Shown: positions 1 through 64,000 of the stretch, in pieces
Layout: every line of letters starts with the position of its first letter
How positions within the stretch are numbered: position 1 is the stretch's first letter
Assembly: GCA_040388985.1 (NCBI GenBank)
Contig: JAZKAU010000003.1
Span: 110,896-174,895, forward strand
Length of the DNA: 64,000 nucleotides
Origin: Patescibacteria group bacterium
Lineage (GTDB): Bacteria; Patescibacteriota; Minisyncoccia; Phycocordibacterales; Phycocordibacteraceae
Direction: 5' to 3'
The notes under the pieces: generated by a model
The model's input: only the letters and a program-made list of their open reading frames with translations
The model's database searches: none
What the model was told of the DNA's origin: nothing
Made by a program: the position numbers and the translations under genes

Positions 1-774
1 CGCTGAACGCACCACGGCCTCGAGAAATGCGCCGGCAGGCGCATACAAGCCGAGCGCGAAGAGCGTCGCCAACAGCCAGGCATGCGCGAGCGCGGCGCTC
101 GCGGCGCTTCTCAGAAAACGAGATGGTTTCCATACGAGCGCGAGAAACGCGCAGAGAACGAGGAACGAAGCGTCGCTGAGCAGGCCGCCATCGATAGATT
201 TATCAAGCACGATGAATGATACGAATCCGTATAGCAGCAGGCGGATCAGTTGTCTGCGCCTGCCCACTACCCCTTCAGTCTGCGCTGGCACTACGAGGAG
301 TGACGAAAGGAACGCTAGCGCGAATAGCACTACGCAGAGCCAGCGTAGTGCTCCCGGCACGTACGGGACCAGGGCGCTCCCCGTATCCGCGCGACCGATA
401 AGCACGGATGTCCAGGCAGTCCCGGCAGTCGCGATAACGACCTTGCCGATATGGGTATGGGTGACACGCGTTCCGCTGAGCTCGTCGCCTGAGAAAAATA
501 CCGCCACCTCCGTCTTCGGAATCCCATATAGATCGAACACATGCCACTGCCAGAATCCGATGATCATGAAGAGGCTGATGAGGGAAAGAGAGGCGATCGA
601 CGCTATCCAGCGGTAGATACGACTCGCGGAACTGACACGAAAGGTCGTACGCAGAAAAAGACCCGTTCCGAGCACTGCTGCCAGATATGCGGCTAGTAAG
701 AAAAAGCGTATCGGATACGTGCCATCCGATCCTATGGCCATCACACTGTTCAATGCGGCGAGAAGCAACGACAT
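1..774 (-). CDS. Integral membrane protein, 5'-partial in window (N-terminus MSLLLAALNSVMAIGSDGTYPIRFFLLAAYLAAVLG...; continues past the window edge)
   Basis: Manual minus-strand translation from ATG at 774..772 gives a strongly hydrophobic, multi-TM sequence in the same frame as, and 1 codon after, the stop of the upstream membrane-protein gene. The ORF track does not list it because it runs off the window edge. Confidence 0.45.
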   Translation of the reverse strand, partial: MSLLLAALNSVMAIGSDGTYPIRFFLLAAYLAAVLGTGLFLRTTFRVSSASRIYRWIASIASLSLISLFMIIGFWQWHVFDLYGIPKTEVAVFFSGDELSGTRVTHTHIGKVVIATAGTAWTSVLIGRADTGSALVPYVPGALRWLCVVLFALAFLSSLLVVPAQTEGVVGRRRQLIRLLLYGFVSFIVLDKSIDGGLLSDASFLVLCAFLALVWKPSRFLRSAASAALAHAWLLATLFALGLYAPAGAFLEAVVRSA

Positions 775-777
775 GGA

Positions 778-1278
778 TCAGAGCGGCCGCGGCCGCACAT
801 GCAGAGAGAATGCGATGGTGGTAACGACTGGCGTGAGGATAAGCGTAAGCAGCCAGGCTATGAAAAAGGATGCTAAGGATAGTGATCCCATAGCTATCAG
901 GAAGATGCCTGCAATCAGTACGTAGTTGCCGTGATCGACGAATGGCAGGAACGCGCCACGCGGCAAGCCGCATCGCCGCTTTATGAAACTTCCGGCCGCG
1001 TGTCCGGCATAGACAAGAAGAGCGAGCACCAGAGCGTGCGGAATTGGCAGCACTGCTTGTCCAATACTGCCGATCAACACGCAAAGCACTAGACCGCACC
1101 ACGTGGTCGAGTCTCCGAACAACCGGTGTCCGTCAGGAAGCGTCCACCCTCCATCAAGCGGCCTATCCCTATGCCGTACGCGCGGATAGGTAGCGCCGAG
1201 ATATCCGAGGCCATTGAGACTCAGGTTCACGAACCAGCACCAAGGAAGGAACCAGAGGAGCTCGGTCATCATATGCAT
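778..1278 (-). CDS. Small polytopic membrane protein (hypothetical)
   Basis: The C-terminal 160 aa of ORF 778..1479 are hydrophobic with about 4 TM helices (GLVLCVLIGSIGQAVLPIPHALVLALLVYAGHAAGSFIKRR...). The first 67 aa of the tracked ORF are low-complexity, so the start was moved to ATG at 1278 (MHMMTELLWFLPW). Tightly spaced with its neighbours, operon-like. Confidence 0.45.
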   Translation of the reverse strand: MHMMTELLWFLPWCWFVNLSLNGLGYLGATYPRVRHRDRPLDGGWTLPDGHRLFGDSTTWCGLVLCVLIGSIGQAVLPIPHALVLALLVYAGHAAGSFIKRRCGLPRGAFLPFVDHGNYVLIAGIFLIAMGSLSLASFFIAWLLTLILTPVVTTIAFSLHVRPRPL

Positions 1279-1297
1279 GAGTATACTCCGAACCTCT

Positions 1298-1732
1298 CTA
1301 TCCGGCCTTTTTCGTCCGGAACACCATCCGGGACATACACATGTTGAAGACGTACAAGATACTAATGGTCGCGATAACCCCGAGCGGCGGCGGGAGATGC
1401 ACCCATTCGACAAGGAATACAAGCAATGGAAGACCGAGCAGGTATCCGCCTGCTTCCAGGAGCGAGAAGCCGATGACATGCCGAGCGATGGCGTATCTGG
1501 TCCGGTGTCCGAATACCCAGATGCGCAGCGCGAAGAATTTGAATATGAAACGCGCGAGGAACCCGATGAGTGACGCGAGCACGTACCAGACGCCGAAGAA
1601 ATGATAGAGGACCCAGAATACGCCGAAGTTAAGGGTCACATTCCCCATACCGACAAGGACGTATCGGGCCAGGAATACAGAGTCAGTCGAGGTGACGCGC
1701 CATGCGTGCGTGAGTCTTGGCATGATATTCAT
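1298..1732 (-). CDS. GtrA-family membrane protein (polysaccharide synthesis / flippase-associated)
   Basis: 144 aa with 4 TM helices and the typical GtrA pattern VFLARYVLVGMGNVTLNFGVFWVLYHFFGVWYVLASLIGFLA. ATG start verified. Confidence 0.65.
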   Translation of the reverse strand: MNIMPRLTHAWRVTSTDSVFLARYVLVGMGNVTLNFGVFWVLYHFFGVWYVLASLIGFLARFIFKFFALRIWVFGHRTRYAIARHVIGFSLLEAGGYLLGLPLLVFLVEWVHLPPPLGVIATISILYVFNMCMSRMVFRTKKAG

Positions 1733-1761
1733 CCCTGTATTCTACCCGAACGCCGTTGTCG

Positions 1762-3144
1762 CTAACTGCCTGAGAGCGTATCGATATCTGACTGGAACTG
1801 GGCGGCGAAGCCCATGACGCCGTCGCCATAGAAGGAATATGCAGGATTGCTAGCGCCTCCCCAACCGGCGAAATAGCGGAGCGCCGCCAGGCGCTCCGCC
1901 TCCGGGGTCTTCGCGGTAGCGCCATTGTCCGCCATGAGGATAGCGGTGGCCGTAAAGGCGTCGAGATTATTCCACGGATTGGCGATAGTCCCGGGATGCC
2001 CTGCAGCTGACGCGACACGGCTCGCATACAGGACCCAGGTCGAAGGGATGAACTGTGCCGGTCCCATAGCGCCGCCATAGCCGCCTGCCTGCGGACAAGA
2101 GATGACCTGGCTGAAGGGATCGATGCCGAGCGATGCCGTTATCTGCATGAACGGATCCACATCGCGCGTAGGCTTCATGACGCCCGAGAACGGCGTACCC
2201 GTGTTCTTCCCTTTTCCGTCGCCGATGTTAGGCGAATTCGTAAGGAGGCACTGACCGACATTCTGTCCGAGGTTCGTCTCTTGTTTCAGGATGCCGAGGA
2301 TAAGCGCGGGGCGTACGCCAGTCGATGCTCCCGCAGCTTTGGCAAGCGATATGGCGGCCGGCAGTGATATCTGTCCGCTACCTCCGGCAAGAGCGAAGAG
2401 TTCCGCGCGGATCTGCGCGGCCGTCTTCTGCTGCGTATCGAAGATACTCTGATAGGTCGCGGCCGTGTTCTTATTAGCCGCCAAGAGCTTCTTCTTCTGA
2501 TTCTGTTGATCCACTATCTGCGCTTCTTCGCTCGCCTGTTCCTGGCGGAGCCGTTCTTGCTCGGATTTCTGATCAACGAGCGCATCCTTCTCAGTCTCGG
2601 TAGCCGAGCGGGTGTGGTTCAGCTGGTCGGATGACTTCGCTATCTCCTGCTTGAGCGCGACGAAGGAGTCGAGATCGCCGAAGAACGAGGAGACGTCCTG
2701 GGCTGAGAGCGCGACTTCGACGAGCGAGTAGTCATCTATCTCGGATGTCTGACGCAGGATCTGCGCGAGCGACTCCCGTTCGCTCTCGAGCTCGCCCGAA
2801 AGCTGGCCGATGGTGCTGGCATGTATCGTGATGTTCTGCGCGAGCGCCTCGATCTGCACCTGTGTCGCCCGTATCTGAAGCTGGGAGCGCTTGATACCTG
2901 CGTCAAGGATGCTGATATCGCGCTGGATGGACTGCCCTTCGGCGTGGAGGCCGGTAAGCGTGCCCTGGGTCTGTGCTATCTGCTTCTCCAGATCATCGAG
3001 CTGGGCCTGGAGCGCCGCGCGGCGCGCGGCTATGTCGCCGTCGGTCTGGGCGAAGGTGGGGTGTATAAGGACTGCGTAGGCAGCGAGCATGACAGCCAAG
3101 ATGCTTAGGACTGCCAGGGAACGACGTAAGAAGGTACGGGACAT
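1762..3144 (-). CDS. Secreted coiled-coil protein with C-terminal lytic-transglycosylase-like domain
   Basis: Signal-peptide-like N-terminus from ATG 3144 (MSRTFLRRSLAVLSILAVMLAAYA). It is followed by about 230 aa of Q/E/L-rich coiled coil, then ALILGILKQETNLGQNVGQC...AGGYGGAMGPAQFIPSTW, which resembles SLT/MltB-type muramidase cores. The tracked ORF extends to 3216, but its first 24 aa are not protein-like. Confidence 0.5.
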   Translation of the reverse strand: MSRTFLRRSLAVLSILAVMLAAYAVLIHPTFAQTDGDIAARRAALQAQLDDLEKQIAQTQGTLTGLHAEGQSIQRDISILDAGIKRSQLQIRATQVQIEALAQNITIHASTIGQLSGELESERESLAQILRQTSEIDDYSLVEVALSAQDVSSFFGDLDSFVALKQEIAKSSDQLNHTRSATETEKDALVDQKSEQERLRQEQASEEAQIVDQQNQKKKLLAANKNTAATYQSIFDTQQKTAAQIRAELFALAGGSGQISLPAAISLAKAAGASTGVRPALILGILKQETNLGQNVGQCLLTNSPNIGDGKGKNTGTPFSGVMKPTRDVDPFMQITASLGIDPFSQVISCPQAGGYGGAMGPAQFIPSTWVLYASRVASAAGHPGTIANPWNNLDAFTATAILMADNGATAKTPEAERLAALRYFAGWGGASNPAYSFYGDGVMGFAAQFQSDIDTLSGS

Positions 3145-3213
3145 GGTAGAGAAGCAGTATAACATTTGAGACGTTAGGTTTCGTGAAGACTTACGAATAT
3201 GACCGAACAAAGG

Positions 3214-3250
3214 CAAAACAGCAGCGCGCCGAAGGCGCGCTGCTGTTTTG
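3214..3250 (-). terminator. Rho-independent terminator downstream of rplY (perfect stem CAAAACAGCAGCGCGCC-GAA-GGCGCGCTGCTGTTTTG)
   Basis: 17-bp perfect inverted repeat with a GAA loop. On the minus strand it is followed by TTTTGCCTTTGTTCGG. It lies between the rplY stop (3271) and the next gene start (3144). Confidence 0.7.
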
Positions 3251-3270
3251 CCTACACTGATCCTTCGAAA

Positions 3271-3927
3271 TTATTCTGCCGCAGCAGGAGCCTCCTCTTC
3301 AGCTTCTCCCTCTCCCTTACCCTTCTGCTCCACTTCGATAGCGTCCATATCAGGAGCCGCAGTATCGGTCTCTTCCTCCTGTGAGGCTTCCTGTACGAGT
3401 ACGACGACTTCTTCGACGTCGGTGGGCGTCTCGACTCCCTTCGGAAGCTTGATGTCCTTCACGTGGATCTGCGCGCCGATCTCAGCGAGTACGGAAATGT
3501 CGACTTCGAGCTCGTGCGGGAGACTGCTCGCATCAGCGACGACGTCCAGCTCATGCATTACCTTGACGAGGTTCGCGCCGGCCTTCACTGCTGCTGACTC
3601 GCCGACGAAGACGAGCGGCACGGAGACTTCGACTTTCGCGCCCTTCTCGATGGCATAGAAATCAGCGTGGCGCGGGAGCGTCGTCACCGGGTCGCGATCG
3701 ACGTCGTGGATGAGCACCTGTAGAGATGAACCGAGTCCCGTAAGCTCGATGATGGAAGACTCACCGGCATCGCGAAGAACTTTCTTGAATTCCGGGAGTA
3801 CGAGCGTGATGGCCATGCTCTCCTGCTTAGGCCCGTAGACCACTGCTGGCATGCGGTCGTCTTTAAGAAGCCGGCGCGCGGCGCTGCCCGTTTCCGAGCG
3901 CTTGGTAGCGTTTAACGTAATGGTCAT
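3271..3927 (-). CDS. rplY: 50S ribosomal protein bL25 / general stress protein Ctc
   Basis: MTITLNATKRSETGSAARRLLKDDRMPAVVYG... matches the L25/Ctc N-terminal beta-barrel. There is an acidic C-terminal tail. ATG verified. Confidence 0.85.
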   Translation of the reverse strand: MTITLNATKRSETGSAARRLLKDDRMPAVVYGPKQESMAITLVLPEFKKVLRDAGESSIIELTGLGSSLQVLIHDVDRDPVTTLPRHADFYAIEKGAKVEVSVPLVFVGESAAVKAGANLVKVMHELDVVADASSLPHELEVDISVLAEIGAQIHVKDIKLPKGVETPTDVEEVVVLVQEASQEEETDTAAPDMDAIEVEQKGKGEGEAEEEAPAAAE

Positions 3928-3985
3928 AGTGAAAAGACTGTATCAGATTGCAGACGTACGAGCAAATAGGCTGGCTTTGAGAGCC

Positions 3986-5071
3986 TTAACACGCAGAGTC
4001 TTTGAGAGTAAAACAGGCGTCCTCCTTGAGCCGCGCCAGGAAGGCCTCACGCGCGGCAGGCACGTTCTCGTCCTTCCCTTTCCATATAGTGAGCGCCTCA
4101 TCCTGGAGCGCGCGGGCGTACGAGAACGTGAGAGGCCATGGCACGTTCTTTTCTTTAGCCTTCGCTTCAATAGCTCGTAGGTTCGCGGTAGCCTGTTCGG
4201 TCGACTGTCCGCCGGACAAGAAGACGATGCCGGCCATACCTTTAGGTACGGTCTCAAGAAGTACGGCGATCGTATCTTCTGCCACTTCTTCGGGAGTATC
4301 GATGCGGCCGCTCTCGCTTCCGGAAAGTACCATCGAGGTCTTGAGGATTACGCCGGAGAGGTCTACGTGCTGGTCTTGAAGCGTATTCATGAGCGTGCCG
4401 AGCGTCTGCGCCGTCACTTCGCGCGCACGAAGTCTGCTGTGAGTCCCTTCGTGGAGCACTTCAGGCTCGACGAGAGGAACCATGCCGGCTCTCTGGGCTT
4501 CTAGAGCATATGAGGCGAGACGCTTTGCGTTCTCGTGGATGGCGGTAGCGGTCGGCAACCGCGTGCCGTCTATCTTTATAGCGGCGCGCCACTTCGTGAA
4601 GCCGGTATCGTACTTCGCCTTGAAATCCGCGAGACGCTCAGCGAGCCCGAGGAGACCTTTGGTGATAGTCTCGTCGCCGCCTTCCGGAAACGGCTCGAGA
4701 CCCTGGTCTACCTTTATGCCCGGAATGATTCCCTTCTTATGCAGGAACTCTGCGAACGGCGTACCATCGTCAGCTTTCTGGGTAAGGGTCTCTTCGTAGA
4801 GGATGACGCCCGAGAGATACAGCTCTGCACCGGGAGCGGCGAGGAAGAGGTCTCTAAATTTACGCCGCATCTCCGCGCTGCTCTTTATGCCGTACTGCGT
4901 AAGACGCTTGTCGGCAGTGGTCGTGCTCTCATCGGCCGCAAGGATGCCCTTGCCGGAGCGGAGGAGCTGATGGGAGGTATAGGCGAGGTCGATCATTGCT
5001 TGCAGTATAGCAAGAGTTTGCACGCATGCCGGGCAATTGTGCTGTGGGTCGGGTGATATAGTGGGAGTCAT
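3986..5071 (-). CDS. fba: Fructose-bisphosphate aldolase, class I (eukaryotic-type, Schiff-base)
   Basis: GKGILAADESTTTADKRL and LSGVILYEETLTQKADDGTPF are hallmark class I aldolase motifs. ATG at 5071 verified. An alternative ATG at 4996 would leave too few residues before the GKGILAADES motif. Confidence 0.85.
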   Translation of the reverse strand: MTPTISPDPQHNCPACVQTLAILQAMIDLAYTSHQLLRSGKGILAADESTTTADKRLTQYGIKSSAEMRRKFRDLFLAAPGAELYLSGVILYEETLTQKADDGTPFAEFLHKKGIIPGIKVDQGLEPFPEGGDETITKGLLGLAERLADFKAKYDTGFTKWRAAIKIDGTRLPTATAIHENAKRLASYALEAQRAGMVPLVEPEVLHEGTHSRLRAREVTAQTLGTLMNTLQDQHVDLSGVILKTSMVLSGSESGRIDTPEEVAEDTIAVLLETVPKGMAGIVFLSGGQSTEQATANLRAIEAKAKEKNVPWPLTFSYARALQDEALTIWKGKDENVPAAREAFLARLKEDACFTLKDSAC

Positions 5072-6067
5072 ATGCGACCTCTAGATTTCCTCGCCATCGG
5101 CGACATCGTTACCGAGCCCTTTATCCGCCTTACTGATGCGACGGTGGCACAGGCTGCGGACGGCACCCAGATGCTCTCCATGCGTTTCGGCGACAAGATA
5201 CCGTACGAATCGAGCACGGATATGCCGGCGGTCGGGAATGCATCGAATGCCGCCGTCGCAGTAGCGCGCCTCGGTCTCTCTTCGGCGCTTCGCGCGTATG
5301 TGGGCGACGACGTGCAAGGCACGCAGTGCCTTGCACGTCTGGTCGAAGAAAAAGTCGACACCGAGTACATGGTCACGGAGCCGGGCTCGAAGACCAATCA
5401 CCACTACGTGCTCTGGTACGGCAATGACCGGACCATCCTCGTGAAGCATGAAGCTTTTAACTACGACGTACCGACCATCGCGAATCCTCCGAAATGGGTC
5501 TATCTCTCTTCGCTTGCGGCCAACACTCTCGCCTATCACCACGCCATCGCCGAGATGCTCTCGTACCATCCGGATACGAAGCTCGCCTTCCAGCCCGGCA
5601 CTTTCCAGATGTCGCTCGGCGTCGAAGCGCTGAGGCCCATATATGAGCGCACGGATTTCTTCGTCGTGAATGTCGAGGAGGCCGAACGCATCTTGGGACT
5701 TCCTGAAGGACAGGACATCTCTCTGCTGCTCGAAAGCGTACACGCGCTCGGGCCAAAGGTCGTCGCCATCACTGATGGCACGAAGGGCGCGTACGCGTAT
5801 GACGGTACGCGCAAGATGCGCGTACCTATGTATCCGGACATACGAGGGCCCTATGAGCGTACCGGGGCCGGCGACGCATTTGCCTCCACGACCGTCGCCG
5901 CGCTCGCGCTCGGGAAACCGCTCGAAGAAGCGCTTCTATGGGGCCCGATAAATTCCATGTCGGTCGTTCAGGACGTCGGTGCGCAGCGCGGGCTCCTTAC
6001 CCTCGATACCCTCCTCGACTATCTCGTTAAGGCGCCTCCCGAATACGCGGTGACCGACCTGTCATGA
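5072..6067 (+). CDS. PfkB-family carbohydrate/nucleoside kinase (ribokinase-like)
   Basis: N-terminal DFLAIGDIVTEPFIRL and C-terminal TGAGDAF (the PfkB signature 2 anion hole). 331 aa. Confidence 0.8.
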   Translation: MRPLDFLAIGDIVTEPFIRLTDATVAQAADGTQMLSMRFGDKIPYESSTDMPAVGNASNAAVAVARLGLSSALRAYVGDDVQGTQCLARLVEEKVDTEYMVTEPGSKTNHHYVLWYGNDRTILVKHEAFNYDVPTIANPPKWVYLSSLAANTLAYHHAIAEMLSYHPDTKLAFQPGTFQMSLGVEALRPIYERTDFFVVNVEEAERILGLPEGQDISLLLESVHALGPKVVAITDGTKGAYAYDGTRKMRVPMYPDIRGPYERTGAGDAFASTTVAALALGKPLEEALLWGPINSMSVVQDVGAQRGLLTLDTLLDYLVKAPPEYAVTDLS

Positions 6068-6094
6068 CTTGCGCTCAATCTTTGTAGCTTTCCT

Positions 6095-6130
6095 CGGAAC
6101 ATCGTACGTCCTAGGACGTACGATGTTCCG
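6095..6130. repeat. 36-nt perfect palindrome CGGAACATCGTACGTCCTAGGACGTACGATGTTCCG, 28 nt downstream of the pfkB stop
   Basis: Read directly; every position pairs. It is followed by GGGAGGCCTTTCTATT. Likely a transcription terminator or protein-binding site. Confidence 0.6.
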
Positions 6131-6440
6131 GGGAGGCCTTTCTATTAAAGTCGCACGGCTTGCATCCTGGGAATGCGATAAACGCGTGAGGCCCACTTCT
6201 TCCGTAAACGGGAGAAGTGGGCCTAGATGTAGTGACCTGCGAACCCGAAGGCTTGCAATTCCAAGACGAAGTCCGTAATTCTCTTACGTCGGACTTAGGC
6301 ACCAGTGCGGTTGGAAGACGCACTATAGGTAGCTCGAAGGATGGTCAATCCTGCGAACCTTGCCGCTTTTGCGCGACGGCCGTCTTGGGTATCTTTCCAA
6401 ATACAGTATACAGACTTGAACAAGTTTGTCAAGCATCCTT

Positions 6441-6519
6441 GAAATTGGGTGAAATTGGGGTCAGGCACCATTTCTTGTGAAATTGGTGTCATGAAATTGG
6501 TGTCAGGCACCATTTCTTG
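6441..6519. repeat. Direct repeats: two 27-bp units GAAATTGG(G/T)GTCAGGCACCATTTCTTG (6451..6477 and 6493..6519) plus two extra GAAATTGG half-sites
   Basis: Read directly from sequence. Only two full copies with 15-bp spacing, so not a CRISPR array. Confidence 0.7.
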
Positions 6520-6540
6520 AGCCGCAAGAGATGGTAACCC

Positions 6541-7542
6541 TTATCTTATTCCCGCCATCTGACGAGCGACTTCAGCTATGTGGGCAGCAGAAAGGCCGTA
6601 GTGTTCGAGAAGCTCTTCGGGAGTGCCAGATTGGCCGAAGACGTCGAGGATGCCGAGGCGCGTGATAGGCACAGGATACTTTTCTGATAGGCACTCGGAG
6701 ACTGCCGAACCGAAGCCGCCAGCGGCTTGGTGCTCTTCTATAGTGATGACTTTGCCGGTGCGCTTGGCGGCTGCGACTACCGCTTCAACATCGAGCGGTT
6801 TGATAGTCGCGATATGGAGCACGATAGAACCGATGCCGTCGGCCTCAAGCGCGCGAGCAGCCCCGAGCGCGGTCGAGCTCATGCTGCCGGTAGACATAAG
6901 CGTCACCTTCGGCGCCCCTTTATCTCCTTGTGATTCCCAGAGCGTGAGCGCCTTCCCTATCTCAAACGGACTCTCGGGAGTCGAGATAAGCGGCACGGGA
7001 GCGCGACCGAACCGGATATACGTCGGGTCTTTGGTCGCTGCCGCAGCCACCGTCGCCTTTCGCGCTTCTTCCGCGTCCATAGGGTTCATGACGACCATGC
7101 GCGGAAGCATGCGCATGAGACCGATATCTTCTAACATCTGGTGGGTGGCGCCGTCAGGCCCCACCGACACGCCCGCGTGCATGCCAGCAATCTTCACCGG
7201 TACATTGTTAAGCGCGATGGTCGTGCGGATCTGCTCGTAGTTGCGGCCGGGACTGAAGGCGGCGTAGGAAGCTATGAACGGTATCTTGCCGGCAAGCGCG
7301 AAGCCTGCGGCGAGCGCCGCCATGTTCTGCTCGGCGATGCCGACTTCGATGAAGCGATCCGGGAATTCTTTTTCGAACCATTCTGCCCTCGTCGACTCCT
7401 TCAGGTCGGCGCAGAGTACGACGACATTCGGGTCTGTCTTCCCTGCCTCGATGGTACCGGTGCCGAAGCCATCACGCGTCGACTTCTGTTCGACGTCCTT
7501 GTCGAATACGTTCGGTACCAATTTCGCGTGAGGGGATATCAT
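6541..7542 (-). CDS. tkt: Transketolase, C-terminal subunit (pyrimidine-binding and C-terminal domains)
   Basis: 333 aa; ...FIEVGIAEQNMAALAAGFALAGKIPFIASYAAF... is typical of split transketolase subunit B. ATG verified. Its start overlaps the MazG stop (ATGA). Confidence 0.85.
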   Translation of the reverse strand: MISPHAKLVPNVFDKDVEQKSTRDGFGTGTIEAGKTDPNVVVLCADLKESTRAEWFEKEFPDRFIEVGIAEQNMAALAAGFALAGKIPFIASYAAFSPGRNYEQIRTTIALNNVPVKIAGMHAGVSVGPDGATHQMLEDIGLMRMLPRMVVMNPMDAEEARKATVAAAATKDPTYIRFGRAPVPLISTPESPFEIGKALTLWESQGDKGAPKVTLMSTGSMSSTALGAARALEADGIGSIVLHIATIKPLDVEAVVAAAKRTGKVITIEEHQAAGGFGSAVSECLSEKYPVPITRLGILDVFGQSGTPEELLEHYGLSAAHIAEVARQMAGIR

Positions 7543-8057
7543 ATGCCGTCGTTCTTACGATATTCCTTCTTCACCTTCCAATACGCGTCCTCAGTGCCCG
7601 GCTCCTGGCCTTCCGGCCGATCGCTGAAGAGCTCTGCTGGGTATTTCTTCTTCGCATGCTCGAGCTTCTCTCGGATCAAGGCGGCGGTATCAAGCCCGAG
7701 CGACACGGATATATCAAGACAATAGATGAGTACGTCAGCCAACTCTTTCTTGATCGCGCTTACCTTCTCAGGATTCCCTTTCACTTCCTCCAGGCTCGGA
7801 TTATCCCACTGAAAGAGTTCGAGTAATTCTCCCGCTTCGATGGAAACGGATTTCGCGAGGTCGCCGGGACGGAGCTGGTGCCATTTCCGTTCAGTGAGAT
7901 ATTCACGTATCTCTTGTTCAAGGTCTTGCATAGAGACTCCTGAAATTCCCCGATCTACTGCGTTGTCGCTATCACTCGAGCCTTCACCGTACGGCTCAGT
8001 ACGGCTCAGGCTCTCATTCTGCTCCGCCTTGTATATCGGGTTTTTCTGAAGTCTCAT
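7539..8057 (-). CDS. MazG-like nucleotide pyrophosphohydrolase domain protein
   Basis: EEVKGNPEKVSAIKKELADVLIYCLDISVSLGLD matches the MazG/NTP-PPase EExxE helix. 172 aa, sitting between the two transketolase halves. Confidence 0.65.
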   Translation of the reverse strand: MRLQKNPIYKAEQNESLSRTEPYGEGSSDSDNAVDRGISGVSMQDLEQEIREYLTERKWHQLRPGDLAKSVSIEAGELLELFQWDNPSLEEVKGNPEKVSAIKKELADVLIYCLDISVSLGLDTAALIREKLEHAKKKYPAELFSDRPEGQEPGTEDAYWKVKKEYRKNDGI

Positions 8058-8061
8058 AGAT

Positions 8062-8919
8062 TTATTGGTGTTCGCTCGTTATCTTTCCGTTAAGGGTCCG
8101 GAGTTCATTCAAGAACTTCTGCGCTTCTTCCTTCGACTTCGGATAGCCATGGTAGTGATAATCGAATTCTATCTCGGGAATACCTTTGCCCGGTATGGTG
8201 TGCGCGATGATGACGGTCGGCTTCTCGTATATGGTCTTCGCTTCTTCTATAGCGCCCACGAAGGCGCGGATATCGTGTCCATTCACTTCAAGCACGTGCC
8301 AGTTGAACGCTTCGTATTTCTCCTTGAGAGAATCGAGCGGCATGATGTCCTCCGTCATGCCGTCGATCTGGATATTGTTGCGATCGATGACGGCGGTGAG
8401 GTTGCTGAGCTTATTCTTTCCGGCGAACATGACCGCCTCCCACACGTTGCCTTCGTTCTGTTCCCCGTCGCCCATGCATACGTAGGTACGATTGCGCTTA
8501 CCGTCCATACGAGCGGCATAGGCCAAGCCGCACGCTTGCGAAAGTCCCTCGCCGAGCGGGCCTGAGGTGGTCTCAAGTCCCGGCAATCGCTCGCGCTCCG
8601 GGTGTCCCTGAAGCCGGCTTCCGAACTTGCGGAGTGTCAGGCACTCCTCTATCGGGAAGTATCCCGCATGCGCCATCGCAGCGTAGCGCACGGGTACGAT
8701 GTGGCCGTTGGAGAGGATGAGGCGATCGCGCTCTTCCCAGTCAGGGTTCGCGGGATCATGTTTCAATATATGGAAATAGAAAGCAGAAAATATATCTGCC
8801 ATATCGAGCGGGCCTGCGGTGTGCCCGCTCCCCGCTGCGATCAGCATGGACAGTATCGTTTCGCGTATCGCTTGCGCCTTCGCTTCAAGTTCTTGGATAT
8901 CGGTATCAGTAAGAGCCAT
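8062..8919 (-). CDS. tkt: Transketolase, N-terminal subunit (thiamine-diphosphate binding)
   Basis: SGHTAGPLDMADIFSAFYF..., GHPE..., CMGDGEQNEGNVWEA (TPP-binding GDG motif). 285 aa. Confidence 0.85.
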   Translation of the reverse strand: MALTDTDIQELEAKAQAIRETILSMLIAAGSGHTAGPLDMADIFSAFYFHILKHDPANPDWEERDRLILSNGHIVPVRYAAMAHAGYFPIEECLTLRKFGSRLQGHPERERLPGLETTSGPLGEGLSQACGLAYAARMDGKRNRTYVCMGDGEQNEGNVWEAVMFAGKNKLSNLTAVIDRNNIQIDGMTEDIMPLDSLKEKYEAFNWHVLEVNGHDIRAFVGAIEEAKTIYEKPTVIIAHTIPGKGIPEIEFDYHYHGYPKSKEEAQKFLNELRTLNGKITSEHQ

Positions 8920-8946
8920 CAGTAGAAGGATACCATGCGTACATTT

Positions 8947-9393
8947 CTAGAAATTACACAGATTCGAGGCGCCGGCACCCCACCAACCGGTATCAACGTT
9001 AACTCCGGTAAGACAGTTACTGCCTTTCTTTTCTGTATATACCCATAGTCCGTATGATTTCCCGGAAGAACCCCATACGTATCCGACATACGCTCCTTGC
9101 GGGTCCGGCGTGATTGCGGAGATATATGTTGGCGTAAGATAGGGAGCCAGACTGGTAAATGCAGTGCCGGCGTCCTGGCCGCCAGCTTGCGGATATGTGC
9201 TATTGGTATCGTAATACAGCTCAAGCGCAGTCTTGATCTGCCGTACAGTGGATATCCGTTGCGCGTCACGCGCTTTAGCGCGTGCGCTGTTGAGGCTTGA
9301 GAGCACTACGCTTGAAAGTATGCCGATGATGGCGATGACCACGAGAAGCTCGATGAGCGTAAATCCTTTCTTCTGAATCTGCGTTATTGTCAT
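8947..9393 (-). CDS. Type IV pilin / pseudopilin (prepilin-type N-terminal cleavage-methylation domain)
   Basis: QKKGFTLIELLVVIAIIGILSSVVL is the classic class III signal. Start chosen as ATG 9393 (MTITQIQKKGFTLIELL); the tracked ORF extends to 9510. Confidence 0.7.
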   Translation of the reverse strand: MTITQIQKKGFTLIELLVVIAIIGILSSVVLSSLNSARAKARDAQRISTVRQIKTALELYYDTNSTYPQAGGQDAGTAFTSLAPYLTPTYISAITPDPQGAYVGYVWGSSGKSYGLWVYTEKKGSNCLTGVNVDTGWWGAGASNLCNF

Positions 9394-9400
9394 ACGAGCA

Positions 9401-9673
9401 TCAGCGAGCATTTCCTTGTGGCGGAAGCAGTACATTCTGCCCTTCGACATACGGATTCTTAGGAGGAGCATCTTTCCCTCTGGTAAAGAACATCGCCCCG
9501 AGCCCGACAATACAGAGTATGAGGACTATTACTAGCGCCCGCTGCGCTCCTTCTTCATCCTTAGCGAGACCGAGAGCGATGACAAGATGCTTCATTCCTG
9601 AGACAGATTTCGCCGAAGATAGGGCGCGCGACTCAATATCTATATTCTCTGAATCAAACCGTACTTCTGTCAT
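9401..9673 (-). CDS. Small single-TM membrane protein (hypothetical)
   Basis: 90-aa ORF with one hydrophobic helix (LVIVLILCIVGLGAMFF), directly upstream of the pilin gene and co-oriented. No family recognised. Confidence 0.3.
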   Translation of the reverse strand: MTEVRFDSENIDIESRALSSAKSVSGMKHLVIALGLAKDEEGAQRALVIVLILCIVGLGAMFFTRGKDAPPKNPYVEGQNVLLPPQGNAR

Positions 9674-9693
9674 GTGGATATGCTAGCACGCGG

Positions 9694-10416
9694 CTACGCG
9701 TACATGCCATAGCGCACCGTGAGATCGGTGAATTCCTTGAAGGCCTCCGGCATGTTCGGCGCGCGCCAGAGCGCGGATCCCACGATAAGGCGCGAGACGC
9801 CCGCGGAGAGGAGGTCCGGCGCAGTTGAGAGCGAGACGCCGCCGTCTACCTGTATGGGCATATCCGGATACGTGCGCCTCCAGGCCGCGATCTTCGGAAG
9901 CACTCTACGGTCGAACGGTTCTCCCTGCTTCCCTATCGAAGAGATGCCCATAAATTGCACGTAATTGATATGGTCGAGATACGGCTCGATGAGGGAGATG
10001 TCGGTCCCGATATGGATAGCGAGTCCGAAGGACAACAGGCCCGCGAAATCCTTGTCGTGACCGTACGTAGTCTTAAAGTCGCGAATAAGTCTCGGAAGAT
10101 TGTGTGCAGTTTCCGCATGCACGGTTATGCGGCTCGCGCCTGCGCGTATCCAGCGCGCGATCTCGATTTCCGGACGTTCGACCATGAGATCCATCTCGAG
10201 GCATAGCCTGCCGAGATATGAGAAGGCGTCATCCTCAAGCTCCGGTTTCTCGTGCGCCGTTGCCGGATGTTCCGAGTAGGGCCATGACGCAGGTCGCACA
10301 TAGCGGCCGTCGACGATATCTATCTGCACATCAGTACAGAGTCCCTGCAACTGGAGCAGCTTCTCGTCGAGATCGGCGCGGGATGTCGGGAGTATGGCGG
10401 GGATGATGACGCTCAT
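9694..10416 (-). CDS. rpe: Ribulose-phosphate 3-epimerase
   Basis: From ATG 10416: MSVIIPAILPTSRADLDEKLLQL..., HLDIMDGxF-type TIM barrel, MGISSIGKQGEPFDRRVLPKI..QVDGGVS. The tracked ORF start at 10602 adds a non-protein-like extension. Confidence 0.8.
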   Translation of the reverse strand: MSVIIPAILPTSRADLDEKLLQLQGLCTDVQIDIVDGRYVRPASWPYSEHPATAHEKPELEDDAFSYLGRLCLEMDLMVERPEIEIARWIRAGASRITVHAETAHNLPRLIRDFKTTYGHDKDFAGLLSFGLAIHIGTDISLIEPYLDHINYVQFMGISSIGKQGEPFDRRVLPKIAAWRRTYPDMPIQVDGGVSLSTAPDLLSAGVSRLIVGSALWRAPNMPEAFKEFTDLTVRYGMYA

Positions 10417-10487
10417 GTCACAAAGTATAGCGCAGCGAAGGGACGCATCACGTTCCTGCGCTGTGCTATCGCGCGCGTATAGATAGT

Positions 10488-10970
10488 CTAAAATTTTCCG
10501 AGCCTGCGCGCGTGGCGCTCGTCTCCCGTGAACGGAGTCGTGAGGAAGGTACGCACGGCCTCGTCCGCCTGCGGCGGCGATACGAATCGCGAACCGATGC
10601 ACAGTATGTTCGCATCATTATGACGCCTGGCGAGTCGGACGATGTCATAACCATTCTCGGAGTGCCCGCCTTCGCGGTCGAGTGCCTCGATTGCCGAGAG
10701 CGGACCGTAGAAGACGGCAGCGCGGATTCCGGGAACGCGGTTCGCGCACATCGCCTCACCCTGTCCGCTGCCTGCGCATACGATGCCGAGCGAGCCGGCG
10801 TCCGCGAGTACCTTTTGAGTGAGTGGCTGCACGAAATCCGGATAGTCGTCATCCGGGTCAAGCGTGAACGCTCCGCAGTCTTCTATGTCGTTACCGAGAA
10901 GCGTCAATTGCTCGATAAGCGCATTCTTAAGTCCGAATCCGGCGTGATCGCAGGCAAGATATATCTTCAT
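10488..10970 (-). CDS. rpiB: Ribose-5-phosphate isomerase B (RpiB/LacAB family)
   Basis: MKIYLACDHAGFGLKNALIEQL...GIVCAGSGQGEAMCANRVPGIRAA is a strong RpiB match. 160 aa. Confidence 0.85.
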   Translation of the reverse strand: MKIYLACDHAGFGLKNALIEQLTLLGNDIEDCGAFTLDPDDDYPDFVQPLTQKVLADAGSLGIVCAGSGQGEAMCANRVPGIRAAVFYGPLSAIEALDREGGHSENGYDIVRLARRHNDANILCIGSRFVSPPQADEAVRTFLTTPFTGDERHARRLGKF

Positions 10971-11012
10971 ACTTATATATAGTACTAGCGAGCGTGAGAG
11001 GCGTATGAAGCG

Positions 11013-12026
11013 CTATGCGTTGCCGGCCTTTATCGCATGTTCGACGAGCGTATGGGTGTACCCTGCTTCGTTGTCATACCAGGCGAGGACCTTAACGAGA
11101 TTGCCATCGACCACGCGCGTCATGCCGAGGTCAGCGATGGAGGCGTATCGCTCGCCGATGATGTCGCTTGAGACCAGATCTTCGTCGGAGGCGCTGAATA
11201 TTCCCTTCCAGCGATCCTGTACCGCCGCGTCCCGCAAAATCTGATTCACTTCTTCAACGGTCGTCGGACGCTTTGCAACGAATGTAATGTCGGCAATGGA
11301 GCCTGCCGGCACCGGGACGCGCAGGCTGATGCCGTCGAACTTGCCGGCAAGCGACGTGTAAGCCTTCGTAACCGCGATCGCGGCACCCGTGGAGGTCGGA
11401 ACGATATTCTGGGCCGCTGCGCGACCCTCCTTCATATCTTTCTTCGACGGCCCATCGACGATGGACTGCGAGGCGGTATAGGCATGCGTGGTCGAAAGTA
11501 TGGCCTTCTCGATGCCTATCGTCTCGTCGAGTATGGCGATGACCGGACTTGCGGAGTTAGTGGTGCAGGACGCGTTGCTCGTTATCGGACATGTCGCGAA
11601 TTTCGATTCGTCGAGACCCATGAGGATGGTCGCACCGAGCGGACTCTCCTCCTTTACGGGCGCGGTAATGACGACACGGCGAGCGCCTGCCGTAATGTGC
11701 GCATTGGCTTTGTCGTAATCGGTGAAAAATCCGGTCGATTCGATGACCACATCCACCTGCAGATCCTTCCAGGGCAGGAGCGCCGGATCTTTCTCGGATA
11801 AGAACGCTACTTCTTTCCCATTCACGAGGAGCTTGCCGTCCTTAGCTTCCACCGGAAACGGCGCGCGCCTATATACGGTGTCGTATTTGAGAAGGTAGGC
11901 GAGATTCTCCAGAGAGCCGAGATCGTTTACGGCGACGAGCTCTATCTCGGGACGATTATACGTCTCTCGTACGAAGGCGCGGCCGATGCGGCCGAATCCG
12001 TTAATGGCGACGCGAATGGGTTTCAT
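11013..12026 (-). CDS. gap: Glyceraldehyde-3-phosphate dehydrogenase, type I
   Basis: INGFGRIGR Rossmann motif and catalytic SNASCTTN. 337 aa. Confidence 0.9.
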   Translation of the reverse strand: MKPIRVAINGFGRIGRAFVRETYNRPEIELVAVNDLGSLENLAYLLKYDTVYRRAPFPVEAKDGKLLVNGKEVAFLSEKDPALLPWKDLQVDVVIESTGFFTDYDKANAHITAGARRVVITAPVKEESPLGATILMGLDESKFATCPITSNASCTTNSASPVIAILDETIGIEKAILSTTHAYTASQSIVDGPSKKDMKEGRAAAQNIVPTSTGAAIAVTKAYTSLAGKFDGISLRVPVPAGSIADITFVAKRPTTVEEVNQILRDAAVQDRWKGIFSASDEDLVSSDIIGERYASIADLGMTRVVDGNLVKVLAWYDNEAGYTHTLVEHAIKAGNA

Positions 12027-12099
12027 ACAGGAAATCAGAAAATCTAGGAATTAATACCTTGAAATTCTACCACGCCCTATCTACCCATAAAGAAGCTCC

Positions 12100-12126
12100 A
12101 TATATGGACTTACGTTGTCCATATAT
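12100..12126. repeat. REP-like palindrome copy 1: ATATATGGAC-TTACGTT-GTCCATATAT
   Basis: 10-bp perfect arms, 17 bp upstream of the transposase GTG start. It is the reverse complement of copy 3. Confidence 0.75.
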
Positions 12127-12142
12127 AAGATATTAGAAATTA

Positions 12143-12844
12143 GTGAGATTTATTTTAAGGCAGGTTTGCTATATTCTTCACGTGACTCTTTTTCATGCAC
12201 TTAACCGCGGAGTTGATAAGCGAGAATTATTTCTCGACGAAGAGGATTATATACGTTTTATACATGACTTATATGTATTTAATGATGTCGAGGAGATATC
12301 ACCGAATCATCGTTTTCATACTTCATATATGGACAACGTAAGTCCATATATACGGAGTCCGCTTGTGACGATTCATGGATGGTGCTTGATGGATAATCAT
12401 TATCATTTGCTTCTATCGGAACTTGTAGAAGGAGGTCTACGCTTGTTCCTTCGACGGCTGAATGTCGGTTATGCAAAATATTTTAATGAGAAATATAAGC
12501 GTATAGGAGTGCTCTTCCAGGGAAGAACGAAGAAAATCCCGGTTAACGATGAGGCACACTTCCTGTATATCCTGCATTACATACATTTAAACCCATTAGA
12601 CTTATTGCCAGGAGCACGTGACTGGCGTACCAGGGACGGTGCGCAGATCCAAGATATGCAAGAAGCACTGGCATATCTTACGACCTACCGGTGGAGCAGT
12701 TATCTGGATTATGTAGGAACGAAGAATTTTCCTTCGCTTATTGATCCTTCGTTCTTTAATGATGCACTCGATGGCTACGCAGAATCACTCCAAGAATTTC
12801 TTTGGGATCGAGCAATCTCTCAACTTCCGTATGTGTTGGAGTAG
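12143..12844 (+). CDS. HUH Y1 transposase, IS200/IS605-family, REP-associated (RAYT-like)
   Basis: N-terminal HVTLFHALNRG, HUH motif DNHYHLLL, and C-terminal YRWSSYLDY, which resembles the RAYT WSS-Y catalytic region. GTG start (first in-frame start after a stop). The gene is AT-rich (about 40% GC) against a roughly 60% GC background. Confidence 0.65.
   Translation: MRFILRQVCYILHVTLFHALNRGVDKRELFLDEEDYIRFIHDLYVFNDVEEISPNHRFHTSYMDNVSPYIRSPLVTIHGWCLMDNHYHLLLSELVEGGLRLFLRRLNVGYAKYFNEKYKRIGVLFQGRTKKIPVNDEAHFLYILHYIHLNPLDLLPGARDWRTRDGAQIQDMQEALAYLTTYRWSSYLDYVGTKNFPSLIDPSFFNDALDGYAESLQEFLWDRAISQLPYVLE
12325..12351. repeat. REP-like palindrome copy 2 (ATATATGGAC-AACGTAA-GTCCATATAT) inside the transposase ORF, in frame (encodes ..SYMDNVSPYI..)
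   Basis: Read directly; identical to copy 3's core. Confidence 0.75.
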
Positions 12845-12856
12845 AGGTCTCAGGAG

Positions 12857-12879
12857 ATATGGACAACGTAAGTCCATAT
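12857..12879. repeat. REP-like palindrome copy 3: ATATGGAC-AACGTAA-GTCCATAT
   Basis: Starts 13 bp after the transposase stop and ends 9 bp before the giant gene's stop codon (12888); inverted relative to copy 1. Confidence 0.75.
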
Positions 12880-12887
12880 TTTAAGAT

Positions 12888-15800
12888 TTAGGATGCGGGG
12901 GAAGAGTCAGGAGTTGGTGCAGGGTCGGATGAGACTACGGGGGCAGGATCCGGTTCGGGCGCAGGAGGCGCATCGGATCCCCCGCCTACGGCAGGCGCGA
13001 GCACGCTCACGGTGCGCGTTGCTTCTGCAAAGCGGCCGCTGGCGTCAGTCGCGCGGTAGGTCAGCGTGTAATCCCCGGGGGTCTGCGCATTCACGCCGCC
13101 CGAGACCGCGATCGAGCTCGTGAGGTCGGTGCCGTCAGCGGCTGCCGCAGTCGCGCCCGGATCCGTCCAAGTCGCGCCTTGCGCGATCTGGATCGAAGAT
13201 CCTCCGGTAAGCTGTATGACCGGATCGGTACCATTCTGAGGTTGTGTCCCGGACGGAGGAGGAGTCTGCTGATCTCCCGAATTCGGCGGCGCGACCGACG
13301 GCTGCGAAGGCGGAACGTTTCCGACGCTCGCTATCTGACCCTCAGTCTGTACGAGGAAGTAATCGAAGGATACCGGGATATCCTGCGCCTTGGCGAGCGT
13401 TATCGTGAAGCTTCCCTGCTCCTTCTTCGAGATGTACCAGGAACCATCGATTGAGCTCGTGAAGGTGAGGAATATCTTGGAAGTCGGGAGAACGAGGCTG
13501 TTCTCGACCTTGAATTCGGTCTGGCCGTTCGGAATCACGACGGATCCGGCGCTTGCCGTGCCGTTGCTATCAGCACTCAGTACGAGCTGATGCGTGACGA
13601 TGGTCGTGAACTGCGCGATACCGTCATGCACGATGATACCGAGCTCCTCGAGCAGCTTCTCGAGTCCGGAAGCCGCGATGCTGAGCGGGCCGGTGGCGCT
13701 CGTACTCGTAGCGTTCTTAGCTGTCTCGAGAAGGGCGAGGCGCGACTCAAGGTCGTCGATACGCAGTGCGAAGGTGTCGAAGCGTGCGCTCAGCGCCTGT
13801 ACGCCAGCGACGCCGTAGCTTGCGAGCTTGTAGAGATCCACGTTCGTAGCGCTATCGGTAAGGACTTCGTCGGGCAGCGTCACGCTGATAGTCGTCGAGC
13901 CGTACGCGAACGTCGTGGCGTTCGCCGGCACGATGTAGCGGGCAGCCGATACGGTGCCGTCGGCGTTCACGCTCTGCGCGTGCAAGGTGCCTGCAGATAC
14001 GCCTTGCGCAATCTCCATGCTCGCAGCCGTCACGCTCGTAGCCACGAGCTCATGCGGGAGCTGCGCCGCCGCCTGCTCGGCGGTCGCCTTGCTCTCGACG
14101 CTATCCAGGCGGACCGCGAGGCTTGTGAAGGAACTCGCGAAGGAGTCAGTCCTGCCAGCGAGCTCCTTGATGGCGTTCACGCTCGCGGCGATGATAGGAC
14201 GGTCGGCAAGCGTGAGGAACCCCCGGCTGTCAGTTGCCACGGCTTCAGGAATGGCCGATTGCACGTTCTGGGCGCTGAAACCGGCATACTGGCCGTTCTG
14301 GTCGAGTCCGGACGTCGCATTCCAGTGGTAGAGGATAGGTGAAAGCTTCTCTATATCCGCGAGCCCGCGCGTAAAGCTACCACTGATGTTCTTCAGCCGC
14401 TCGTCGGAGGAAGCCGTTACATTTCCTAAGTTGTCGGTCGTGAGATTCGCGCCCGCGCTCGCAAGGCCGGCGAAGCGGACCGAGCCGGTGGTCGTGAGCT
14501 GTGCGGTAGGCGTACTGGTACCGATACCGAGATTACCGGCACCGGTGAGCGTAAGGAGGTTCGCGCCGGATGAGGACGCTACGGTGAAGGGATTCGTACC
14601 CGCCGTCCCGAGCACGGTGAGGGATCCTCCTGAGGATATGCCGCCCGTACCTACCAGCAGTCCGTTGCGTATATAGAGGTCACCGCCGATGTCCCCGTTC
14701 TCGAGCACGCTCAGGGTCTGCGTATTGGCGGCACCGAAGCTCGCCGAGGGCGCTTCCATGCCATCTATATCAAGGACCGTGAACTTCGAGCCAGCGTTCA
14801 CGTACGCATACTTTCCGGAGATGAATATGCCGCGCGGATTATTCAGGTTAGTCGAATCCTGCAGCGACGTGACGACCGTAGGCGCAGCGGGATTCGAGAT
14901 GTCGACGATCGTAAAGCGGTTAGTACCGTTCGCCGAGACGTACGCATAGCGGCCTGCGACATACATGTTCTTCGGCGCGTTCAGGTTCGTGTTATCCACG
15001 ATTCCGGCCACGAGAGTCGGGGCCGACGGCGTCGAGACATCGACGACGGCGAACGAGTTCGTATTCTGACCGAGCACGTATGCGTAGCGGCCGGACACGT
15101 AGACGTCCTTTGCGTTGAGCAGATACGTAGCATTGTTGAGGGATCCGACGACGACGGGAGCGGCTGGGTTCGAGACGTCGACGACCGTGAGTCTGGAGCC
15201 GGTCGCTCCCGCCGTGGTCACATACGCGTACTTTCCCGAGACATACACAGAGTCCGGGGTCAGGAGGTTGGTAGCATCTACTATCGAGCCTGCAATAACC
15301 GGCGTAGTCGGATTCGAGATGTCGACGACGACGAGCGCGTTCGCGCCGTTCGCGGCGACATACGCGTAGCGGCCGGAGATATACAGGCCGCGCGCAGAGT
15401 TAAGGAGCGAGTTAGTTACGGAGCCGACCACGGCAGGAGCGGCAGGATTCGAGACGTCGACGACCGTGAACCTATTCCCGCCGGTAGCGGTCACATATGC
15501 ATACTGGCCCGCAACGCGGACGGTGAATGCACCGTTCAAGTTGGTGGAGTCGACGACCGAGCCTACCACAACGGGGGCAGACGGGACTGCGATATCGATG
15601 ACGGACAGCTTGAAACCGCCAGCCGCGTCGACCGAGTACGCGTAGCGGCCGGAGATAGCCACGCCGATGCCGTTCGTACCGCTCGCTATGCTCACCGTGC
15701 CTTTCACGGTAGGGACTGTCGAGACGGTCTGGAGATAGCTGCCTCCAGTGAGCGCGAGGCGGGTTGAGGGGGTCGAGGTACCGATTCCGACGTTCCCGGA

Positions 15801-18800
15801 ATCGAGGACAGTCAGGAGCGGCGTATTGGATGAGTTCGTAAGCTGGAAGTTCGCAGCAGTGGTCGTTCCCACGCCCTTGACCGAGAGCCGGGCGAACGGA
15901 GAGGTCGTTCCCACGCCGAAGTTACCGGTGGTATCGAGGAAGATAGAGGAAGTCGCCGTGAACGTATTGGTAGCGCTGAAGTAGCCGAGCTGGCCGGTGG
16001 TACCGGTCAGGAGAGCCTGCTTATTGTTGAACGTGATCCAGTCAGCTGCCGTAAGGAAGCCCTTGGTGGTCGAGGCGGCGGCCTGGCCGTTGGCGTAGTC
16101 GAGCGATATGAGACCTGAACCGTTGTCGTTGAAGTCGGCGGCTAGGAAGGTTGCCGCTCCCTTGGTGGCGCCGTCTGCCACCGCGTTGTTGATACCGAGC
16201 GCGCCTCCGGTGAAGGTGAGCGGGCTCGATACCGTCGCGTTGCTGAAGCCGCCCGAACCGTTTCCGTAGAGGAGTGAGGAGCCGGTGGTGGCGGGGGCCA
16301 AGCCCAGGGAAGTGGTGGAGACCGAAAGCGCGCCTCCGACATTCGAAAGTCCGCTGCCAAGCAAGCTGGTGAAGGTGGAGCCTCCCAGGGTGAAGTTGGT
16401 CGTAGCTTCGTTGGTAGTCGTAGCGCTTGAGGCAGTGAGCGTGCCGAGCGTGGTGGCTCCTGAAACGGTGAGATTAGTCGTCGACGCATTCCCCAGACTG
16501 GTCTGGCCCGACACCGTAAGACTCGTGAGCGTACCCACGCTCGTGAGACTTGAGTTGACGACATTCGCGGCGAGCGTCGTACCCGTGAGCGTTCCTGCCG
16601 GAGCCACCACCGCGTTCGTGGAGACTGCGGTGATGAGGCCCTTGGCGTTGACCGTGAAGCTCGGGATGGCGGTGGATGAGCCGAAGGAGCCTGGGGTTGC
16701 GTTGACAGTGGCGAGGGTGAAAGTTGCGGAGCCCGGGCCTGTGGCGGTGCCGTCACCCGTGAGTGCGGTGATGTAGTTGCCGGATGCTTGGAAGCCGAGG
16801 GTTGAAGTGGCGACCCATTGAGGCGGAGCTCCTGCACCGAAGGACTGCAAGACCTGGCCTGAGGTGCCGGCTTGGCTGTTGAAGAGTGCGGCACCTGCCT
16901 GCGTGATCTCGAACATGCTGGCATTGGTGGATGAGGATACGCGGAACGGATTGGTTCCCCCGAGGCCCGTGACCTGCAGAGTGGTTGCAGGGGTAGTGGT
17001 GCCGATGCCGACAGAGCCCGCAAAGTAGTTGATGTCTGAGGTGCCCGCCGCATACACGCCATATCCGTTGGTCACGCCAGTGATCTTCTGCGCCTGCGCA
17101 TACAGGCCGTATGCATTCGTCACAGTTCCTGACGTTATCGTAGGAGTACGTCCGACCACTCCATATCCGTTGGTTATCGTTCCACCTCCGAGGATACGCA
17201 CACTAGCGATCGCTCCGTATGCGTTTGTCACGGTACCCGCGTTACTGACTTGTGAGTTTCCATCAAATCCGGTGGCGCCTCCGATCCCCGTATTCGTGAC
17301 CTCGAACGCAGCACCGTAGGTCATGCTCGAAGTGTTGAAGACGGTAGAGTTCGATGAAGAAAGTAATGCAACGGAAGTGCTGTTACTGCCGTTACCAATA
17401 ACGAGGTTTCCGCCGAGCTTAACATTGCCCGCCGCGACATGAAGAGCCCACGCGTTCGTAATCGTTGTATTGGTGCTCGCAAGCGGTGCGTTCGCTATAT
17501 AGAGAGTAGAGGCATCCGTAAGAGTAACCGGGCTCGACGCGACGAGCGTCGGCCTTCCGAAGGAGCTCGCGGCGCGCGTCGCGATAGTGCCAGAACCTGA
17601 GGTGTCTGTGAGCGTACTCGCATCTACCGCGAGGTTGAGGCCGGTTGTCGTCCATGAGGCTGCAGATTTCGCGCCACCGATATTCAAAAGTGCGGCAGGT
17701 GCGATAACTCCGATTCCGACATTCCCCGTACTAGTGACCGTAAGCAGTCTCGCCTCCGTAGAAGAGGCAATGGCGAATATATCTCCCGTGCCTGCGGTTC
17801 CGGTAACGGCAAGTCTTGCCGACGGCGTACTCGTCCCCACTCCCACATTCCCTCCGCTCGTGATGGAGAGTCGCGTGGTATTGCCCGTGATGAGATTCAG
17901 CTGGTTGCTGTCGATGGTGCCGAGCGTCGCTGTCGCTCCGAATGAGTTGCCTCCTTGTTTGAAGTAGGTGGTGTCGAGTGCAAGAGATGATGTTGAAACA
18001 GTGAGAACTCCTGCAGTATTGGTAAGACCGGTACCAAGAAGTGATGTGAAGGTCGAACCACCGAGCGTGAAGTTGGTCGTAGCTTCGTTGGTAGTCGTAG
18101 CGCTTGAGGCAGTGAGCGTGCCGAGCGTGGTGGCTCCTGAAACGGTGAGATTAGTCGTCGACGCATTCCCCAATGTGGTCTGGCCAGAGACCGTGAGCGC
18201 CGTGAGGGTACCGACGCTTGTGAGGCTCGAGTTCACGACGTTCGAAGCGAGCGTGGTCCCGGTCAGCGTCCCTGCTGGAGCCACCACCGTACTGGTGGAG
18301 ACCGCGGTGATGAGGCCTTTGGCGTTGACCGTGAAGACTGGGATGGCAGTTGAGGAGCCGAAGGAGCCTGGGGTTGCGTTGACAGTGGCCAAGGTCGCAG
18401 CAGCTGAGCCGGGGCCGGTCGCGGTGACGTCACCGGTGAGTGCGGTGATGTAGTTGCCGGATGCTTGGAAGCCGAGGGTTGAGGTGGCGACCCACTGGAT
18501 ACCGGTGCCGGTGGTCTGGAGGACTTGGCCGTTTGTTCCAGCTGAGGTGTTGCCCGCGTACAGAGCTCCAGTGAGGCCGATGTCGCCTGCCACCGTGAGC
18601 GTGCGTCCAGGGGTGGTGGTGGCGATGCCGACGTTGCCAGCTGCAGTAAGTACCATTGCAGCATTTGATGTGGCACCAATAAAGAGATTGCTTGAGTAAC
18701 GAATACCAAGGTCGGTAGCCGCAGAGCCTGTGAAGTACGCAGATGCGCGACCGAAGTTCTGAACTGAAGCGCCAAGTGCGGAAAGTGAAATAGTTGGGAG

Positions 18801-21800
18801 TACCGATGCTGTACCACTATCAATATGGAGCTGAGTAGAGGGTGTCGTCGTCCCGATACCGACGAGACCTGCCTGAGTGATAGTTACTTTGTCAGTACCT
18901 GCGGTCTGCAAGCGAAGGTTCGCTGTTCCTCCTGCTGAGAACGTAGAGTTTATATATGCGCCACTCGCGTCTGCTCCGAGCTTAATGAGATTATTCCGGC
19001 CGGCCACAGCATCGTAGAGCGTCAACGTGCCTCCCGAACCGATAACGGTTGCAATGTTTCCATTTACATCAAGTTTGTTTGTAGGCGTCGTAGTACCAAT
19101 GCCGAAGTTTCCTGTCGAAGTGAGGTATGCCTGATAGCTAGTCGCGCCGGTAGCATATGCAGTATTCCCGCCCGTAAGTCCGATTCCTCCGAAAGCGCTT
19201 ACAGAAAGGTCACCCGTTGCCCCTGTGCTTTGACGTGTGAGCGAGAACATCCCCGAACCTGCTCCATTGTCTGCATAAATACCCTGCCCTACGCCTATTG
19301 CTGATAATCGCAAGTTACCGGCAGATACATTGAGCTTATCCGCAGGCGTCGTCGTCCCGATACCGACGAGACCTGCGCTTGAGATATACATCTGCGAAAC
19401 ATCGTTCATACGGAAATCGAGCGCCCCGCCGGTCGGCCTGTTAATGAACAGTGACGTACCCGCACTATAGAAGTTCGCACTCCCTGTCGCGAGCGAGCCG
19501 CTAAGCGATATGGCTCCGTAGGTGGAACCTCCTCCCCATTCTCCTATCGCTACGTTTCCTGTTCCTGATCCTTGAACTATGAGCTTGCTTCCAGGAGTAC
19601 TCGTCCCCACCCCCACATTCCCTGACGTATCGATCGTGAGACGCGTGGCGTTGTTGGTCTTGAACTGCAGGAGGTTCGAGTCGTTCGTACCGAGTACAGC
19701 CGTCGCCCCAAAGCTGTTCCCTCCCTGCTTGAAGTAGTTGGTGTCGAGTGCCAAGGATGAGGTGGAGACGGTGAGGACACCTCCTGAGTTGGTGAGACCC
19801 GTACCGAGGAGCGAGGTGAAGGTCGAGCCTCCCAGGGTAAAGTTCGTTGTCGTGAGCGATGTGGTCGTTGCAAGAGCAGCGGTGAGGTTTCCAAGAGTTG
19901 TAGCTCCTGAAACCGTAAGCGCAGTGAGGGTACCGACAGACGTGAGCGAAGAAGTAACAACATTAGAGGCAAGCGTGGTCCCGGTCAGCGTGCCCGCCGG
20001 AGCCACCACCGCGTTCGTGGAGACTGCGGTGATGAGGCCCTTGGCGTTGACCGTGAAGGTCGGGATGGCGGTGGATGAGCCGAAGGTGCCGGGGGTTCCG
20101 TTGACGGTGGCCAGCGTCGTGGCGATCGAGGTGGTGCCAGAACCGGTGACGTCACCCGTGAGAGTGATGGTCTGGTTGCCGGTGAGGTATGAGACGTTGG
20201 AGGCTGCGGTGACGAGGCCTTTGCCGTTCACCGTGACGTTGTTGAAGGTGCCCACGTTTCCGTTGACGGTGGCAAGCGTGAAGGCGGCTGAGCCGGGGCC
20301 TGTAGCGGTGCCGTCACCGGTGAGTGCGGTGATGTAGTTGCCGGAGGCCTGCTTCCCGTTGAACGTGATCCAGTCAGCTGCGGTGAGAAAGCCCTTGGAG
20401 GTAGAGGCGGCTGCCTGGCCGTTGGCGTAGTCAATTGAGATGTTGCCGGAAGAGGCGTCAAAGTCGTTAGCGTTGAAGGAGGCTGCACCCTTGGTTGAGC
20501 CGTCAGCGAGCGCGTTCGCGATACTGATGGTATTTGATGAGATAGAAAGCGGAAGAGTCGCGCTGGTGATGCGATTCTGATACGCAGTCTCCCAGTTCGT
20601 GGTGGAAGCAGTGAGCGGTATATTGTATCCACTCGTTAGAGAGAAGACACCTGTGCCTGAGGTATACGTGAGACCGGTAGCGGTTGAGGAGAAGAGACCG
20701 CGGACCGTAGAGGAGTCGAGCGTGAGCGCACCACCTGTGTTCAGGAGCCCGGTGCCAGTGAGGTCGGTAAAGGACTCGCCGTTCACGTTGATGCCGGAGG
20801 AGAATGTAGCGAGGCCGGTAGTGAGCGAGGTGCTACTCACGAGCAACGTGCCAGCGATGATGCCATTGCCACCGACCGTAAGAGCCTCCGATGCGGTAGT
20901 GGTGCCGATACCGAGATATCCGTTTCCATCGATGCGCGCACGCTCCACGCTACCTGTACTGAAAGCGATCACGTTCGCCGTCGGGTGTCCGATACCGGTA
21001 GACAGATCCCCGGTCCACGTATAGGAAGGAACGGAAGCTGACGAACCGATGGAACTCACGAGCTGGCGCGCGGTATTGATGCGCAATGCTTCCGTATTAT
21101 TCGTCTCGAAGACGAGCGCATTGCCGTCATTGGTGCCGAGCGTCGCGGTCGCTCCGAATGAATTACCATCTTGCTTGAAGTACGTGGTGTCGAGAGCGAG
21201 GGATGAAGTCGAGATGGTAGCGGTAAGCACGCCTCCCACATTGCTGAGCCCGCTGCCAAGCAAGCTCGTGAAGGTCGATCCGCCGAGCGTGAAGTTGGTG
21301 ACGCCGAGATTCGTGGAAGTGGCGCTGGTGAGGGTGGTGTTGCCGAGCGTAGTCTGGCCTGAGACCGTCAGGTTAGTCGTCGACGCATTCCCCAATGTGG
21401 TCTGACCCGACACCGTGAGACTCGTGAGCGTACCCACGCTCGTGAGTGAGGAGTTCACGATGTTAGAGGCAAGCGTGGTGCCGGTCAGCGTTCCTGCAGG
21501 AGCCACCACCGCGTTCGTGGAGACTGCAGTGATGAGGCCCTTGCCGTTGACCGTGAAGGTCGGGATGGCGGTGGAAGAGCCGAAGGTGCCGGGGGTTCCG
21601 TTGACGGTGGCCAGAGTGAAGGTTGCGGAGCCCGGGCCAGATGCTGTTCCGTCACCGGTGAGTGCGGTGATGTAGTTGCCTGCTGCGGCGAAGCCAAGTG
21701 TACTGGTACTCACCCATTGAATTCCTGTGCCGGTGGTTTGGAGGACTTGGCCGTTTGTTCCGCGGGTGCTATTTCCGTCGTATATGCCACCGCCGCTCAC

Positions 21801-24800
21801 TGAGAGGTCACCGACTACCGTGAGCTTTGCGAACGGGGTGGTGGTGCCGATGCCGAAGTTACCCGCAGACGTGAGCGTAGCACGTGTACCGCCATTCGCG
21901 CGGAAGATAAGGTTATTACCGTTGGAGCCAATACCTTGGCCGTTTGCAGCTGTAGAACCGCTGTCTGCGAGCATGAGGTATGAGAAGGTATCGGTTGATT
22001 GTATCTGCGCCAAGGCTTGTGCCGAACCATACACATGGAGTGCTGCTGACGGGCTCGTAGTACCAATACCGACGTTGCCACTTGAGGTATTGAACACAAC
22101 CTTGTCGGTACCATTCACATCAGCAATCGAGACAACGTTCGGTGCAAAATAACGGAACTGACCTCCAGAAACACCACTTGAAGATAGCTGTAAGAATGAA
22201 TCGTTTGCGGTACGATCGATGGTTATGCCGGCTTGGCTTCCCGCAATCGTAAGAAGTGAACCCGGAGTGGTAGTACCGATACCCACGTTGCCGTTATCGA
22301 GCACCTCAAAAGCATTTGTAGGCGTTCCATTTACGTCTGAGGCTATCCGGAATAGTGAGCGCCCCACCTCGGCCGCTTTTGAAGCGAAATAAACCATCGG
22401 CGCAGTAGGATCGGTCCAGCCATCTACCTTAAAGGAAGATGCGCCTGTAGAAGCTCGATATACCTCGAGATTTGAAGTTGGAGAGGTAGTACCGATACCG
22501 ACGTTGCCACTCGTATCGATGGTAAGTCGCGTGGTGTTGTTGGTCTTGAACTGCAGGAGGTTGCTGTCGATGGTACCGAGTACGGCTGTTGCACCAAATG
22601 AGTTTCCGTTCTGCTTGAAGTACGTACCATCAAGACCAAGCGCGTTTGACGTTGTGGCGACAGAAAGAGTTCCTGCAGCAAATGAAAGACCCGTACCAAC
22701 TGTTGCATTGCTGAAGCCACCCGTTCCATTTCCATACAGAAGGCTGTTGCCGGTGGTAGCACCTGCAAAGCCGAGGGTGCTGGTACTCACCCACTGAATT
22801 CCTGTGCCGGTGGTTTGGAGGACTTGGCCGGTGGTTCCGCGGGTTGCGTTGTTGTCATAGATTCCTCCTCCACTAATTGAGAGGTCACCGACGACTGTGA
22901 GCTTTGCAAAAGGAGTGGTGGTGCCGATGCCGACGTTACCAGCAGCAGTGATCCTGAGCCTCTCGGCTAGGGCGCCTGACGAATTCTGCGTTAAGAATGT
23001 AAGCGCTGTGGGTGCTGCAATGCCAGCGTAATCCGCACCGTCAGCGACGACGTTTATATTGGCGACTTCACGGTTGATCAAGGAAGAAGCATCGGAGGTG
23101 TAGAAACCGATCTTTGCGACCGTATCTCCATTTACTACGGCAGCGCTCGTATTGCCTATAGCAATCTGGTTCGAACCCGTTGCTCCAGCGATCGACAACA
23201 GAGATATCGGCGACGAGGTACCAATACCGACGTTGCCAGCACCAGTTATACGCAGCTTCTCTGTAGACGCAGAAGCCCCAAGACCACTATTGGTGTAGAA
23301 GGCCAGGTTGCCTGTGCTACCAGCAGCATCTGTTACGCCAGCAATGCGTGCGTAGGCATTAGCCGCCGCTCCAGCGTTAGCTGAACCGGCGTACCAGTCG
23401 ATTGAGTGCCCCGCATTCACGGCACTTATTCCTCCTTCTATGCGTAGCGCCCCTGATACCGTACTTACAGAGCCATTGTTTATATCAAGCTTAGCTGCAG
23501 GAGTCGTTGTGCCGATACCGACGTTGCCACCCGTCTTTAGAGTAAGCAGGTCACCAACTCCCTGCTGGTCGTAGAAACGCAGGTCGCCAGAGCTTGCTGG
23601 GTTATAGATATTCCAATACGAAATATTATCCTTTGCGAAGCTGAGCGTCTTTGCCGCTGAAGCTGGGCCATCGATCCTGATTACCGGAGTCGCTGCATAG
23701 ACATGCAGCGTTGTACCTGGTGATGTGGTGCCAATCCCGACGTTGCCCGCACTCGTGACAGAGAGCCGTGTCGTATTGCCCGTGATGAGATTCAGCTGGT
23801 TGCTGTCGATAGTACCGAGCGTCGCCGTCGCCCCGAATGAGTTGCCTCCTTGTTTGAAGTAGGTGGTGTCGAGTGCGAGTGACGAGGTCGAGACGCTGAG
23901 AACTCCTGCAGTATTGGTAAGTCCCGTGCCAAGGAGCGAGGTGAAGGTTGAGCCGCCGAGAGTGAAGTTCGTTGTCGTGAGTGATGTAGTCGTTGCGAGA
24001 GCAGCGGTGAGGTTTCCAAGAGTGGTTGCGCCAGAGACCGTAAGCGCCGTAAGGGTACCGACCGAGGTAAGGGAGGAGTTCACGACGTTAGACGCAAGCG
24101 TCGTACCCGTGAGCGTTCCTGCAGGAGCCACCACCGCCACTGAGCCTGCTGCGGTGATGAGGCCCTTGGCGTTGACGGTGAAGGTCGGGATGGCGGTGGA
24201 TGAGCCGAAGGAGCCTGGGGTTGCGTTGACAGTGGCGAGGGTGAAAGTTGCGGAGCCCGGGCCTGTGGCGGTGCCGTCACCCGTGAGTGCGGTGATGTAG
24301 TTGCCTTGAGCCTGGTACTGAGGGATGTTGAGGACGTTTGCAGTGAGGGTGGCGGCTCCAGAGGTACCGGTGGTGGTGAGTGAGGTGATCCTGTTCTGGT
24401 ATGCGGCCTCCCAGTTAGTGGTGGAGGCGGTGAGCGGGATGGTGTATCCAGCGGTTAAGGAGAAGACACCGGTACCTGCGGTGTAGGTGAGGCCGGTCGC
24501 CGTGCTTGAGAACAGGCCGCGTGCAGTCGTCGCGAAGTCAGAGATAGTCGCAGCAAGCTGCGTACCTGTGTGGTTCGCGCGGTTGAGGTAGTAGGTGCCG
24601 TCCTGGCCGTCGAGGAGGTCGGCGTTGAAACCGGAGCCGCTTCCGGAGAAGGAGGTGGTCGAGACCGACAGAGCTCCGCCGGTATTCACGAGACCGAAGC
24701 CGGTGAGGTCGGTGAGGTAGTCGCTCCCTACGCCAAGCGTAGTCGCATACAGCGAGGTAGTGGTCGCGTTCGCAGCCGTGAGGTTGCCGGTCGCGGATAT

Positions 24801-27800
24801 ATTGCCGCCAAGCGACAGGTTACCCGAGAGGATTCCGTTGCCTACGACGGTTAGCGCCTCCGCAGGCGTTGAGCTTCCGATCCCGAAGAATCCGTTGCCG
24901 TCGATATAGGCACGGCCGACGCCGCCGGTAGCGAATCCGATCAGATTAGAGCCTGCGTGATAGAGGCCGGTCGTAGCGTCCCCTGCGAACGAGAAGCCTG
25001 GCGCGCCTACCGAATCGCTTGCACGGAATTGCGGAGCGGTAACGGCGCCTCCGGTAAGCGCGAGATTCGTACCATTATAGGTAAGCGCCGAGCCCGACGT
25101 GATGCTCGTACCATTGAAGTACGTCACGCCGTTCGTCGTCTGGGACGCGGCATTGGTGCCTCCGTTCGCGATACCAAGCGTACCGGCAAGCGTAAGCGTG
25201 CCCGAAGTGGTGATGGGACCGCCGCTGAAGGTGAGGCCCGTGGTGCCTCCCGAAGCGTCTACGGAAGTTACCGTTCCGCTCGTGAATCCGAGCGTACTAG
25301 TACTCACCCACTGTATGCCCGTGCCGGTGGTTTGGAGGACTTGGCCGTTGGTTCCTGCATTGGTGTTTCCTGCGTACAGGGCTCCGGTGAGACCGAGGTC
25401 GCCTGCGATGGTGAGGGTGCGGCCGGGGGTGGTGGTAGCGATGCCGATCTTCCCTGTCGCTGAAAGGAAGATGGTCGATGTCGCTGTCAGTGTGTTCGTG
25501 CCGTTGTAGTACGGGAACTGACCGGCAGTACCCCCAACCGCAGTCACGGCCGAAGCGCCGTTACCCTGAAGCAGGCCGGAGAGGCTGGAGAAGATAGGAG
25601 CGTTAGTGAACGTCTGGGTGCCTCCCCAAGTATTACTGGTGGTGGTACCGGCATAGAGAGGTATGTTCAAGACGTTGGCGGAAAGAGTTGCGGCTCCGGT
25701 ACCGGTGGTGGTCAGGCTCGTGATGCGGTTTGTATACGCAGTCTGCCAGTCAGTCGTGCTTGCAGTCAGAGGGATGGTGTACCCGCTCGTGAGTGAGAAG
25801 ACGCCGGTGCCTGCGGTATACGTGAGGCCGGTGGCGGTTGAAGAGAAGAGGCCGCGGACCGTAGTGGAGTCGAGGGTAAGCGCACCACCGGTGTTCACGA
25901 GACCCGTACCGGTGAGATCGGTGAAGGACTCGGAGTTAATGCCCAGAGTAGTGGTGTAGAGAGAGGTGGAGGTGGCGTTCGCAAGCGTGGTGTTGCCAAG
26001 CGTGGTGGCACCTGAGACCGTCAGGTTAGTCGTCGACGCATTCCCCAATGTGGTCTGACCCGACACCGTGAGACTCGTGAGCGTACCCACGCTCGTGAGT
26101 GAGGAGTTCACGATGTTAGAGGCAAGCGTGGTGCCGGTCAGCGTTCCTGCAGGAGCCACCACCGCGTTCGTGGAGACTGCAGTGATGAGGCCCTTGCCGT
26201 TGACCGTGAAGGTCGGGATGGCGGTGGAAGAGCCGAAGGTGCCGGGGGTTCCGTTGACGGTGGCCAGAGTGAAGGTTGCGGAGCCCGGGCCAGATGCTGT
26301 TCCGTCACCGGTGAGTGCGGTGATGTAGTTGCCGGATGCTTGGAAGCCCAGGGTACTGGTGCTCACCCACTGTATGCCCGTGCCGGTGGTTTGGAGGACT
26401 TGGCCGTTTGTGCCTGCTGAGGTGTTGCCGGCAAAGAGGGCGCCGGTGAGACCGAGGTCGCCTGCGATGGTGAGGGTGCGGCCGGGGGTGGTGGTGGCGA
26501 TGCCGATGTTTCCGGTCGTATCAATTACCAACTGTGCCGTGAGTGCTCCCACCGGGCTAAATATCGCCTTTCCGTTGTGCTGAAGATATGTGTTGCCGTC
26601 AGAGAACGGATAGATATTGAACTGGTTCGCGCCGGTATTGTTGTACGCAAAGGTTGCCGCAGGAATCCCGTTATTCGTACTCTGAACGCTCAGGATAGAG
26701 CTCGGTGACGACGTACCGATGCCGATGTTACCCGTCGATATCGTTGCGCCCGTGCCTGAAAGGCCGGTTCCGTATATGAGGTTACCGATGTTGAGCTGAT
26801 TGCTTGCCGTCGAGCTTGCAACAGCGACATCGTTACCGATTGAGATATTATTTGAACCGGTCGTCACTTGATTCAGTGATGCGGTAATAGTGCTGTTGCC
26901 AAGGAATACGTTGCGCGCACCTGTCGTGATACTGCGACCAGACTGGTAACCGATGAGGGTATTGAAGTCGGAACCGGTATCAAGGCTCATACCAGCCTGG
27001 AAACCAACGAAAGCACCGCCCTGGTTTGAGTATCCTACAGCTCCAAGTCCTGCGCGCGCGCCAATCGCTACCGTAGTCGTTGCTGAAATATTATTCTGTA
27101 GCGCAGATGAGCCGATAGCAGTCGCACTGATGCCGGTAGAGCTCAGCAGAGCCGCTGAACCGATAGCCGTATTGCCTGAGGAAACGGTGTTTGCAAAGAG
27201 CGCTTCGTATCCAATACCGACATTGTTGTTGCCAGTCGTATTCGCAAGGAGTGCGAGGGATCCAATACCGACGTTAGTTACGCCCGTCGTATTACTCTGC
27301 AGGGCTTGCGAACCGATAGCCGTGTTTGCATTCCCCGAAGTATTGGCGCGAAGCGCGAAGAAACCGATTGCGGTGTTATCGCTAGACGATGTCGCAGTAA
27401 AGAGCGCCTGGTGTCCGAGAGCAGTGATATGGGTTGCAGTCGTTATTGAGGCGCCGGCAGAAATACCCACGAGGAGGTTATTAAGCGTCGACGAAGCAGT
27501 AAGAATCGTCGAACCGGCCTGCTTATAGCCGCTGTACTGGTCGGTGTTTATAAATCCTGCAACATCGAGCTTATAGAGAGGGCTTGTAGTCCCAATGCCG
27601 ACGTTGCCGCCGGGAAGGACAGTTACGTAGGATGAGAGGCCGCTCGTAGTTCCCTTATTCGCAGCACCCTGTCCATATATCGTGAATGCGTTGGCAGCAT
27701 TGAACACAAGCCCCGTTCCACCGGATGTCGCAATGGTGGACGTATAGTTACCACCCGGTCCTTCAACGAGACTGACGGCACTCGAACCTGCAGAATAAAT

Positions 27801-30800
27801 GTGAAGTATCGAAAGGGGTGATGTAGTGCCAATCCCCACATTCCCTCCACTCGTAATAGAGAGGCGTGTCGCATTGCCCGTGATGAGGTTCAGCTGATTG
27901 CTGTCGATGGTGCCGAGCGTCGCCGTCGCCCCGAATGAGTTGCCTCCTTGTTTGAAGTAGGTGGTGTCGAGTGCGAGGGATGATGTTGATACGGTGAGAG
28001 TACCACCAACGTTGCTGAGTCCCGTACCAAGGAGCGAGGTGAATGTTGAACCACCGAGAGTGAAGTTTGTGACGCCGAAGTTAGTAGAGGTGGCGTTCGT
28101 CGTCGTACCGCTGGTTGCAGTGAAAGTAGAGAGTGAAGTAGCTCCTGAAACCGTAAGCGCAGTGAGCGTACCGACAGACGTGAGTGAAGATGAAACAACA
28201 TTGCTTGCAAGTGTCGTGCCGCTAAGTGTTCCTGCTGGAGCCACCACCGCGTTCGTGGAGACTGCGGTGATGAGGCCCTTGCCGTTGACGGTGAAGGTCG
28301 GGACTGAGCTGGCACCTCCGAAGATACCCACGTTGGTGTTGACTGTGGCCAGGGTAAAGGCGGCTGAGCCCGGGCCAGATGCTGTGCCGTCACCCGTGAG
28401 TGCAGTGATGTAGTTGCCTGAGGCTTGGAAGCCGAGGGTTGAGGTGGCGACCCATTGTATGCCGGTGCCGGTGGTTTGGAGGACTTGGCCGTTTGTTCCG
28501 CGGGTGCTATTTCCGTCGTATATGCCGCCGCCGCTCACTGAGAGGTCACCGACCAGAGTGAGCTTTGCAAACGGGGTGGTGGTACCGATGCCGATGTTGC
28601 CCGAACTATTAATCGTCATCTGCTGTGCACCGCTGGTATTGAAACGTATCACGCCGTTACCAACGGTAATGGAGTTGTTAGAGGTGTAGGAAAGTATTGA
28701 ACCACCCGCATTACTAAGACTAAGAGATGGATTAATTGTATCGCCATACAAGAATCCTCCTGTTGAAAGAGCGATGTTGCCCGCTACGTCTAGCTTCTGG
28801 CTTGGAGTGGTGGTGCCGATGCCGACATTGCCATTATCAAGAATTGTAAACAATGCTGTATCCAAAGAGTTTGTGGTCTGGAAGTTTGTAGTAGCCGACG
28901 TGTTTCCAAGACCTTTTACAGTAAGACGTGCGAACGGCGACGTAGAGCCAATACCTACCTGTCCACCTGTGAGGAAACTCATTATTTCGGTTTGCGTACC
29001 GTTAGAGGCTGTTCCCGTAATCGAACCTCGATAGAGACCGCCCGAGTTAGATCGAATTCCATATCGTATAGCATCTTGTGCTACCGCTGATCTAGAGAAA
29101 CTGATTCCTTGATCTACGTTAATTGCACTCGGAACACCGACTGTTAGAAGGTAGTTAGGAGTAGTTGTCGCAATACCGACGTTGCCTGTAGTTGAAATCC
29201 AAAGCGCAGAAGAGGTGGACGTAGGACTGATCGACGAGCCGCCCAGACCAGGTGTAAAGCCGATGCCACCAAATGCTGCTATCTGTAGTGAGGCAGAGGA
29301 AACGTCATCCTTGCGTGAGAATCCGAATAGTCCAGAACCGTTGACTGGATTAACAGCGCTAATAAGCGGTGATGCAGAACTTATGCGGAGATTACCCGCC
29401 ACATCAAGTTTATCGCTTGGCGTGCTGGTACCAACTCCCACATTCCCTCCACTCGTGACAGAGAGGCGCGTCGCATTGGCCGTGATGAGATTCAGCTGAT
29501 TAGCGTCGATAGTACCCAGAGTAGCGGTTGCACCGAAGCTGTTCCCTCCTTGCTTGAAGTACGTGGTGTCGAGTGCCAAGGATGAGGTGGAGACGGTGAG
29601 GACGCCTCCTGAGTTGGTGAGACCCGTACCAAGGAGCGAGGTGAAGGTCGAACCACCGAGCGTGAAGTTAGTGACACCGAGGTTGGTGGAGGTGGCGTTC
29701 GCGAGACTTGTATTCCCTGAGACCGTGAGACTCGTGAGCGTACCAACACTAGTGAGTGAGGAGTTCACGACGTTAGACGCAAGCGTGGTGCCGGTCAGCG
29801 TTCCTGCAGGAGCAACCACCGCGTTGGTTGAGACTGCGGTGATGAGGCCCTTGCCGTTCACCGTGAAGGTCGGGATGGCGGTGGATGAGCCGAAGGTGCC
29901 GGGGGTTCCGTTGACGGTGGCCAGCGTCGTGGCGATCGAGGTGGTGCCAGAACCGGTGACGTCACCCGTGAGAGTGATGGTCTGGTTGCCGGTGAGGTAT
30001 GCGTTGGTGTCGACCGAAAGAACACCTGAGGAATCCGTCTTAACGAAGCCTGCGGTCGCGAGATTTGAGAGCGTAGTGATGTTCTGAGAAGTGTTTACGT
30101 TGAAGCTGCCTGCGGAATACGTGAGGCCGGTGCCTGCGGTGGTGGTAGCGACCCACGTCGGAATGCCGGCGACAAGCGCGAGGACCTGGCCGTTAGATCC
30201 GGGAGTCGTCGTCGCAAGCGCTGACGAACCATTTCCATAAAGGACGGCTCCAGAAGTGATAGTGGACCAGCCGGTGCCGCCATTTGTCACTGGCAAGACG
30301 CCCGAGACCTCGGAGCCAAGAAGTACGTTGCTTGCTCCGACGACACCGCTTGAGGCGTGAAGGACGCCAGTCAAAGAGCCGAGGGTGACCGTACCTGCGG
30401 TAGTGATGCCGCCACTAAAGGTCTGGAGAGCGCTCCAAGAATTGGCGCTCGTCGTGCTCACGATGAGCGGGATGTTGAGGACGTTTCCGGTAAGCGTTGC
30501 CAGGCCGCCTGAGCCGTTCGTGGTAAGAGACGTAATTCTATTGGCATACGCAGTCTGCCAGTCAGTCGTGCTTGCGGTCAAAGGAATGGTGTAGCCGCTC
30601 GTAAGGCTGAAGACGCCGGTGCCTGCGGTATAGGTAAGGCCGGTGGCGGTTGAGGAGAAGAGGCCGCGTGCGGTTGTGCTGAAGTCGCTGATGGTTGAAG
30701 CAAGCTGCGTACCGGTGTGGTTCGCGCGGTCGAGGTAGTAGGTGGAGTCCTGGCCGTCGAGGAGGTCTGCGTTGAAGCCTGAGCCGCTTCCGGAGAAGGA

Positions 30801-33800
30801 GGAGGTCGCGACGGAGAGGGTGCCGGTGGTGAGCGTAAGGCCGGTGCCCAGCGTGACGGAAGAGAGCTGCTTGGCGCCATTAGCGTAGGTAAGAGTATTT
30901 GCCGTAAGGCCGTTGTCGATAAGCTGGCCGAACGTACCCGTACCTGAAATGAGCGCATTGCCGCCTACTGAGAGCGCTGCCGAAGGACTCGTCGTCGCGA
31001 TGCCGAGCCTCGTCGAGATATACTCCTGTCCACTCACTTCGAAGATGCTGTTAGTGGTCGAGGTCGCATTCGTCCCCACGAGGAGTACGTTCGAAGTATC
31101 GATAGGGTAGATCAGATTTGTAGACGTAGCGAAGACGCCGTCGCCGCTGCCGCCGGCTCCTATCGTCTGATCGATTCCCCAAGCCGGGAATCCAGCCTGC
31201 ACTTTCAGCACCTGCCCGGAAGAACCGACCGGAAGCTTCGCGAGGACCCCGCTGTTATCGGCATAGAGGATATCGCCGGGACTATAGCTCGCGAAGCCGG
31301 TGCCTCCGTTTGCGCTCGGGAGCGTGCTCGTCACGTCGGTCGAGAGATCGATGAGCGCGGTTCCCACCGTTCCGGCAGTAGCCTTGAGGAAGCCGGACAA
31401 AGAACCGATGCTGAGCGAATTCACGTTCGCAGCCCCGGTGGTCGTGAGACTCGCCGCTGATACCGAGCCTGAGATTGCGGCGTTGCCCGCAACCGTAAGA
31501 CGTTCCGGAGGCGAGGTGGTGCCGATGCCGAAATTCCCGTTGGTAAGGAACGTTGCGACCGTCGCATTACTCGTAATGATATTGAGCGGATTGACGTCCG
31601 TAGTGCCGAACCTTGCCGTCGTACCGAAGGCATTTCCTCCCTGCTTGAAGTACGTGGTGTCGATCGCAAGCGATGAGGTGGAGACGTTGAGCGTGTTCCC
31701 TGTCCAGGTTAGGCCCGTACCTGCGGTGATGCGGGTGGAGGGAGTCTGGTAGAAGGAGTCCCAGTTGGTGGTGGAGGCGGTGAGCGGAATGGTAAAGCCG
31801 GGAGCCACCGAGAGCGTGCCCGCGCTGAAGGCAAGCGGTGAAGAGACGGTGGCAGCACCCACAGTCCCGTTATTTCCATACAAGAGACCTGAGAGTGAGC
31901 CGATGGTGAGATTAGTCGTCGACGCATTCCCCAATGTGGTCTGGCCAGAGACCGTGAGACTCGTGAGCGTGCCAACACTAGTGAGTGAGGAGTTCACGAC
32001 GTTGCTTGCGAGCGTCGTACCCGTGAGCGTTCCTGCCGGAGCCACCACCGCGTTCGTGGAGACTGCGGTGATGAGGCCCTTGGCGTTGACGGTGAAGGTC
32101 GGGATGGCGGTGGATGAGCCGAAGGAGCCTGGGGTTGCGTTGACAGTGGCGAGGGTGAAAGTTGCGGAGCCCGGGCCTGTGGCGGTGCCGTCACCCGTGA
32201 GTGCGGTGATGTAGTTGCCGGATGCTTGGAAGCCCAGGGTACTGGTGCTCACCCACTGTATGCCCGTGCCGGTGGTTTGGAGGACTTGGCCGTTTGTGCC
32301 TGCTGAGGTGTTGCCGGCAAAGAGGGCGCCGGTGAGACCGAGGTCGCCTGCGATGGTGAGGGTGCGGCCGGGGGTGGTGGTGGCGATGCCGATGTTGCCG
32401 CCAAGGAACACTCCGGCTGGCCCGCTACCGTTCTGCTGTATCAGGAACGCAGTACCGGACGAAGTTGATGATGCAGAGAGTTGAGCTGAAGGAGTTGTTG
32501 TCCCGACGCCAAAGAATCCGGTAGCAGCATCGAATCTAGCCATTTCGGACGGCGTAGCACCAAATCCATAGAATGAGATGTTTCTCCCTGCACTTGCACT
32601 CGTATTGATAATGCGTAGGTTTGTTTGATTCGCCTGTAAGTACGCAGTATTAGCGGTTACTCCAACAGTATTAGCGGTATATGCCGTTCCGACTGAACCA
32701 AGTGTAATTCCTACACCGGCTGCGCTCTGTGCCGTAATCACCGGACCCGAGTTTGTACCGTTCAAGAAGTTCATTACTAGAATTCCCCTTTGAGAGTTTG
32801 CTGCTAGAGAGATACCTAAGCCATGTCCTGAAAGCGTCGTCGTACCTATCCCGACACCCGTGGTGGTAAAGATGTCACCGCTTACAGAAAATAGAGACTG
32901 CGGCGTACTCGTCCCCACCCCCACGTTCCCTGACGTGTCGATCGTGAGACGCGTGGCGTTGTTGGTCTTAAGCTGAAGAGCGTTGTTGTCGATGGTACCG
33001 AGTACAGCCGTAGTACCGAACGAGTTCCCGTTCTGCTTGAAGTACGTAGTGTCGAGCGCAAGTGATGAGGTGGAGACGTTGAGCGTGTTCCCTGTCCAGG
33101 TTAGGCCCGTACCTGCGGTGATGCGGGTGGAGGGAGTCTGATAGAAGGAGTCCCAATTAGTCGTGCTTGCAGTCAGAGGAATGGTGTATCCGCTCGTGAG
33201 CGAGAACACGCCGGTGCCTGCGGTATAGGTGAGGCCGGTGGCGGTTGAGGAGAAGAGGCCGCGGACCGTAGTGGAGTCTAGGGTGAGCGCACCACCGGGG
33301 TTCAGGAGTCCGGAGCCGAGCAGGCTCGTGAAGGTCGAACCCCCCAGCGTGAAGTTAGTGACACCGAGGTTGGTGGAGGTGGCGTTCGCAAGCGTGGTGT
33401 TGCCAGACACCGTGAGACTCGTGAGGGTACCCACGCTCGTGAGTGAGGAAGAGACCACGTTGCTGGCAAGCGTGGTACCCGTGAGCGTTCCTGCAGGAGC
33501 CACCACGGCGTTCGTGGAGACTGCAGTGATGAGGCCCTTGCCGTTGACCGTGAAGGTCGGGATGGCGGTGGAAGAGCCGAAGGTGCCGGGGGTTCCGTTG
33601 ACGGTGGCCAGCGTCGTGGCGATCGAGGTGGTGCCAGAACCGGTGACGTCACCCGTGAGAGTGATGGTCTGGTTGCCGGTGAGGTATGAGACGTTGGAGG
33701 CTGCGGTGACGAGGCCTTTGCCGTTCACCGTGACGTTGTTGAAGGTGCCCACGTTTCCGTTGACGGTGGCAAGCGTGAAGGCGGCTGAGCCCGGGCCTGT

Positions 33801-36800
33801 GGCGGTGCCGTCACCGGTGAGCGCGGTGATGTAGTTGCCCTGAGCCTGGTACTGAGGGATGTTGAGAACATTTGCAGTGAGGGTGGCGGCTCCAGAGGTA
33901 CCGGTGGTGGTGAGTGAGGTGATCCTGTTCTGGTATGCGGTCTCCCAGTTAGTGGTGGAGGCGGTGAGCGGGATGGTGTAGCCGCTCGTGAGGCTGAAGA
34001 TGCCCGTGGAATTGTCATACGTGAGGCCGGTGGCAGTCGAGGAGAAGAGGCCGCGTGCGGTTGTGCTGAAGTCGCTGATGGTGCTCGCGAGCTGCGTACC
34101 GGTGTGATTCGCGCGGTTGAGGTAATACGAACCGTCCTGGCCGTCGAGGAGGTCGGCGTTGAAGAGCGAGCCGGAGCCTGAGAAGGAGGAGGTTGAGACG
34201 GAGAGCGCCCCACCAACGTTCGAAAGTCCGCTGCCGAGCAAGCTGGTGAAGGTTGAGCCGCCGACATTAATGCCTGACGTGAATGTCTGCAGTGCGCTCC
34301 ATGTGTTCACGCTCGTCGTGCTCACGATGAGCGGGATATTGAGCACGTTGCCGATAAGCGTGGCGAGACCACCTGAGCCGTTGGTGGTAAGGCTCGTGAT
34401 CCGATTCTGATACGCTGTCTCCCAGTTAGTAGTCGAAGCAGTGAGCGGGATGGTGTATCCGGGAGTCAGGCTGAATACTCCCGTAGAGTTGCTATAGGTA
34501 AGGCCCGTCGCTATCGAGGACAAGAGACCTCGTGCGGTCGAGGAGAAGTCGCTGATGGTACTCGCAAGCTGGGTTCCGGTGTGATTCGCGCGGTTCAGGT
34601 AATACGAACCGTCCTGGCCGTCGAGGAGAGCTGCATCGCCGCCGGAGAAGGACGTGGTAGCCAGACTGAATACGCCGGTCGAATTGTCATAGCTGATCGG
34701 TCCGGTTGCGCTCAGCAATCCGCGCAGGTAGGAATCCGAGGCTCCGTTCAGCGTGTTGCCGCTCCACGAGAGATTCGTTCCAGCCGTGATGCGCGATGAT
34801 GGCGTCTGGTAGAACGAGTCCCAGTTAGTAGTCGAAGCAGCGAGCGGGATGGTGTAGCCGGGCGTGAGAGAGAAGACGCCGGTGGAACTTGCGTACGAGA
34901 GGCCGGTGGCGGTTGAGGAAAGCGCACTGCGTGCGCGCGCGTCGGTGTAGTACAGATTGGAACCTTCCGCGAGATTAGTCGTGGACTTGGTAGTAAGCCA
35001 GGTATCTGCAGAAGTAGTAGAGAATGAATTGCCGAGGAAGTATGTGGAGTCGAAGCCATCGAGAAGGTCGGCGTTGAAGCCTGAGCCGCTTCCGGAGAAG
35101 GAGGTAGTGGAGACCGACAGAGCTCCGCCGGTATTCACGAGACCGAAGCCCGTGAGGTCGGTGAAGTAATCGCTTCCGATTCCCAGGATCGTCGTAAAGA
35201 GAGAGGTAGTCGTAGCCGAATCTGCAGTAAGATTCGTCACCGCTGCGTCGGTACCCGTGATATGCGTGGCGAACAGGTTGGTGCTCGTAGCATTCGTACT
35301 CGTCGCGTTGGTGAAGGTCGCATTAGTCGCCGTCAGATCCGCGATCACGGCCGTGGTGATATTCGCGAGCGTCGCCGTGAAGGAACTGAGTACGGCATTC
35401 AGGATAGTGCCGGTCGTCGCGAAGAAGTTCGTGGTGGTCGCATTCGTAGTCGTCGTGTTCCCGAATATCGCATTCAGCGCCGAGAGCGTATCGAAGCTGC
35501 CGGAAGTAGCGTGCAAGAGCGATGCGAAGAGATTCGTAGACGTCGAATTCGTGAAATTCGAATTAGTGCCCGAGAGGTTCGTGATGGCGCCATTCGTGCT
35601 CGCGAGATTCGGAAAAGTGGACGTCGCCGTCGTCGAAGCTGCCGTGAAATAGGGCGCGCTGACCGCGCTGCCGGAAGAAAGATTCGAGACCGTAAGCGTT
35701 CCTGCGGTAAGGGTGCCGCTTACCGTGAGATCACCCGTGACGCTCGTCGTTGCGAGAGACGATGCGCCTGCAGCAAGCGTTCCGGTCGTCGTTGAACCGA
35801 TGGTCGCCGTGTCTGCGGTCAGGTTCGTGAACCGAGCATTACCGCTCTGGATATCGACATTCGTGAGCGTCGCGCCGTCGCTTGATACGCCGCCCCCTGA
35901 ACTGCTTCCGCCTCCTCCCCCGCCGCCACTTGGACGATTACGTAGCGTCGCGTCGATGCTCTCCGTCACGAAGGGGCGCACGATAGCGAGAACCGCTTCT
36001 TCCGAAAGCGCACCGATGACGCTCTGCGGGAAGAGATTCTGAACGATATTCTGGATGACCGTCGTGTGCGATACAGAACTCACAGACGTCGAAGCCGCAT
36101 ATGACGCCGTATCCGCAGGAGTGAACGCTACGGTATTGGTCTGACCGAACGGTACGACAGACAGGCCTGGCGCCAGGCTCGGCGGCGTTACCGCGCCCGC
36201 GATCGCACGGATACCGGTATCGATGAGCGAGCGGGCGAGCCGGGATCCGCCGATGAGCAGATGTGCGAGCGCTCGCTCGAGCGAAGCGGGCACTGACGTG
36301 AGTGCGCTCGCTGCGAGCTGGCTCGATGCCGCGTACCCGCTCCCTGAAGCCTGTACCGCGCTTGCAAGAGCGCCAGCTCCTACATGCGCCCTGGGCGACA
36401 CTACGGCGACAGTCACATCTGCTGCTTCATAGAGATTTGCGCCTGCTTCGCCACCATGCTCGATGAGCGCGAGATACTGCGTGCCGATGTTCTGAACCGG
36501 TTCAAGAAGCGCCTGACCGCTCCGGACTTGAGCTGTCGTGACTGAACCTACAAAGGCGAGCGATGAATCCGTCCACGTCTGCGCAAAAGAATCATTAGCT
36601 GCAGCAAGCATGGACGGCGCGTCCGCTGCAGTGGCGCCCACGGCCTGTCCTGCTACATACACGTAGCCGAGCAGTTCGCCCGCGACGCGCGGCGACGCGT
36701 CAGTCCATGCGTAGACTGCCTGCGCGTACGCAGCCGTAAGCGAGTCAGCGTAACGCGGCATCGACACCACGGTGTCGCGCGCAGAAGCTGCAGTCGCAAG

Positions 36801-37664
36801 AGCACTATCACCCGTTCCCTGTACCGTAGCGAGATATATATTCCCGATATTCTTGCTGAGCGCGAGTGCATCCGTTCCGATCTCTACATATGCTTTCGCC
36901 ACTGTTCGCGCGCTGTCCCGAAGTGCGCGCAGTGGATGCATCGCGATCGCCTGCAGAGACGTTATGCGCGCACGCGCGATGTCAGCGATGCTCGCGCCTG
37001 AAGCGGTAGCGACATCGACTGCGGCGGGATATGCGTTCGTATAGGTGCCGGTCGCGAACGCGACATCATGCGAGAGTACGCCAGCGTCCGGTACGACGAG
37101 CAGAGGAGCAGCATTCTGCGCAACGCGCGTATCACTCGGTCGGAACGATGATGGCAACTCTGAAAGATGCTGCACCAGAAGCGCTACTCGCAGCGCCGTG
37201 TCAGGAAGGTTCGAGAGCGCCTCTTGTACCTGCGGAGACACCGACGCATACGCACTGCCTGCGACGAGCACGAGCGTGACTGCGGCGGCGGCAAGTGGCG
37301 CATGTACGCGCGTGCGCATCGGGCTTAAGACGGGAACGCGTTGCGGTGCTGCGCCGTTCGGGGTCCGTTCTTCACGCACTAACTTGACTGTCGGCGTAGA
37401 TAGTTTCTGCTGAGCTAAGAGATATTCCTGCGAACGCGCCGCGGCTATCTGTGCAGTAAGTTCGATCTTGCGCTGCCGCTGGTCTTGAATGAATTTCTCG
37501 AGCGAATCCCTGTCAACGAGCCAGGCGCGTCCGACCTGTGCACCTTGTATCTTTTTCGAACGACAGAGGCGTGCGAGATAATCCGGATTGTATCCGGAAA
37601 TGGTTGATGCTTCTTTCGTTGAGACTAACGAAGAGGAGAGGATGTTTTTAGAAAGATCAGGCAT
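12888..37664 (-). CDS. Giant (8258 aa) membrane-anchored, phage-tail-fibre-like repeat protein with LVIVD propeller, S74 intramolecular-chaperone domain and Ig-like C-terminus
   Basis: A single uninterrupted ORF of 24,777 nt with a verified ATG start. It carries an N-terminal HTH-like domain and one TM helix (aa 122-140). It has hundreds of T/S/G/A-rich modules, including FNADLLDGQDS.YYL and LTGDGTATGPGSATFTLATVN..TFTVNAKGLITA, both reminiscent of phage tail-fibre repeats. It also has recurring GNVGIGTTSP motifs. Near the C-terminus it has 6-7 LVIVD repeats (YAYV...VVDVSNPAAP), then SDERLKNISG...LSPILYHW...GFSAQNVQSAIPEAV (Peptidase_S74-like), a coiled coil, and an Ig-like DUF5011-like domain. 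Codon composition is native high GC. Confidence 0.85.
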   Translation of the reverse strand: MPDLSKNILSSSLVSTKEASTISGYNPDYLARLCRSKKIQGAQVGRAWLVDRDSLEKFIQDQRQRKIELTAQIAAARSQEYLLAQQKLSTPTVKLVREERTPNGAAPQRVPVLSPMRTRVHAPLAAAAVTLVLVAGSAYASVSPQVQEALSNLPDTALRVALLVQHLSELPSSFRPSDTRVAQNAAPLLVVPDAGVLSHDVAFATGTYTNAYPAAVDVATASGASIADIARARITSLQAIAMHPLRALRDSARTVAKAYVEIGTDALALSKNIGNIYLATVQGTGDSALATAASARDTVVSMPRYADSLTAAYAQAVYAWTDASPRVAGELLGYVYVAGQAVGATAADAPSMLAAANDSFAQTWTDSSLAFVGSVTTAQVRSGQALLEPVQNIGTQYLALIEHGGEAGANLYEAADVTVAVVSPRAHVGAGALASAVQASGSGYAASSQLAASALTSVPASLERALAHLLIGGSRLARSLIDTGIRAIAGAVTPPSLAPGLSVVPFGQTNTVAFTPADTASYAASTSVSSVSHTTVIQNIVQNLFPQSVIGALSEEAVLAIVRPFVTESIDATLRNRPSGGGGGGGSSSGGGVSSDGATLTNVDIQSGNARFTNLTADTATIGSTTTGTLAAGASSLATTSVTGDLTVSGTLTAGTLTVSNLSSGSAVSAPYFTAASTTATSTFPNLASTNGAITNLSGTNSNFTNSTSTNLFASLLHATSGSFDTLSALNAIFGNTTTTNATTTNFFATTGTILNAVLSSFTATLANITTAVIADLTATNATFTNATSTNATSTNLFATHITGTDAAVTNLTADSATTTSLFTTILGIGSDYFTDLTGFGLVNTGGALSVSTTSFSGSGSGFNADLLDGFDSTYFLGNSFSTTSADTWLTTKSTTNLAEGSNLYYTDARARSALSSTATGLSYASSTGVFSLTPGYTIPLAASTTNWDSFYQTPSSRITAGTNLSWSGNTLNGASDSYLRGLLSATGPISYDNSTGVFSLATTSFSGGDAALLDGQDGSYYLNRANHTGTQLASTISDFSSTARGLLSSIATGLTYSNSTGVFSLTPGYTIPLTASTTNWETAYQNRITSLTTNGSGGLATLIGNVLNIPLIVSTTSVNTWSALQTFTSGINVGGSTFTSLLGSGLSNVGGALSVSTSSFSGSGSLFNADLLDGQDGSYYLNRANHTGTQLASTISDFSTTARGLFSSTATGLTYDNSTGIFSLTSGYTIPLTASTTNWETAYQNRITSLTTTGTSGAATLTANVLNIPQYQAQGNYITALTGDGTATGPGSAAFTLATVNGNVGTFNNVTVNGKGLVTAASNVSYLTGNQTITLTGDVTGSGTTSIATTLATVNGTPGTFGSSTAIPTFTVNGKGLITAVSTNAVVAPAGTLTGTTLASNVVSSSLTSVGTLTSLTVSGNTTLANATSTNLGVTNFTLGGSTFTSLLGSGLLNPGGALTLDSTTVRGLFSSTATGLTYTAGTGVFSLTSGYTIPLTASTTNWDSFYQTPSTRITAGTGLTWTGNTLNVSTSSLALDTTYFKQNGNSFGTTAVLGTIDNNALQLKTNNATRLTIDTSGNVGVGTSTPQSLFSVSGDIFTTTGVGIGTTTLSGHGLGISLAANSQRGILVMNFLNGTNSGPVITAQSAAGVGITLGSVGTAYTANTVGVTANTAYLQANQTNLRIINTSASAGRNISFYGFGATPSEMARFDAATGFFGVGTTTPSAQLSASSTSSGTAFLIQQNGSGPAGVFLGGNIGIATTTPGRTLTIAGDLGLTGALFAGNTSAGTNGQVLQTTGTGIQWVSTSTLGFQASGNYITALTGDGTATGPGSATFTLATVNATPGSFGSSTAIPTFTVNAKGLITAVSTNAVVAPAGTLTGTTLASNVVNSSLTSVGTLTSLTVSGQTTLGNASTTNLTIGSLSGLLYGNNGTVGAATVSSPLAFSAGTLSVAPGFTIPLTASTTNWDSFYQTPSTRITAGTGLTWTGNTLNVSTSSLAIDTTYFKQGGNAFGTTARFGTTDVNPLNIITSNATVATFLTNGNFGIGTTSPPERLTVAGNAAISGSVSAASLTTTGAANVNSLSIGSLSGFLKATAGTVGTALIDLSTDVTSTLPSANGGTGFASYSPGDILYADNSGVLAKLPVGSSGQVLKVQAGFPAWGIDQTIGAGGSGDGVFATSTNLIYPIDTSNVLLVGTNATSTTNSIFEVSGQEYISTRLGIATTSPSAALSVGGNALISGTGTFGQLIDNGLTANTLTYANGAKQLSSVTLGTGLTLTTGTLSVATSSFSGSGSGFNADLLDGQDSTYYLDRANHTGTQLASTISDFSTTARGLFSSTATGLTYTAGTGVFSLTSGYTIPLTASTTDWQTAYANRITSLTTNGSGGLATLTGNVLNIPLIVSTTSANSWSALQTFSGGITTAGTVTLGSLTGVLHASSGVVGASNVLLGSEVSGVLPVTNGGTGWSTITSGAVLYGNGSSALATTTPGSNGQVLALVAGIPTWVATTTAGTGLTYSAGSFNVNTSQNITTLSNLATAGFVKTDSSGVLSVDTNAYLTGNQTITLTGDVTGSGTTSIATTLATVNGTPGTFGSSTAIPTFTVNGKGLITAVSTNAVVAPAGTLTGTTLASNVVNSSLTSVGTLTSLTVSGNTSLANATSTNLGVTNFTLGGSTFTSLLGTGLTNSGGVLTVSTSSLALDTTYFKQGGNSFGATATLGTIDANQLNLITANATRLSVTSGGNVGVGTSTPSDKLDVAGNLRISSASPLISAVNPVNGSGLFGFSRKDDVSSASLQIAAFGGIGFTPGLGGSSISPTSTSSALWISTTGNVGIATTTPNYLLTVGVPSAINVDQGISFSRSAVAQDAIRYGIRSNSGGLYRGSITGTASNGTQTEIMSFLTGGQVGIGSTSPFARLTVKGLGNTSATTNFQTTNSLDTALFTILDNGNVGIGTTTPSQKLDVAGNIALSTGGFLYGDTINPSLSLSNAGGSILSYTSNNSITVGNGVIRFNTSGAQQMTINSSGNIGIGTTTPFAKLTLVGDLSVSGGGIYDGNSTRGTNGQVLQTTGTGIQWVATSTLGFQASGNYITALTGDGTASGPGSAAFTLATVNTNVGIFGGASSVPTFTVNGKGLITAVSTNAVVAPAGTLSGTTLASNVVSSSLTSVGTLTALTVSGATSLSTFTATSGTTTNATSTNFGVTNFTLGGSTFTSLLGTGLSNVGGTLTVSTSSLALDTTYFKQGGNSFGATATLGTIDSNQLNLITGNATRLSITSGGNVGIGTTSPLSILHIYSAGSSAVSLVEGPGGNYTSTIATSGGTGLVFNAANAFTIYGQGAANKGTTSGLSSYVTVLPGGNVGIGTTSPLYKLDVAGFINTDQYSGYKQAGSTILTASSTLNNLLVGISAGASITTATHITALGHQALFTATSSSDNTAIGFFALRANTSGNANTAIGSQALQSNTTGVTNVGIGSLALLANTTGNNNVGIGYEALFANTVSSGNTAIGSAALLSSTGISATAIGSSALQNNISATTTVAIGARAGLGAVGYSNQGGAFVGFQAGMSLDTGSDFNTLIGYQSGRSITTGARNVFLGNSTITASLNQVTTGSNNISIGNDVAVASSTASNQLNIGNLIYGTGLSGTGATISTGNIGIGTSSPSSILSVQSTNNGIPAATFAYNNTGANQFNIYPFSDGNTYLQHNGKAIFSPVGALTAQLVIDTTGNIGIATTTPGRTLTIAGDLGLTGALFAGNTSAGTNGQVLQTTGTGIQWVSTSTLGFQASGNYITALTGDGTASGPGSATFTLATVNGTPGTFGSSTAIPTFTVNGKGLITAVSTNAVVAPAGTLTGTTLASNIVNSSLTSVGTLTSLTVSGQTTLGNASTTNLTVSGATTLGNTTLANATSTSLYTTTLGINSESFTDLTGTGLVNTGGALTLDSTTVRGLFSSTATGLTYTAGTGVFSLTSGYTIPLTASTTDWQTAYTNRITSLTTTGTGAATLSANVLNIPLYAGTTTSNTWGGTQTFTNAPIFSSLSGLLQGNGASAVTAVGGTAGQFPYYNGTNTLTATSTIFLSATGKIGIATTTPGRTLTIAGDLGLTGALYAGNTNAGTNGQVLQTTGTGIQWVSTSTLGFTSGTVTSVDASGGTTGLTFSGGPITTSGTLTLAGTLGIANGGTNAASQTTNGVTYFNGTSITSGSALTYNGTNLALTGGAVTAPQFRASDSVGAPGFSFAGDATTGLYHAGSNLIGFATGGVGRAYIDGNGFFGIGSSTPAEALTVVGNGILSGNLSLGGNISATGNLTAANATTTSLYATTLGVGSDYLTDLTGFGLVNTGGALSVSTTSFSGSGSGFNADLLDGQDGTYYLNRANHTGTQLAATISDFATTARGLFSSTATGLTYTAGTGVFSLTAGYTIPLTASTTNWEAAYQNRITSLTTTGTSGAATLTANVLNIPQYQAQGNYITALTGDGTATGPGSATFTLATVNATPGSFGSSTAIPTFTVNAKGLITAAGSVAVVAPAGTLTGTTLASNVVNSSLTSVGTLTALTVSGATTLGNLTAALATTTSLTTTNFTLGGSTFTSLLGTGLTNTAGVLSVSTSSLALDTTYFKQGGNSFGATATLGTIDSNQLNLITGNTTRLSVTSAGNVGIGTTSPGTTLHVYAATPVIRIDGPASAAKTLSFAKDNISYWNIYNPASSGDLRFYDQQGVGDLLTLKTGGNVGIGTTTPAAKLDINNGSVSTVSGALRIEGGISAVNAGHSIDWYAGSANAGAAANAYARIAGVTDAAGSTGNLAFYTNSGLGASASTEKLRITGAGNVGIGTSSPISLLSIAGATGSNQIAIGNTSAAVVNGDTVAKIGFYTSDASSLINREVANINVVADGADYAGIAAPTALTFLTQNSSGALAERLRITAAGNVGIGTTTPFAKLTVVGDLSISGGGIYDNNATRGTTGQVLQTTGTGIQWVSTSTLGFAGATTGNSLLYGNGTGGFSNATVGTGLSFAAGTLSVATTSNALGLDGTYFKQNGNSFGATAVLGTIDSNLLQFKTNNTTRLTIDTSGNVGIGTTSPTSNLEVYRASTGASSFKVDGWTDPTAPMVYFASKAAEVGRSLFRIASDVNGTPTNAFEVLDNGNVGIGTTTPGSLLTIAGSQAGITIDRTANDSFLQLSSSGVSGGQFRYFAPNVVSIADVNGTDKVVFNTSSGNVGIGTTSPSAALHVYGSAQALAQIQSTDTFSYLMLADSGSTAANGQGIGSNGNNLIFRANGGTRATLTSAGNFGIGTTTPFAKLTVVGDLSVSGGGIYDGNSTRGTNGQVLQTTGTGIQWVSTSTLGFAAAGNYITALTGDGTASGPGSATFTLATVNGTPGTFGSSTAIPTFTVNGKGLITAVSTNAVVAPAGTLTGTTLASNIVNSSLTSVGTLTSLTVSGQTTLGNASTTNLTVSGQTTLGNTTLTSATSTNLGVTNFTLGGSTFTSLLGSGLSNVGGVLTATISTSSLALDTTYFKQDGNSFGATATLGTNDGNALVFETNNTEALRINTARQLVSSIGSSASVPSYTWTGDLSTGIGHPTANVIAFSTGSVERARIDGNGYLGIGTTTASEALTVGGNGIIAGTLLVSSTSLTTGLATFSSGINVNGESFTDLTGTGLLNTGGALTLDSSTVRGLFSSTATGLTYTSGTGVFSLTSGYNIPLTASTTNWETAYQNRITSATLPLSISSNTISIANALADGSTKGAASFNANDFDASSGNISIDYANGQAAASTSKGFLTAADWITFNGKQASGNYITALTGDGTATGPGSAAFTLATVNGNVGTFNNVTVNGKGLVTAASNVSYLTGNQTITLTGDVTGSGTTSIATTLATVNGTPGTFGSSTAIPTFTVNAKGLITAVSTNAVVAPAGTLTGTTLASNVVTSSLTSVGTLTALTVSGATTLGNLTAALATTTSLTTTNFTLGGSTFTSLLGTGLTNSGGVLTVSTSSLALDTNYFKQGGNSFGATAVLGTNDSNLLQFKTNNATRLTIDTSGNVGVGTSTPGSKLIVQGSGTGNVAIGEWGGGSTYGAISLSGSLATGSANFYSAGTSLFINRPTGGALDFRMNDVSQMYISSAGLVGIGTTTPADKLNVSAGNLRLSAIGVGQGIYADNGAGSGMFSLTRQSTGATGDLSVSAFGGIGLTGGNTAYATGATSYQAYLTSTGNFGIGTTTPTNKLDVNGNIATVIGSGGTLTLYDAVAGRNNLIKLGADASGAYINSTFSAGGTANLRLQTAGTDKVTITQAGLVGIGTTTPSTQLHIDSGTASVLPTISLSALGASVQNFGRASAYFTGSAATDLGIRYSSNLFIGATSNAAMVLTAAGNVGIATTTPGRTLTVAGDIGLTGALYAGNTSAGTNGQVLQTTGTGIQWVATSTLGFQASGNYITALTGDVTATGPGSAAATLATVNATPGSFGSSTAIPVFTVNAKGLITAVSTSTVVAPAGTLTGTTLASNVVNSSLTSVGTLTALTVSGQTTLGNASTTNLTVSGATTLGTLTASSATTTNEATTNFTLGGSTFTSLLGTGLTNTAGVLTVSTSSLALDTTYFKQGGNSFGATATLGTIDSNQLNLITGNTTRLSITSGGNVGVGTSTPSARLAVTGTAGTGDIFAIASSTEARLLTVTSTGNVGIGVIAPAALLNIGGAKSAASWTTTGLNLAVDASTLTDTSGSGTIATRAASSFGRPTLVASSPVTLTDASTLYIANAPLASTNTTITNAWALHVAAGNVKLGGNLVIGNGSNSTSVALLSSSNSTVFNTSSMTYGAAFEVTNTGIGGATGFDGNSQVSNAGTVTNAYGAIASVRILGGGTITNGYGVVGRTPTITSGTVTNAYGLYAQAQKITGVTNGYGVYAAGTSDINYFAGSVGIGTTTPATTLQVTGLGGTNPFRVSSSTNASMFEITQAGAALFNSQAGTSGQVLQSFGAGAPPQWVATSTLGFQASGNYITALTGDGTATGPGSATFTLATVNATPGSFGSSTAIPSFTVNAKGLITAVSTNAVVAPAGTLTGTTLAANVVNSSLTSVGTLTSLTVSGQTSLGNASTTNLTVSGATTLGTLTASSATTTNEATTNFTLGGSTFTSLLGSGLSNVGGALSVSTTSLGLAPATTGSSLLYGNGSGGFSNATVSSPLTFTGGALGINNAVADGATKGAATFLAADFNDNGSGLISLDYANGQAAASTTKGFLTAADWITFNNKQALLTGTTGQLGYFSATNTFTATSSIFLDTTGNFGVGTTSPFARLSVKGVGTTTAANFQLTNSSNTPLLTVLDSGNVGIGTSTPSTRLALTGGSYLQTVSTVPTVKGTVSIASGTNGIGVAISGRYAYSVDAAGGFKLSVIDIAVPSAPVVVGSVVDSTNLNGAFTVRVAGQYAYVTATGGNRFTVVDVSNPAAPAVVGSVTNSLLNSARGLYISGRYAYVAANGANALVVVDISNPTTPVIAGSIVDATNLLTPDSVYVSGKYAYVTTAGATGSRLTVVDVSNPAAPVVVGSLNNATYLLNAKDVYVSGRYAYVLGQNTNSFAVVDVSTPSAPTLVAGIVDNTNLNAPKNMYVAGRYAYVSANGTNRFTIVDISNPAAPTVVTSLQDSTNLNNPRGIFISGKYAYVNAGSKFTVLDIDGMEAPSASFGAANTQTLSVLENGDIGGDLYIRNGLLVGTGGISSGGSLTVLGTAGTNPFTVASSSGANLLTLTGAGNLGIGTSTPTAQLTTTGSVRFAGLASAGANLTTDNLGNVTASSDERLKNISGSFTRGLADIEKLSPILYHWNATSGLDQNGQYAGFSAQNVQSAIPEAVATDSRGFLTLADRPIIAASVNAIKELAGRTDSFASSFTSLAVRLDSVESKATAEQAAAQLPHELVATSVTAASMEIAQGVSAGTLHAQSVNADGTVSAARYIVPANATTFAYGSTTISVTLPDEVLTDSATNVDLYKLASYGVAGVQALSARFDTFALRIDDLESRLALLETAKNATSTSATGPLSIAASGLEKLLEELGIIVHDGIAQFTTIVTHQLVLSADSNGTASAGSVVIPNGQTEFKVENSLVLPTSKIFLTFTSSIDGSWYISKKEQGSFTITLAKAQDIPVSFDYFLVQTEGQIASVGNVPPSQPSVAPPNSGDQQTPPPSGTQPQNGTDPVIQLTGGSSIQIAQGATWTDPGATAAAADGTDLTSSIAVSGGVNAQTPGDYTLTYRATDASGRFAEATRTVSVLAPAVGGGSDAPPAPEPDPAPVVSSDPAPTPDSSPAS
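12999..13226 (-). other. Ig-like (BIG/DUF5011-like) domain near the C-terminus of the giant protein
   Basis: DPVIQLTGGSSIQIAQGATWTDPGATAAAADGTDLTSSIAVSGGVNAQTPGDYTLTYRATDASGRFAEATRTVSV shows a beta-sandwich pattern and is followed by a Pro-rich tail. Confidence 0.5.
14076..14408 (-). other. Peptidase S74 / intramolecular chaperone auto-processing domain (endosialidase and T5 tail-fibre type) inside the giant ORF
   Basis: SDERLKNISGSFTRGLADIEKLSPILYHWNATSGLDQNGQYAGFSAQNVQSAIPEAVATDSRGFLTLADRPIIAASVNAIKELAGR matches the remembered S74 consensus (SD.RLK.NI ... L.P..Y.y ... GfiAQevq...PE.V ... AIkEL). The serine of SDERLK is aa 7753. Confidence 0.65.
14745..15665 (-). other. LVIVD-repeat beta-propeller block (about 6-7 blades) in the giant protein
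   Basis: Repeated YAYV(x)...FTVVDVSNPAAPxVVGS units about 45 aa apart are characteristic of PF08309 LVIVD repeats. Confidence 0.65.
37245..37301 (-). other. Single predicted TM helix / signal anchor of the giant protein (aa about 122-140, PLAAAAVTLVLVAGSAYASV)
   Basis: Hydrophobic stretch preceded by the basic RTRVH segment. Confidence 0.5.
37485..37664 (-). other. N-terminal excisionase/MerR-type HTH-like domain (HTH_17-like) of the giant protein
   Basis: LVSTKEASTISGYNPDYLARLCRSKKIQGAQVGRAWLV matches the remembered pattern ls.kEaa..lgvs..t.yrl...g.ip..k.Gr.wri. It is paralogous to the N-terminus of the upstream 38357..39262 gene. Confidence 0.5.
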
Positions 37665-38277
37665 GTCGGATATCCGAATTACCTAAATAATAGCTTGCTA
37701 TTTCGTAATGCTCTCTATCGCGCGTGGGGATAAGATTCTGAAAAATTCTATGCCATGAACGTTCGCAAAAAATCTTCACTCGTTGAAGGTTCATGCAGAA
37801 AATGAAAGGAGTTCGATCGCGCATAGTTGCCGGAATTTCGGTTTGCGTGCAACTTTGATCTTCTTGAACGGACAACTTGAGAGAACCTTTGCTGCTTTAT
37901 TCCGTCTGATCAGGACTACAGACCTTCCTAACGAGCGAGAAACCTACCTATGGCAGAAGTTCCGGGGGTGATTCGAGCAACGCGTACTGACGACCGCTAC
38001 CGAAAAAGTAATACCATAGTCAAGAATATAGCTTATAGATACTAGCGATATCGGAAATACAACGGCTGAGGCAATACATATCTTGGGTTCGTGGGTGAAA
38101 TGATGGCGACAAGAAAGGTTACGGAGGAGAAGCCGGAAAGATTCGAATACAAGTAAGTTGTGATTATGTTTGTTTGCGCTGACTCTTTTTTGGACCCGAT
38201 AGTGATGCTCTGATTCCTGCTATAAATGCTGAAGATCATTAGATATTCCTTTGAGCGAGAACAAACGCTAAAGATTA

Positions 38278-38309
38278 TTAAAATAGAGACGAATTCGTCT
38301 CTATTTTAA
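38278..38309. terminator. 32-bp perfect palindrome TTAAAATAGAGACGAATTCGTCTCTATTTTAA (bidirectional terminator-like)
   Basis: Read directly. Located 48 bp downstream of the 38357 stop of the HTH-TM gene and flanked by A/T runs. Confidence 0.55.
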
Positions 38310-38319
38310 TAATTATTGT

Positions 38320-38343
38320 TTCTTGTCTATACGAGACAAGAAA
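38320..38343. terminator. Second hairpin TTCTTGTCT-ATACG-AGACAAGAA immediately after the gene stop
   Basis: 7-9 bp stem flanked by TTT/AAAA, in tandem with the 38278 palindrome. Confidence 0.45.
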
Positions 38344-38356
38344 AGCCTATTATAAG

Positions 38357-39262
38357 CTATCTAGAAAAGACTCTGTTGCCGACGAGAAAATTAATTATCG
38401 CGTTGTTACCCGCCAGCGTTTTCACGTATACGTCCGCATATCCGGATCCTATGACAGCAATAACGATTGCTATCAGTGCAATCGCAAGGAACAGAGCGAT
38501 GACTGGAGCATTGGACCGTCCTGAGAGACGCTCCCTCTTGAATTTAGGTTTGCGACCTTCTTTGCGCTTTTGTTGCACGGGAACTATCTTTTCAGGGGCG
38601 CTTGGCGAGCCTACGCGCCGAATAGGGATAATATCGGCTGCCTCCTCTTCGACAATCTCCTCATCAGGCTCGAGTTGCGTATCTATGCGGTGTAGCGGTA
38701 CGGCGACCTCTTCAGCGTACGAGACTTCTCTACTGTCTTCGTACCCGGTCTCTGGCGCCCCCGCTTCTTCTTCGATGTACTGAGCTACGTCTTGATTCCG
38801 ATTCTCCACAATCGGCTCTATAACGGCCGGAGTTGGTGCCGTCTGCTTCTGATCGAACCATTCCTTCCACGCTGTCTGCATGTCAGTAAGCGTGTCTTCA
38901 GGGGTTTCCGGGATATCTTCTTCCTCTATTACAGGCGTTTTAAGCTCTGGGACGAGAGCAACTGGCTCGGAGGTGTATACCGGCGGCTCCCACGTTGAAA
39001 GCGTTTCCGGAGTCGCCGTATCGCTCTGTGAGCCTACCGGAGCTGATGTTTCGCGTGCCTGCTCGACTTGCCTTACTTCTTCCGCGCCAAAACGATGTGC
39101 ACGGATGGAAGGCTCGTATACATACCAGCCACGACCCACCATCTTCGCATCGATATGACCTTCGCGGCAAAGCTGGCCGACATAATCTTTGGCATACCCA
39201 GTAATCTCTGCCGCCCGCTTAGACGAGATATACGTCTTGTCCCCTATAGTTATTTCATCCAT
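38357..39262 (-). CDS. HTH_17-like N-terminal domain protein with acidic disordered linker and C-terminal TM anchor (paralog of the giant protein's head)
   Basis: From ATG 39262: MDEITIGDKTYISSKRAAEITGYAKDYVGQLCREGHIDAKMVGRGWYV aligns with the giant ORF's N-terminus (S.K.A..I.GY..DY...LCR......VGR.W.V). This is followed by an E/P/T-rich linker and a C-terminal helix APVIALFLAIALIAIVIAVIGSGY. The tracked ORF extends to 39316. Confidence 0.6.
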   Translation of the reverse strand: MDEITIGDKTYISSKRAAEITGYAKDYVGQLCREGHIDAKMVGRGWYVYEPSIRAHRFGAEEVRQVEQARETSAPVGSQSDTATPETLSTWEPPVYTSEPVALVPELKTPVIEEEDIPETPEDTLTDMQTAWKEWFDQKQTAPTPAVIEPIVENRNQDVAQYIEEEAGAPETGYEDSREVSYAEEVAVPLHRIDTQLEPDEEIVEEEAADIIPIRRVGSPSAPEKIVPVQQKRKEGRKPKFKRERLSGRSNAPVIALFLAIALIAIVIAVIGSGYADVYVKTLAGNNAIINFLVGNRVFSR

Positions 39263-39323
39263 GCAGTAAGTATATACGTTTCTCGTCTCGTTTGGAGTAG
39301 GTTGTTCACACAACAAGAAGCGT

Positions 39324-39358
39324 AGTCATATATGGACTTCGTAAGTCCATATATGACT
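39324..39358. repeat. REP-like palindrome copy 4: AGTCATATATGGACTT-CGT-AAGTCCATATATGACT (16-bp perfect arms), preceded by GTAG
   Basis: Shares the ATATATGGAC/GTCCATATAT core with copies 1-3. Located 62 bp upstream of the 39262 start. Confidence 0.75.
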
Positions 39359-39430
39359 AAACCGCTCTCATTTCTGAGGGCGGTTTCGTGCCTGCTTTCC
39401 GATCTACGTATGATTGACCTGTCTCCTAGC

Positions 39431-40858
39431 TTATTGTCGCAATGCTTCGACAATAAGCTCGCGGAGGATGGCGGGATTCCCGGCGCCTTTCATGGCCTTC
39501 ATAGACTGCCCCAGGAGGAACTGGAGGCTTGCCTCCTTCCCTGCCTTGAGCTGTGCTACCGCCTCGGGGTTCGCGGAGATGACTCCTTCTACCGCAGCTC
39601 GCAAAGCTTCGGTGTCGCTTACCTGCAGAAGACCGTGAGCCTCCGCAACGCTGCGCGCTGATCCGCCTTCGGTGTAGAGAATGACGAGCACGTCTTTCGC
39701 GCCGCGCGAAGAGAGGTCACCTGCGTGCGCCATGCGTACGAGCTCGACGAATGCCTCGCTTGTGACTTTGCCGAATATATTCTCAGCGTCCTCGCTCTTA
39801 GCGGCGAGTCCTTTGAGGTCCGAGACGAAATAATTAGAAGCGAGCGTAACGAGTTCGCGCTCTGCACCGATACCCGCAAGTACGGTGTCGAAGTAGGCAG
39901 CATCGCGCGCGTCAGCGCGTATGAGTTCTGCATCGCTCTCTTTGACGCCAAGAGATGCGTAGCGCGTGGCGCGCGCAGTCGGCAGCTCCGGAAGCGATGC
40001 TGCCAGTGCTGCGTCGCTCCACTGCGGGATCTCGCTGCGTACTATCTTAGGCAGATCAGGCTCCGGGAAATAGCGGTAGTCAGCGCTTCCCTCCTTGGTG
40101 CGCTGGCGGAAGGTCTCCTGCTTGGTCTCGTCCCAGCCACGCGTCTCTTGCTCTACGGAACCCCCCTCCTCGATGAGCTTCGTCTGACGGGCGATCTCGA
40201 ATTCGATAGCGCGTTCCACCGACCTGAATGAATTGAGGTTCTTCACTTCCACTTTCGTTCCGAAGTTCTCATCTGTAGATACGCTGATGTTCGCCTCGAT
40301 GCGCATCTCCCCTTTCTCGAGATTGGCGTGGGAGGCGCCGAGCGTGCGCAGCAGAAGCTGCAACTCGCGGGCGAAGCGACCGGCAGTCACTGAGTCATGT
40401 ATGGCAGGGTCGGTGACGAGCTCCATGAGCGGCACGCCGGCACGGTTGAAATCGACTTCGCTCGTACTCTCCGCTCCTTCGTGAGAGGAGCGCGCCGTGT
40501 CTTCTTCCAGGTGCACGCGGGTTATCGGAATGCCTGCGAGCGTGCCGCCCTGGACCAGCGGATACTCGTACTGGCTTATCTGGTATCCCTTCGGGATGTC
40601 GGGATAGAAATAGGATTTGCGGTCGAACTCGGTATAGTCGGCAAGCGTGGAGCCGAGTGCCGAACCCACCTGCAGCACCTTGTGAATCGCTTCGCGGTTG
40701 GCGGCGGGAAGCGTGCCTGGGTGCGCGAGACAGACCGGGCAGACGTTCACGTTCGGACGGGACTCCTCAGGATCGTTGAGGCAGCGGCAGAACATCTTGG
40801 TTTCGGTTGCGAGCTCAGCATGGACTTCGAGGCCGATGGTGGGGCGAAACGACGACAT
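39431..40858 (-). CDS. gatB: Aspartyl/glutamyl-tRNA(Asn/Gln) amidotransferase subunit B
   Basis: MSSFRPTIGLEVHAEL...MFCRC...NVCPVCLAHPGTLP is the canonical GatB N-terminus. 475 aa. Confidence 0.9.
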   Translation of the reverse strand: MSSFRPTIGLEVHAELATETKMFCRCLNDPEESRPNVNVCPVCLAHPGTLPAANREAIHKVLQVGSALGSTLADYTEFDRKSYFYPDIPKGYQISQYEYPLVQGGTLAGIPITRVHLEEDTARSSHEGAESTSEVDFNRAGVPLMELVTDPAIHDSVTAGRFARELQLLLRTLGASHANLEKGEMRIEANISVSTDENFGTKVEVKNLNSFRSVERAIEFEIARQTKLIEEGGSVEQETRGWDETKQETFRQRTKEGSADYRYFPEPDLPKIVRSEIPQWSDAALAASLPELPTARATRYASLGVKESDAELIRADARDAAYFDTVLAGIGAERELVTLASNYFVSDLKGLAAKSEDAENIFGKVTSEAFVELVRMAHAGDLSSRGAKDVLVILYTEGGSARSVAEAHGLLQVSDTEALRAAVEGVISANPEAVAQLKAGKEASLQFLLGQSMKAMKGAGNPAILRELIVEALRQ

Positions 40859-40908
40859 ATAGTACCTAGTAAACAGGACAGGGCGTGACAGCGCAACCGT
40901 GCATAGAG

Positions 40909-40945
40909 AAATCGGACCGGGCGCCAGAGGCGCCCGGTCCGATTT
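40909..40945 (-). terminator. Rho-independent terminator after obg (AAATCGGACCGGGCGCC-AGAG-GCGCCCGGTCCGATTT)
   Basis: 16-17-bp perfect stem between the obg stop (40963) and the gatB start (40858). Confidence 0.6.
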
Positions 40946-40962
40946 CTCACCTGTATTTCGAA

Positions 40963-41940
40963 TTATTTCCCCGCACGAAGCTCCTTCACGAGGTCGTCGG
41001 AAAAGGACTTGAGGAGGTCCTCGTCGATGATAGAGAGCGGCTGGACCGGCTTGCCGCTCGCTTCCTGGAGCTCCGTCATCTTTTTCGCGAGTTCCTCGGG
41101 AGTAAGCAAGTCCACCTTGGACAAGACGACTATCTCGCGCTTCCCTACCAGCTCCTTACCGAAGGATTCCAGCTCGGCTCGTATGGCCCTATAGCTTGCG
41201 GCAACGTCTTCTTGTTCAGCCGAGACGAGATGCGCTATAAGTACGGTGCGTTCTATGTGGCGGAGAAATTTCGAACCGAGACCTCGTCCTGTCGAGGCAC
41301 CTTCGATAAGTCCAGGAATATCGGCAACGAGATAGCCATACAAGTCGCCGAGATGCGGGTCGAGCGTCGTAAAGGGATATGCACCTACTTTTGAGCGAGC
41401 TCGGGTGAGCGCGTTTAGGAGCGATGACTTGCCCGCATTCGGGAATCCGACGAGGCCCACATCGGCGATTATCTTGAGCGTTATCCGGATATCCCCTGCC
41501 TGGCCCGCTCTGCCGGGAGTATTCTGCTCAGGATTCTGGTTCTCGGCACCCTTGAAATGAGCGTTGCCGAGACCGCCCTGACCACCCTTGAAGATGACCG
41601 TCTGCTCCCCTTCGGTGAGCACCTCGAAGGTTTCCTTGGTAGTCGCGTTCTGGATGAGCGAGCCGATAGGGACTTTGAGCACCGTATGCTTGCCGGAAGC
41701 CCCGTGCTTATTATTCCCTTCTCCCGGAAAGCCGTGCTCGGCCTTGAATTTCTTCGAGAACTGGTAGCTTGCGAGCGCTCCCAGGTCCCGAACGCCCTCG
41801 ATGACGATGTCACCGCCGCGGCCCCCGTCGCCGCCCGCAGGACCCCCATGATCCTTCCCCTTCATATGCAGCCAGCGCACGACGCCGTCGCCGCCGCGGC
41901 CCGCAGTCGCGTGAATAGTGATCTCATCGATGAATGCCAT
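40963..41940 (-). CDS. obg: GTPase Obg/CgtA
   Basis: MAFIDEITIHATAGRGGDGVVRW..GGDGGRGGDIV (Obg-fold glycine-rich N-domain) plus G-domain motifs GFPNAGKSSLLN and DIPGLIEGA. Confidence 0.9.
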   Translation of the reverse strand: MAFIDEITIHATAGRGGDGVVRWLHMKGKDHGGPAGGDGGRGGDIVIEGVRDLGALASYQFSKKFKAEHGFPGEGNNKHGASGKHTVLKVPIGSLIQNATTKETFEVLTEGEQTVIFKGGQGGLGNAHFKGAENQNPEQNTPGRAGQAGDIRITLKIIADVGLVGFPNAGKSSLLNALTRARSKVGAYPFTTLDPHLGDLYGYLVADIPGLIEGASTGRGLGSKFLRHIERTVLIAHLVSAEQEDVAASYRAIRAELESFGKELVGKREIVVLSKVDLLTPEELAKKMTELQEASGKPVQPLSIIDEDLLKSFSDDLVKELRAGK

Positions 41941-42195
41941 ATATCAGCACCCTACCATATATAGGTAGAGTCATATAGCGCTATGGCTCGAATCCCAATT
42001 TCCCAAGACTACGGTACGTTGACAAGCAGGAATATACAGAGTAAAGTCTACTCAGCTGCCAACTCGGCCGCAACTACAGTAGCGAGATTTCGCCACTATT
42101 TATTAAGTCCGACCACTCTTGGTCCGACGCAGATACGTTAGAAGAAGCCCGATAGGTAAGGCCTCTTTTCCGTATCACTGTAATCACAGAATCTT

Positions 42196-43968
42196 ATGGT
42201 TCATCAGAATACTTCAGCACGTACGCTGAAGCCCATACATCAGCACGAGACAAATCGGCACGTAAAAGCGCCAGTAGTCTATTCGCCGTCATCTCCCGAG
42301 TCAAATACGGTACGTATCATCCCACTTGGAGGTGTTGAAGAAATCGGTCGGAATATGTGCGTAGTCGAGACTGGCGATGACATATTCATTGTTGATGCAG
42401 GTTTTCAATTCGTATCCGAAGACGAGAATCCAGGCATTGATTATCTTCTTCCAAATATTTCCTATCTCGAAGAAAACGCCGATCGTATTCGTGCAATTCT
42501 TGTTACCCATGGCCATCTCGATCATGTTGGTGCAATTCCCTATATCATGGGGCGCATCGGCAATCCTCCAATATATACCCAGCGTGTAAGTGCAGTGATC
42601 ATTAAAAGGCGCCAGGAAGAGTATCCGGAGGCGGGACCACTAACTATCGTCGAGGTTGAGAATCATTCGCGTCATGCTATTGGCAAGACACATGTGCAAT
42701 TCTTTCCCGTCACTCACTCAATTCCTGACTCAGTAGGAGTTGCTATAGAAACCGCGCATGGAAATGTCGTGTTTACCGGCGATCTGAAACTTAATCATAA
42801 TAACGGCATACCTGCGCCCCATGAGGTTGCAACGTGGTCGGCCATAGGGGCTCAGAAAAACCTTTTATTTGTCGCGGACTCAACAAACGCCGATAGCCCT
42901 GGGTTTTCCATTCCCGAACACCTGGTCCAACAGAACATTAATGAGATTATGGAGGGAATACATGGCCGCCTCATCATTGGCGTTATCTCTACACAGCTGG
43001 AGCGCATGATAAACACTATCGCCACTGCCGAACGATTGGGCAAGAGAATTGTTCCTGTTGGTAGGTCTATTCAAAACAATATCGAGATCGCTCAGAGAAC
43101 GGGATTGCTTGCGCCCAGGCCGGGTACGATTGTACAACCTCAGGATATCGCAAACTATCCATCTGATAAGATGGTCGTTCTTGCAACTGGTGCGCAAGGA
43201 GAAGAATTCGGTGCTCTGACCCGCATTGCTACTAAACAACATAAATATGTTGCGTTTACTAACCGAGATACTGTGATTCTCTCGTCCTCGGTTATTCCTG
43301 GAAATGAACTCTCAGTGCAAAGACTTAAAGATCTGCTCTGTCGTCACAACGTATCACTCATTCATTATCGTTCAAGTGATGTGCACTCAAGCGGTCACGG
43401 GAATGCTGATGAATTGGTCTGGCTGAATCAGCAAGTCAATGCAAAATTCTTCATGCCGTGTCATGGATATTACTCTAAGACCGTGGCACATGGCAAAATT
43501 GTTGAACAAGCGGGACGTGCTAAAGAAAGCATCATTATTGCTGATAATGGGATGGTTATCGATATCGTGAATGGAATGAGGCTTGATATACATTCACAGA
43601 AAGTCCCGAACGCCCCTAGTACTGTAGATGGATTTGCCGTAGGCGATCGCCAAGAGCTCGTTATTCGCGATCGCCAAGAGCTCGCAAAGGATGGGATGTT
43701 CGTAATAGCAGTGACTATCGATGGTAAAACGGGAAAACTTCGCAAATCACCTGATATTATCTCGCGAGGATTCGTATATTTGCGTGAATCGCAAACATTG
43801 CTCCAAGAATCTCGCATGCTAATTAAGAAAGTCGCTGAAGAGGCTTCTAGAGGTAGAGAAATAGACACGGATCATATTCGAGATAAGGTTGCTGATGCTG
43901 TCAGCAGGTACCTGTTCCAGAGGACCAATAAATCTCCGATTGTTACTCCAGTGGTCGTATCTGTTTAA
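42196..43968 (+). CDS. rnj: Ribonuclease J (beta-CASP metallo-beta-lactamase RNase)
   Basis: RIIPLGGVEEIGRNMCVVE, HGHLDHVGAIPYI (HxHxDH) and beta-CASP motifs. 590 aa. The about 35-aa N-terminal extension is unusual, so the true start may lie downstream (no in-frame ATG there). Confidence 0.85.
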   Translation: MVHQNTSARTLKPIHQHETNRHVKAPVVYSPSSPESNTVRIIPLGGVEEIGRNMCVVETGDDIFIVDAGFQFVSEDENPGIDYLLPNISYLEENADRIRAILVTHGHLDHVGAIPYIMGRIGNPPIYTQRVSAVIIKRRQEEYPEAGPLTIVEVENHSRHAIGKTHVQFFPVTHSIPDSVGVAIETAHGNVVFTGDLKLNHNNGIPAPHEVATWSAIGAQKNLLFVADSTNADSPGFSIPEHLVQQNINEIMEGIHGRLIIGVISTQLERMINTIATAERLGKRIVPVGRSIQNNIEIAQRTGLLAPRPGTIVQPQDIANYPSDKMVVLATGAQGEEFGALTRIATKQHKYVAFTNRDTVILSSSVIPGNELSVQRLKDLLCRHNVSLIHYRSSDVHSSGHGNADELVWLNQQVNAKFFMPCHGYYSKTVAHGKIVEQAGRAKESIIIADNGMVIDIVNGMRLDIHSQKVPNAPSTVDGFAVGDRQELVIRDRQELAKDGMFVIAVTIDGKTGKLRKSPDIISRGFVYLRESQTLLQESRMLIKKVAEEASRGREIDTDHIRDKVADAVSRYLFQRTNKSPIVTPVVVSV

Positions 43969-44031
43969 ACCCTGATCCACTCAGCTGGCGTATATATAGC
44001 GAAAGATGCGGATAGAAAGTTTCTCTCTAAA

Positions 44032-44499
44032 TTAACGTTGATATTCAAAGACGTCGCAAGGGTCTCCCGCCTGAGCAAGTGTTTCGCGGATTTTCTTCCA
44101 TCCGTGCGTGAGAAAGAAATCTTCCATAATGGAGTTGTCGGTACACGAAAGAATACGCTCGTCTTTCGCTTGTGCATATGTCATCAACTTGTCATACAAT
44201 TTCTGGAATATACCGCGTTCCCGGTATGGAGGAGCTACTACGACGTGCGCAAGCCATAATGCATCGTCGTCTATACCGTCGGGACTGAATCCATGACCTA
44301 TTGAGGCGAAGGCAATTAGCTTTCCATCAACAAATACCCCCACCCGATGATCAGCCCTCTCGATTTCTTCGAGCGGTGGTAGAGGATAGTCTTCACCCCA
44401 TGAGTATCGGGACACAAGGCTAGCAGCTTCCTGCAGAGCTTCCGCACTCTCTTCAAGGCTTTGTAATTTTGGCTCAACCTCTAGTGAGTAGTCCTCCAT
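44032..44499 (-). CDS. GNAT-family N-acetyltransferase
   Basis: VVAPPYRERGIFQKLYDKL resembles the GNAT acetyl-CoA binding motif A. 155 aa. Confidence 0.65.
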   Translation of the reverse strand: MEDYSLEVEPKLQSLEESAEALQEAASLVSRYSWGEDYPLPPLEEIERADHRVGVFVDGKLIAFASIGHGFSPDGIDDDALWLAHVVVAPPYRERGIFQKLYDKLMTYAQAKDERILSCTDNSIMEDFFLTHGWKKIRETLAQAGDPCDVFEYQR

Positions 44500-44570
44500 G
44501 GGCTCATTATAGGGCAGTCTGAGGAAGGTTCCAACGTCGTCCTAGACGGCCAGCCGGCAAGATGTATGTT

Positions 44571-45692
44571 CTATATCTCCGCTTCGACGAAGCGGCGCAT
44601 CATCTGTATGAAATATCGTATCGGTAGAAGAGGAATGGCTTTATTGCGTAGGTAGCCTAGTATGCCGTCGGCCATAGTCCATCGGTCCATCCGGTCGACC
44701 ATGGTACGGAACTGATGAATGCGCTTCTCGCGCCTGCGTACAAAATTCACCAAAGCTGCCTGGATATCGCTAGTGCGCCGCAGCTCCTCGACGAGTACGA
44801 GCGCGTCTTCCATAGCCATAGAGGCGCCCATGCCGGTCACCGGAGAGACGGCGTGCTGCGCATCACCCATAAGCACGACGTTGCCTTTATGCCACACCGG
44901 CATCTTTACGTACGCGATGTCGTCCTGATATATCTGCTCAGGCGAAGGAACAGTGTCTGCAATATGTTGCGCATCTTCGCAGAAGTCCTTGAACAGTTCC
45001 TTCAGTTTCTGGTCTTCATTAGCGTTGTTGCCACGCCCTGGCGGGACTTTCGCGAAGAACGTAGCCATCGAGCTATCCGCGGAAGGGAGCGTCGCGCATA
45101 TCTTTCCGCTGCCGTAGTAGCTGGTTACGCTCTTTGCATGGGTACCTGCGGGTGCCCACCACATCCATACACGCCAACCATAGTGGTGTATGAAATCAGG
45201 TCCGAAGACCATGTCACGGACCGAAGAATGAATGCCGTCGGCACCAATAACAAGATCGAAGGATTCTCGCTTCTGGCCATTAAATTCAAGCTCTACCGCA
45301 TTACCCTTCTGCTCGATGCTCGTACAGATCGTACTGAATCTGATATCGACGTCATGCAGGAGTTCGAAGAGCCCTCTGTGCAAGTCGGCGCGCTTAATGA
45401 TTATCGGAGGGCCCAGCACCTTGAACTCCTTACCCGGCACCATCTTGAGCAGCCGCCCATCCTTATCAAACACGGTGTCCAGCTCGGGTTCGTATCCTTC
45501 TGCGGCGATCTGCTCATCGATGCCGAGCTCTCGCAAGACCTTTCTGCCCGTATTCCAAAGTCCTATCAGGTACCCTATGTTCGTGAATTCAGGCGCCTTC
45601 TCGACAAGGGTTACCTCTGCGATCTTATATTTGCGCAGTAGGGCGGCAGTGGCGCACCCTGCAATCCCGCCGCCGACTATCAAAACTTTCAT
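44571..45692 (-). CDS. FAD-dependent monooxygenase (PF01494-like, UbiH/salicylate-hydroxylase family)
   Basis: From ATG 45692: MKVLIVGGGIAGCATAALL (GxGxxG FAD-binding), plus a GD..H..P motif (LMGDAQHAVSPVTGMGASMAMEDA). The tracked ORF extends to 45839 with a non-protein-like leader. Confidence 0.7.
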   Translation of the reverse strand: MKVLIVGGGIAGCATAALLRKYKIAEVTLVEKAPEFTNIGYLIGLWNTGRKVLRELGIDEQIAAEGYEPELDTVFDKDGRLLKMVPGKEFKVLGPPIIIKRADLHRGLFELLHDVDIRFSTICTSIEQKGNAVELEFNGQKRESFDLVIGADGIHSSVRDMVFGPDFIHHYGWRVWMWWAPAGTHAKSVTSYYGSGKICATLPSADSSMATFFAKVPPGRGNNANEDQKLKELFKDFCEDAQHIADTVPSPEQIYQDDIAYVKMPVWHKGNVVLMGDAQHAVSPVTGMGASMAMEDALVLVEELRRTSDIQAALVNFVRRREKRIHQFRTMVDRMDRWTMADGILGYLRNKAIPLLPIRYFIQMMRRFVEAEI

Positions 45693-45753
45693 AACGTGGA
45701 GTATATCGTGGAAATCTGGATCCTCTAGATGTCTCAGCCCTGAATTGTTACCT

Positions 45754-46014
45754 TTAACTGTATAACTCACTGTGAGTACCGACTCCGGAGAACAATGCGC
45801 TGTCTTTGTCAGCCATGATATAGATAGCGCGATAATCACCGGTAATGTTTATACTCCGATGTTTCTCGTACCCGCCGTGAAGAGAGTGATTATTCAAGAT
45901 AGGATTAGAAGGATTCTCAGCGAAGATTCGTAACCTTTCCTCGACTTTCTGCTGTATCTCGTACGGCAGTTTCTGATATTGCTTTAGGAAACTCTTCCGG
46001 TAAAAAACATCCAT
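45754..46014 (-). CDS. Type II toxin, RelE/ParE superfamily
   Basis: 86 aa: LPYEIQQKVEERLRIFAENP...HSLHG..EKHRSINITGDYRAIY is typical of RelE/ParE. Located directly downstream of the antitoxin. Confidence 0.7.
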   Translation of the reverse strand: MDVFYRKSFLKQYQKLPYEIQQKVEERLRIFAENPSNPILNNHSLHGGYEKHRSINITGDYRAIYIMADKDSALFSGVGTHSELYS

Positions 46015-46025
46015 GCAGGAACAGG

Positions 46026-46328
46026 TTACCGATGCGATCGAAGATAGGCTATAGCATCATCAACGTCTGAGAATTTAGAGGACAGATTCTTTCTCGCTGC
46101 AATATCGCGTTCGGTCTCTTTGAGAGTCTTCTGGAGACTCGCATTAGGAATTTCTGGGATGGAAAAAGTCATGGCCTGTTCCTGCACGAACTGTCGCAGA
46201 AAGCCGTTCACTACGGTACCAAGCGGCAAACCGATGCCTTCGGCAGTCTTCTGCGCCCTTGCCTTGAGCTGTTTATCGACTTTGACTGTAAGGAGTGTCT
46301 TTGTATTGATGGCAGCTTTCGTGGTCAT
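46026..46328 (-). CDS. Type II antitoxin, RelB/DinJ family
   Basis: From ATG 46328: MTTKAAINTKTLLTVKVDKQLKARAQKTAEGIGLPLGTVVNGFLRQFV (ribbon-helix-helix, DinJ-like). 11 bp upstream of the toxin. Confidence 0.65.
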   Translation of the reverse strand: MTTKAAINTKTLLTVKVDKQLKARAQKTAEGIGLPLGTVVNGFLRQFVQEQAMTFSIPEIPNASLQKTLKETERDIAARKNLSSKFSDVDDAIAYLRSHR

Positions 46329-46415
46329 ATACCAAAGTATATACTTTAGTATATTGGTGTCAATATCCAATCGTGCCGAAGCAGGCTATATTCATGCCTA
46401 TTCTTATATCGGAGC

Positions 46416-48944
46416 TTAGGAGACGATCGTCCAGCCTTCGGTAATTAACGGCTCGGCTTTCTTATATTTGAGCGTCTGGGTCTGGCTGCCGTTGCTGATG
46501 GTAACGGTGTCGTTGCGCTCATACTGGGTTCCCTGCTTGACTATCGGTTCTTGGGCGGCTGAGCCGTCGCCGCCTTCAGTAGCCGCAACGAGCTTTGCGC
46601 GCACTTTCGCTTCTTCTTGCTGGATGCGCGTATCGTCGGCAGGCGCGAGGCGCGGCAGCGCCTCGCGGACTTGCGCGGCGATTCCCGCCTGCATGTCCTG
46701 GAAACGCAGGAGGCCTTCGCGGCGATACTCTATCAAAGGGTCACGTTGACCGTAGGCGCGCAATCCCACCGAGCGGCGCAAGTAGTCCATGTACTCGAGG
46801 TGCTCGAGCCAGAAGGTGTCGGTTACCTGGAGGATGAGGCGGCGCAGGAGCTTCGTCCAGGTCTCGGCACCATATTCTGCGCTCTTGGCCTCGAATGCGG
46901 TGCGGGCAGTCTCGTCGTCACCTATCATCTCTAGGACGAGCGCTGAGATCTCCTCGTCAGTGCCCATGAGCGCGGTACGGCGGCTCGCATAGATGGCGAG
47001 GCGCTGGGTGTTGAGGACATCGTCATAGGCGAGGACCTGCTTGCGCGAATCGAAGTTGAAGCCTTCGATTCGCTTCTGCGCGGTTTCAAGCGACTTGGAT
47101 ATCATAGAGCTTCCTATAGGCTCGTCCTCGGCTATCTTGAACGTACCCATGACGCGCTTCAGCATATCGTTCGCGAAGACTCGCATGAGCTTATCCTCGA
47201 GACTCACGTAGAACTGGGTCTCGCCGGGGTCTCCCTGGCGGCCGGAACGGCCGCGCAGCTGATTATCGATGCGGCGCGCCTCATGGCGTTCGGTACCGAT
47301 AACGAAGAGACCGCCAGCGGCCATGACTTGCTCGCGCTCCTCGGGGTCTACGGGCGCGCCGCCGAGCTTGATGTCGACGCCGCGACCGGCGAGGTTAGTG
47401 GCGACCGTGACGCGTCCTGCGCGTCCTGCCTGCGCGATGAGCTCGCCTTCGCGTTCATGATTCTTGGCGTTCAGGACTTCGTGCGGGATCTTCGCTCCGG
47501 TGAGGAATTCGCTTACGACTTCATTGTCCTCGATGGAGACGGTACCTATAAGGACCGGCTGACCCTTCTCGTGGAGCCTGCGCACTTCGCGCGCGAGTGC
47601 CGTGTACTTGCCGTTATTGGTCTGGAAGATGAGATCGTGGTGGTCGACGCGAGCGACGGTCTTATTGGTCGGAATGACGATGACGTCGAGCTTATAGACG
47701 GTATAGAATTCTTCTTCGCTCGAGAGGCCGGTTCCGGTCATACCAGCGAGCGCCTCATACATACGGAAATAGTTCTGGAAGGTGACGCTCGCGAACGTAC
47801 GCGTCTCTTTCTGTACGTCGACGCCCTCCTTAGCCTCTATGGCCTGATGAAGACCCTCGCTCCAACGACGGCCGGGCTGCATGCGGCCAGTGAACTCGTC
47901 GACGATGACTATCTCGCCGTCTTTCACGACATACTCCTTATCCTTCTGGAAGAGCGCCTTGGCCTTCACTGCGGTCTCAAGGTGGTGAGCGAGCTTCATG
48001 CCTCCTTCGGTATAGAGGTTCTCGATGTTCAGCGCGCGCTCGGCCTTCGTGATGCCTTCGTCGGTGAGTTGTATGGCGCGCTGCTTCTCATCTACGGTAT
48101 AGTCTACGCCTTCCTCAAAACTCGTGGCGATGCCTGCGAAGCGGTCATAGAGCTGCTCGGCGTCGCCGGACGGCCCCGAGATGATAAGCGGGGTACGCGC
48201 CTCGTCGATGAGGATGGAGTCGATCTCGTCCACGATCGCGTAATGGTGCCCGCGCTGCACTATCTGAGAAGAGTCGTAGGCGGTGTTGTCGCGCAGATAG
48301 TCGAAGCCGAGCTCGTTATTAGTGGCGTAGGTGATGTCAGCAGCGTAGGCTTCAGTCTTCGTCGCCGGACGCAGGAAGTCGTAGAAGACGCGGAAGGAAC
48401 CAGTCTCGTCACGCGCCGCGTCCTCGCTATCGCTCACGTGCGTACCGTCATAGACATAGGCGCCGGTGGACGTTACGACGCCCACCGTAAGGCCGAGATA
48501 GCCATACACCTGGCCCATCCATGCCGCGTCGCGGCGTGCGAGATAATCGTTGACGGTCACCATATGCACGCCCTTCCCTGCAAGCGCGCGCAGCGTCGCT
48601 GCAAGGGTAGCGACGAGCGTCTTTCCTTCTCCGGTGCGCATCTCGGCGATCTTGCCTTTTGCGAGCGCGAGACCGCCCAAGAGCTGTACGTCGTAGTGCC
48701 GCTCGCCGAGCGTGCGACGCGACGCCTCACGAACGAGCGCGAAGACCTCGGCGATGTCAGCGTCCGTCTCGGGGCTGCCATTCGTGCGAGCGCGCACGGC
48801 GTCCAGGCGCCCTGCGAGCTCTTCCTGGGTTAGAGCTTCGAGTTCGGTAGCCTGGGATCCTGCGAGCGCCACCATGTTCTGCCCCGCCTTAATAAAGGAG
48901 GCGGACTGGTTCTGACTGAATACTTTCCCTAAAAAGCTGGCCAT
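46416..48944 (-). CDS. secA: Preprotein translocase ATPase SecA
   Basis: 842 aa with canonical DEAD-motor motifs (MRTGEGKTLVATL, VTVNDYLARRDA, DEIDSILIDEARTPLIISG). Confidence 0.9.
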   Translation of the reverse strand: MASFLGKVFSQNQSASFIKAGQNMVALAGSQATELEALTQEELAGRLDAVRARTNGSPETDADIAEVFALVREASRRTLGERHYDVQLLGGLALAKGKIAEMRTGEGKTLVATLAATLRALAGKGVHMVTVNDYLARRDAAWMGQVYGYLGLTVGVVTSTGAYVYDGTHVSDSEDAARDETGSFRVFYDFLRPATKTEAYAADITYATNNELGFDYLRDNTAYDSSQIVQRGHHYAIVDEIDSILIDEARTPLIISGPSGDAEQLYDRFAGIATSFEEGVDYTVDEKQRAIQLTDEGITKAERALNIENLYTEGGMKLAHHLETAVKAKALFQKDKEYVVKDGEIVIVDEFTGRMQPGRRWSEGLHQAIEAKEGVDVQKETRTFASVTFQNYFRMYEALAGMTGTGLSSEEEFYTVYKLDVIVIPTNKTVARVDHHDLIFQTNNGKYTALAREVRRLHEKGQPVLIGTVSIEDNEVVSEFLTGAKIPHEVLNAKNHEREGELIAQAGRAGRVTVATNLAGRGVDIKLGGAPVDPEEREQVMAAGGLFVIGTERHEARRIDNQLRGRSGRQGDPGETQFYVSLEDKLMRVFANDMLKRVMGTFKIAEDEPIGSSMISKSLETAQKRIEGFNFDSRKQVLAYDDVLNTQRLAIYASRRTALMGTDEEISALVLEMIGDDETARTAFEAKSAEYGAETWTKLLRRLILQVTDTFWLEHLEYMDYLRRSVGLRAYGQRDPLIEYRREGLLRFQDMQAGIAAQVREALPRLAPADDTRIQQEEAKVRAKLVAATEGGDGSAAQEPIVKQGTQYERNDTVTISNGSQTQTLKYKKAEPLITEGWTIVS

Positions 48945-49216
48945 GTAGGCCGTAGTATACGACTTTGTTTACTTATGAGCAAAGCGAATTAGTAAACAAG
49001 AAGTGCTCTTGTAGTGCCTGAATAAATAGTAGGCAGAAAGCAGCAGGCAGAAGCAGTTTTAAGACAAAAATGACACAGACTCTAAAGGCCTCTGAAAAAC
49101 CCGAGATGCAAGGCGCCAGCAAGTGAAAGTTCGAGCCAGACTCGCGCGTGCGGTGAGGACTTGAGCGCAGCTGGTAACGCAGCAGGTCGGGAAACCAGAG
49201 GGCTCACACAAAAGCA

Positions 49217-49245
49217 AAAGCCGCTCCCCGAAGGGAGCGGCTTTT
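49217..49245 (-). terminator. Rho-independent terminator (AAAAGCCGCTCCC-CGAA-GGGAGCGGCTTTT) after the lysine-rich protein gene
   Basis: Perfect stem with a tetraloop. On the minus strand it is followed by TTTTGCTTTTGTGTG. Confidence 0.7.
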
Positions 49246-49257
49246 GCGGCCGAAAAA

Positions 49258-49431
49258 CTATTTGCGGCGCTTGACTGCCTTGCGCTTTGCAGGCTTCTTG
49301 ACTGCCTTCTTGACGGTCTTCTTTACTGCTTTCTTCACGGTCTTCTTGACTGCCTTGCGAACCGTCTTCTTTGCAGGCTTCTTTACTGCCTTCTTGACGG
49401 CCTTCTTGGCGGTCTTTCGTTTTGCTGCCAT
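49258..49431 (-). CDS. Lysine/alanine-rich histone H1-like / Hc1-like small basic protein (57 aa) built of KKAVKK/KKTVKK hexad repeats
   Basis: From ATG 49431: MAAKRKTAKKAVKKAVKKPAKKTVRKAVKKTVKKAVKKTVKKAVKKPAKRKAVKRRK. The underlying DNA is an 18-bp tandem repeat. A clean terminator follows. Confidence 0.5.
   Translation of the reverse strand: MAAKRKTAKKAVKKAVKKPAKKTVRKAVKKTVKKAVKKTVKKAVKKPAKRKAVKRRK
49285..49420. repeat. 18-bp tandem repeat (about 7 units, CTTCTTGACTGCCTTCTT-like) encoding the K-rich hexads
   Basis: Read directly: cttcttgactgccttctt / gacggtcttctttactgc / tttcttcacggtcttctt ... Confidence 0.6.
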
Positions 49432-49474
49432 AGGTCTGTGAGTGAAATTGACTATTGCTAATACTCGACCCACA

Positions 49475-49685
49475 CGCGCACAAATCATTCCTCAAGGCGT
49501 TCTCAAGAAATAATTTGTGCGCGAATGTGTTCTGTATCTATTATTACGTGCAAAAATAATTTTTGTACGCAAAAAAACAATTGTGTGGATAACTTTTAAA
49601 AAAAATTTTAGAAATCTTCATCACTCCGAAGAGCTACGACACGCTTTCAGATTTATTTTAAGAAAAGACTAATTAGATTTGATGG
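49475..49685. promoter_or_regulatory. AT-rich (about 30% GC) divergent promoter island with an 11-bp perfect inverted repeat CGCGCACAAAT-N27-ATTTGTGCGCG
   Basis: A sharp compositional drop against a roughly 60% GC background. The inverted repeat is at 49475..49485 and 49513..49523. The region lies between the divergent lysine-rich gene and the MazF-like gene. Confidence 0.45.
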
Positions 49686-50093
49686 ATGTCTTCGCATACT
49701 TTAGGGATGAAATTATTTACTGAATGGCTCCTTCTTAAGAGGCAACTACACGAACGTACGCATCGCCCACCCTATGTGTCGGAAAGAGATATGTGGTGGA
49801 TCAGTATCGGAGAGAATGTTGAGCATGAGATAGATGGTAAAAGCGCCCGATTTACCAGACCAGCCCTTATTCTCAAGAAGCTCGGCTGTGGATTCTATCT
49901 TGTGGCACCGACTACTACCCAAAGGCATGTTGGTAGCTGGTATGTGTGCGTTCGGCTCGGCAAGACTGAGGAATATGTATGTCTTAACCAGATCAGGACC
50001 CTGGATTATCGTCGCGTGTATTCAAAGCTAGGTCAGATAGATACGAATGATTTTCGGAGAGTAAAAGAGGGGTTCAATAACCTTTATATATGA
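49686..50093 (+). CDS. MazF/PemK-family type II toxin (mRNA interferase)-like protein
   Basis: ERDMWWISIGENVEHEIDGKSARFTRPALILKK...YLVAPTTTQRH parallels the MazF/PemK pattern (GDI.wvdf.p..G.Eq.g.RPalvls......vivaPiTs). Lower GC than its neighbours. No antitoxin ORF of 60 aa or more is adjacent. Confidence 0.5.
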   Translation: MSSHTLGMKLFTEWLLLKRQLHERTHRPPYVSERDMWWISIGENVEHEIDGKSARFTRPALILKKLGCGFYLVAPTTTQRHVGSWYVCVRLGKTEEYVCLNQIRTLDYRRVYSKLGQIDTNDFRRVKEGFNNLYI

Positions 50094-50102
50094 ACGTGTT
50101 CC

Positions 50103-50128
50103 GCCGCCCTTGCGGGCGGCGGTCGCGG
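50103..50128. terminator. GC hairpin CCGCCGCCC-TTGC-GGGCGGCGG between the convergent mazF-like and murB genes
   Basis: 9-bp perfect stem; no strong U-tract on either strand. Confidence 0.4.
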
Positions 50129-50216
50129 CTAATGCCGAAGGCCTTGAACCTCAAGGCGTATTAGTAGGATACGAGATGCGATATGTAGAGTCAATAGATA
50201 TAAACTTACAAATGAG

Positions 50217-51239
50217 TTATGCGAGCGTGCGCACTTCGCGTTCGGCAGTGATGCCGGTAGCCTCAAAGAGCCGGCGCGCAATCTCGAGCGCGAGCGCGTC
50301 CACATCGCGCGCCGTCGCGCCGCTCGATGTCGTGAGTACGAGCGTCTGCGCCGGCCACACGAATGCCTGTCCCACGCGCAAGTCGCGTAAGTCGAGGACA
50401 CCGTGCCGATAATCGAGGAGCCAGGCGATGGGGACTTTTACGCCGCCTTCAGGCATCGGGAAGAGCGGCATGCCCGGATACTTCGCGGCGATGAGTTGCG
50501 CTTGGCTCTCCTGCAGCACAGGATTCAGGAAGAACGAGCCTGCTGTGCCATACGCCCTAAGATCGGGGAATTTCTTCGCGCGTATGGACCGGACGGCGTC
50601 GCGGATATCGCACAGCGCAGGCTCGGGTGCATCTTTGAAGTATTCCGCGATATCGCGATAGTCGAGAGAAGGTTGCGGAATACTCGCGAGCGCGAGCGTC
50701 ACGCGCACGACGATGAGCTCGCCGGAGCGACGCTTGAATACGCTGTCCCGGTATCCGAAGGCGCACGACTCTCGATCAAGCGTATGGAACGTGTCGGTCG
50801 TCGTGTCATATGCGTCGACGCTGGTAACGCAGTCCGCGAAGACGGCGCCGTAGGCGCCGATATTCTGGACAGCTGCACTGCCCACAGTGCCGGGAATGCC
50901 TGCGAGGTTCTCAAGGCCCCACAATCCTTTCTCTGTCGTCTGCGTCACGAGCGTATCCCAAGAAACGCCCGCGCCCACCGTGACGAAGGTCAGATCTTCT
51001 TTCTCTTCGTATTCGATACCAGGAATGGCTATCTTAAGGATAGCTTTCTCGATAGGCTCGTCGCTCGCAAGGACATTGCTTCCCTCTCCAAGCGGATACG
51101 TCGCGAGCCCCTGCTCACGCGCGCGCCTTACTGCCTGCGGTACATCCTCCGCCGACTCGCAGGTAATGAAGAGCCGCACTGGCCCTCCTATCTTGAAGGT
51201 GGTGTGGTCCTTGAGCGGAATCTCCTCTTCTACTATCAT
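50217..51239 (-). CDS. murB: UDP-N-acetylenolpyruvoylglucosamine reductase
   Basis: FAD-binding PCMH-type N-terminus (HTTFKIGGP..., GEGSNVL) and a MurB C-terminal domain. 340 aa. Confidence 0.85.
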   Translation of the reverse strand: MIVEEEIPLKDHTTFKIGGPVRLFITCESAEDVPQAVRRAREQGLATYPLGEGSNVLASDEPIEKAILKIAIPGIEYEEKEDLTFVTVGAGVSWDTLVTQTTEKGLWGLENLAGIPGTVGSAAVQNIGAYGAVFADCVTSVDAYDTTTDTFHTLDRESCAFGYRDSVFKRRSGELIVVRVTLALASIPQPSLDYRDIAEYFKDAPEPALCDIRDAVRSIRAKKFPDLRAYGTAGSFFLNPVLQESQAQLIAAKYPGMPLFPMPEGGVKVPIAWLLDYRHGVLDLRDLRVGQAFVWPAQTLVLTTSSGATARDVDALALEIARRLFEATGITAEREVRTLA

Positions 51240-51273
51240 CGCTCTAAATATAGCCTGCTTGGCCCGGTACGTC

Positions 51274-51738
51274 CTAGGGCGTAGGAGGTGCGACAGGATA
51301 GTCCCTCTTTAGATCAAGATCTTTCCAGGAAACTTGCTCACGACGGACGAATCGTTCTACAGCCTCCCTATAATTGGCAAAGAATGCCTGTACCTTAGGA
51401 GTTGTGTACATTTCTGAGATTTCTTTGGGAGTAAAGAATCCAATAGCCTGACCTTCTCCCAAAGCAAGCCTCTCAACTTCGTCGTCTGTAAGATACGCAT
51501 AGAAACGAGCTGCCACATCGCTGTGTCCGAGATACGTAAGCCCCGCCGGGATGATCCCGATTTCTTCCTTACACTCTCTTCTCATGGCCTCTTCAAAAGA
51601 CTCGCCTTCATCTATCCCTCCTCCGACAAGTCCCCAGAGATTCGGATTCGTTATACCTTGCTTGTCATCACGAAGTTGCAGCAAGAATGTACCTTCGTGG
51701 ATGAGAAGCGCACCTACGCCTTTGATATCAGGTTCCAT
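51274..51738 (-). CDS. NUDIX hydrolase
   Basis: Nudix box GGGIDEGESFEEAMRRECKEEIGI. 154 aa. Confidence 0.75.
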   Translation of the reverse strand: MEPDIKGVGALLIHEGTFLLQLRDDKQGITNPNLWGLVGGGIDEGESFEEAMRRECKEEIGIIPAGLTYLGHSDVAARFYAYLTDDEVERLALGEGQAIGFFTPKEISEMYTTPKVQAFFANYREAVERFVRREQVSWKDLDLKRDYPVAPPTP

Positions 51739-52196
51739 GCAATCTTAGTGGACGCAAGCCATTCCTTCCATACAGGCTCCAGTCCGATCTCTCCGTGTTC
51801 GGTTTGAACCACTGCGCTCGCAAGAAGACTCGACATCTGGCCGGGATCGCACCAAAGATGTCCGCGCGTCTCGTCTTCGCTCGCGTGCACCTCTCCCGTC
51901 GTCTCAGCGGTATAGATCCTCCAGTAATGCCAGTCGCCACCTCTGCGACACGGATTCTCTTTCCTGCCTTCAAGCACGAGCGTAAGCGTGGTCGCTGTAA
52001 GTCCTGTCTCTTCCCGAAGCTCATCTATCGCTGCCTTCTGGTAGCGCGCTTCTTCAGAAGCGCTAGCGGCGCCGTGGTCGTCAACGTGCCCGCTTGGTGC
52101 AGCGAGTCCGTACGGCGGCTTCTTGCGGTCTATGAGTAGCAACTTCCCTTCCCTGAAAGCCAAGACGCCGACACTCGTGTGGTCGCAAGGCTGCAT
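51714..52196 (-). CDS. NUDIX hydrolase (second, overlapping the first by 25 nt)
   Basis: Nudix box SGHVDDHGAASASEEARYQKAAIDELREETGL. 160 aa. Confidence 0.7.
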   Translation of the reverse strand: MQPCDHTSVGVLAFREGKLLLIDRKKPPYGLAAPSGHVDDHGAASASEEARYQKAAIDELREETGLTATTLTLVLEGRKENPCRRGGDWHYWRIYTAETTGEVHASEDETRGHLWCDPGQMSSLLASAVVQTEHGEIGLEPVWKEWLASTKIAWNLISKA

Positions 52197-52199
52197 AGA

Positions 52200-52592
52200 T
52201 TACTTGAGCTTACCCGCAAGCTCTGCAGGCGTCTTCGCATACCCGTCGAACAATATGTCGCGACATACTTCCTCGTCCTTGTCTGAGAGCGCGTACACAG
52301 GCTTGCCGAGCGCGACCGCGTAGCCTATCTCGAGCGTCACGCTGTTCCCGCTATATCCGTCCTTATTGAATATGAACGTGGCATCTGCTTTCCGGATCTT
52401 CTGGAAGTGGTCATAGGTGAGGCCCATGGCGATGAACTTCTTATTGTGATCCGTGATCTTCTCGAGGCCGCCGTAATGATAGGTATAGTAATGGGCTGTG
52501 TAGACCGTGATACCGAGCTTCCGGAGCTTGTCTGCGAAGGCGAGCGCCTCTTTCGCGAAGCGGTTACTCGAGCTTATCGTGACCGATTTCAT
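52200..52592 (-). CDS. Nucleoside 2-deoxyribosyltransferase-like protein (NDT fold)
   Basis: From ATG 52592: MKSVTISSS...; GNSVTLEIGYAVALGKPVYAL resembles the NDT catalytic-Glu region (D.GTAFElGya.alGKPv). The tracked ORF start (52616) is GTG. Confidence 0.5.
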   Translation of the reverse strand: MKSVTISSSNRFAKEALAFADKLRKLGITVYTAHYYTYHYGGLEKITDHNKKFIAMGLTYDHFQKIRKADATFIFNKDGYSGNSVTLEIGYAVALGKPVYALSDKDEEVCRDILFDGYAKTPAELAGKLK

Positions 52593-52646
52593 GCCGGAAT
52601 CATAGCACGACTCCACTTAAAGATACCTGTTTCCTCTCCTCCTTGA

Positions 52647-53219
52647 TTATCCCTCCTGATCTGCCAAATGAGGATAGTAGGTTCTAATGATTCCTTCTCT
52701 ATGTTCTTTAAATGGTCCGAGTCCGACCGACGCTCTTCGTTCGTCGATGTGCTCAATATCTTCAATCGGTTGCGGCCCATACGCGACGACTATTTGTCTT
52801 GTCGCCGCATCTCGAGTCTCATGAAATTGCGTTCCATATAACTGAAGCCGTCCAGTATTGACACGGACACGATCTTCTAGAAATGCGGTGTCTCGCACCT
52901 CTACTTCATCTGGAGACTCGGCCTTCATAAGACTAAGACAGTGCTCTTGAAATCCGGAGTCGTGATCTGCATGCTGGACAATAGTCCATGCGGCATGCGC
53001 TGCCTCTTTCCCGACTTTTGAAATTGTTGGCCACCCTATCTCTGCAATGACACTTCTCATCCTTTCCGTATTCTCTCGATCAACATTCTCATCCCATATT
53101 GAATCATCCTTGAGATTGCTACTACGCATGTCCTGGTCCGTTGCATACCGGGCGAGAATCTCCACGGCAAGTTTGGGGTATTGAACAACCCCTTCTCTTC
53201 CTTGATAAGCCTCACTCAT
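52647..53219 (-). CDS. Hypothetical protein
   Basis: 190-aa acidic ORF from ATG 53219 (MSEAYQGREGVVQYPKLAVEIL...). No family recognised. Confidence 0.4.
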   Translation of the reverse strand: MSEAYQGREGVVQYPKLAVEILARYATDQDMRSSNLKDDSIWDENVDRENTERMRSVIAEIGWPTISKVGKEAAHAAWTIVQHADHDSGFQEHCLSLMKAESPDEVEVRDTAFLEDRVRVNTGRLQLYGTQFHETRDAATRQIVVAYGPQPIEDIEHIDERRASVGLGPFKEHREGIIRTYYPHLADQEG

Positions 53220-53286
53220 TAAGGAGATACTAGCAGACTGAATCCTGACCCGCACGGAGCGAGATTATCTCGTGCGTGAGCGGAAC

Positions 53287-55443
53287 TTATTTCGTTATGC
53301 CCAGCTGCTGCAATACCGCCGCACCTTGGCTCGCTGATTCTGGATGCGCCGCGATAGTCGCGTTCACCTGCGCGACCGCGTCCGCGCGGCGGCCGGCTGC
53401 GGAATAGATAGCGGCGAGCTGGAAGCCGGTCGCCGCATCATTCTGCTGCGCAAGATGCGCCTTCACGATGCTGATGAGATCGTCCCAGTCCTGTATCTGG
53501 TAGTACGCGAGCAGGAGGATGGACTGATTGAGCGTCGTGGTGCCGAAGGTCTGCGCAAGGAGCGCCTTTCCGCCAGCGACATCATGCTGCGCGATGAGGC
53601 TCCCCGCGATAAACGGAACGATGTCGGTATCGTGAGTGTCGAGCGCATACGCATCCTTGAAGAATGTCTCGGCGCCGGCATAGTCGTTCGACTGGAAAGC
53701 TTCGAGTCCTTGTTCGAGGATGATGGTCTGCTTGCGCGGCGAGAGCTCGCGGGCGCGGGCGCTCTCGGCCTGCGCGTCCTTGATGCGTCCTATGCTGCGC
53801 AGCAAGAGCGCGTACTGCACGTGCAGGCGAGCGTCCAGAGGCGTATCGGCGAGCTGCCGCTGCATCTCCTGTACGGCATAGGTCGCGACCTCGGCACGCT
53901 GTGCGTCAGGAACGCTGGCATTGCTTGCCACCGTCGGAGCGAAGTTCGCGAGCTGCTCGGCGATTTCCTGGTGCGCGAAGGAGCCGTCGTTCACTGCCTT
54001 CTTGAAGTAGCCCAGTCGTGCGGCCGCGTCATTGGATGGCGTGAGCGCGCCGATGAGATCACCGCCCGCGCTTACGCTCGGCACGTTCACGAACCATATG
54101 ACAAGGATGACGACTACCGCCGCGAGAGGCGCTATGACGGTAGTGAGAGGCGCCTTCCCTACTTCAGGCCAACGCTCCATAAGTGCTATCGGACGCGAAC
54201 GGACCTTGTGCGCCATGGCGAGGATGGCGACGAACGGAAGATAGGTGAAAAGGTTATCGAAGACGACAAGACCCTGGATCACGTAGCCGGTGAGCGCTGC
54301 AAGCAGGAAGATACGTTCTGAACGGGACACAGGCGCGCGATAGAGGCCGTAGGCGGCCGAGAGTAGTACGGCGAGGAAGAGGAGGAGCGCGGGGATGCCG
54401 CCAGCGACCGCCCAATCGAGGAACATATCGTGAGCCCGGTCGAACCACGGCTCCTGTCCGTACATCGACGGTTCGTAGTAGGTATTAAATACGTAGTTGT
54501 AGCCCTCCTGACCCCAACCGGTGACCGGGCGCGCCTGTATGCCCTCCACTGCCATGTGCCAGATAGTGAAGCGCGTCCCGAGCGCTTGCTTTAGCGAGAA
54601 GGCAGAGGCGAGACGATCGAGATTCGGGCTGGCGTGCACGAAGGCGCTATTGCGCACTGCGAAGAGTCCGCCCACCAGAAGTACGAGTACGGCAAAGAGC
54701 GCGACGGCGCCTTTCCTTCCCCGCTTTCCGGCTTCAAGCATCCACAGTACGCTGCCGACGACTCCCGCGCCGATAAGGGCTATGAAGCTGCCGCGCGTGC
54801 CGGTCTGGAAGAGCACGACGAGTTCGAGCGCGGCAAGGACGAAGAGTCCGTACTTGAGCCACGCGTAGTCTTTGCCACGCGTCTCGAATGCCTGCCAGAG
54901 CGCGATGGCGATGGCGAAGAGAAGATACCCGGCGAGATACTCTGCATTGCCGAGCGTCGAGTCGATGCGATCCGCGCTCTGGCTGATAGTAGCCATACCT
55001 GTCATCTGCATGAGTCCGTAGACCGTCACGAGCGCTGCGCCTCCCGTAAACGCAAGCCACCACTTCCGCCAGAGGGTATCGACTGACAGGATGGAGCTGG
55101 CGACCAGCATGAAGAGATAGAGGTGAATCAGGGTTATCCAGCCGTCCATGCGTTCGAAGTTGCTCCAGAAGGCCTTGTGCGGGTTCACGGCAAAGAATAC
55201 GGCGATAAGCATCCAGAAGACGAAGGTCTTGTACCAGGCGAGCGTCCAGGAGAATCGCGGACGGTAGCGGCGATCGGCGAACGCGAGTATGGTCCAGGCA
55301 CCGAACGCTATCTCGACCAAGACGCGGAAGAAGAAGTTCTTGCCGGTGATGAAGGGAAAGTAGGAGCCATTAGCTACATATAAGGAGAGGAACGGAATGG
55401 CGAACAGGGCGACGACGGCGACCCACCAGGCAACTTTTTTCAT
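53287..55443 (-). CDS. O-antigen ligase/polymerase (Wzy_C)-family membrane protein with C-terminal TPR repeats
   Basis: About 10 TM helices, with a large periplasmic loop and a Wzy_C-like core (GTRGSFIALIGAGVV, NRAHDMFLDWAVAGGIPALLLFLAVLL). The C-terminal about 250 aa are TPR-like (AYALDTHD...AAIYSAAGRRADAV). ATG 55443 chosen; the tracked ORF begins at GTG 55464. Confidence 0.7.
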   Translation of the reverse strand: MKKVAWWVAVVALFAIPFLSLYVANGSYFPFITGKNFFFRVLVEIAFGAWTILAFADRRYRPRFSWTLAWYKTFVFWMLIAVFFAVNPHKAFWSNFERMDGWITLIHLYLFMLVASSILSVDTLWRKWWLAFTGGAALVTVYGLMQMTGMATISQSADRIDSTLGNAEYLAGYLLFAIAIALWQAFETRGKDYAWLKYGLFVLAALELVVLFQTGTRGSFIALIGAGVVGSVLWMLEAGKRGRKGAVALFAVLVLLVGGLFAVRNSAFVHASPNLDRLASAFSLKQALGTRFTIWHMAVEGIQARPVTGWGQEGYNYVFNTYYEPSMYGQEPWFDRAHDMFLDWAVAGGIPALLLFLAVLLSAAYGLYRAPVSRSERIFLLAALTGYVIQGLVVFDNLFTYLPFVAILAMAHKVRSRPIALMERWPEVGKAPLTTVIAPLAAVVVILVIWFVNVPSVSAGGDLIGALTPSNDAAARLGYFKKAVNDGSFAHQEIAEQLANFAPTVASNASVPDAQRAEVATYAVQEMQRQLADTPLDARLHVQYALLLRSIGRIKDAQAESARARELSPRKQTIILEQGLEAFQSNDYAGAETFFKDAYALDTHDTDIVPFIAGSLIAQHDVAGGKALLAQTFGTTTLNQSILLLAYYQIQDWDDLISIVKAHLAQQNDAATGFQLAAIYSAAGRRADAVAQVNATIAAHPESASQGAAVLQQLGITK

Positions 55444-55488
55444 ATGCGCGTAGTATACCACCACCCTAATTCTTACTGCGTAGCTATG

Positions 55489-56163
55489 TCAGACACTCTC
55501 AACAGGAGCATCCTTTCTCGTCCAATTCTCCCAATTAAACGTATACATATAGGTCGGGCGATGCGTCAGCGACAATTTCTTCCGTATATCACGCATGCGT
55601 CTTTTCGCGTCAGGCACAAAATTATGAAACTGTATCTGTAGATCCGTAATGTCTTTGACGGTACCGGATGCGATGAGGTGCTCAAGTAACTCGTACTCAC
55701 CTCCCTCTATGTTTATCTTCATGAGATCTATGTGGGAAATGTCGTGTTTCTGTAAGAAGGGAGTCGCTGCTTCCAACGCTACAGTCTCCTGAGACTTACC
55801 GGTCACCGCTTCTTCAAACACTGAAGAGCTTTCCGCGCTTTGAGACATGAGAGCGGTGCGGGTCGTGCCGGCGAGACCTGCCTTATATACCGTAATCTCG
55901 GGGTTATTCTCGAATTTCTTCGCAAGCTGATCGAACTGTTCCGCTATCGGTTCGAAGATGTGTATCTGCGGCTGATAGAGCGCGTGGATGCGTTCTGCCC
56001 AGGTTCCTTCATATCCACCAACGTCGAAGACAACGGAGGAAGGATTCAGGTCGTAGGTATAGCGGAGATTCCTCTCGTGCGCATCTGTCCACCTCCACGT
56101 GCCCCACCGTATGCCGAGCTTGCTCAGAGAGTGACGTACGCGATAGGCGCCTCTAATGGTCAT
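55489..56163 (-). CDS. FkbM-family methyltransferase
   Basis: VFDVGGYEGTWAERI...IHIFEP... matches the Methyltransf_21 pattern. ATG 56163. Confidence 0.7.
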   Translation of the reverse strand: MTIRGAYRVRHSLSKLGIRWGTWRWTDAHERNLRYTYDLNPSSVVFDVGGYEGTWAERIHALYQPQIHIFEPIAEQFDQLAKKFENNPEITVYKAGLAGTTRTALMSQSAESSSVFEEAVTGKSQETVALEAATPFLQKHDISHIDLMKINIEGGEYELLEHLIASGTVKDITDLQIQFHNFVPDAKRRMRDIRKKLSLTHRPTYMYTFNWENWTRKDAPVESV

Positions 56164-56383
56164 AGTAGAATTATAAAGGCTTTGGCATCTATTTGGAAGG
56201 AGCCAGAGATCCAATACGGTTCATGTATCTTCCATCGAATAAGTATAGGGACGCTCTGATGGCGTGATATTCGAAGAGGCTGATATAGGAAGGAGCTCGT
56301 AGCTGAAACTTTCAAAGGATAGAGGTAGTATACTGTCTATATAACGGGTATGAGAAAGGAATGGGCTAATTAATTCATTATTT

Positions 56384-57364
56384 ATGGCGACAACGAAGCA
56401 GCGGAGGGCTCTGGTATGCGGGGCAGGCGGTTTTATAGGAGGACATCTGGTGAAACGCCTCAAAGCTGAGGGATACTGGGTGCGAGGCGTTGATCTTAAG
56501 CATAACGAATACTCTGAGAGTCCAGCTGACGAATTCGTTATCGGCGACCTGCGTGACGTATCGGTATGTGATCGGGTGATAACGTCGGATATTGATGAGA
56601 TATACCAGCTCGCTGCCGATATGGGCGGCGCGGGATACATCTTCACGGGCGAGCATGACGCTGACGTGATGCATAACTCTGCGACTATCAACTTGAACGT
56701 AGCGTCTATCGCGGTCAAGAAAGGCATTGCCAAGATATTCTATTCGTCCTCAGCCTGTATATACCCCGAGCATAATCAGATGAATCCGGACGACCCGAAC
56801 TGCGAAGAATCCTCGGCGTATCCTGCAAATCCAGACAGTGAATACGGCTGGGAGAAACTCTTCAGCGAGCGCATGTATCTAGCCTATCACCGGAATTACG
56901 GCCTCAATGTCCGCATCGCGCGCTTTCATAATATCTTCGGCCCGGAAGGCACGTGGGATGGCGGTAAAGAGAAGGCACCTGCCGCTATGTGTCGCAAGGT
57001 AGCGGAGACGCCGGACGGCGGCGAGATTCAGATCTGGGGTGACGGCGAACAGACACGGTCGTTCCTCTATATAGATGAGTGTCTCGAAGGTGTACGGCGG
57101 CTCATGGAATCAGATTTTACCGGTCCCGTTAATATCGGTTCCGACGAGATGGTAACTATCAACCAGCTGGTCGAGATGGCAATGGACATCGCTGGCAAGC
57201 ATCTTGCTATCAAGCACATCGAGGGTCCCCTCGGCGTACGCGGGCGCAATTCCCATAACGAGCTCATCGAGAAGAAGATCGGCTGGCGGCCGACGCAGCC
57301 GCTTCGTGCAGGCCTTGAGAAGACCTATGTTTGGATAGCGGAGCAAGTAGCGGCGCGCCGTTAG
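56384..57364 (+). CDS. GDP-mannose 3,5-epimerase-like NAD-dependent epimerase (SDR extended family)
   Basis: GAGGFIGGHL Rossmann motif, SSACIYPE, and FHNIFGPEGTWDGGKEKAPAAMCRK. These closely parallel plant GME (FHNIYGPFGTWKGGREKAPAAFCRK; SFTFIDECVEGVLRL versus SFLYIDECLEGVRRL). Recalled from memory, not searched. Confidence 0.7.
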   Translation: MATTKQRRALVCGAGGFIGGHLVKRLKAEGYWVRGVDLKHNEYSESPADEFVIGDLRDVSVCDRVITSDIDEIYQLAADMGGAGYIFTGEHDADVMHNSATINLNVASIAVKKGIAKIFYSSSACIYPEHNQMNPDDPNCEESSAYPANPDSEYGWEKLFSERMYLAYHRNYGLNVRIARFHNIFGPEGTWDGGKEKAPAAMCRKVAETPDGGEIQIWGDGEQTRSFLYIDECLEGVRRLMESDFTGPVNIGSDEMVTINQLVEMAMDIAGKHLAIKHIEGPLGVRGRNSHNELIEKKIGWRPTQPLRAGLEKTYVWIAEQVAARR

Positions 57365-57383
57365 CGGCGCGTACCATCACAGC

Positions 57384-58721
57384 GTGTCCACATCTACCTT
57401 CAGCCGCCTCCGCTCACGAATGCGTAGACACGTGGTCGCGGCGTGGGAGCATGAAGGATTCAAGAAATATTTCGCCAATACCGGGTGGCTATTCGCCGCG
57501 CGGATGATCTCGTACGCAGTGTCGTTCTTCACTATCGCCGTAGTGGCGCGCTACCTCGGTCCCGAAAACTACGGGAAGCTCAGCTATGCCCAGAGCTTCA
57601 TATCCCTATTCTCGATATTCGCCTCACTCGGCATAGATAATATCCTGTACCGCGATCTCATTGCGCATCCGGAAAAGGAGGAGGAACTGCTCGGCACCGC
57701 CATCGTCTCCCGACTCCTCTTCGGATGTCTGACCATAGCCGTCGCCGTCGTCGCCTCGCTCTGTCTTGATAGCGACAAGGTGCTTACCGCGATGATAGCG
57801 ATCATCTCGTTCACGTTCATCTTCCAACCCTTCACTTCGTTCAACACGTACTTGAACGCGAAGATAGCATCCAAGTACTACGCCTTCATATCCATCTTCG
57901 ATTCGTTCTTCATGGCGGGATTGAAGCTTGTATTCGTATACCTGGGCTTCGGAATACTGTATTTTGCCTCTCTGCTTCTGCTCGAAGCCATCTTGTTCGC
58001 AGGATACTATCTGGTCGTGTATGTCGTGCGCTTCAAGGGAAGCCTGGCACGACTCAGATTCTCCGCACGCACCTGCATGACGCTCTTCAAGGATTCCTGG
58101 CCGCTCCTGCTCGCCAGCGTCTCAAGCTATTTCTACGGCCGCATAGACCAGGTCATGATCCAATACTTCATGGACTCTGCCTCGGTCGGATTCTACGATG
58201 CTGCGATGCGGCTCACGGAAGTATGGATATTCTTCCCGTCCCTCATCATCAGCTCGATCTTTCCTGCTGTCGCCAATGCGTATCGCACGGATCTCACGCA
58301 GTACTATCAGCGATTCAAAGTACTCAGCCTTCTCACGCTCGCCTCCATGCTCTGCATCGTAGTGCCGGTCTTCCTCCTCGCGCCTCTCATCGTGCACTTC
58401 GTCTTCGGCAGCGCCTTCGCGCCTACTGCCGGCATCCTACGCATATATGTCTGGTCGGGCATCGGCATTACCTTCATCGCACTCGTGCAGAGCTACCTGG
58501 TCATAGAGAATCGTGGTAAACAGTTCTTCTTGATAACGTTCGCGGGCGCGCTCGCTAACATAGCGCTCAACCTATTCCTTATTCCGCACTACGGTATGGA
58601 TGGCGCGGCAATCGCGACGCTCCTTTCGTACGGCCTGATGGTCATAGCGTTCTGTGCATTCCGAGAGAATCGGGCCGGGCTACTCCAATTCGCACACAAA
58701 AAAGTACGGAATGCCTCATAG
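57384..58721 (+). CDS. Wzx-type oligosaccharide flippase (polysaccharide biosynthesis protein, MOP superfamily)
   Basis: About 12 TM helices; KKYFANTGWLFAARMISYAVSFFTIAVVARYLGPENYGK is typical of PF01943. The start is GTG 57384 or ATG 57420. Confidence 0.7.
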   Translation: MSTSTFSRLRSRMRRHVVAAWEHEGFKKYFANTGWLFAARMISYAVSFFTIAVVARYLGPENYGKLSYAQSFISLFSIFASLGIDNILYRDLIAHPEKEEELLGTAIVSRLLFGCLTIAVAVVASLCLDSDKVLTAMIAIISFTFIFQPFTSFNTYLNAKIASKYYAFISIFDSFFMAGLKLVFVYLGFGILYFASLLLLEAILFAGYYLVVYVVRFKGSLARLRFSARTCMTLFKDSWPLLLASVSSYFYGRIDQVMIQYFMDSASVGFYDAAMRLTEVWIFFPSLIISSIFPAVANAYRTDLTQYYQRFKVLSLLTLASMLCIVVPVFLLAPLIVHFVFGSAFAPTAGILRIYVWSGIGITFIALVQSYLVIENRGKQFFLITFAGALANIALNLFLIPHYGMDGAAIATLLSYGLMVIAFCAFRENRAGLLQFAHKKVRNAS

Positions 58722-58771
58722 CCCGGCTATCGACCGCGTGCTAGAGTTAGCTATCCAATCGAACCACTCGT

Positions 58772-59560
58772 ATGCACCCAACAGTACGCGCTACGCTCAT
58801 ACATCTCATGAACAAGGTCCCGGGCATCCTGGGCCTCTATCAGTTCCTCCGAGGCTTTACCCTGCTTCCCGGTTTCTATCGGGACTACCGCGCCTTTAAG
58901 AAGGCACAAGACCGGGGCGAGGCACGCTTTCCGCTGCGGAAGCGCGACTTCTTCCTGGCGCTTTTTGACAAGACGGGTCACACGCCGTTCGATCCGCATT
59001 ACATCTATCACCCAGCTTGGGCGGCGCGCGTCATCGCGGAGTCGAAACCTGCCAAGCACGTCGACATTGCATCGATTCTTTCCTTCTCCACTGTGGTATC
59101 GGCATTCGTGCCGACGGATTTCTACGACTACCGTCCGGCGCAAGTGACTCTTCCTGACTTCTCCGGCAAACGAGGAGACTTGCTCGCGCTTCCCTTTGAG
59201 GACAAGAGTATCGCCTCGCTCTCCTGCATGCATACGGTCGAACACGTGGGACTCGGCCGCTACGGCGATCCGATAGACCCTGACGGAGACCTGAAAGCTA
59301 TGGCTGAGCTTGCGCGCGTGCTTGCCATAGGCGGCAATCTCCTTTTCGTCGTTCCCGTGGGTGCGGCGCGCATAGAATTCAACGCGCATCGCGTATACAG
59401 CTACGAGCAAGTCATCTCCGGATTCTCCGGGCTCAGGCTTAAGGAATTTGCGCTCATTCCTGACAATTATAAGAAGCACGGCCTCATACGGGGAGCGGAC
59501 CCAGCCATGGTAGCTTCGCAGCGCTACGCCTGCGGCTGTTTCTTATTCACGAAAGACTGA
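58772..59560 (+). CDS. Putative SAM-dependent methyltransferase (DUF268-like)
   Basis: LSCMHTVEHVGLGRYGDPIDPDGDLKAMAELARVLAIGGNLLFVVPVG resembles the class I methyltransferase post-motif region. The family assignment is tentative. Confidence 0.4.
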   Translation: MHPTVRATLIHLMNKVPGILGLYQFLRGFTLLPGFYRDYRAFKKAQDRGEARFPLRKRDFFLALFDKTGHTPFDPHYIYHPAWAARVIAESKPAKHVDIASILSFSTVVSAFVPTDFYDYRPAQVTLPDFSGKRGDLLALPFEDKSIASLSCMHTVEHVGLGRYGDPIDPDGDLKAMAELARVLAIGGNLLFVVPVGAARIEFNAHRVYSYEQVISGFSGLRLKEFALIPDNYKKHGLIRGADPAMVASQRYACGCFLFTKD

Positions 59561-59632
59561 AATCCGCCTTCAAACAGCCGGCCACCTATAGGTGGCCGGC
59601 TGTTTGAAGATAGTCGCTCGCGAGTAACGTAA

Positions 59633-60886
59633 CTACCAGCCACGCAGAACCTGTACGCTCTCAGGGAACCGAAGATTCTCGTAGCCCGGCCATGGACAAC
59701 AGACCACCGCAAGCGCGAGATCTGTACGTTCGAACAGCTCGTCAAGGTCTTCTACATAGGTGAGATGCTCAAGTTCAGCGGGATTGTTGCGCGGGTTAGC
59801 GGCAAAGTCATGTACGAGCACATCATACCCATCTTTCTGCAGAGACTGAGCTAAGATAAGGCCGGCGGCCTCTTCCGTAATGTGCGTGTCCGGCTTGTAC
59901 GTAAGGCCAAGCACCGCAATGGCACCCTTCCCTTTTGGTACCATGCCTTCTACTTTCTTCTGCAGATCCTCATTGCTCATCGTATTCACCTGGTCGGTAG
60001 CTTCGGCAAGCGGAGCGACGACACCCTTCTGGCGCGCGACGTACGCGAGAAGACGATTATCGCGCGGGAAACAGGGACCGCCATAGCTAAGGCCGGCGCG
60101 GAGATATTTCTTGCCTATGCGAGTATCGCTTCCCAGCGCTTCGAGGATCGTATGGATATTGGCTCCAGGAAATTGATCGGCAATCATGCGGAGCTGATTC
60201 GTGAAGCTTATCTTCATGGTCACGAAGCTGTTGACCGATATCTTCGTGAGTTCCGCGCTCACGAGTGACATTCGCGCAATCGTCGGTTGGTTGCGGTTAT
60301 ACGAGCGATAAAGCGTTTCAAGCGCTTCTCCATATTTGGCATGCGACTCGCCGATGAGTACCATATCCGGTTCGAGCAAGCCGTTGACTACATTTCCGAG
60401 CGCAATGAATTCTGGATTGTAACAGAAACCGAAATCTACGCCGCACTTCCCTTCTAGCTCCTCTTCAATAGCGGGAATGAGTACCGACTCGCAGGAGCCA
60501 GGCGTGGTCGTTGAGCTGCAGACAAAGAGATGGTCCTTCTTTCCGGACGCGCGGAGCGCGCGAGCTACCGAACGCATAGCTTTTTCAAGATATTCATTCG
60601 AGAAGCTTCCGTCCGGAAGGCTTGGAGACGGCGTAATAAAGAATGTCACGTCGGAATGAACGAGATCTGCCGCATCAGTCGTAGCGCGCAAATGAGCATG
60701 TCCACTGGTGACGAATTCCTGCAGACGAGGCTCATCAACAGGTGCCTGGCCTGCGTTTATCTTAGCGACTTTCTCCGGGTCGATATCTAGCCCCACGACG
60801 TCATGTCCTGCGGCAGCAAACGTCGCGGCGATACACGCGCCGAGCTTTCCGAGTCCGCACACCGATATCTTTTCTATCTGTTTCAT
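59633..60886 (-). CDS. Nucleotide-sugar dehydrogenase (UDP-glucose/GDP-mannose 6-dehydrogenase family)
   Basis: From ATG 60886: MKQIEKISVCGLGKLGACIAATFAAAGHDVVGLD (N-terminal Rossmann) and the catalytic GGPCFPRD-like motif SYGGPCFPRDNRLL. Confidence 0.8.
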   Translation of the reverse strand: MKQIEKISVCGLGKLGACIAATFAAAGHDVVGLDIDPEKVAKINAGQAPVDEPRLQEFVTSGHAHLRATTDAADLVHSDVTFFITPSPSLPDGSFSNEYLEKAMRSVARALRASGKKDHLFVCSSTTTPGSCESVLIPAIEEELEGKCGVDFGFCYNPEFIALGNVVNGLLEPDMVLIGESHAKYGEALETLYRSYNRNQPTIARMSLVSAELTKISVNSFVTMKISFTNQLRMIADQFPGANIHTILEALGSDTRIGKKYLRAGLSYGGPCFPRDNRLLAYVARQKGVVAPLAEATDQVNTMSNEDLQKKVEGMVPKGKGAIAVLGLTYKPDTHITEEAAGLILAQSLQKDGYDVLVHDFAANPRNNPAELEHLTYVEDLDELFERTDLALAVVCCPWPGYENLRFPESVQVLRGW

Positions 60887-60943
60887 TATTTTTTTCTTTA
60901 GTGGGAGATTTCTGTATACTATACCGAAGCGAAGAATCTGACT

Positions 60944-61813
60944 ATGATACTCACAAAAATCAGCGGGGGCATGGGAAACCAGATGTTCCAGTATGCGCTT
61001 GGCAGGGCGCTTTCCTTGCGCCATAGGGTGCCATTCAAGCTCGATATCACGGCCTTCGAGCACGTTTCGACGAACAAGTATTCGATACGGCATTTCGAGC
61101 TCTCTCACTTCTCTATAGCCGGCGGCATCGCTACGGCTCGGGAGATACAGAAGATGAAATACCCCTTAGGGAAGATCTCCCGCTACTGGCGCGGCATACG
61201 GGCACGTCTGTTTAAAGATACGAATATCCGCTTCAACTCGAAGATACTTGCGAGAAGGAGCGGTTATTTTGACGGATACTGGCAGTCGGAAGAGTACTTC
61301 AAGGAATATGCGGATGTTATCCGATCTGACTTCGCTCCCAAAGAACCCATGAGTGCCAGCGCTCAAGCGCTTGCGCACGAGTTAGTCTCGGCCGCCTTAC
61401 CTGTCTCGCTGCATATACGCCGGGGTGATAACGCGTACAACGCCGATAGCATGAAGAAATTCGGCATGCCTTCGATCGCCTATTACGAAACCGGTCCGTC
61501 GCTCATCGCCCAGAAGCTCGGCAGAGAAGACCTGCACGTATATATATTTTCGGACGATATCGACTGGGTCCGTGAGCACCTCCATCTGCACTTTCCGGTG
61601 ACATACGTATCTCAAGAAGGTATCGCCGACTGGGAAGAGGTCGTGCTCATGTCCCGCTGCGCGCATCACGTGATAGCCAATAGTACCTTCAGCTGGTGGG
61701 GCGCATGGCTTAATCCTTCTCCCGATAAAGTGGTGGTCGCGCCGTTGCACTGGGCCAATGTAGCGCCCCGAGAGTTCACAGACGTCATCCCCTCCTCTTG
61801 GATCCGAGCATAA
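60944..61813 (+). CDS. GT11-family glycosyltransferase (alpha-1,2-fucosyltransferase-like)
   Basis: GGMGNQMFQYALG and HIRRGD motifs, plus the C-terminal ANSTFSWWGAWLN. Confidence 0.75.
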   Translation: MILTKISGGMGNQMFQYALGRALSLRHRVPFKLDITAFEHVSTNKYSIRHFELSHFSIAGGIATAREIQKMKYPLGKISRYWRGIRARLFKDTNIRFNSKILARRSGYFDGYWQSEEYFKEYADVIRSDFAPKEPMSASAQALAHELVSAALPVSLHIRRGDNAYNADSMKKFGMPSIAYYETGPSLIAQKLGREDLHVYIFSDDIDWVREHLHLHFPVTYVSQEGIADWEEVVLMSRCAHHVIANSTFSWWGAWLNPSPDKVVVAPLHWANVAPREFTDVIPSSWIRA

Positions 61814-62909
61814 GAAGTACGTCGTTCTTACGCTCCCGGTGAAGGCTTGAATCCGTGGCCTTACGCCATCCGAAGGCGCGATAGTGATTGAAGACGAGCT
61901 CGTTTTCAGGAACATCCTTCATGCGCTCCCTGTTAACGATGACTTCATGCACACTCATCGCGTCAGCCTTCGGATGCAGGGTCGCTGCTATCTGCTTCGT
62001 CGGGCTCGTCGGTGCCGATTCGCTGTAGAGAAAGCTGCCAACCACTCCCTTGCTAGGTATATCCGCTAGCTCTGTATCCGAACCGCTGAAGAAATAGCCT
62101 TTGATACGCAAGAAAGGATATTTCGCATACCGCCGTATCACGTCAGGTATTGTCTCTCCCGCAGGTGAGTATATATATTCGTCGACGTCGGACATCAGCA
62201 GCCACTGGGTCTCGTTCGCGTACTTATAGAGCGCGTGGTGCATCTGCGGCACCTGCGTATACATATGCGAGTCAAGCGGCCAGAACGGCTTCATGAGATA
62301 GGGGTAGAGATGATACGGATAGGGCCACGAAATATAGGTGGCGATATTCCGATCGACGTACGGCGCGATCGCTTTCTTCACATTACCCTCTCCCGGTTCG
62401 TTATTGTCGTATATATAAAAATGTTCGACTCCCTCCTGACTATGATGCTCTATCCATTCAGCGAGGTATTCGCCTTCGTATTTGATGAGCGTCGTAACGG
62501 ACAAGAACGTGACTGGCGCCTTATCCGCTCTGTTCTCGAGAGTACCCGAGTGCAGTACCGCCCGCCCCCGGCGGACGGTTACCGTCACGTACTGCTCATG
62601 CCGGAGCGCGTCCGGCAGTAGGTAGAGCGCTATGAGACAGGATCGTTCCGGTTCGCGAACGAAGCGCACACGGCTTGAGTACTGCTTACTTCCTGCTGCG
62701 AAATCGCAGACCGAGCCTCGAAAAGCATTCTTGGCATAGTATGGAGTTATCACACAGACGCAGCCACCCGCTTTCTTAGTGACGAATACGTCATAGATAC
62801 GTGGCCCTTGCGTCAGATTCCGGAATAAGGTTCCTAGCTTCACTCCCCCGAACGTCATGAACGCGTATTTCCCATAGCGGTATGTCTTGGATAGTACGCG
62901 TGATATCAT
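61785..62909 (-). CDS. Glycosyltransferase, GT92/DUF23-like (GT-A fold)
   Basis: FLSVTTLIKYEGEYLAEWIEHHSQEGVEHFYIYDNNEP is typical of GT92/DUF23 N-terminal cores. 374 aa. Its 3' end overlaps the preceding GT11 gene by 29 nt. Confidence 0.5.
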   Translation of the reverse strand: MISRVLSKTYRYGKYAFMTFGGVKLGTLFRNLTQGPRIYDVFVTKKAGGCVCVITPYYAKNAFRGSVCDFAAGSKQYSSRVRFVREPERSCLIALYLLPDALRHEQYVTVTVRRGRAVLHSGTLENRADKAPVTFLSVTTLIKYEGEYLAEWIEHHSQEGVEHFYIYDNNEPGEGNVKKAIAPYVDRNIATYISWPYPYHLYPYLMKPFWPLDSHMYTQVPQMHHALYKYANETQWLLMSDVDEYIYSPAGETIPDVIRRYAKYPFLRIKGYFFSGSDTELADIPSKGVVGSFLYSESAPTSPTKQIAATLHPKADAMSVHEVIVNRERMKDVPENELVFNHYRAFGWRKATDSSLHRERKNDVLLMLGSKRRG

Positions 62910-62974
62910 ATGGCTATTCTAGCGCATTCCTTTTCCCTCAGGAATTACGACGCTGAACCGCTATAGCCACCAAT

Positions 62975-63847
62975 ATGGTCATTACTGCTCTCAAGGGAGG
63001 ACTCGGAAATCAGCTGTTCCAATACGCGCTTGGGCGGAAGATATCGCTCCTACGGAGCGATATCTTCAAACTCGATATCGCAGGACTCGACCGCGCGCGG
63101 ACCGTTGGAGACATCTACCGCCCCTTCGCCCTTGGCGCTTTCGCCATACAGGCCAGTATTGCAACATCAGAAGAAGTCGAGAGACTGAAATACCCCTACG
63201 GAGTGCTATCGAAGGCTCTGCGTATATTCCGGGCGAAGATACTCCGTCAGTACCATGTGGGCTTCGAGCCCGACATACTGCGCCGCACCGGCGATCTCTA
63301 TCTCGACGGATATTGGCAATCACCCAAGTATTTCGAGGACATCCGTGGCACACTCCTCGAAGACTTTACGCTCATTGCTCCCCTTTCGGGTCCTGCAGAG
63401 GATTTGAAAGCTCGCATGCAAGCTACAAATTCAGTCTCGGTCCATGTACGGCGTGGAGACTATGTATCAGACCAGAGCGTCGCGCGCGTCAACGGCCCCT
63501 GTACGCTTTCCTACTACGAACGTGCGGTCAGCGAAGTGCGTAAGCGCATAGAGCACCCTACCTGGTTCGTTTTCTCGGACGATATCGATTGGGTGAAGGA
63601 GAATCTCGATCTGCCGGGAACCGTCATCTACGTCTCAGGGGAGGCGCAGAGCGATCAGGAAGAACTGATGCTCATGGCCGCCTGCTCGCACAACGTCATC
63701 GCAAATTCTACCTTCAGCTGGTGGGGTGCATGGCTCAACCAGAATCCTCAGAAAGTGGTCGTGGCTCCTACGCCGTGGTTCAACCTTCATAATGGTGCGT
63801 ACGCACACCTCATACCTTCCGCATGGATACAAGTACAAAAAGCCTAG
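62975..63847 (+). CDS. GT11-family glycosyltransferase (second alpha-1,2-fucosyltransferase-like paralog)
   Basis: GGLGNQLFQYALG, HVRRGDY and ANSTFSWWGAWLN motifs. Confidence 0.75.
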   Translation: MVITALKGGLGNQLFQYALGRKISLLRSDIFKLDIAGLDRARTVGDIYRPFALGAFAIQASIATSEEVERLKYPYGVLSKALRIFRAKILRQYHVGFEPDILRRTGDLYLDGYWQSPKYFEDIRGTLLEDFTLIAPLSGPAEDLKARMQATNSVSVHVRRGDYVSDQSVARVNGPCTLSYYERAVSEVRKRIEHPTWFVFSDDIDWVKENLDLPGTVIYVSGEAQSDQEELMLMAACSHNVIANSTFSWWGAWLNQNPQKVVVAPTPWFNLHNGAYAHLIPSAWIQVQKA

Positions 63848-63873
63848 GCTCCGGGCCGCTAGTAAGCGTGCTG

Positions 63874-64000
63874 ATGCTCACCTATAATCGCGCGGACTTC
63901 ATCGGTCGTGCCATCGAGAGCGTGCTCGCGCAGACGCTCATCGATTGGGAGCTCATTATCGTTGACGACGGCTCGACCGATACCACGGCGGACGTCGTCG
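63874..64000 (+). CDS. GT2-family glycosyltransferase, 3'-partial (N-terminus only)
   Basis: ...LVSVLMLTYNRADFIGRAIESVLAQTLIDWELIIVDDGSTD is the classic GT2 start. The start codon is uncertain: ATG at 63874, or GTG at 63868 or upstream. Confidence 0.55.
   Translation, partial: MLTYNRADFIGRAIESVLAQTLIDWELIIVDDGSTDTTADVV

Follow-up and report, generated by a model that had tools for sequence, protein, structure and literature searches.

An intact HUH/Y1 protein, with motifs matching class 2, subclass 2.1 of TnpA-Y1, is encoded in the 64-kb stretch of Patescibacteria DNA analysed here (the window), and its gene carries exact copies of one palindrome before its start, inside its coding sequence and behind its stop. 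This three-position hairpin layout is conserved across the whole gene family. Our verdict is that the system is of the REP/RAYT type, in a member of the CPR. The explanation that we favor, and that we hold to be probable as a whole, is that the ORF would encode one of a large clade of class-2 Y1/HUH single-strand DNA nucleases (RAYT / TnpA-REP-like) that spans the Patescibacteria, and would be resident in the genome as a single copy. Its cognate site would be a perfect DNA hairpin, fixed in the promoter/5′ region, in a disordered loop of the coding sequence ahead of the HUH motif and at the stop codon, with further copies dispersed in the genome and with putative renewal of the hairpins in place.

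The coding sequence spans positions 12182 to 12844 of the plus strand and specifies a 220-aa Y1/HUH RAYT-like protein. The mechanical ORF opens at 12143; the GTG at 12182 was taken as the start from the 220-aa NCBI product P0001 (100% identity) and from the homolog alignment. Within the family, gene callers at times place the start at an ATG inside the upstream hairpin. The HUH motif reads N-H-Y-H (12395-12406), the Tyr motif Y-I-H-L-N-P begins at 12578, the C-terminal part contains Y-R-W-S-S-Y, and FQ and WSS motifs are also carried. The original prediction had named the HUH motif and a C-terminal W-S-S-Y box, and both are present. It had also placed an H-V-T..RG box at the N-terminus; the conserved box is H-A-L-N-R-G, and H-V-T lies 5′ of the likely GTG start. 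H73, H75 and Y133 (220-aa numbering) are invariant across 92 sequences, and the conserved Y133, L136, N137 and P138 make up the class 2 Y---NP signature. When the ORF was checked against profiles, as had been proposed, the window protein itself stayed below the thresholds. With Pfam Y1_Tnp (PF01797) it scored 20 bits (gathering cut-off 23), and 89 of the 92 relatives matched at E < 0.01, many of them with a precomputed PF01797 hit. With NCBIfam REP_Tyr_transpos (NF047646) it scored 29.8 bits, far under the equivalog cut-off of 80, and all 24 relatives compared matched weakly.

An AF2 model built from the 92-sequence alignment had a pLDDT of 80.1 and a pTM of 0.78; the 24-sequence alignment gave an unusable model (pLDDT 39), so that the larger one was needed. 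Foldseek against the PDB returned 4ER8, 2A6O, 2XO6 and 2VJV as top hits. The closest solved fold is 4ER8, the E. coli REP-associated transposase (E 9e-6), and the IS608 and ISDra2 TnpA structures rank behind it. A profile search of PDB sequences yielded nothing meaningful, and Pfam found no HTH domain in the window protein or its relatives.

A pattern search (≤2 mismatches, 100 shuffles) located the exact palindrome ATATGGAC-N7-GTCCATAT at four sites in the window, where none was expected, and the predicted bracketing of the ORF by exact copies is therefore real. The upstream hairpin, ATATATGGAC-TTACGTT-GTCCATATAT at 12100-12126 (core 12102-12124), has a 10-bp stem and a 7-nt loop, and folds as DNA with -7.0 kcal/mol (z -4.2). 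The internal hairpin, ATATATGGAC-AACGTAA-GTCCATATAT at 12325-12351 (core 12327-12349), lies within the coding sequence, where it is translated as Y-M-D-N-V-S-P-Y-I, and matches the upstream copy exactly over 27 nt as its reverse complement. This conserved hairpin in the coding sequence, the most unusual feature of the locus, was left undescribed in the original prediction. The downstream hairpin, ATATGGAC-AACGTAA-GTCCATAT at 12857-12879, starts 13 nt past the ORF stop and ends 9 nt before the stop of a convergent giant ORF; it had been described as the inverted copy of the upstream one, and the reverse-complement match holds over 23 nt, not 27.

The only solitary copy in the window, TAGTCATATATGGACTT-CGT-AAGTCCATATATGACTA, occupies 39323-39359 (core 39330-39352, loop TTCGTAA), 26 kb from the ORF, between the terminator that trails gatB and the point where the next minus-strand gene begins. 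Its distance and 5′ GTAG had been called correctly; its stem measures 17 bp from 39323, rather than 16 bp from 39324, and encloses a 3-nt loop. The closing pairs are canonical T-A, and the 5′ G completes GTAG. Within the window, GTAG is confined to this copy, with TATG in its place at the three gene copies; a derived AA/TT loop, in turn, is common to those three and absent here. As single-stranded DNA, the four window hairpins fold with -5.8 to -15.4 kcal/mol (z -4.1 to -9.8), the solitary one being the most stable (-15.4 kcal/mol, z -9.8).

We surveyed 85 homologous loci from Patescibacteria. An upstream hairpin was found in 62 of the 83 loci with enough upstream sequence, and a downstream one in 69/81, mostly -5 to +13 nt from the stop. 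At the equivalent internal position the hairpin is perfect in 58 of the 85 loci, imperfect in about 22 and lost in about 4. The perfect-hairpin consensus is ATG-N3-GAC-NT-CGT-AN-GTC-N3-CAT; in one large class of hairpins (ATGTAGGAC, ATGTGGGAC) the stem includes GTAG or GTGG, and loop triplets form complementary pairs (CGT/ACG, CGG/CCG, GGT/ACC). Each gene-associated position accepts either hairpin orientation. The internal hairpin occurs in two codon phases and in both loop orientations and encodes unrelated peptides, and its phases and orientations argue for a constraint on the DNA, not on the peptide.

Across 72 internal hairpins the share of paired cells is 91.2%, compared with 30-42% for slid controls; the former value is inflated by centring the hairpin windows so as to maximise pairing. 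Both-side changes occur at 10 of the 12 stem pairs, and double-change cells number 199 against 64 in shuffles, with none of 500 shuffles reaching the observed value. G.U accounts for 17 of the 93 non-Watson-Crick cells, about its chance share, as expected of pairing at the DNA level. Hairpin arms from one locus share an identity of 0.94, and those from different loci one of 0.59. This covariation indicates that the hairpin is formed or copied as one unit, and does not imply function: template switching in quasi-palindromes can yield perfect stems and double changes even where there is no selection.

The positions at the 5′ end, within the coding sequence and after the stop would also suit mRNA elements, and REPs elsewhere stabilise mRNA 3′ ends (PMC3733652). 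The hairpins could then be mRNA stem-loops acting in stability, termination or translation, the internal one being regulatory and the link to the Y1 gene secondary. We regard this as very improbable. G.U pairs are not enriched among the non-Watson-Crick cells, either orientation is tolerated at each of the gene-associated positions, copies lie in unrelated genes in three frames, and Rfam at gathering thresholds gave no match across the whole window. Moreover, the upstream hairpin is mostly 5′ of a -10-like box, so that it may go untranscribed. In the window this candidate box is TATATT (12170-12175, plus strand), picked by eye from the sequence 6 nt before the GTG start; a consensus promoter/terminator scan did not call it as a promoter. 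In the upstream alignment, a TATACT-like box directly 3′ of the hairpin is seen in most homolog loci.

The role of the internal copy is a separate question. In the AF2 model it codes for a low-confidence loop (pLDDT <50) between helix A and the HUH strand, and alignment with a proteobacterial relative places it in an insertion of 23 residues. It is a real possibility that this copy is functionless: an ancient in-frame REP insertion into a tolerant surface loop, kept perfect by template switching and short-tract conversion from its two neighbours. The disorder of the loop in the model, its lack in the proteobacterial relative, the stems that are imperfect or lost in some loci, and the reported tolerance of in-frame REPs in subclass 2.4 RAYT genes all fit this reading. 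It is opposed by retention of the hairpin at one site across a family of more than 5,800 detected members (50-65% identical among those examined), and by stems of up to 17-18 bp retained in coding DNA in two phases, which pure drift would be expected to erode. It bears only on the role of the internal copy, not on the identity of the system. The converse proposal, which we consider rather unlikely, is twofold: the internal hairpin would serve the enzyme as a functional cis site for acting on, or throttling, the gene that encodes it, and hairpins of the family would owe their spread and their uniformity to precise replacement in place, in either orientation, and not to insertion. Among HUH initiators, phiX174 gene A and pT181 repC have the nick site in their own gene. 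They resemble the present case in that the HUH recognition site is embedded in the coding sequence of the enzyme itself; theirs, however, are origins of small replicons, whereas here the site is chromosomal and has extra copies at both gene ends and elsewhere.

We then considered whether the gene is mobile. The original prediction had labeled it RAYT/IS200-like, and an autonomous IS200-type insertion sequence would be a 0.8-kb AT-rich cassette, recently transposed into a GC-rich genome, with the flanking hairpins as its left and right ends. The compact hairpin-gene-hairpin unit and the Y1/HUH fold agree with this, as does base composition: the ORF is AT-rich, as predicted, with a GC of 0.32-0.49 in the region 12040-12885 against 0.55-0.68 in its surroundings. 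The family also occurs in several genomic contexts, and the paralogs L035 and L071 share one contig. The IS200/IS605 TnpA proteins (IS608, ISDra2) are alike in fold (structural matches at E about 1e-3) and in the logic of a hairpin in ssDNA. They are, however, proteins of about 150 aa with a Y---Q motif, encoded by multicopy insertion sequences that end in distinct, imperfect left and right hairpins, and none of these traits is seen here: the motif is Y---NP, the protein has 220 aa, and identical perfect palindromes form both ends. The gene also has no tnpB neighbour.

The genomic context points the same way. In at least 16 distinct loci the gene has gap as its divergent upstream neighbour, an adjacency kept over GAPDH identities of 57-84%, and identical copies of the two proteins tested, P0111 and P0055, are confined to one genomic context each, across 24 contigs. 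Low GC is shared family-wide (0.43 compared with 0.52 in 47 loci, r = 0.70) and hence no mark of recent arrival; recent horizontal transfer as its cause was rejected on this ground. No relatives were found in IMG/VR viral contigs. We conclude that: i) the gene has the behaviour of a single-copy resident and not of an insertion sequence, and ii) the insertion-sequence explanation is highly improbable. The REP-associated side of the RAYT/IS200-like label is thus upheld by the 4ER8 fold, the Y---NP motif and the bracketing hairpins, and the IS200 side is not, given the lack of Y---Q, the single contexts and the gap adjacency. The family carries the bare annotation 'transposase', despite its resident-like behaviour.

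The hairpins are not limited to the gene. The exact palindrome is present in 20 stretches of CPR genomes, including six contigs of one MAG, among GTDB representatives, a set to which the genome of the window does not belong. In related genomes, 45 family-type hairpins were counted outside the cassettes in 484 kb, where about one was expected, and five copies lie within 9.4 kb of one 1.03-Mb contig. Head-to-head doublets occur beside solitary copies, both intergenic and genic, and in-frame copies are found inside the GlyRS, TsaD, DinB and HolB genes; within unrelated genes, three frames are in use. The GlyRS site shows differences at 8 of 18 nt in the hairpin patch, compared with 2 of 51 in the flanks, and no change in length. 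In-frame insertion at this site was rejected, since the orthologs are equally long, and the alignment argues that the hairpin at this one GlyRS site was exchanged in place at the same length. Rickettsia RPEs and intragenic REPs are likewise hairpin repeats carried in frame in housekeeping genes, including those for tRNA synthetases and DNA repair (PMC3733652); in contrast to these, the GlyRS hairpin replaced a segment of equal length at the one site compared, with no added residues.

Taken together with the fold of the enzyme, these sequence patterns point to a possible course of events. The enzyme would bind the hairpin once the DNA is single-stranded or the hairpin is extruded, and would then cut and rejoin beside it, at cut sites and with a strand choice that are likewise presumptive. 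Hairpin units may in this way be renewed, or exchanged for others, where they stand and in either orientation. With renewal of this kind, the copies at a locus would remain alike and reading frames intact, and new copies would be seeded, in the fashion of REP/REPIN-RAYT systems. Replacement in place, if it occurs, would account for copies that preserve the frame inside essential genes. Speaking against this explanation, no flip or swap of the upstream and downstream hairpins was detected among 20 near-identical population variants at two loci, which suggests that turnover is slow. It is also probable that the three copies at the gene allow the enzyme to act on, or repress, its own gene.

The REPtron, that is, a RAYT or TnpA-REP gene with flanking REPs, was reportedly described by Nunvar in 2010, by Bertels & Rainey in 2011 and by Ton-Hoang/Messing in 2012. 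The system studied here shares with the REPtron of E. coli RayT (4ER8) the Y1/HUH fold, the Y---NP motif, the bracketing cognate hairpins and a single-copy resident gene, as well as, in related genomes, hairpins that are also dispersed singly and as inverted doublets. It differs in that identity to 4ER8 is only about 12% and the NCBIfam score is far under the cut-off, and in that the palindromes are perfect with a 3-nt loop, GT[AG]G, if there is any, lying in the stem and not in a single-stranded 5′ foot. The apparently modest copy number, the obligatory copy within the coding sequence and the CPR host also set it apart.

By its motif signature and its size (about 220-238 aa), the protein resembles TnpA-Y1 subclass 2.1 and the TIRYT of the TIRtron (Di Nocera 2013, PMC3733652; Quentin 2018, PMC6006769). 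The subclass 2.1 signature consists of NH[YF]H, FQ, Y[IV]HLNP and an SS tail in about 238 aa (Table 1, PMC6006769), and the subclass is reported to lack REP-like sequences (PMC6006769). A Rhodospirillum rubrum plasmid relative (30% identical) has 19-nt inverted repeats with GGGGTCAG before its start and after its stop, and so shows TIRs, as in TIRYT-TIRtron. Here, in contrast, the flanks are self-complementary hairpins of a family dispersed in related genomes, the GGGGWSAS motif is absent from the flanking hairpins of the family, no C-terminal HTH was detected, and the protein has extra insertions of 23 and 19 aa, the hairpin being in the former. Subclass 2.4 (Cyanobacteria/Bacteroidetes; PMC6006769) is similar in having a cognate REP inside the RAYT gene, in a peripheral loop and with the frame unbroken, and its 'double-foot' REPs, with GT[AG]G on one arm and the complement on the other, may be compared with the ATGTAGGAC...GTCCTACAT class found here. 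Its motifs (NH[IFV]H, WQ, YIxNNP; PMC6006769) are nevertheless different, and the hairpin studied here keeps one fixed site before the HuH motif, family-wide, in two phases and both orientations.

These data place a REP/RAYT-type system in the ultra-small, streamlined genomes of the CPR; as the original prediction had anticipated, no paper describing REPs in CPR was found in the searched literature. Most known REP/RAYT systems come from Proteobacteria, Cyanobacteria and Bacteroidetes, and to our knowledge it has yet to be explained how RAYTs generate or mobilise REPs. Here, cognate hairpins accompany proteins that bear the signature of subclass 2.1, described as a REP-less group. Throughout the family the gene of the enzyme itself retains a hairpin, which occurs in two phases and both orientations, and the three local copies co-evolve; at one site inside an essential gene a hairpin appears to have replaced a segment of the same length. 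The CPR occurrence, the hairpins of proteins with the subclass 2.1 signature, the in-gene hairpin and the same-length swap together suggest a templated, replace-in-place mechanism. If this is true, a 220-aa enzyme, a perfect hairpin of 23-35 nt and genomes of about 1 Mb would provide a compact and comparatively tractable system in which to study how REPs are made and moved.

The palindrome ATATGGAC-N7-GTCCATAT was found in four exact copies in the window by reading the sequence and by pattern search, and the search gave 0 matches in 100 shuffles. As the original prediction held, exact copies bracket the gene, at 12100-12126 (upstream hairpin, loop TTACGTT) and 12857-12879 (downstream hairpin, loop AACGTAA). 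A third copy, at 12325-12351 (internal hairpin, loop AACGTAA), lies within the ORF, where it codes for Y-M-D-N-V-S-P-Y-I, and is the exact reverse complement of the upstream copy over 27 nt. The predicted distant copy was likewise an exact match (39323-39359, loop-proximal TT-CGT-AA, 17-bp stem), and is the single canonical solitary copy in the window. A derived AA/TT loop is common to the three gene-associated copies and is absent from the solitary one. Folded as ssDNA, the four hairpins had energies between -5.8 and -15.4 kcal/mol (z-scores, -4.1 to -9.8).

Other palindromes were also observed in the window. The one at 6095-6130 (CGGAACATCGTACGTCCTAGGACGTACGATGTTCCG, 16-bp stem) consists of two inverted GGACGTACGATGTTCC units and sits 28 nt past the stop of the ORF at 5072-6067; its core is similar to a different class of family hairpin (GGACGTACGACGTCC), and it may be a relic doublet of that class. 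Long GC-rich perfect palindromes with stems of 15-20 bp, at 3211-3253, 40906-40948, 49214-49247 and 59568-59609, do not resemble the hairpin family in sequence and look like bidirectional intrinsic terminators; two of them (3211 and 49214) have A and T runs on their flanks. An AT-rich perfect palindrome (ATTATTAAAATAGAGACGAATTCGTCTCTATTTTAATAAT, 38274-38313, 18-bp stem), adjoined by a second one at 38319-38343, lies just downstream of the gene at 38357-39316 (minus strand).

The mechanical ORF of the RAYT-like gene spans 12143-12844, and its start was placed at the GTG at 12182 from the NCBI product (P0001, 220 aa) and the homolog alignment. In some gene calls of the family the start codon is an ATG inside the upstream hairpin (P0002, P0024 and P0026 in the protein alignment A1; loci L101-L110), and N-terminal extensions such as MDIVSPY are the translated hairpin. 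The cassette, with a GC content of 0.32-0.49 against a background of 0.55-0.68, is flanked on one side by gap (11013-12026, minus strand) and on the other by the 3′ end of an 8,258-aa ORF. The latter (12888-37664, minus strand) is T/S/G/A-repeat-rich, with its end 9 nt away from the downstream hairpin; at one related locus, the gene in its position carries a Bact_surface_Ig-like domain.

The window protein scored 20 bits with Pfam Y1_Tnp (cut-off 23) and 29.8 bits with NCBIfam REP_Tyr_transpos (cut-off 80), and no further family was matched in Pfam or NCBIfam. More than 5,800 homologs were detected. The best 120 of them, the window's own product (100%) excepted, shared 53-66% identity with the query; most are labeled 'transposase', and those with a named source come from Patescibacteria, Paceibacterota, Minisyncoccia or Kaiserbacteria. 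Y1_Tnp was matched by 89 of 92 relatives and REP_Tyr_transpos, weakly, by all 24 aligned relatives (best E 6.5e-11); the window protein itself stays below both cut-offs. The HUH histidines, the Tyr of Y-I-H-L-N-P and R-W-S-S are invariant in the alignments. The motifs NHYH, FQ and YIHLNP, the SS tail and the length of ∼220-238 aa correspond to class 2, subclass 2.1, in the scheme of TnpA-Y1 classes, subclasses and their motifs of Quentin et al. 2018 (PMC6006769). An AF2 model from a 92-sequence alignment (pLDDT 80, pTM 0.78) had as its top solved structure match 4ER8, the E. coli REP-associated transposase with bound REP hairpin (E 9e-6), followed by the IS608 and ISDra2 TnpA proteins (∼1e-3). 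The conserved HUH and Tyr motifs and the proximity of the model to 4ER8 support the HUH/Y1 assignment. The hairpin-encoded peptide falls within residues 38-55, the sole long stretch of low confidence in the model.

In all, 4 homolog loci from GTDB genomes and 80 from metagenomes were analyzed together with the window, and three hairpins were present in nearly every locus. In the homolog loci the upstream hairpin ends ∼10-25 nt ahead of the ATG, the internal one is centered at codons 47-60, and stems extend to 12-18 bp around a 3-nt loop; in most loci the downstream hairpin lies at -5 to +13 nt relative to the stop codon. When only perfect stems of ≥7 bp are counted, the upstream, internal and downstream hairpins were present in 62/83, 58/85 and 69/81 loci, respectively. 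Where the internal stem is not perfect, most loci still have the internal hairpin with 1-4 mismatches, and it is gone in only ∼4 of 85. The core varies by locus (ATGTAGGAC, ATGTTCGAC, ATGATGGAG, ATATCGGGA, ATGTCGGGAC, ATGAACGAC and others), but the three copies of one locus agree (arm identity of 0.94 within and 0.59 between loci). Two elaborate forms were seen: an inverted doublet with an 18-bp outer stem within coding sequence (locus L069, 5126-5164), and identical 55-nt double-hairpin palindromes upstream and downstream of the gene (locus L051).

To judge from the sequences, the constraint acts on DNA rather than on the peptide. Among loci, the internal hairpin uses two codon phases (ATG-TTC-GAC-TTA-CGA..., M-F-D-L-R-S; AAT-GTA-GGA-CTT-ACG..., N-V-G-L-T-K) and both loop orientations (D-F-V-S versus D-L-R-S), and complementary loop triplets (CGT/ACG, CGG/CCG, GGT/ACC) occur at all three positions. 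The asymmetric loop-proximal bases are exact reverse complements between copies of one locus, the window included, hence these copies are related by whole-unit inversion. In 72 distinct internal hairpins, with the caveat that windows were centered by maximizing pairing, 91.2% of cells were paired (slid partners, 30-42%), 10 of 12 stem pairs had changes on both sides, and 199 double-change cells were observed versus 64 after shuffling (0/500 shuffles reached the observed value). G.U accounted for 17 of the 93 non-Watson-Crick cells, about its chance share, which argues against a constraint at the RNA level.

The original prediction also left room for an IS200-type element, and noted the AT-richness of the gene. 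The gene, however, behaves as a resident and not as an insertion sequence. Divergently upstream of the cassette lies gap in at least 16 distinct loci, whose GAPDH is 57-84% identical to that of the window, and this position is common to diverged Patescibacteria (L001, L026, L029, L033, L035, L050, L077, L091 and L101-L110); the order rpe - rpiB - gap followed by the divergent cassette is shared by the window (9694-12026) and the P0111 loci. Two proteins present on many contigs (P0111 and P0055) each had a single genomic context in the 24 contigs read. In every one of 47 loci (e.g., L022, L048 and L071) gene GC is below that of the flanks (mean 0.43 vs 0.52, ∼10 points lower; r = 0.70), as it is in the window (12182-12844); AT-richness is thus a family property and does not point to recent arrival. 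An AT-rich context may favor hairpin extrusion or reflect frequent single-strandedness. No relatives were found in the viral contigs searched.

The predicted dispersal of the palindrome was recovered in related genomes, where a generic family definition detected, in 484 kb, 45 hairpins that lie outside cassettes (∼1 expected). The exact window palindrome occurred in 20 genome stretches, all from CPR; one MAG had it on six contigs and another on three. Among the dispersed copies many are solitary, some are arranged as head-to-head doublets spaced 21 nt apart, and in some the outer stem is extended in a locus-specific manner. Locus-specific cores gave ∼15 solitary sites in 282 kb of flanks, 5 of them within 9.4 kb of a 1.03-Mb contig. 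In-frame copies were found in housekeeping genes, namely those for TsaD, DinB, HolB, an HI0933-like protein and the anticodon-binding domain of glycine-tRNA ligase (GlyRS; L004, 6834-6856).

The GlyRS site was compared with orthologs (L004 versus L122, L124, L125, L126 and L127). At the hairpin site, segment length is the same in orthologs with 89, 86 and 77% identity, which rules out a length insertion. Close orthologs carry a palindrome with a different stem at the same spot (ATAACGAG...CTCGTTAT), and more distant ones carry none there. The two closest genes differ at 8 of 18 nt in the patch versus 2 of 51 in the flanks, a concentration that indicates a single multi-nucleotide replacement. 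We infer that hairpin units would be replaced in place, in either orientation, which would preserve reading frames and homogenize neighboring copies; this fits both the same-length swap in GlyRS and the AA/TT loop shared by the gene-associated copies of the window. Perfect stems could also be maintained in the absence of selection, by template switching within quasi-palindromes. Near-identical population variants of two loci showed no flip polymorphism.

REPtrons, REP doublets (REPINs), intragenic REPs and TIRYTs have already been described (PMC2817692, PMC3116915, PMC3733652, PMC5581495); REPs are inserted in frame in subclass 2.4 RAYT genes, and subclass 2.1 was reported without REPs (PMC6006769). 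The CPR family resembles subclass 2.1 in protein motifs, but has cognate hairpins. A 'transposase' of a Rhodospirillum rubrum plasmid (L121, NC_007641.1), 30% identical, lacks 23 residues exactly at the hairpin-encoded loop of the window protein. Perfect 19-nt inverted repeats (TTAAAAGGGGTCAGACCCC; 504-522 and 1270-1288) flank its gene where the CPR family has its upstream and downstream hairpins; they contain GGGGTCAG, the TIRYT signature (PMC3733652), and each combines a small palindrome with the TIRYT motif GGGGWSAS. Nothing relevant on REP/RAYT in CPR or Patescibacteria was found in the literature searched, in agreement with the prediction that such a family is not reported for CPR. We conclude that: i) the window locus is a REP/RAYT-type system, as proposed, whereas the IS200 alternative is not supported, and the dispersal applies to related genomes; and ii) it belongs to a CPR-wide clade whose protein is subclass 2.1-like, whose cognate hairpins are perfect palindromes, and in which a hairpin copy is fixed within the coding sequence across the family.

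Follow-up and report, generated by a model that had tools for sequence, protein, structure and literature searches.

A candidate giant fibre adhesin of Parcubacteria built from modules related to phage tail fibres and Bdellovibrio adhesive trimers

Within the window, the 64-kb stretch of DNA that was analysed as a whole, one gene on the minus strand on balance probably encodes a giant membrane-rooted homotrimeric fibre adhesin, matured by a Peptidase_S74 (S74) domain and carried on the cell surface of a member of the Parcubacteria/Paceibacterota (CPR). As the sequence-only reading had stated, its 24.8-kb frame runs uninterrupted to a single terminal stop, and its 8258 codons contain none of the frame-disrupting errors that would have spoken against one intact gene. 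The start codon agrees with the N-termini of orthologues (MPDLSKN...).

The gene, its locus and its family

12888..37664 (−): giant open reading frame, 8258 amino acids plus stop (translation)
38357..39262 (−): upstream partner gene, about 301 amino acids (translation)

It is very improbable that the frame is an assembly chimera or that its repeats were miscounted through collapse or expansion. In four related MAGs a contig ends inside the gene, which is therefore hard to assemble; the best internal DNA repeat pairs, in a comparison within the frame, are 92–95% identical over 340–495 nt, one 300-nt stretch is identical between repeat copies, and the repeat copy number could be mis-assembled. 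Against an artefact stand the unbroken frame, the collinearity of both ends with complete orthologues, the matching synteny on both flanks of one of these (L144), and the divergence of most repeats, which makes gross collapse unlikely. As most public copies of the gene are broken at contig ends, the full-length 8258-aa copy is a useful reference.

The earlier supposition that such a protein is undescribed was too strong. It is not a one-off: complete orthologues of 3647–6467 aa are already present in public Parcubacteria MAGs, labelled "hypothetical protein" by NCBI, and a characterised analogue exists in the mosaic adhesive trimer (MAT) fibres of Bdellovibrio (PMC10769870). By sequence comparison the giant gene is a member of a conserved, unstudied family, the parcubacterial HTH-anchored giant fibre family, which we define by four of its proteins (P0172–P0175). 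The window protein fits the family at its N-terminus (HTH head, AYAS hydrophobic segment, Ala-rich ectodomain) and at its C-terminus (SSDERLK S74, helices, β-sandwich, Ig-like domain, Pro-rich tail). The best-scoring N-terminal relatives are 31–41% identical, with E-values down to 1e-79. Family members share both ends and differ in a mosaic middle.

The gene lies in a shared housekeeping locus of the order SecA, Obg, GatB, small HTH-TM gene, giant gene, GAPDH, RPE and transketolase. The part from Obg to the giant gene is common to the window and to loci L001/L002, L005, L006 and L144, the last of which holds a complete orthologue of 4848 aa with matching genes on either side. The small partner gene occupies the corresponding position in all five orthologous loci, and its sequence is strongly conserved in L001/L002, where this was checked. 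In its product a paralogous HTH head, which shares 40% identity with that of the giant (E 4e-11), is followed by an acidic linker and a basic stretch, then by a TM segment of 20 aa and a short tail. The relatives bear the names Parcubacteria, Paceibacterota or Kaiserbacteria and the window carries CPR-style housekeeping genes, which suits the earlier guess of a small-genome episymbiont; the bacterium itself is a tiny, probably symbiotic member of the Parcubacteria. Nothing on S74 or tail-fibre-like proteins in Parcubacteria or Patescibacteria came out of the literature searches.

Domain organisation from head to C-terminal cassette

37476..37625 (−): HTH_17 (MerR/excisionase-type) head, aa 14–63 (Pfam)
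37239..37301 (−): hydrophobic segment, aa 122–142, PLAAAAVTLVLVAGSAYAS (top Kyte-Doolittle window; family-conserved motif)
35928..37238 (−): Ala-rich, family-defining ectodomain or 'stalk', aa 143–579 (family conservation)
35889..35927 (−): Gly/Ser linker, aa 580–592 (read from the sequence)

The HTH-like head proposed earlier is an HTH_17 domain (31.7 bits against a cut-off of 27, E 1.8e-7) that contains the sole cysteine of the protein, aa 34. Among 68 relatives of the head, 64 match HTH_17 in Pfam, and the only Pfam matches in the set are to HTH_17 and an AbiEi_4-type HTH, with no partner domain. A word-index search with the head profile returned only proteins of 54–142 aa, many of them on very short contigs, whose architecture is uninformative.

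The segment at aa ~122–142 is the single strongest hydrophobic segment of the protein, flanked by a charge of +4 on its N side and −1 on its C side. The earlier claim of a single TM helix stands as far as there is one such segment, but the hydrophobic core is short (~13–15 residues) and is followed by a conserved AYA-S, so that a cleavable internal signal peptide is possible. Judged from its sequence, the segment could serve as a signal-anchor or as an internal signal peptide. In the latter case signal peptidase may cut the chain from the head, a point against rooting in the membrane.

The stalk was recognised correctly: 19.8% of the residues at aa 142–580 are alanine. It is conserved in P0001, P0026, P0121 and P0172–P0175, and matches no Pfam family and no PDB sequence at E≤1. 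A query of head plus stalk retrieved 207 cluster representatives at E≤1e-10, many of which match the head and hydrophobic segment only. A Gly-rich linker follows at the corresponding place in most aligned relatives.

15705..35888 (−): fibre shaft, aa 593–7320 (motif counts; PHROG, PDB and IMG/VR matches)
Shaft module A: LLDG/TIPLTAST
Shaft module B: GNYITALTGD...FTVNAKGLITA...APAGTLTGTTL, 12 copies
Shaft module C: YFKQGGNSFG, 9 copies
Shaft module D: GNVGIGTTxP units, 29 copies
Shaft module E: GQVLQTTGTGIQWV, 6 copies
26775..27551 (−): block of NTAIG-type repeats, aa ~3372–3630 (PHROG matches)

The shaft consists of N/T-rich repeats (aa ~600–830) followed by about ten supermodules in which the modules recur in the order B-F-C-D(n)-E. 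Motif counts over the whole protein gave 5 copies of [NAD/DAA]LLDG.D..Y[FY]L, 12 copies each of LTGD..TA.G and FTVN.KGLITA, and 29 of the GNVGIGT type. Copies of module B start at aa 1282, 1336, 1822, 2565, 3089, 3784, 4460, 5335, 5781, 5835, 6409 and 6968. The extracellular part has no cysteine and is rich in T, G, S and A. A monomer AF2 model of one supermodule, based on a 25-sequence alignment, was of low confidence (pLDDT 59.6), a point against the fibre reading.

The relation of these modules to phage tail fibres, which had been read from their signatures, is supported. The shaft matches the PHROG tail-fibre families phrog_9942 and phrog_18345. At least 399 viral contigs of IMG/VR contain module B, with identities of up to 85%, and at least 115 contain module A; one viral protein with module B is a PHROG tail or minor-tail protein. 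The specific phage fibre repeat PF03406, by contrast, was matched neither by 950-aa tiles at E≤0.1 nor by isolated modules at E≤5, and no Pfam family was found for the central modules on tiles or in isolation. In a cultured-phage collection, module B gave only three short matches, to Pelagibacter phage HTVC008M and Limnohabitans phage DC31. The D units align with the Bdellovibrio MAT protein Bd2133 (8ond, E 8.6e-9) and with 8oml (E 1.1e-6), and the capping-loop motif GNVGIGTxxPxxKL lines up between the D units and the MAT structures. In the MAT superfamily, the trimeric β-helix shaft units have capping loops of the type V-G-G/N-π-x-x-P-x-x-x-L. The NTAIG block, which matches PHROG families (phrog_6002, E 1.7e-28; the tail spike phrog_4636, 2e-20; phrog_23837) and none in Pfam, appears by sequence to resemble the β-roll of tail spikes and virion proteins.

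14715..15692 (−): seven-bladed LVIVD β-propeller, aa ~7325–7650 (Pfam LVIVD)
14409..14714 (−): last β-helix unit, with capping-loop motif GNLGIGTSTPTAQL, aa 7651–7752 (family conservation)
14238..14408 (−): Peptidase_S74 chaperone/protease domain, aa 7753–7809 (Pfam)
13716..14210 (−): helical region past S74, aa ~7819–7983 (low-pLDDT AF2 helices; family-conserved)
13347..13556 (−): small conserved β-sandwich, aa 8037–8106 (AF2 pLDDT 72–83; family-conserved)
13002..13217 (−): bacterial surface Ig-like domain, aa 8150–8221 (Pfam)

Three of the four C-terminal domains named by the sequence-only reading were recovered by profile searches. The LVIVD propeller matches PF08309 with 141.5 bits (E 4.7e-42; second match 1.1e-35) as tandem repeats, and seven G[RKQ]YAY blades can be placed at aa 7339–7617 with a spacing of ~46 aa; in NCBIfam only sub-threshold choice_anch_B matches were seen on it. 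Among five family members compared, the propeller is found elsewhere only in the orthologue P0173, and a propeller within a trimeric fibre is unusual, which counts against the fibre reading. The profile of the last β-helix unit matches MAT chains 8ojn and 8ond.

S74 domains carry the motif SDxxxK and cleave N-terminal to its serine (PMC10769870). In the giant protein, PF13884 is matched over model positions 1–57 of 58 (37.8 bits against a cut-off of 22), the catalytic S-D-x-x-x-K motif with its Ser-Lys dyad is intact (S7753-D-E-R-L-K7758), and SSDERLK is invariant in five family members. PHROG tail-fibre C-termini and a putative tail fibre in the PDB (8jov) match the same region. The predicted cut between S7752 and S7753 would free 506 aa. 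Such a fragment, in a further point against the fibre reading, is far longer than typical S74 chaperones, the one released from T5 pb1 measuring 133 aa (PMC4690869). The C-terminus, 55–64% identical across ~570 aa, is the best-conserved part of the family, so the fragment hints at a role beyond folding.

The coiled coil claimed past S74 was not confirmed: two long helices (aa 7819–7867 and 7944–7983, DSSP) appear in a low-confidence AF2 model, together with a weak DUF7310 match, and a trimeric coiled coil at this place is plausible on that model. The β-sandwich matched no family and gave marginal fold matches in a Foldseek search of the PDB. The Ig-like domain is secure in Pfam (Bact_surface_Ig-like, E 4.6e-22), in PDB sequence matches (BT_2262, chitinase-60 Ig domains, 2kpn) and in structure (AF2 pLDDT 82–89; Foldseek 5fq3, E 2.7e-7); a Pro-rich tail ending ...PAS closes the chain. 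AF2 modelling of the C-terminal 567 aa was confident only at the β-sandwich and the Ig-like domain, the low score of the S74-region model (pLDDT 44.9) being another point against the fibre reading, and the Ig-like domain was accordingly the one part that Foldseek identified.

The proposed fibre and its alternatives

In the model that we prefer, the N-terminal HTH_17 domain would remain in the cytoplasm, and the hydrophobic segment would serve both for targeting to Sec and as the membrane root of the chain. The ~440-aa Ala-rich ectodomain would then lie at the cell envelope, and the Thr/Ser/Gly-rich modules, ~7100 residues with homology to β-helix units of phage tail fibres and of Bdellovibrio MAT proteins, would form an intertwined homotrimeric shaft. 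Folding would start at the C-terminus, nucleated by the S74 intramolecular chaperone, which would cut itself off after S7752 and leave with the conserved C-terminal cassette of ~500 aa. The distal tip would then be formed by the last β-helix unit and three LVIVD propellers, likely ligand-binding elements. The MAT fibre Bd3182, whose mature chain ends at residue 781, has been modelled at ~550 Å (PMC10769870); scaled from that model, the giant fibre would be roughly 0.5 μm long. Conserved ends, a mosaic middle and amplified supermodules fit an adhesin with fixed anchoring and maturation parts and diversifying shaft and binding parts. Its most likely use is in recognising and tethering host or partner cells.

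The same parts allow other readings. The fibre could be released or bound to the wall, with the hydrophobic segment acting as a cleavable internal signal peptide that signal peptidase I cuts after AYA141; an HTH-plus-membrane stub of ~141 aa, resembling the neighbouring small HTH-TM protein, would be left behind, and the fibre would be held on the envelope non-covalently by the Ala-rich domain or shed into the matrix. We regard this as rather unlikely. The n-h-c layout (basic MRTRVH, the short hydrophobic core, conserved AG[ST]AY[AG]S) speaks for it, the adjoining gene does encode a head-plus-TM protein, and many head relatives are themselves short head-plus-TM proteins, 13 of 116 having ≤60 aa past the hydrophobic segment, some of them maybe fragments. 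However, a folded domain of 120 aa before a cleavable signal peptide is unusual, the AxA might be a mere interface motif, and in a crude scan with a loose pattern, [AGS]-x-[YFAG]-[AG]-[SAD] followed the hydrophobic segment in only 30 of the 116 relatives. A phage origin, in which the gene would be part of a prophage or a phage-derived tail-fibre gene serving a virion or tailocin rather than the cell surface, is extremely improbable despite the matches of shaft modules and S74 C-terminus to tail-fibre families of phages and to viral contigs. Neither the HTH-TM head nor the stalk occurs in IMG/VR; this absence, the housekeeping content of the window, the synteny conserved across genomes and the existence of complete family members argue for a cellular, vertically inherited gene; a chain of 8258 aa with a membrane-targeting segment is unlike virion fibres, and a prophage was rejected since the 64-kb window has no phage genes. 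Two further candidates were also set aside, a polymorphic toxin (no toxin domain) and a trimeric autotransporter of the YadA type (no anchor barrel; YadA_anchor, YadA_stalk and Hep_Hag matched no tile in Pfam).

A further reading concerns the region upstream of the start codon.

37665..37692 (−): leader TATTATTTAGGTAATTCGGATATCCGAC abutting the ATG, conserved in 5 orthologous loci
37666-37677 (−): 12-bp palindrome TCGGATATCCGA within the leader
37725..37733 (−): box TTATCCCCA (TTATCCACA in most relatives), ~60–70 nt upstream of the ATG (alignment A6)

The leader is identical to that of L144 at 28 of 28 positions and unique in the window, where none would be expected by chance. In 17 metagenome contigs a near-invariant 31-nt leader directly precedes an HTH-headed frame, which was established from the translated sequence for 16 of them, the remaining contig ending 2 codons past the ATG. 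The box TTATCCCCA is invariant in alignment A6 and equals the consensus sequence of the E. coli DnaA box; each of the 20 distinct leaders has it as TTATCC(A/C)CA, at one of two spacings ~10 bp apart. No copy of the leader precedes the small HTH-TM gene, a sigma-70 promoter scan around the start codon found nothing adjoining it, and the 690-nt intergenic region holds no conserved small ORF; over the whole window, Rfam gave no family and the tRNA scan none. A palindromic leader at this place would be compatible with a regulatory role.

A distinctly improbable reading makes the giant protein a membrane-tethered regulator whose HTH head would bind DNA, for example its own gene's palindromic leader, and in which engagement of the fibre, trimerisation or proteolysis would alter transcription, by analogy with the one-component regulators ToxR and CadC and with MyRF. 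In its fullest form, also distinctly improbable, this would be a contact-sensing transcription factor, a half-micron 'antenna' coupled through the membrane to a leader-binding HTH_17 head that would act alone or with the neighbouring HTH-TM paralogue. HTH_17 is kept throughout the family, the paralogous gene adjoins, the leader with its TCGG-N4-CCGA palindrome abuts the ATG of long HTH-headed frames in 5 MAG loci and the 17 contigs despite protein divergence, and the two spacings of the upstream box differ by about one helical turn. Yet a promoter or a translation-initiation element would account for the leader equally well, and its palindrome stem shows no variation, which speaks neither for a DNA role nor for an RNA role. 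S74 cleavage is extracellular and therefore would not release the head, a trimeric protein has no obvious match to a two-fold-symmetric site, and HTH domains of membrane proteins can instead bind protein, as in RodZ. A weaker version would take the leader and the TTATCC(A/C)CA box as a dedicated, lineage-wide regulatory switch for Parcubacteria giant-fibre genes.

Known systems and significance for CPR bacteria

The closest parallel to the proposed fibre is offered by the MAT fibres of Bdellovibrio bacteriovorus, such as Bd3182 and Bd2133 (Caulton et al. 2024, PMC10769870; 8ond, 8oml, 8ojn). Both are encoded by the cell and not by a virion, and each pairs an end conserved for retention with an otherwise mosaic chain. 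Like the MAT fibres, the giant is predicted to be built from β-helix units with GNVGIGTxxPxxKL-type capping loops, the sequences being directly similar. MAT fibres, too, serve a bacterium obliged to recognise other cells. Many MAT proteins end in a self-cleaved S74 with SDxxxK (PMC10769870), and of the C-terminal S74 or adhesive tip by which MATs are recognised the giant has the S74, with the LVIVD propeller just before it. MAT proteins, however, measure ~600–1100 aa, start with a signal peptide and a conserved β-rich N-terminal domain of ~130 aa, and belong to a diderm predator (PMC10769870). The giant has no MAT-type N-terminus and is set apart by description through its HTH_17 head, hydrophobic segment and Ala-rich domain, as well as through its 8258 aa, its post-cleavage cassette of helices, β-sandwich and Ig-like domain, its propeller and its CPR host.

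Trimeric phage fibres and spikes that terminate in S74, such as the L-shaped fibre pb1 of T5 and the K1F endosialidase (PMC4690869), likewise carry the chaperone toward the C-terminus with a catalytic Ser-Lys motif, and environmental phage tail proteins share the shaft modules. Those S74 fibres are virion parts of ~1000–1400 aa with no membrane-targeting segment and a released chaperone of ~130 aa, whereas the giant, at six times their length, is encoded in the chromosome at a locus whose synteny extends across genomes.

An N-terminal cytoplasmic HTH, a single membrane segment and an extracytoplasmic domain form a layout that the giant, by its predicted topology, would share with ToxR and RodZ, although the head here is HTH_17, as opposed to the OmpR-type HTH of ToxR and the XRE-type HTH of RodZ. 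MyRF combines a DNA-binding domain, S74 and a membrane segment in one chain, its S74 lying on the side of the DNA-binding domain, which it releases; in the giant, S74 and the HTH head would be on opposite sides of the membrane. The link of MyRF to S74 has been noted together with the MAT fibres (PMC10769870).

Very large predicted surface proteins of ultra-small or predatory bacteria, proposed to act in host contact, are also known from Vampirococcus lugosii of the CPR (PMC8080830) and from Omnitrophota giant genes (bioRxiv 10.1101/2023.11.21.568195). The Vampirococcus giant membrane proteins, proposed as host-attachment factors, are 1392–4163 aa long and contain WD40, PKD, integrin and fibronectin-type domains (PMC8080830). 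The main texts of both reports make no mention of S74, tail fibres or an HTH head.

The giant fibre, predicted to be longer than the cell, is a concrete, cross-lineage candidate for host capture in CPR bacteria. Much of bacterial diversity belongs to the CPR/Patescibacteria, whose cultivated members are attached to other cells; apart from the type IV pili of Saccharibacteria, few of the molecules with which they find and hold their hosts are known. The building blocks of the fibre are common to phage receptor-binding proteins and Bdellovibrio prey-recognition fibres. The locus carries the MAT concept beyond a diderm predator, into ultra-small monoderm-like bacteria, and suggests that environmental phages and CPR cells share modules. 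It also defines two domains that are widespread yet lack a Pfam family, namely module B and the Ala-rich anchor domain. Tests can be built on the predicted S7753/K7758 cleavage and the AYA-S site, and likewise on the LVIVD tip and the conserved leader. If the contact-sensor reading were true, gene expression would respond in turn to the capture of a host or to maturation of the fibre.

The giant protein and its family

The giant gene (12888 to 37664, minus strand) is a single open reading frame of 8258 codons whose sole stop lies at its end, which agrees with the continuity claimed for it by the sequence-only reading. We scanned its product against Pfam in ten overlapping 950-aa tiles at curated cut-offs, which four families exceed.

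Pfam families in the giant protein
HTH_17: aa 14-63, 31.7 bits (cut-off 27)
LVIVD repeats: E 4.7e-42
Peptidase_S74: aa 7753-7809, 37.8 bits (cut-off 22)
Bact_surface_Ig-like: aa 8150-8221, E 4.6e-22

The HTH-like head, LVIVD propeller, self-cleaving S74 chaperone domain and Ig-like domain of the sequence-only reading thus all score above threshold, and the only named family missing is the phage fibre repeat PF03406 (0 matches on 950-aa tiles or isolated modules at E<=5). The protein is rich in Thr (16.8%), Gly (13.1%), Ser (11.7%) and Ala (11.7%), and its sole Cys sits within the HTH head.

Searched exhaustively with phmmer, aa 1-560 matched 1412 cluster representatives at E<=1e-3, including 207 at E<=1e-10. 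The best matches include four complete relatives, and the two for which NCBI names exist are both called "hypothetical protein", Parcubacteria.

Complete relatives of the giant protein
P0172: 6467 aa, MDB5245384.1
P0173: 4848 aa, MDB5190051.1
P0174: 5796 aa
P0175: 3647 aa

The four share an N-terminal plan of an HTH head, a basic linker and a hydrophobic segment with AY[AG]S at its end, followed by an Ala-rich ectodomain of about 440-500 aa with conserved motifs and, in most, a Gly-rich linker. N/T-rich repeats, a variable shaft and a last GNxGIGT unit make up the middle, which varies in length and module content between family members, and the C-terminal plan comprises SSDERLK (S74), helices, a small β-sandwich, a Pro-rich linker, the Ig-like domain and a Pro-rich tail. 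The C-terminal ~570 aa of family members are 55-64% identical to those of the window protein, and the best-scoring relatives of its N-terminus are 31-41% identical. Judged by sequence, the window protein belongs to a parcubacterial family that is uncharacterised but already has members in the databases; we found no description of this family in the literature on S74 or tail-fibre-like proteins of Parcubacteria or Patescibacteria. When GTDB species genomes were scanned with a C-terminal profile, about nine Parcubacteria-type MAGs proved to have the full cassette; matches to the S74 part alone extend to many further CPR genomes and to some Saprospiraceae, Methylocystis and others. In one MAG, JAZKFG01 (Patescibacteria DC_HB_02), this S74 type occurs at no fewer than seven separate loci (L016, L017, L020, L022, L024, L025, L026), which suggests a multi-gene fibre repertoire, akin to that of the mosaic adhesive trimer (MAT) proteins of Bdellovibrio bacteriovorus, in some CPR bacteria.

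The strongest hydrophobic window of the entire protein lies at aa ~122-142, where a single transmembrane helix had been proposed. The 22 residues before it include four basic and no acidic ones, and its C-terminal flank is net acidic. As the hydrophobic core is short (~13-15 residues), with basic residues before it and a conserved AYA|S after it, the segment resembles a cleavable signal peptide no less than a stable anchor; the proposed segment itself stands, and both assignments fit it equally. Among 146 N-termini closely related to that of the giant protein, 130 have the HTH motif; a strong hydrophobic segment follows it in 116 of these 130, and 23 of the 116 proteins continue for 1000 aa or more past that segment. 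In 68 of these relatives, Pfam detects HTH-type families and no others.

Phage-fibre modules in the shaft and the S74 cassette

In the shaft, a supermodule, B-F-C-D(n)-E, recurs about ten times. The motifs reported earlier are all present, the LLDG type (module A) in 5 copies, the LTGD and FTVN types (both in module B) in 12 each and the GNVGIGT type (module D) in 29, and the central modules belong to no Pfam family, either on 950-aa tiles or in isolation. Their proposed kinship with phage tail fibres is borne out by PHROG families, by structures in the PDB and, for modules A and B, by IMG/VR contigs. GNVGIGT units match the tail-fibre families phrog_9942 and phrog_18345 (E down to 1.9e-20), an NTAIG block at aa ~3372-3630 matches tail-spike and virion-protein families (E 1.7e-28), and the S74 region is matched by tail-fibre C-terminal families. 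In a PDB sequence search, units match the MAT proteins Bd2133 (8ond, E 8.6e-9) and 8oml/8ojn, whose motifs GNLGLGTAAPTSALHV and GNVGIGATAPTAKLEV align to units of the window protein.

Module B (~90 aa; GNYITALTGD...FTVNAKGLITA...APAGTLTGTTL) spans aa 1282-7100 in its 12 copies; P0173 has 3 copies and the other three compared members have none. Further carriers are L064-L143 and P0002-P0121 (loci and proteins from elsewhere); local identities among the matches listed lie mostly at 55-85%. The supermodule that contains it has 1282 protein matches, most of them 600-1900 aa long and many without a signal peptide and with phage-fibre-like N-termini. In IMG/VR, module B is present on no fewer than 399 contigs, with identities of up to 85%, and module A on no fewer than 115. 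In one of these contigs the protein carrying module B is assigned to the PHROG category 'tail protein/minor tail protein', and in a second the carrier lies inside a phage-like gene array. Among cultured phages, module B was found only in Pelagibacter phage HTVC008M, where the match is annotated 'baseplate wedge initiator', and in Limnohabitans phage DC31. Module B is a tail-fibre domain of wide occurrence that no Pfam family covers. IMG/VR contains no relative of the HTH head with its hydrophobic segment. The picture is one of a putative anchor and a maturation cassette, both cellular, that bracket a shaft of modules common to environmental phage fibres.

Residues S7753-D-E-R-L-K7758 agree with the S74 catalytic motif and are invariant in the family. 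In the MAT protein Bd3182 the cut falls N-terminal to the catalytic Ser (PMC10769870); by analogy, self-cleavage of the window protein would release 506 residues, compared with 133 in T5 pb1 (PMC4690869). An AlphaFold2 model of this released part, computed from a five-sequence family alignment, has a low overall pLDDT of 44.9 and contains two low-confidence long helices (aa 7819-7867 and 7944-7983), a confident small β-sandwich (aa 8037-8106) and a confident Ig-like domain that matches the BT2262, Big_3 and chitinase-60 Ig domains. The tip left after cleavage would consist of the last β-helix unit and the seven-bladed LVIVD propeller, which is thus the best candidate for the binding element; among the five compared family members, only the window protein and P0173 have LVIVD repeats.

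MAT proteins are surface-displayed trimeric fibres (Caulton et al., PMC10769870); 13 of the 21 have S74, with the SDxxxK motif, at their C-terminal end and cleave themselves, and the motif loops of MAT proteins cap a β-helix (PMC10769870). The window protein shares homologous shaft units and S74 with them and is predicted to work in a MAT-like manner. However, it lacks the N-terminal feature that defines MAT proteins and is 8-10 times longer, and for these reasons we did not classify it as one. Giant proteins of CPR (PMC8080830) and Omnitrophota (bioRxiv 10.1101/2023.11.21.568195) have domain sets that differ from that of the window protein.

The conserved locus and its leader element

The 64-kb window is ordinary chromosomal DNA, in which we found no phage genes, tRNAs or Rfam families.

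Features of the window
37665-37733, minus strand: leader elements, also at L001, L005, L006, L144 and L224-L240 (loci on other contigs)
38357-39262, minus strand: small HTH-TM gene 5′ of the giant gene; its encoded head and that of the giant protein share 40% identity (E 4e-11)
Other genes: L25, class I aldolase, PfkB, split transketolase, RPE, GAPDH
Other genes, beyond the giant and small HTH-TM genes: GatB, Obg, RNase J, SecA, MurB
Also encoded: Wzy_C/TPR protein, polysaccharide biosynthesis genes

Relatives of the giant protein carry the names Candidatus Paceibacterota, Parcubacteria group, Kaiserbacteria or Nomurabacteria, which places the source organism, by sequence relationship, in the Parcubacteria group of CPR/Patescibacteria and fits the earlier guess of an episymbiotic or small-genome bacterium. 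Transketolase is encoded by separate N-terminal and C-terminal genes (6541-8919, minus strand) adjoining RPE, GAPDH and class I aldolase, a neighbourhood of CPR-style reduced central metabolism that supports this placement.

The order Obg-GatB-small HTH-TM gene-giant gene is kept in L001/L002, L005 and L006, in each of which the giant gene is broken off at a contig end. L144 reads SecA-Obg-GatB-small-giant (4848 aa)-...-GAPDH-RpiB-RPE-transketolase and agrees with the window on both sides. At all five orthologous loci a gene lies immediately upstream of the giant gene, and its sequence is strongly conserved in L001/L002, the loci where it was compared. Past the paralogous head, the product of the window's small HTH-TM gene runs through an acidic linker and a proper TM segment of 20 residues to a short tail. 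Strong hairpins at 38273-38314 and 39330-39365 lie 3′ of the small gene and of GatB, respectively. The former, with the stem TTTCTCGTCTCG..AGACAAGAAA just past the stop codon, is kept across orthologous loci and looks like a terminator, which suggests that the giant gene has a transcript to itself.

Several other features of these loci were recorded. Just downstream of the giant gene, a 233-aa ORF (12143-12844, plus strand) has a weak, sub-threshold match to IS200-like Y1 transposases (E 7.7e-4); in L144 this place is taken by a 92-aa gene together with a pilin-like N_methyl gene, so the site 3′ of the giant gene is variable. In L005, from a related MAG, a separate 1405-aa protein (560-4777, plus strand) with Pect-lyase_RHGA_epim and Peptidase_S74 domains is encoded just upstream of Obg and is a second, tailspike-like S74 protein near the giant-gene locus. 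A 1.3-kb stretch of the window without long ORFs contains a 76-aa Lys/Ala-rich (histone H1-like) ORF (49258-49488, minus strand), with the only other TTATCCACA box in the window ~100 nt upstream (49584-49592, minus strand); a 135-aa ORF without an assigned identity lies on the opposite strand (49686-50093).

Most of the 690-nt region 5′ of the giant gene cannot be aligned from one orthologous locus to another, except for its last ~75 nt, which are conserved. Directly adjoining the ATG is TATTATTTAGGTAATTCGGATATCCGAC, identical at 28 of 28 positions in L144, whereas the protein N-termini are only ~40% identical. The leader contains the perfect palindrome TCGGATATCCGA (TCGG-N4-CCGA), the arms of which are invariant in all leaders and thus fit a DNA operator and an RNA hairpin equally. 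There is a single copy of the full element in the window, against 0 expected by chance. The near-invariant 31-nt leader is present at five MAG loci and, searched as a degenerate pattern, in 17 metagenome contigs. In 16 of the 17 it is directly followed by an ORF with the same kind of HTH head that reaches the end of the available DNA; six of these ORFs have 1089-2678 aa, the rest are shortened by short contigs, and the 17th contig stops two codons past the ATG. TTATCC(A/C)CA lies upstream in 20 of 20 distinct leaders, in two spacing classes ~10 bp apart, and most of them also have a (T/C)GCCGAAAT-like block. No σ70 consensus promoter was detected in the leader region by scanning, and no Shine-Dalgarno-like sequence by inspection.

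Proposed mechanism and its alternatives

With moderate confidence, we propose that the most likely mechanism is that of an exported, S74-matured trimeric surface fibre of ~0.5 μm, a length scaled from the ~550 Å model of Bd3182; each step beyond domain identity is drawn by homology with MAT proteins and phage fibres. Sec would export the giant chain and the N-terminal module would hold it at the membrane or envelope; the S74 cassette would then nucleate trimer folding in the C-to-N direction. Self-cleavage would follow trimer folding, and the resulting fibre, roughly 0.5 μm long, would be displayed, its propeller-bearing tip and mosaic shaft binding to structures on the surface of host or partner cells.

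The conserved AYA|S bears on an alternative in which signal peptidase frees the fibre from its head, which we consider unlikely. A regulatory or sensing role for the head is less probable still; the most novel form of this reading builds on the leader element next to the ATG. That the giant ORF is an assembly artefact is very improbable. One 300-nt stretch is identical between repeats of the gene, the repeat copy number being that of the assembly, but the DNA repeats have otherwise diverged (best pairs 92-95% identity over 340-495 nt), and a chimeric ORF is unlikely because both protein ends are collinear with complete orthologues and the same genes flank either side. Least credible of all is a prophage fibre; the shaft modules match phage tail-fibre families, but the surroundings are chromosomal and the head has no relative in IMG/VR.

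Adhesins that resemble tail fibres, are encoded by the cell and mature through S74 are, as a general idea, nothing new. What should be noteworthy to specialists in CPR or phage receptor-binding proteins is the anchor, the size, the conserved locus and the leader element of this proposed surface fibre, together with two widespread domains that have no Pfam family.

What the first reader, a model, noticed from the sequence alone, without database searches (positions are those of the whole stretch)
12891..14408. S74 intramolecular-chaperone domain sits internally, with about 350 aa of extra C-terminal sequence after it
Seen in sequence: SDERLKNISG...LSPILYHW...GFSAQNVQSAIPEAV...AIKELAGR closely follows the Peptidase_S74 consensus. 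In endosialidase and phage T5 pb1, this domain folds the fibre trimer and then cleaves itself off at the Ser of S-D-x-R-L-K. In phage fibres it is the extreme C-terminus. Here it is followed by a coiled coil, an Ig-like/DUF5011-like domain and a Pro-rich tail. If cleavage occurs at S7753, a 506-aa C-terminal fragment containing an Ig-like domain would be released.
Basis: partly seen in the sequence, partly recalled or inferred. Interest (0 to 1): 0.65.

Follow-up and report, generated by a model that had tools for sequence, protein, structure and literature searches.

The report
Internal self-cleaving domain, giant bacterial fibre

Summary
Window 12891-14408 (minus strand) encodes the last 506 residues of an 8,258-aa ORF (12888-37664). 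Ser7753 starts a Peptidase_S74 / intramolecular-chaperone (ICA) domain: Pfam 37.2 bits against a cut-off of 22, with profile and fold matches to solved ICAs including MYRF. The SDERLK Ser/Lys pair is intact.

The first "coiled coil" is the ICA's own helix. After it come a decayed second ICA that has lost the Ser/Lys segment, a well-predicted β-sandwich resembling phage tailspike C-terminal domains, a DUF5011 Ig-like domain, and a Pro-rich tail.

The gene is chromosomal, with housekeeping neighbours and synteny in two other Parcubacteria. The cassette recurs in about 80 Patescibacteria species, always at the C-terminus of huge proteins. Ser and Lys are invariant in 92 of 92 upstream S74 domains, so cleavage is probably selected for. 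It was not tested here.

My best reading is a cleavable, extended C-terminal assembly cap on a trimeric surface fibre. This is a new variant of a known kind.

In relatives, but not in this window:
- Up to five ICAs lie inside one protein.
- A split intein carrying a nuclease cassette fractures the gene just after the ICA.

The parts
12888..37664 (-). Giant ORF of 8,258 aa plus TAA stop. Thr/Gly/Ser/Ala-rich repetitive fibre protein.
   Evidence: It carries 30 copies of the GNVGIGTTTPxxxL motif, 9-10 copies of larger repeats, and a single Cys.
37476..37625 (-). N-terminal HTH_17 domain, aa 14-63.
   Evidence: PF12728, 29.4 bits, cut-off 27.
37239..37295 (-). Only strong hydrophobic segment near the N-terminus, aa 124-142. 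Presumed membrane anchor.
   Evidence: Kyte-Doolittle 19-residue window mean 1.94. The anchor role is an inference.
14760..15656 (-). LVIVD-repeat β-propeller region, about aa 7337-7635, just upstream of the last fibre segment.
   Evidence: PF08309 176.8 bits in 6 stretches, plus PF09826. Coordinates.
14496..14537 (-). Last fibre motif GNLGIGTSTPTAQL, aa 7710-7723, 30 residues before the cleavage-site Ser.
14064..14408 (-). Complete S74 / intramolecular chaperone (ICA) domain, aa 7753-7867. It consists of a β part plus a 47-residue helix (aa 7821-7867). The Pfam hit covers aa 7753-7809.
   Evidence: PDB profile hits 8jov E 2.5e-15, 6f45, 7dc3, 3gud; pLDDT 84-96; Foldseek to MyRF ICA 7dc3, E 8.8e-5.
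14406..14408 (-). Codon of Ser7753, the predicted nucleophile and the first residue of the released fragment.
14391..14393 (-). Codon of Lys7758, the predicted general base of the Ser-Lys dyad.
14004..14063 (-). Short low-confidence linker, aa 7868-7887. The split or contiguous intein of relatives lies a few residues downstream, at about aa 7893-7896, near the start of the pseudo-ICA.
   Evidence: pLDDT below 50; for the intein site.
13710..14003 (-). Degenerate second ICA (pseudo-ICA), aa about 7888-7985. It keeps the core motifs and a 42-residue helix (aa 7944-7985). The Ser-x4-Lys segment and about 31 residues are deleted.
   Evidence: hhalign probability 89.6%, E 1.9e-6; second A1 hit at profile positions 64-118, E 0.002; alignment to the catalytic second S74 of relatives.
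13350..13673 (-). Conserved β-sandwich domain with no Pfam family, aa 7998-8105. Its fold resembles phage tailspike or depolymerase C-terminal domains.
   Evidence: 18 invariant columns; pLDDT 94-98; PDB hits weak only, best E 6.6e-3; BFVD: 15 hits with E<=1e-3, many named 'K1 capsule-specific polysaccharide lyase C-terminal domain'.
13218..13349 (-). Pro/Gln/Ser-rich linker, aa 8106-8149.
   Evidence: sequence; (pLDDT 33-39).
13002..13217 (-). Ig-like domain PF16403 (Bact_surface_Ig-like, former DUF5011), aa 8150-8221.
   Evidence: 77.6 bits; BT_2262, chitinase 60; 5fq7, E 4e-7.
12891..13001 (-). Pro-rich, predicted disordered C-terminal tail, aa 8222-8258. It has no TM segment and no sortase-type motif.

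Best explanation
The region is the C-terminal assembly-and-release cassette of a membrane-anchored giant trimeric surface fibre of a Parcubacteria (Patescibacteria/CPR) cell.

Proposed order of events:
1. The chain is exported with its N-terminus (HTH plus one TM segment) held in the membrane.
2. The C-terminal cassette emerges last and brings three chains into register. The elements that do this are the ICA (aa 7753-7867), the pseudo-ICA helix, and the β-sandwich.
3. The ICA nucleates folding of the triple-β-helix-type repeats upstream of it.
4. Once the trimer is formed, the Ser7753/Lys7758 dyad cuts the bond before Ser7753.

The products would be a 7,752-residue anchored fibre, whose new distal end lies just past the lineage-variable LVIVD propeller, and a trimeric 506-residue cap. 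The cap consists of the ICA, pseudo-ICA, tailspike-like β-sandwich, Ig-like domain and Pro-rich tail.

Shown here: domain identities, an intact dyad, its strict conservation, recurrence and C-terminal position of the cassette, and the cellular genomic context.

Inferred: trimerisation, membrane topology, the cleavage itself, and that the cap is mainly an assembly device rather than the working tip.
For: ICA identity:
- PF13884 above its threshold.
- Profile hits to four solved ICA-bearing proteins, with Ser and Lys aligned. The self-cleaved chain 3gud starts at SDERHK.
- The predicted fold matches MyRF ICA 7dc3.

Selection on catalysis:
- Ser, Lys and one Gly are invariant in 92 of 92 S74 domains that lie upstream of this module in 82 loci. 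Neighbouring positions vary freely.
- Where catalysis is lost, as in the pseudo-ICA, the whole Ser-Lys segment is deleted rather than mutated.

Fibre nature:
- 30 GNVGIGTTTPxxxL motifs. These resemble the S74-associated β-helix capping-loop motif V-G-G/N-π-x-x-P-x-x-x-L described for Bdellovibrio MAT fibres and MYRF (PMC10769870).
- MAT fibres that end in S74 self-cleave at the Ser (same paper).

Cassette as a constant part:
- The pseudo-ICA and β-sandwich align in 79-82 of 82 loci at a median 45-51% identity. The fibre body and LVIVD region align in only 5-19 loci.
- The module always lies 5-315 residues from the C-terminus of proteins of up to 7,275 aa.

Cellular, not phage, context:
- Neighbours are GAPDH, Rpe, a split transketolase, GatB, Obg, RNase J and SecA.
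- The locus is syntenic with two other Parcubacteria.

Precedent for an internal ICA that cuts a protein into two trimers: MYRF (PMC3742443).
Against: - No experiment or multimer model shows trimerisation or cleavage here.
- The β-sandwich and Ig domains look like adhesin or tip domains of tailspikes and surface proteins. This would fit a working distal tip that should not be cut off.
- At least five species carry the module with no catalytic S74 within about 1,900 upstream residues (L051, L056, L058, L060, L072). Release is therefore not obligatory for the module's function.
- In relatives a split intein is maintained that ligates the module onto the ICA. That seems wasteful if the cap were purely disposable.
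- The structural matches of the β-sandwich to solved structures are weak (best PDB E 6.6e-3, TM about 0.4).
Confidence: 0.6

Rival explanations
1. Permanent tip. The ICA serves only as a trimerisation and folding nucleus and does not cut, or cuts rarely, in this context. The pseudo-ICA neck, β-sandwich and Ig domain form the permanent distal adhesive tip of the fibre and contact the host cell.
For: - The β-sandwich resembles tailspike and pyocin-fibre C-terminal domains and lectins.
- The Ig domain is of a surface-protein, carbohydrate-associated type.
- Some species have the module without any nearby catalytic S74.
- The split intein in relatives restores covalent continuity between the ICA and the module.
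Against: - Ser and Lys are invariant in 92 of 92 domains while everything around them drifts. That is hard to explain without catalysis.
- ICAs carrying this dyad that have been tested do cut: endosialidase and T5 pb1 (own knowledge), Bd3182 (PMC10769870) and MYRF (PMC3742443).
- Receptor-binding tips are normally the most variable part of a fibre. Here the module is the most conserved part.
Confidence: 0.2
2. Two functional products, as in MYRF. Cleavage occurs, and the released 506-aa trimer is itself a working molecule. It could be a secreted or loosely retained lectin-like factor that binds a conserved glycan on host or self envelopes. It would not be a mere chaperone remnant.
For: - There is strong purifying selection on the β-sandwich: 18 invariant columns of 131, and 153 cluster representatives at E<=1e-30.
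- The module contains adhesin-type folds.
- Intein splicing is maintained to join the ICA and the module in one chain.
- MYRF's C-terminal fragment is of similar size (S578-D1111) and stays as an oligomer.
Against: - No ligand, anchor or secretion signal is identifiable in the fragment.
- Conservation is equally expected for a folding or registration device.
- There are no expression or localisation data.
Confidence: 0.17
3. Artefact. The internal position results from an assembly chimera, a read-through of two genes, or a decaying pseudogene.
For: Giant repetitive genes often break or mis-join assemblies. Many homologues are partial and sit at contig ends.
Against: - The reading frame is uninterrupted over 24.8 kb.
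- The same order S74 - (pseudo)ICA - β-sandwich - Ig occurs in one ORF in dozens of independent genomes and metagenomes.
- The gene order downstream is conserved.
Confidence: 0.01

Closest known systems
Phage C-terminal intramolecular chaperone domains (MEROPS S74): K1F endosialidase, T5 pb1 L-shaped fibre, GA-1 neck appendage, S16 gp37
   Same: Same Pfam family, same Ser-x4-Lys dyad, and the same β part plus long helix. The domain follows fibre or β-helix sequence.
   Different: In phages the domain ends the protein. In MN1 and S-SRM01 the match ends 1-8 codons before the stop. Here about 390 further residues in three domains follow. None of 50,697 phage records matches anything beyond the first 110 residues of the fragment. 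The host protein is cellular and ten times longer.
Bdellovibrio bacteriovorus MAT (mosaic adhesive trimer) fibres of the S74 group, e.g. Bd3182 (PMC10769870)
   Same: A fibre made by a bacterial cell rather than a phage. It has repeated β-helix capping-loop motifs and an S74 that self-cleaves at its Ser. The organism lives on other cells. Non-S74 MATs end in β-sandwich tips instead.
   Different: MATs are about 1,000 aa with a signal peptide, and they end either in S74 or in a tip domain. Here both occur in tandem: S74, then pseudo-ICA, β-sandwich and Ig. The protein is 8,258 aa with an N-terminal HTH and TM segment.
MYRF / MrfA membrane-bound transcription factors (PMC3742443)
   Same: The ICA is internal. 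Cleavage before the Ser yields two trimers. The C-terminal fragment starts with the ICA and is about 500 aa long. The predicted ICA fold matches the MyRF crystal structure 7dc3.
   Different: MYRF is eukaryotic. Its ICA is followed by a TM helix and a lumenal domain, and its N-terminal product is a DNA-binding trimer. Here there is no TM segment after the ICA, the membrane anchor is N-terminal, and the N-terminal product would be a fibre.
C-terminal β-sandwich domains of phage tailspikes and depolymerases (K1 capsule lyase C-terminal domain, Sf6 tailspike, Pam1 tailspike, R2 pyocin fibre)
   Same: Best structural neighbours of the aa 7998-8105 domain. The domain sits at the far end of a trimeric fibre after a helical neck.
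   Different: The similarity is at fold level only. PDB matches are all E>=6.6e-3 with TM about 0.4, and BFVD matches reach 2e-5. There is no sequence-family match in Pfam or NCBIfam. The domain is unusually conserved for a tip domain.
Fractured genes with split inteins and free-standing homing endonucleases (PMC2677866). This applies to relatives only.
   Same: In 9 related loci the gene is split just after the ICA into ...S74-IntN and IntC-...-β-sandwich-Ig. A nuclease-bearing cassette of 2-3 kb lies between the halves.
   Different: This is absent from the window. The host gene is a giant surface fibre, not a replication or repair gene. The cargo nuclease is of PD-(D/E)XK type (22.4 bits, at threshold).

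Membership tests
Peptidase S74 / intramolecular chaperone auto-processing (ICA) domain | Match to PF13884 above the curated gathering score | tested here: met
   37.2 bits against 22, profile positions 1-57 of 58, at aa 7753-7809; 35.4 bits.
Peptidase S74 / intramolecular chaperone auto-processing (ICA) domain | Catalytic Ser and Lys five residues apart (S-D-x-x-x-K) at the start of the domain | tested here: met
   S7753-D-E-R-L-K7758. The pair aligns with SDERHK at residue 1 of the self-cleaved chain 3gud and with the MYRF site. It is invariant in alignment A1 and in 92 of 92 related domains.
Peptidase S74 / intramolecular chaperone auto-processing (ICA) domain | ICA fold: small β domain followed by a long helix that forms the trimeric coiled coil | tested here: met
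   AF2 monomer model with pLDDT 84-96 and a helix at aa 7821-7867. Foldseek to MyRF ICA 7dc3 gives E 8.8e-5, TM (target) 0.57 and 136 columns. The trimeric state was not modelled.
Peptidase S74 / intramolecular chaperone auto-processing (ICA) domain | Preceded by trimeric fibre or triple-β-helix sequence that it helps to fold | tested here: inconclusive
   There are 30 GNVGIGTTTPxxxL motifs, the last 30 residues before Ser7753, similar to the S74-associated capping-loop motif of PMC10769870. The upstream 53 residues are modelled only at pLDDT 55-76. No multimer prediction was available.
Peptidase S74 / intramolecular chaperone auto-processing (ICA) domain | Trimerisation-dependent autoproteolysis N-terminal to the Ser | not testable with these tools
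   Requires expression of the fragment with S7753A and K7758A controls.
Peptidase S74 / intramolecular chaperone auto-processing (ICA) domain | Domain forms the extreme C-terminus (typical of phage members; not a requirement of the Pfam family) | tested here: not met
   About 390 residues follow the end of the ICA helix. Phage examples end 1-8 codons after the match.
MYRF-type membrane-bound transcription factor | ICA followed by a transmembrane helix, with an Ndt80-type DNA-binding domain before it | tested here: not met
   There is no hydrophobic segment after aa 7353. Pfam finds no Ndt80/PhoG domain. The protein works like MYRF only in that the ICA is internal.
Bdellovibrio-type MAT fibres | Signal peptide plus a conserved N-terminal β-rich domain of about 130 aa, about 1,000 aa in total, and a single terminal S74 or tip domain | tested here: not met
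   The N-terminus is HTH_17 plus a TM segment. The length is 8,258 aa. S74 and a tip-like module occur in tandem. The conserved MAT N-terminal domain was not searched for directly.
Intein / fractured gene | Intein N- and C-terminal splicing blocks in or around the gene | tested here: not met
   No IntN or IntC match better than E 0.4 in any frame of the window. No cargo ORF homologues. These are present only in relatives.

The most novel reading that the evidence does not exclude
Giant surface proteins of Parcubacteria may be self-processing polyproteins in which ICA domains act as internal, folding-gated cut sites. In the window's protein, one ICA would split the precursor into a 7,752-aa anchored fibre and an ICA-led 506-aa trimer with a tailspike-like β-sandwich and an Ig domain, and that trimer would have its own function. 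In relatives, up to five ICAs spaced about 1,100 aa apart (P0186) would chop one precursor into several trimeric pieces. In other relatives the terminal module is first ligated on by a mobile split intein. This would be a bacterial counterpart of the MYRF 'fold, then cut to release' switch, and a new way to build cell-surface structures from one gene.
Probability: 0.3. Interest if true: 0.75.

Novelty: new variant of a known kind. Interest (0 to 1): 0.55.

Why it matters
Patescibacteria (CPR) bacteria live attached to other cells, and their giant surface proteins are almost entirely uncharacterised. A conserved, probably self-cleaving cassette at the end of these proteins gives a concrete and cheap experimental handle: express about 650 residues and look for a cut that an S7753A mutation abolishes. 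That would address how fibres thousands of residues long are brought into register, folded and matured.

The finding also extends the known uses of the phage ICA domain. It is known as a terminal domain in phages and Bdellovibrio and as an internal one in eukaryotic MYRF. Here it would be an internal, and in relatives repeated, processing site in bacteria. The work also identifies an un-named but highly conserved β-sandwich family (153 cluster representatives at E<=1e-30).

I found no paper linking ICA/S74 with Patescibacteria in the searchable library.

Tried and rejected
- A single-sequence phmmer search of the last 606 aa against PDB found only Ig-like matches. A profile of CPR S74 domains was needed to reach solved ICAs.
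- NCBIfam gave nothing specific for the region.
- I considered a prophage or phage-island origin and rejected it. The neighbours are housekeeping genes, there are no tRNAs, and the locus is syntenic in two other Parcubacteria.
- I considered further hidden S74 copies in the 8,258-aa protein and rejected this. There is one full hit plus only the partial pseudo-ICA, and a single SD.R.K motif.
- I considered an intein in this gene and rejected it.
- I considered a C-terminal anchor after the ICA, such as a TM segment or sortase motif as in MYRF, and found none.
- The weak PP-binding and DUF7310 Pfam hits are treated as noise from repetitive or coiled-coil sequence.
- Literature searches for ICA/S74 in CPR or giant-gene papers returned nothing relevant.
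Full report
**1. What is in the sequence**

The flagged interval, window 12891-14408, read on the minus strand, is an open frame of 506 codons beginning SDERLKNISG and ending DSSPAS. It is the end of one ATG-to-TAA ORF at 12888..37664 (-) that encodes 8,258 residues.

The protein has these features:
- It is 53% Thr, Gly, Ser and Ala, and contains one Cys.
- It carries 30 copies of a GNVGIGTTTPxxxL motif and 9-10 copies of longer repeats.
- It starts with an HTH_17 domain (aa 14-63; 29.4 bits).
- It has one strongly hydrophobic stretch at aa 124-142.

The neighbouring genes are housekeeping: GAPDH, ribulose-phosphate epimerase, a split transketolase, a type IV pilin-like protein, GatB, Obg, RNase J and SecA. 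There are no tRNAs. Homologues all come from Parcubacteria, Kaiserbacteria or Paceibacterota. Two other Parcubacteria contigs show the same gene order downstream of the fibre gene (L001; L002). This is a chromosomal gene of a CPR bacterium, not a phage gene.

**2. Check of the observation**

Pfam PF13884 (Peptidase_S74, 'chaperone of endosialidase') matches aa 7753-7809 at profile positions 1-57 of 58, with 37.2 bits against a curated cut-off of 22. Ser7753 is profile position 1.

A profile built from CPR S74 domains (A1) hits four solved ICA-bearing proteins:
- a tail fibre, 8jov (E 2.5e-15);
- phage S16 gp37, 6f45 (E 5e-13);
- the MYRF ICA, 7dc3 (E 4e-12);
- the GA-1 neck appendage, 3gud, whose self-cleaved chain begins SDERHK.

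The Ser and Lys of SDERLK therefore align with the known dyad. An AlphaFold2 model of aa 7700-8258 places a confident β part (pLDDT 84-96) plus a 47-residue helix at aa 7753-7867. Foldseek matches this part to the MyRF ICA crystal structure (E 8.8e-5). PF16403 (the former DUF5011) matches aa 8150-8221 with 77.6 bits.

**3.

The first 'coiled coil' is the ICA's own C-terminal helix. The segment after it, aa about 7888-7985, is a decayed second ICA.
- hhalign of this segment's family against an S74 alignment gives probability 89.6% and E 1.9e-6, over the half that runs from GFxAQ to the helix.
- The S74 profile also gives a second, partial hit there.
- In relatives the same position holds a complete second S74 with an S-T-R-x-A-K dyad. 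Aligned to it, the window's copy keeps the Y-x-Y, G and P-E motifs and the helix, but lacks the Ser-Lys segment and about 31 residues.

Next comes a 108-residue β-sandwich at aa 7998-8105 with no Pfam or NCBIfam family. It is modelled at pLDDT 94-98.
- Its best solved-structure neighbours are all weak (E>=6.6e-3) but consistent: C-terminal domains of the Pam1 and Sf6 tailspikes, a Klebsiella phage depolymerase, the R2 pyocin fibre, and H-type lectins.
- Against predicted viral structures there are 15 hits at E<=1e-3. Many of them are annotated 'K1 capsule-specific polysaccharide lyase C-terminal domain'.

A Pro/Gln-rich linker, the Ig-like domain and a Pro-rich tail complete the protein.

**4. 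How general the arrangement is**

The 506-aa fragment finds 165 proteins. All of the hits that carry a source organism name are from Patescibacteria, with the same domain order. A scan of one genome per GTDB species with the β-sandwich alignment returned 80 loci, again all Patescibacteria.

In these loci plus L001 and L002:
- The module always ends a very long ORF.
- 42 loci have one catalytic-looking S74 before it, as here.
- 18 have two.
- 10 have none in the available sequence, five of them with about 1,900 upstream residues.
- 12 carry an intein.

A profile search of 1.84 billion cluster representatives found 153 at E<=1e-30. In the top 130 new proteins (up to 7,275 aa), the domain ends 5-315 residues from the C-terminus, median 167.

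By contrast, a search of 50,697 phage records matched only the first 110 residues or fewer of the fragment, that is the S74 domain. In the two records inspected, that match ends 1-8 codons before the stop. But the internal position is a lineage-wide design, not a peculiarity of this gene.

**5. Is the ICA likely to cut?**

The indirect evidence is as follows.
- In 92 of 92 S74 domains that precede this module, the Ser, the Lys and one Gly are invariant. Adjacent positions vary: position +1 is D in 47, T in 34 and S in 9.
- Where the domain has decayed, the dyad segment is deleted outright.
- The tested dyad-bearing ICAs covered by the two papers I read do self-cleave: Bdellovibrio Bd3182 and MYRF. 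From my own knowledge, the phage endosialidases and T5 pb1 do as well.

I therefore consider cleavage before Ser7753 more likely than not.

**6. What the cap is for**

Two facts point in different directions.

The folds (a tailspike-like C-terminal β-sandwich and a surface Ig domain) suggest a binding tip. However, the module is the most conserved part of these proteins. The pseudo-ICA and β-sandwich align in 79-82 of 82 loci at 45-51% identity. The fibre body and the LVIVD propeller just upstream align in only 5-19 loci. This is the reverse of what is expected for a host-specific receptor-binding tip.

It fits a constant assembly device that registers three very long chains and is removed afterwards. 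Removal would expose the variable region, here the LVIVD propeller about 100 residues before the cut, as the working end.

I therefore rank the readings as follows:
- cleavable extended assembly cap, 0.6;
- permanent tip, 0.2;
- two functional products, 0.17;
- assembly or annotation artefact, 0.01.

Two observations argue that the cap is more than waste. Some species lack any nearby catalytic S74. Others maintain an intein that joins the ICA and the module. I list both as evidence against the best explanation.

**7. Comparison with known systems**

- The domain is a member of the S74/ICA family: four defining features were met, one was inconclusive, and one was untestable.
- It is not MYRF-type, because there is no TM segment after the ICA and no Ndt80 domain.
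- It is not a Bdellovibrio MAT protein, because the N-terminus and size differ and S74 and tip occur in tandem rather than as alternatives.
- It nevertheless works most like those two systems.
- I found no paper connecting ICA/S74 with CPR bacteria or with giant genes.

Verdict: a new variant of a known kind, of moderate interest.

**8. Side findings in relatives, not in the window**

(a) In nine loci the gene is fractured a few residues after the ICA helix.
- The upstream ORF ends ...S74-Q|CVVGD...TTANHPYL, which is the N-terminal part of an intein.
- The downstream ORF starts M...VYDIEVEGTHNFVGNDIFAHN|T, followed by the module.
- One locus, L039, has the intein contiguous.
- Between the halves lie a 450-aa ORF and a 155-aa ORF. 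The 450-aa ORF has a Zn ribbon plus a PD-(D/E)XK domain (22.4 bits, at threshold).
- These ORFs are 71-95% identical across species, far more than the host module. This is the 'fractured gene' arrangement of PMC2677866.

(b) Some relatives have several catalytic-looking ICAs deep inside one protein. P0186 (5,473 aa) has five SD.RLK domains at residues 1481, 2646, 3735, 4925 and 5059. This suggests polyprotein-like processing.

Noticed in passing
L001:1028-6682 (also L008, L018, L022, L035, L037, L048, L050, L055; contiguous form in L039): In relatives, the fibre gene is fractured a few residues after the ICA by a split intein. The upstream ORF ends S74-IntN (Cys1 ... TTANHPYL). The downstream ORF starts with a 66-85-aa IntC (about 73 aa in most) ending FAHN|T, followed by the same C-terminal module. 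About 40 of the 120 database hits start with this IntC. It is not present in the window.
   Followed up: partly
L001:2000-4785 and the equivalent gaps of 2-3.3 kb in the other split loci: The DNA between IntN and IntC carries a conserved cassette: a 450-aa Zn-ribbon plus PD-(D/E)XK nuclease-like ORF (PF12705, 22.4 bits) and a 155-aa ORF. A Bro-N ORF lies in the same gap in L001, L008 and L035; in L018 its homologue sits downstream of the module gene. The 450-aa and 155-aa ORFs are 71-95% identical between species, much higher than the host gene (about 50%). This suggests a recently spreading homing element.
   Followed up: partly
P0186 (5,473 aa), P0172, P0126: Some homologous giant proteins contain several catalytic-looking S74 domains deep inside the chain. 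P0186 has five SD.RLK domains about 1,100 aa apart, each followed by more fibre sequence. If all cut, the precursor would be a self-processing polyprotein.
   Followed up: partly
window 37476-37625 and 37239-37295 (-): The giant extracellular-looking protein begins with a DNA-binding-type HTH_17 domain followed by a single hydrophobic segment. This is an odd N-terminus for a surface fibre. Its conservation in orthologues was not examined.
   Followed up: no
window 12143-12844 (+): A 233-aa ORF with a sub-threshold IS200-like Y1 transposase match (20 bits against 23) sits between the fibre gene and GAPDH. A PF01797 gene lies at the corresponding place between the fibre-module gene and GAPDH in the syntenic locus L001 (7367-8011), with two small ORFs between it and the module gene. 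It therefore looks like a conserved, possibly domesticated, neighbour.
   Followed up: no
window 14760-15656 (-): Six LVIVD repeats (β-propeller; 176.8 bits) lie in-line in the fibre about 100 residues before the ICA. This region aligns in only 5 of 82 related loci, so it is a lineage-variable head that would become the distal end after cleavage.
   Followed up: partly
window 12888-37664 (-), e.g. aa 1276, 1816, 3083, 3778, 4454, 5329, 5775, 6403, 6962: The fibre body is built from about 9-10 large repeats of roughly 450-1,270 aa (markers GNYITALTGD, SLTSVGTLTSLTVSG, YFKQGGNSFG), interleaved with 30 GNVGIGTTTPxxxL motifs. Long antisense ORFs inside the gene (for example 13590-14342 +) are by-products of this composition.
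   Followed up: no
window 7539-8919 (-) and 8947-9510 (-): The transketolase is split into separate N-terminal and C-terminal genes, and a type IV pilin-like gene (N_methyl motif) lies close to the fibre gene. Both are also seen in the syntenic loci L001 and L002.
   Followed up: no
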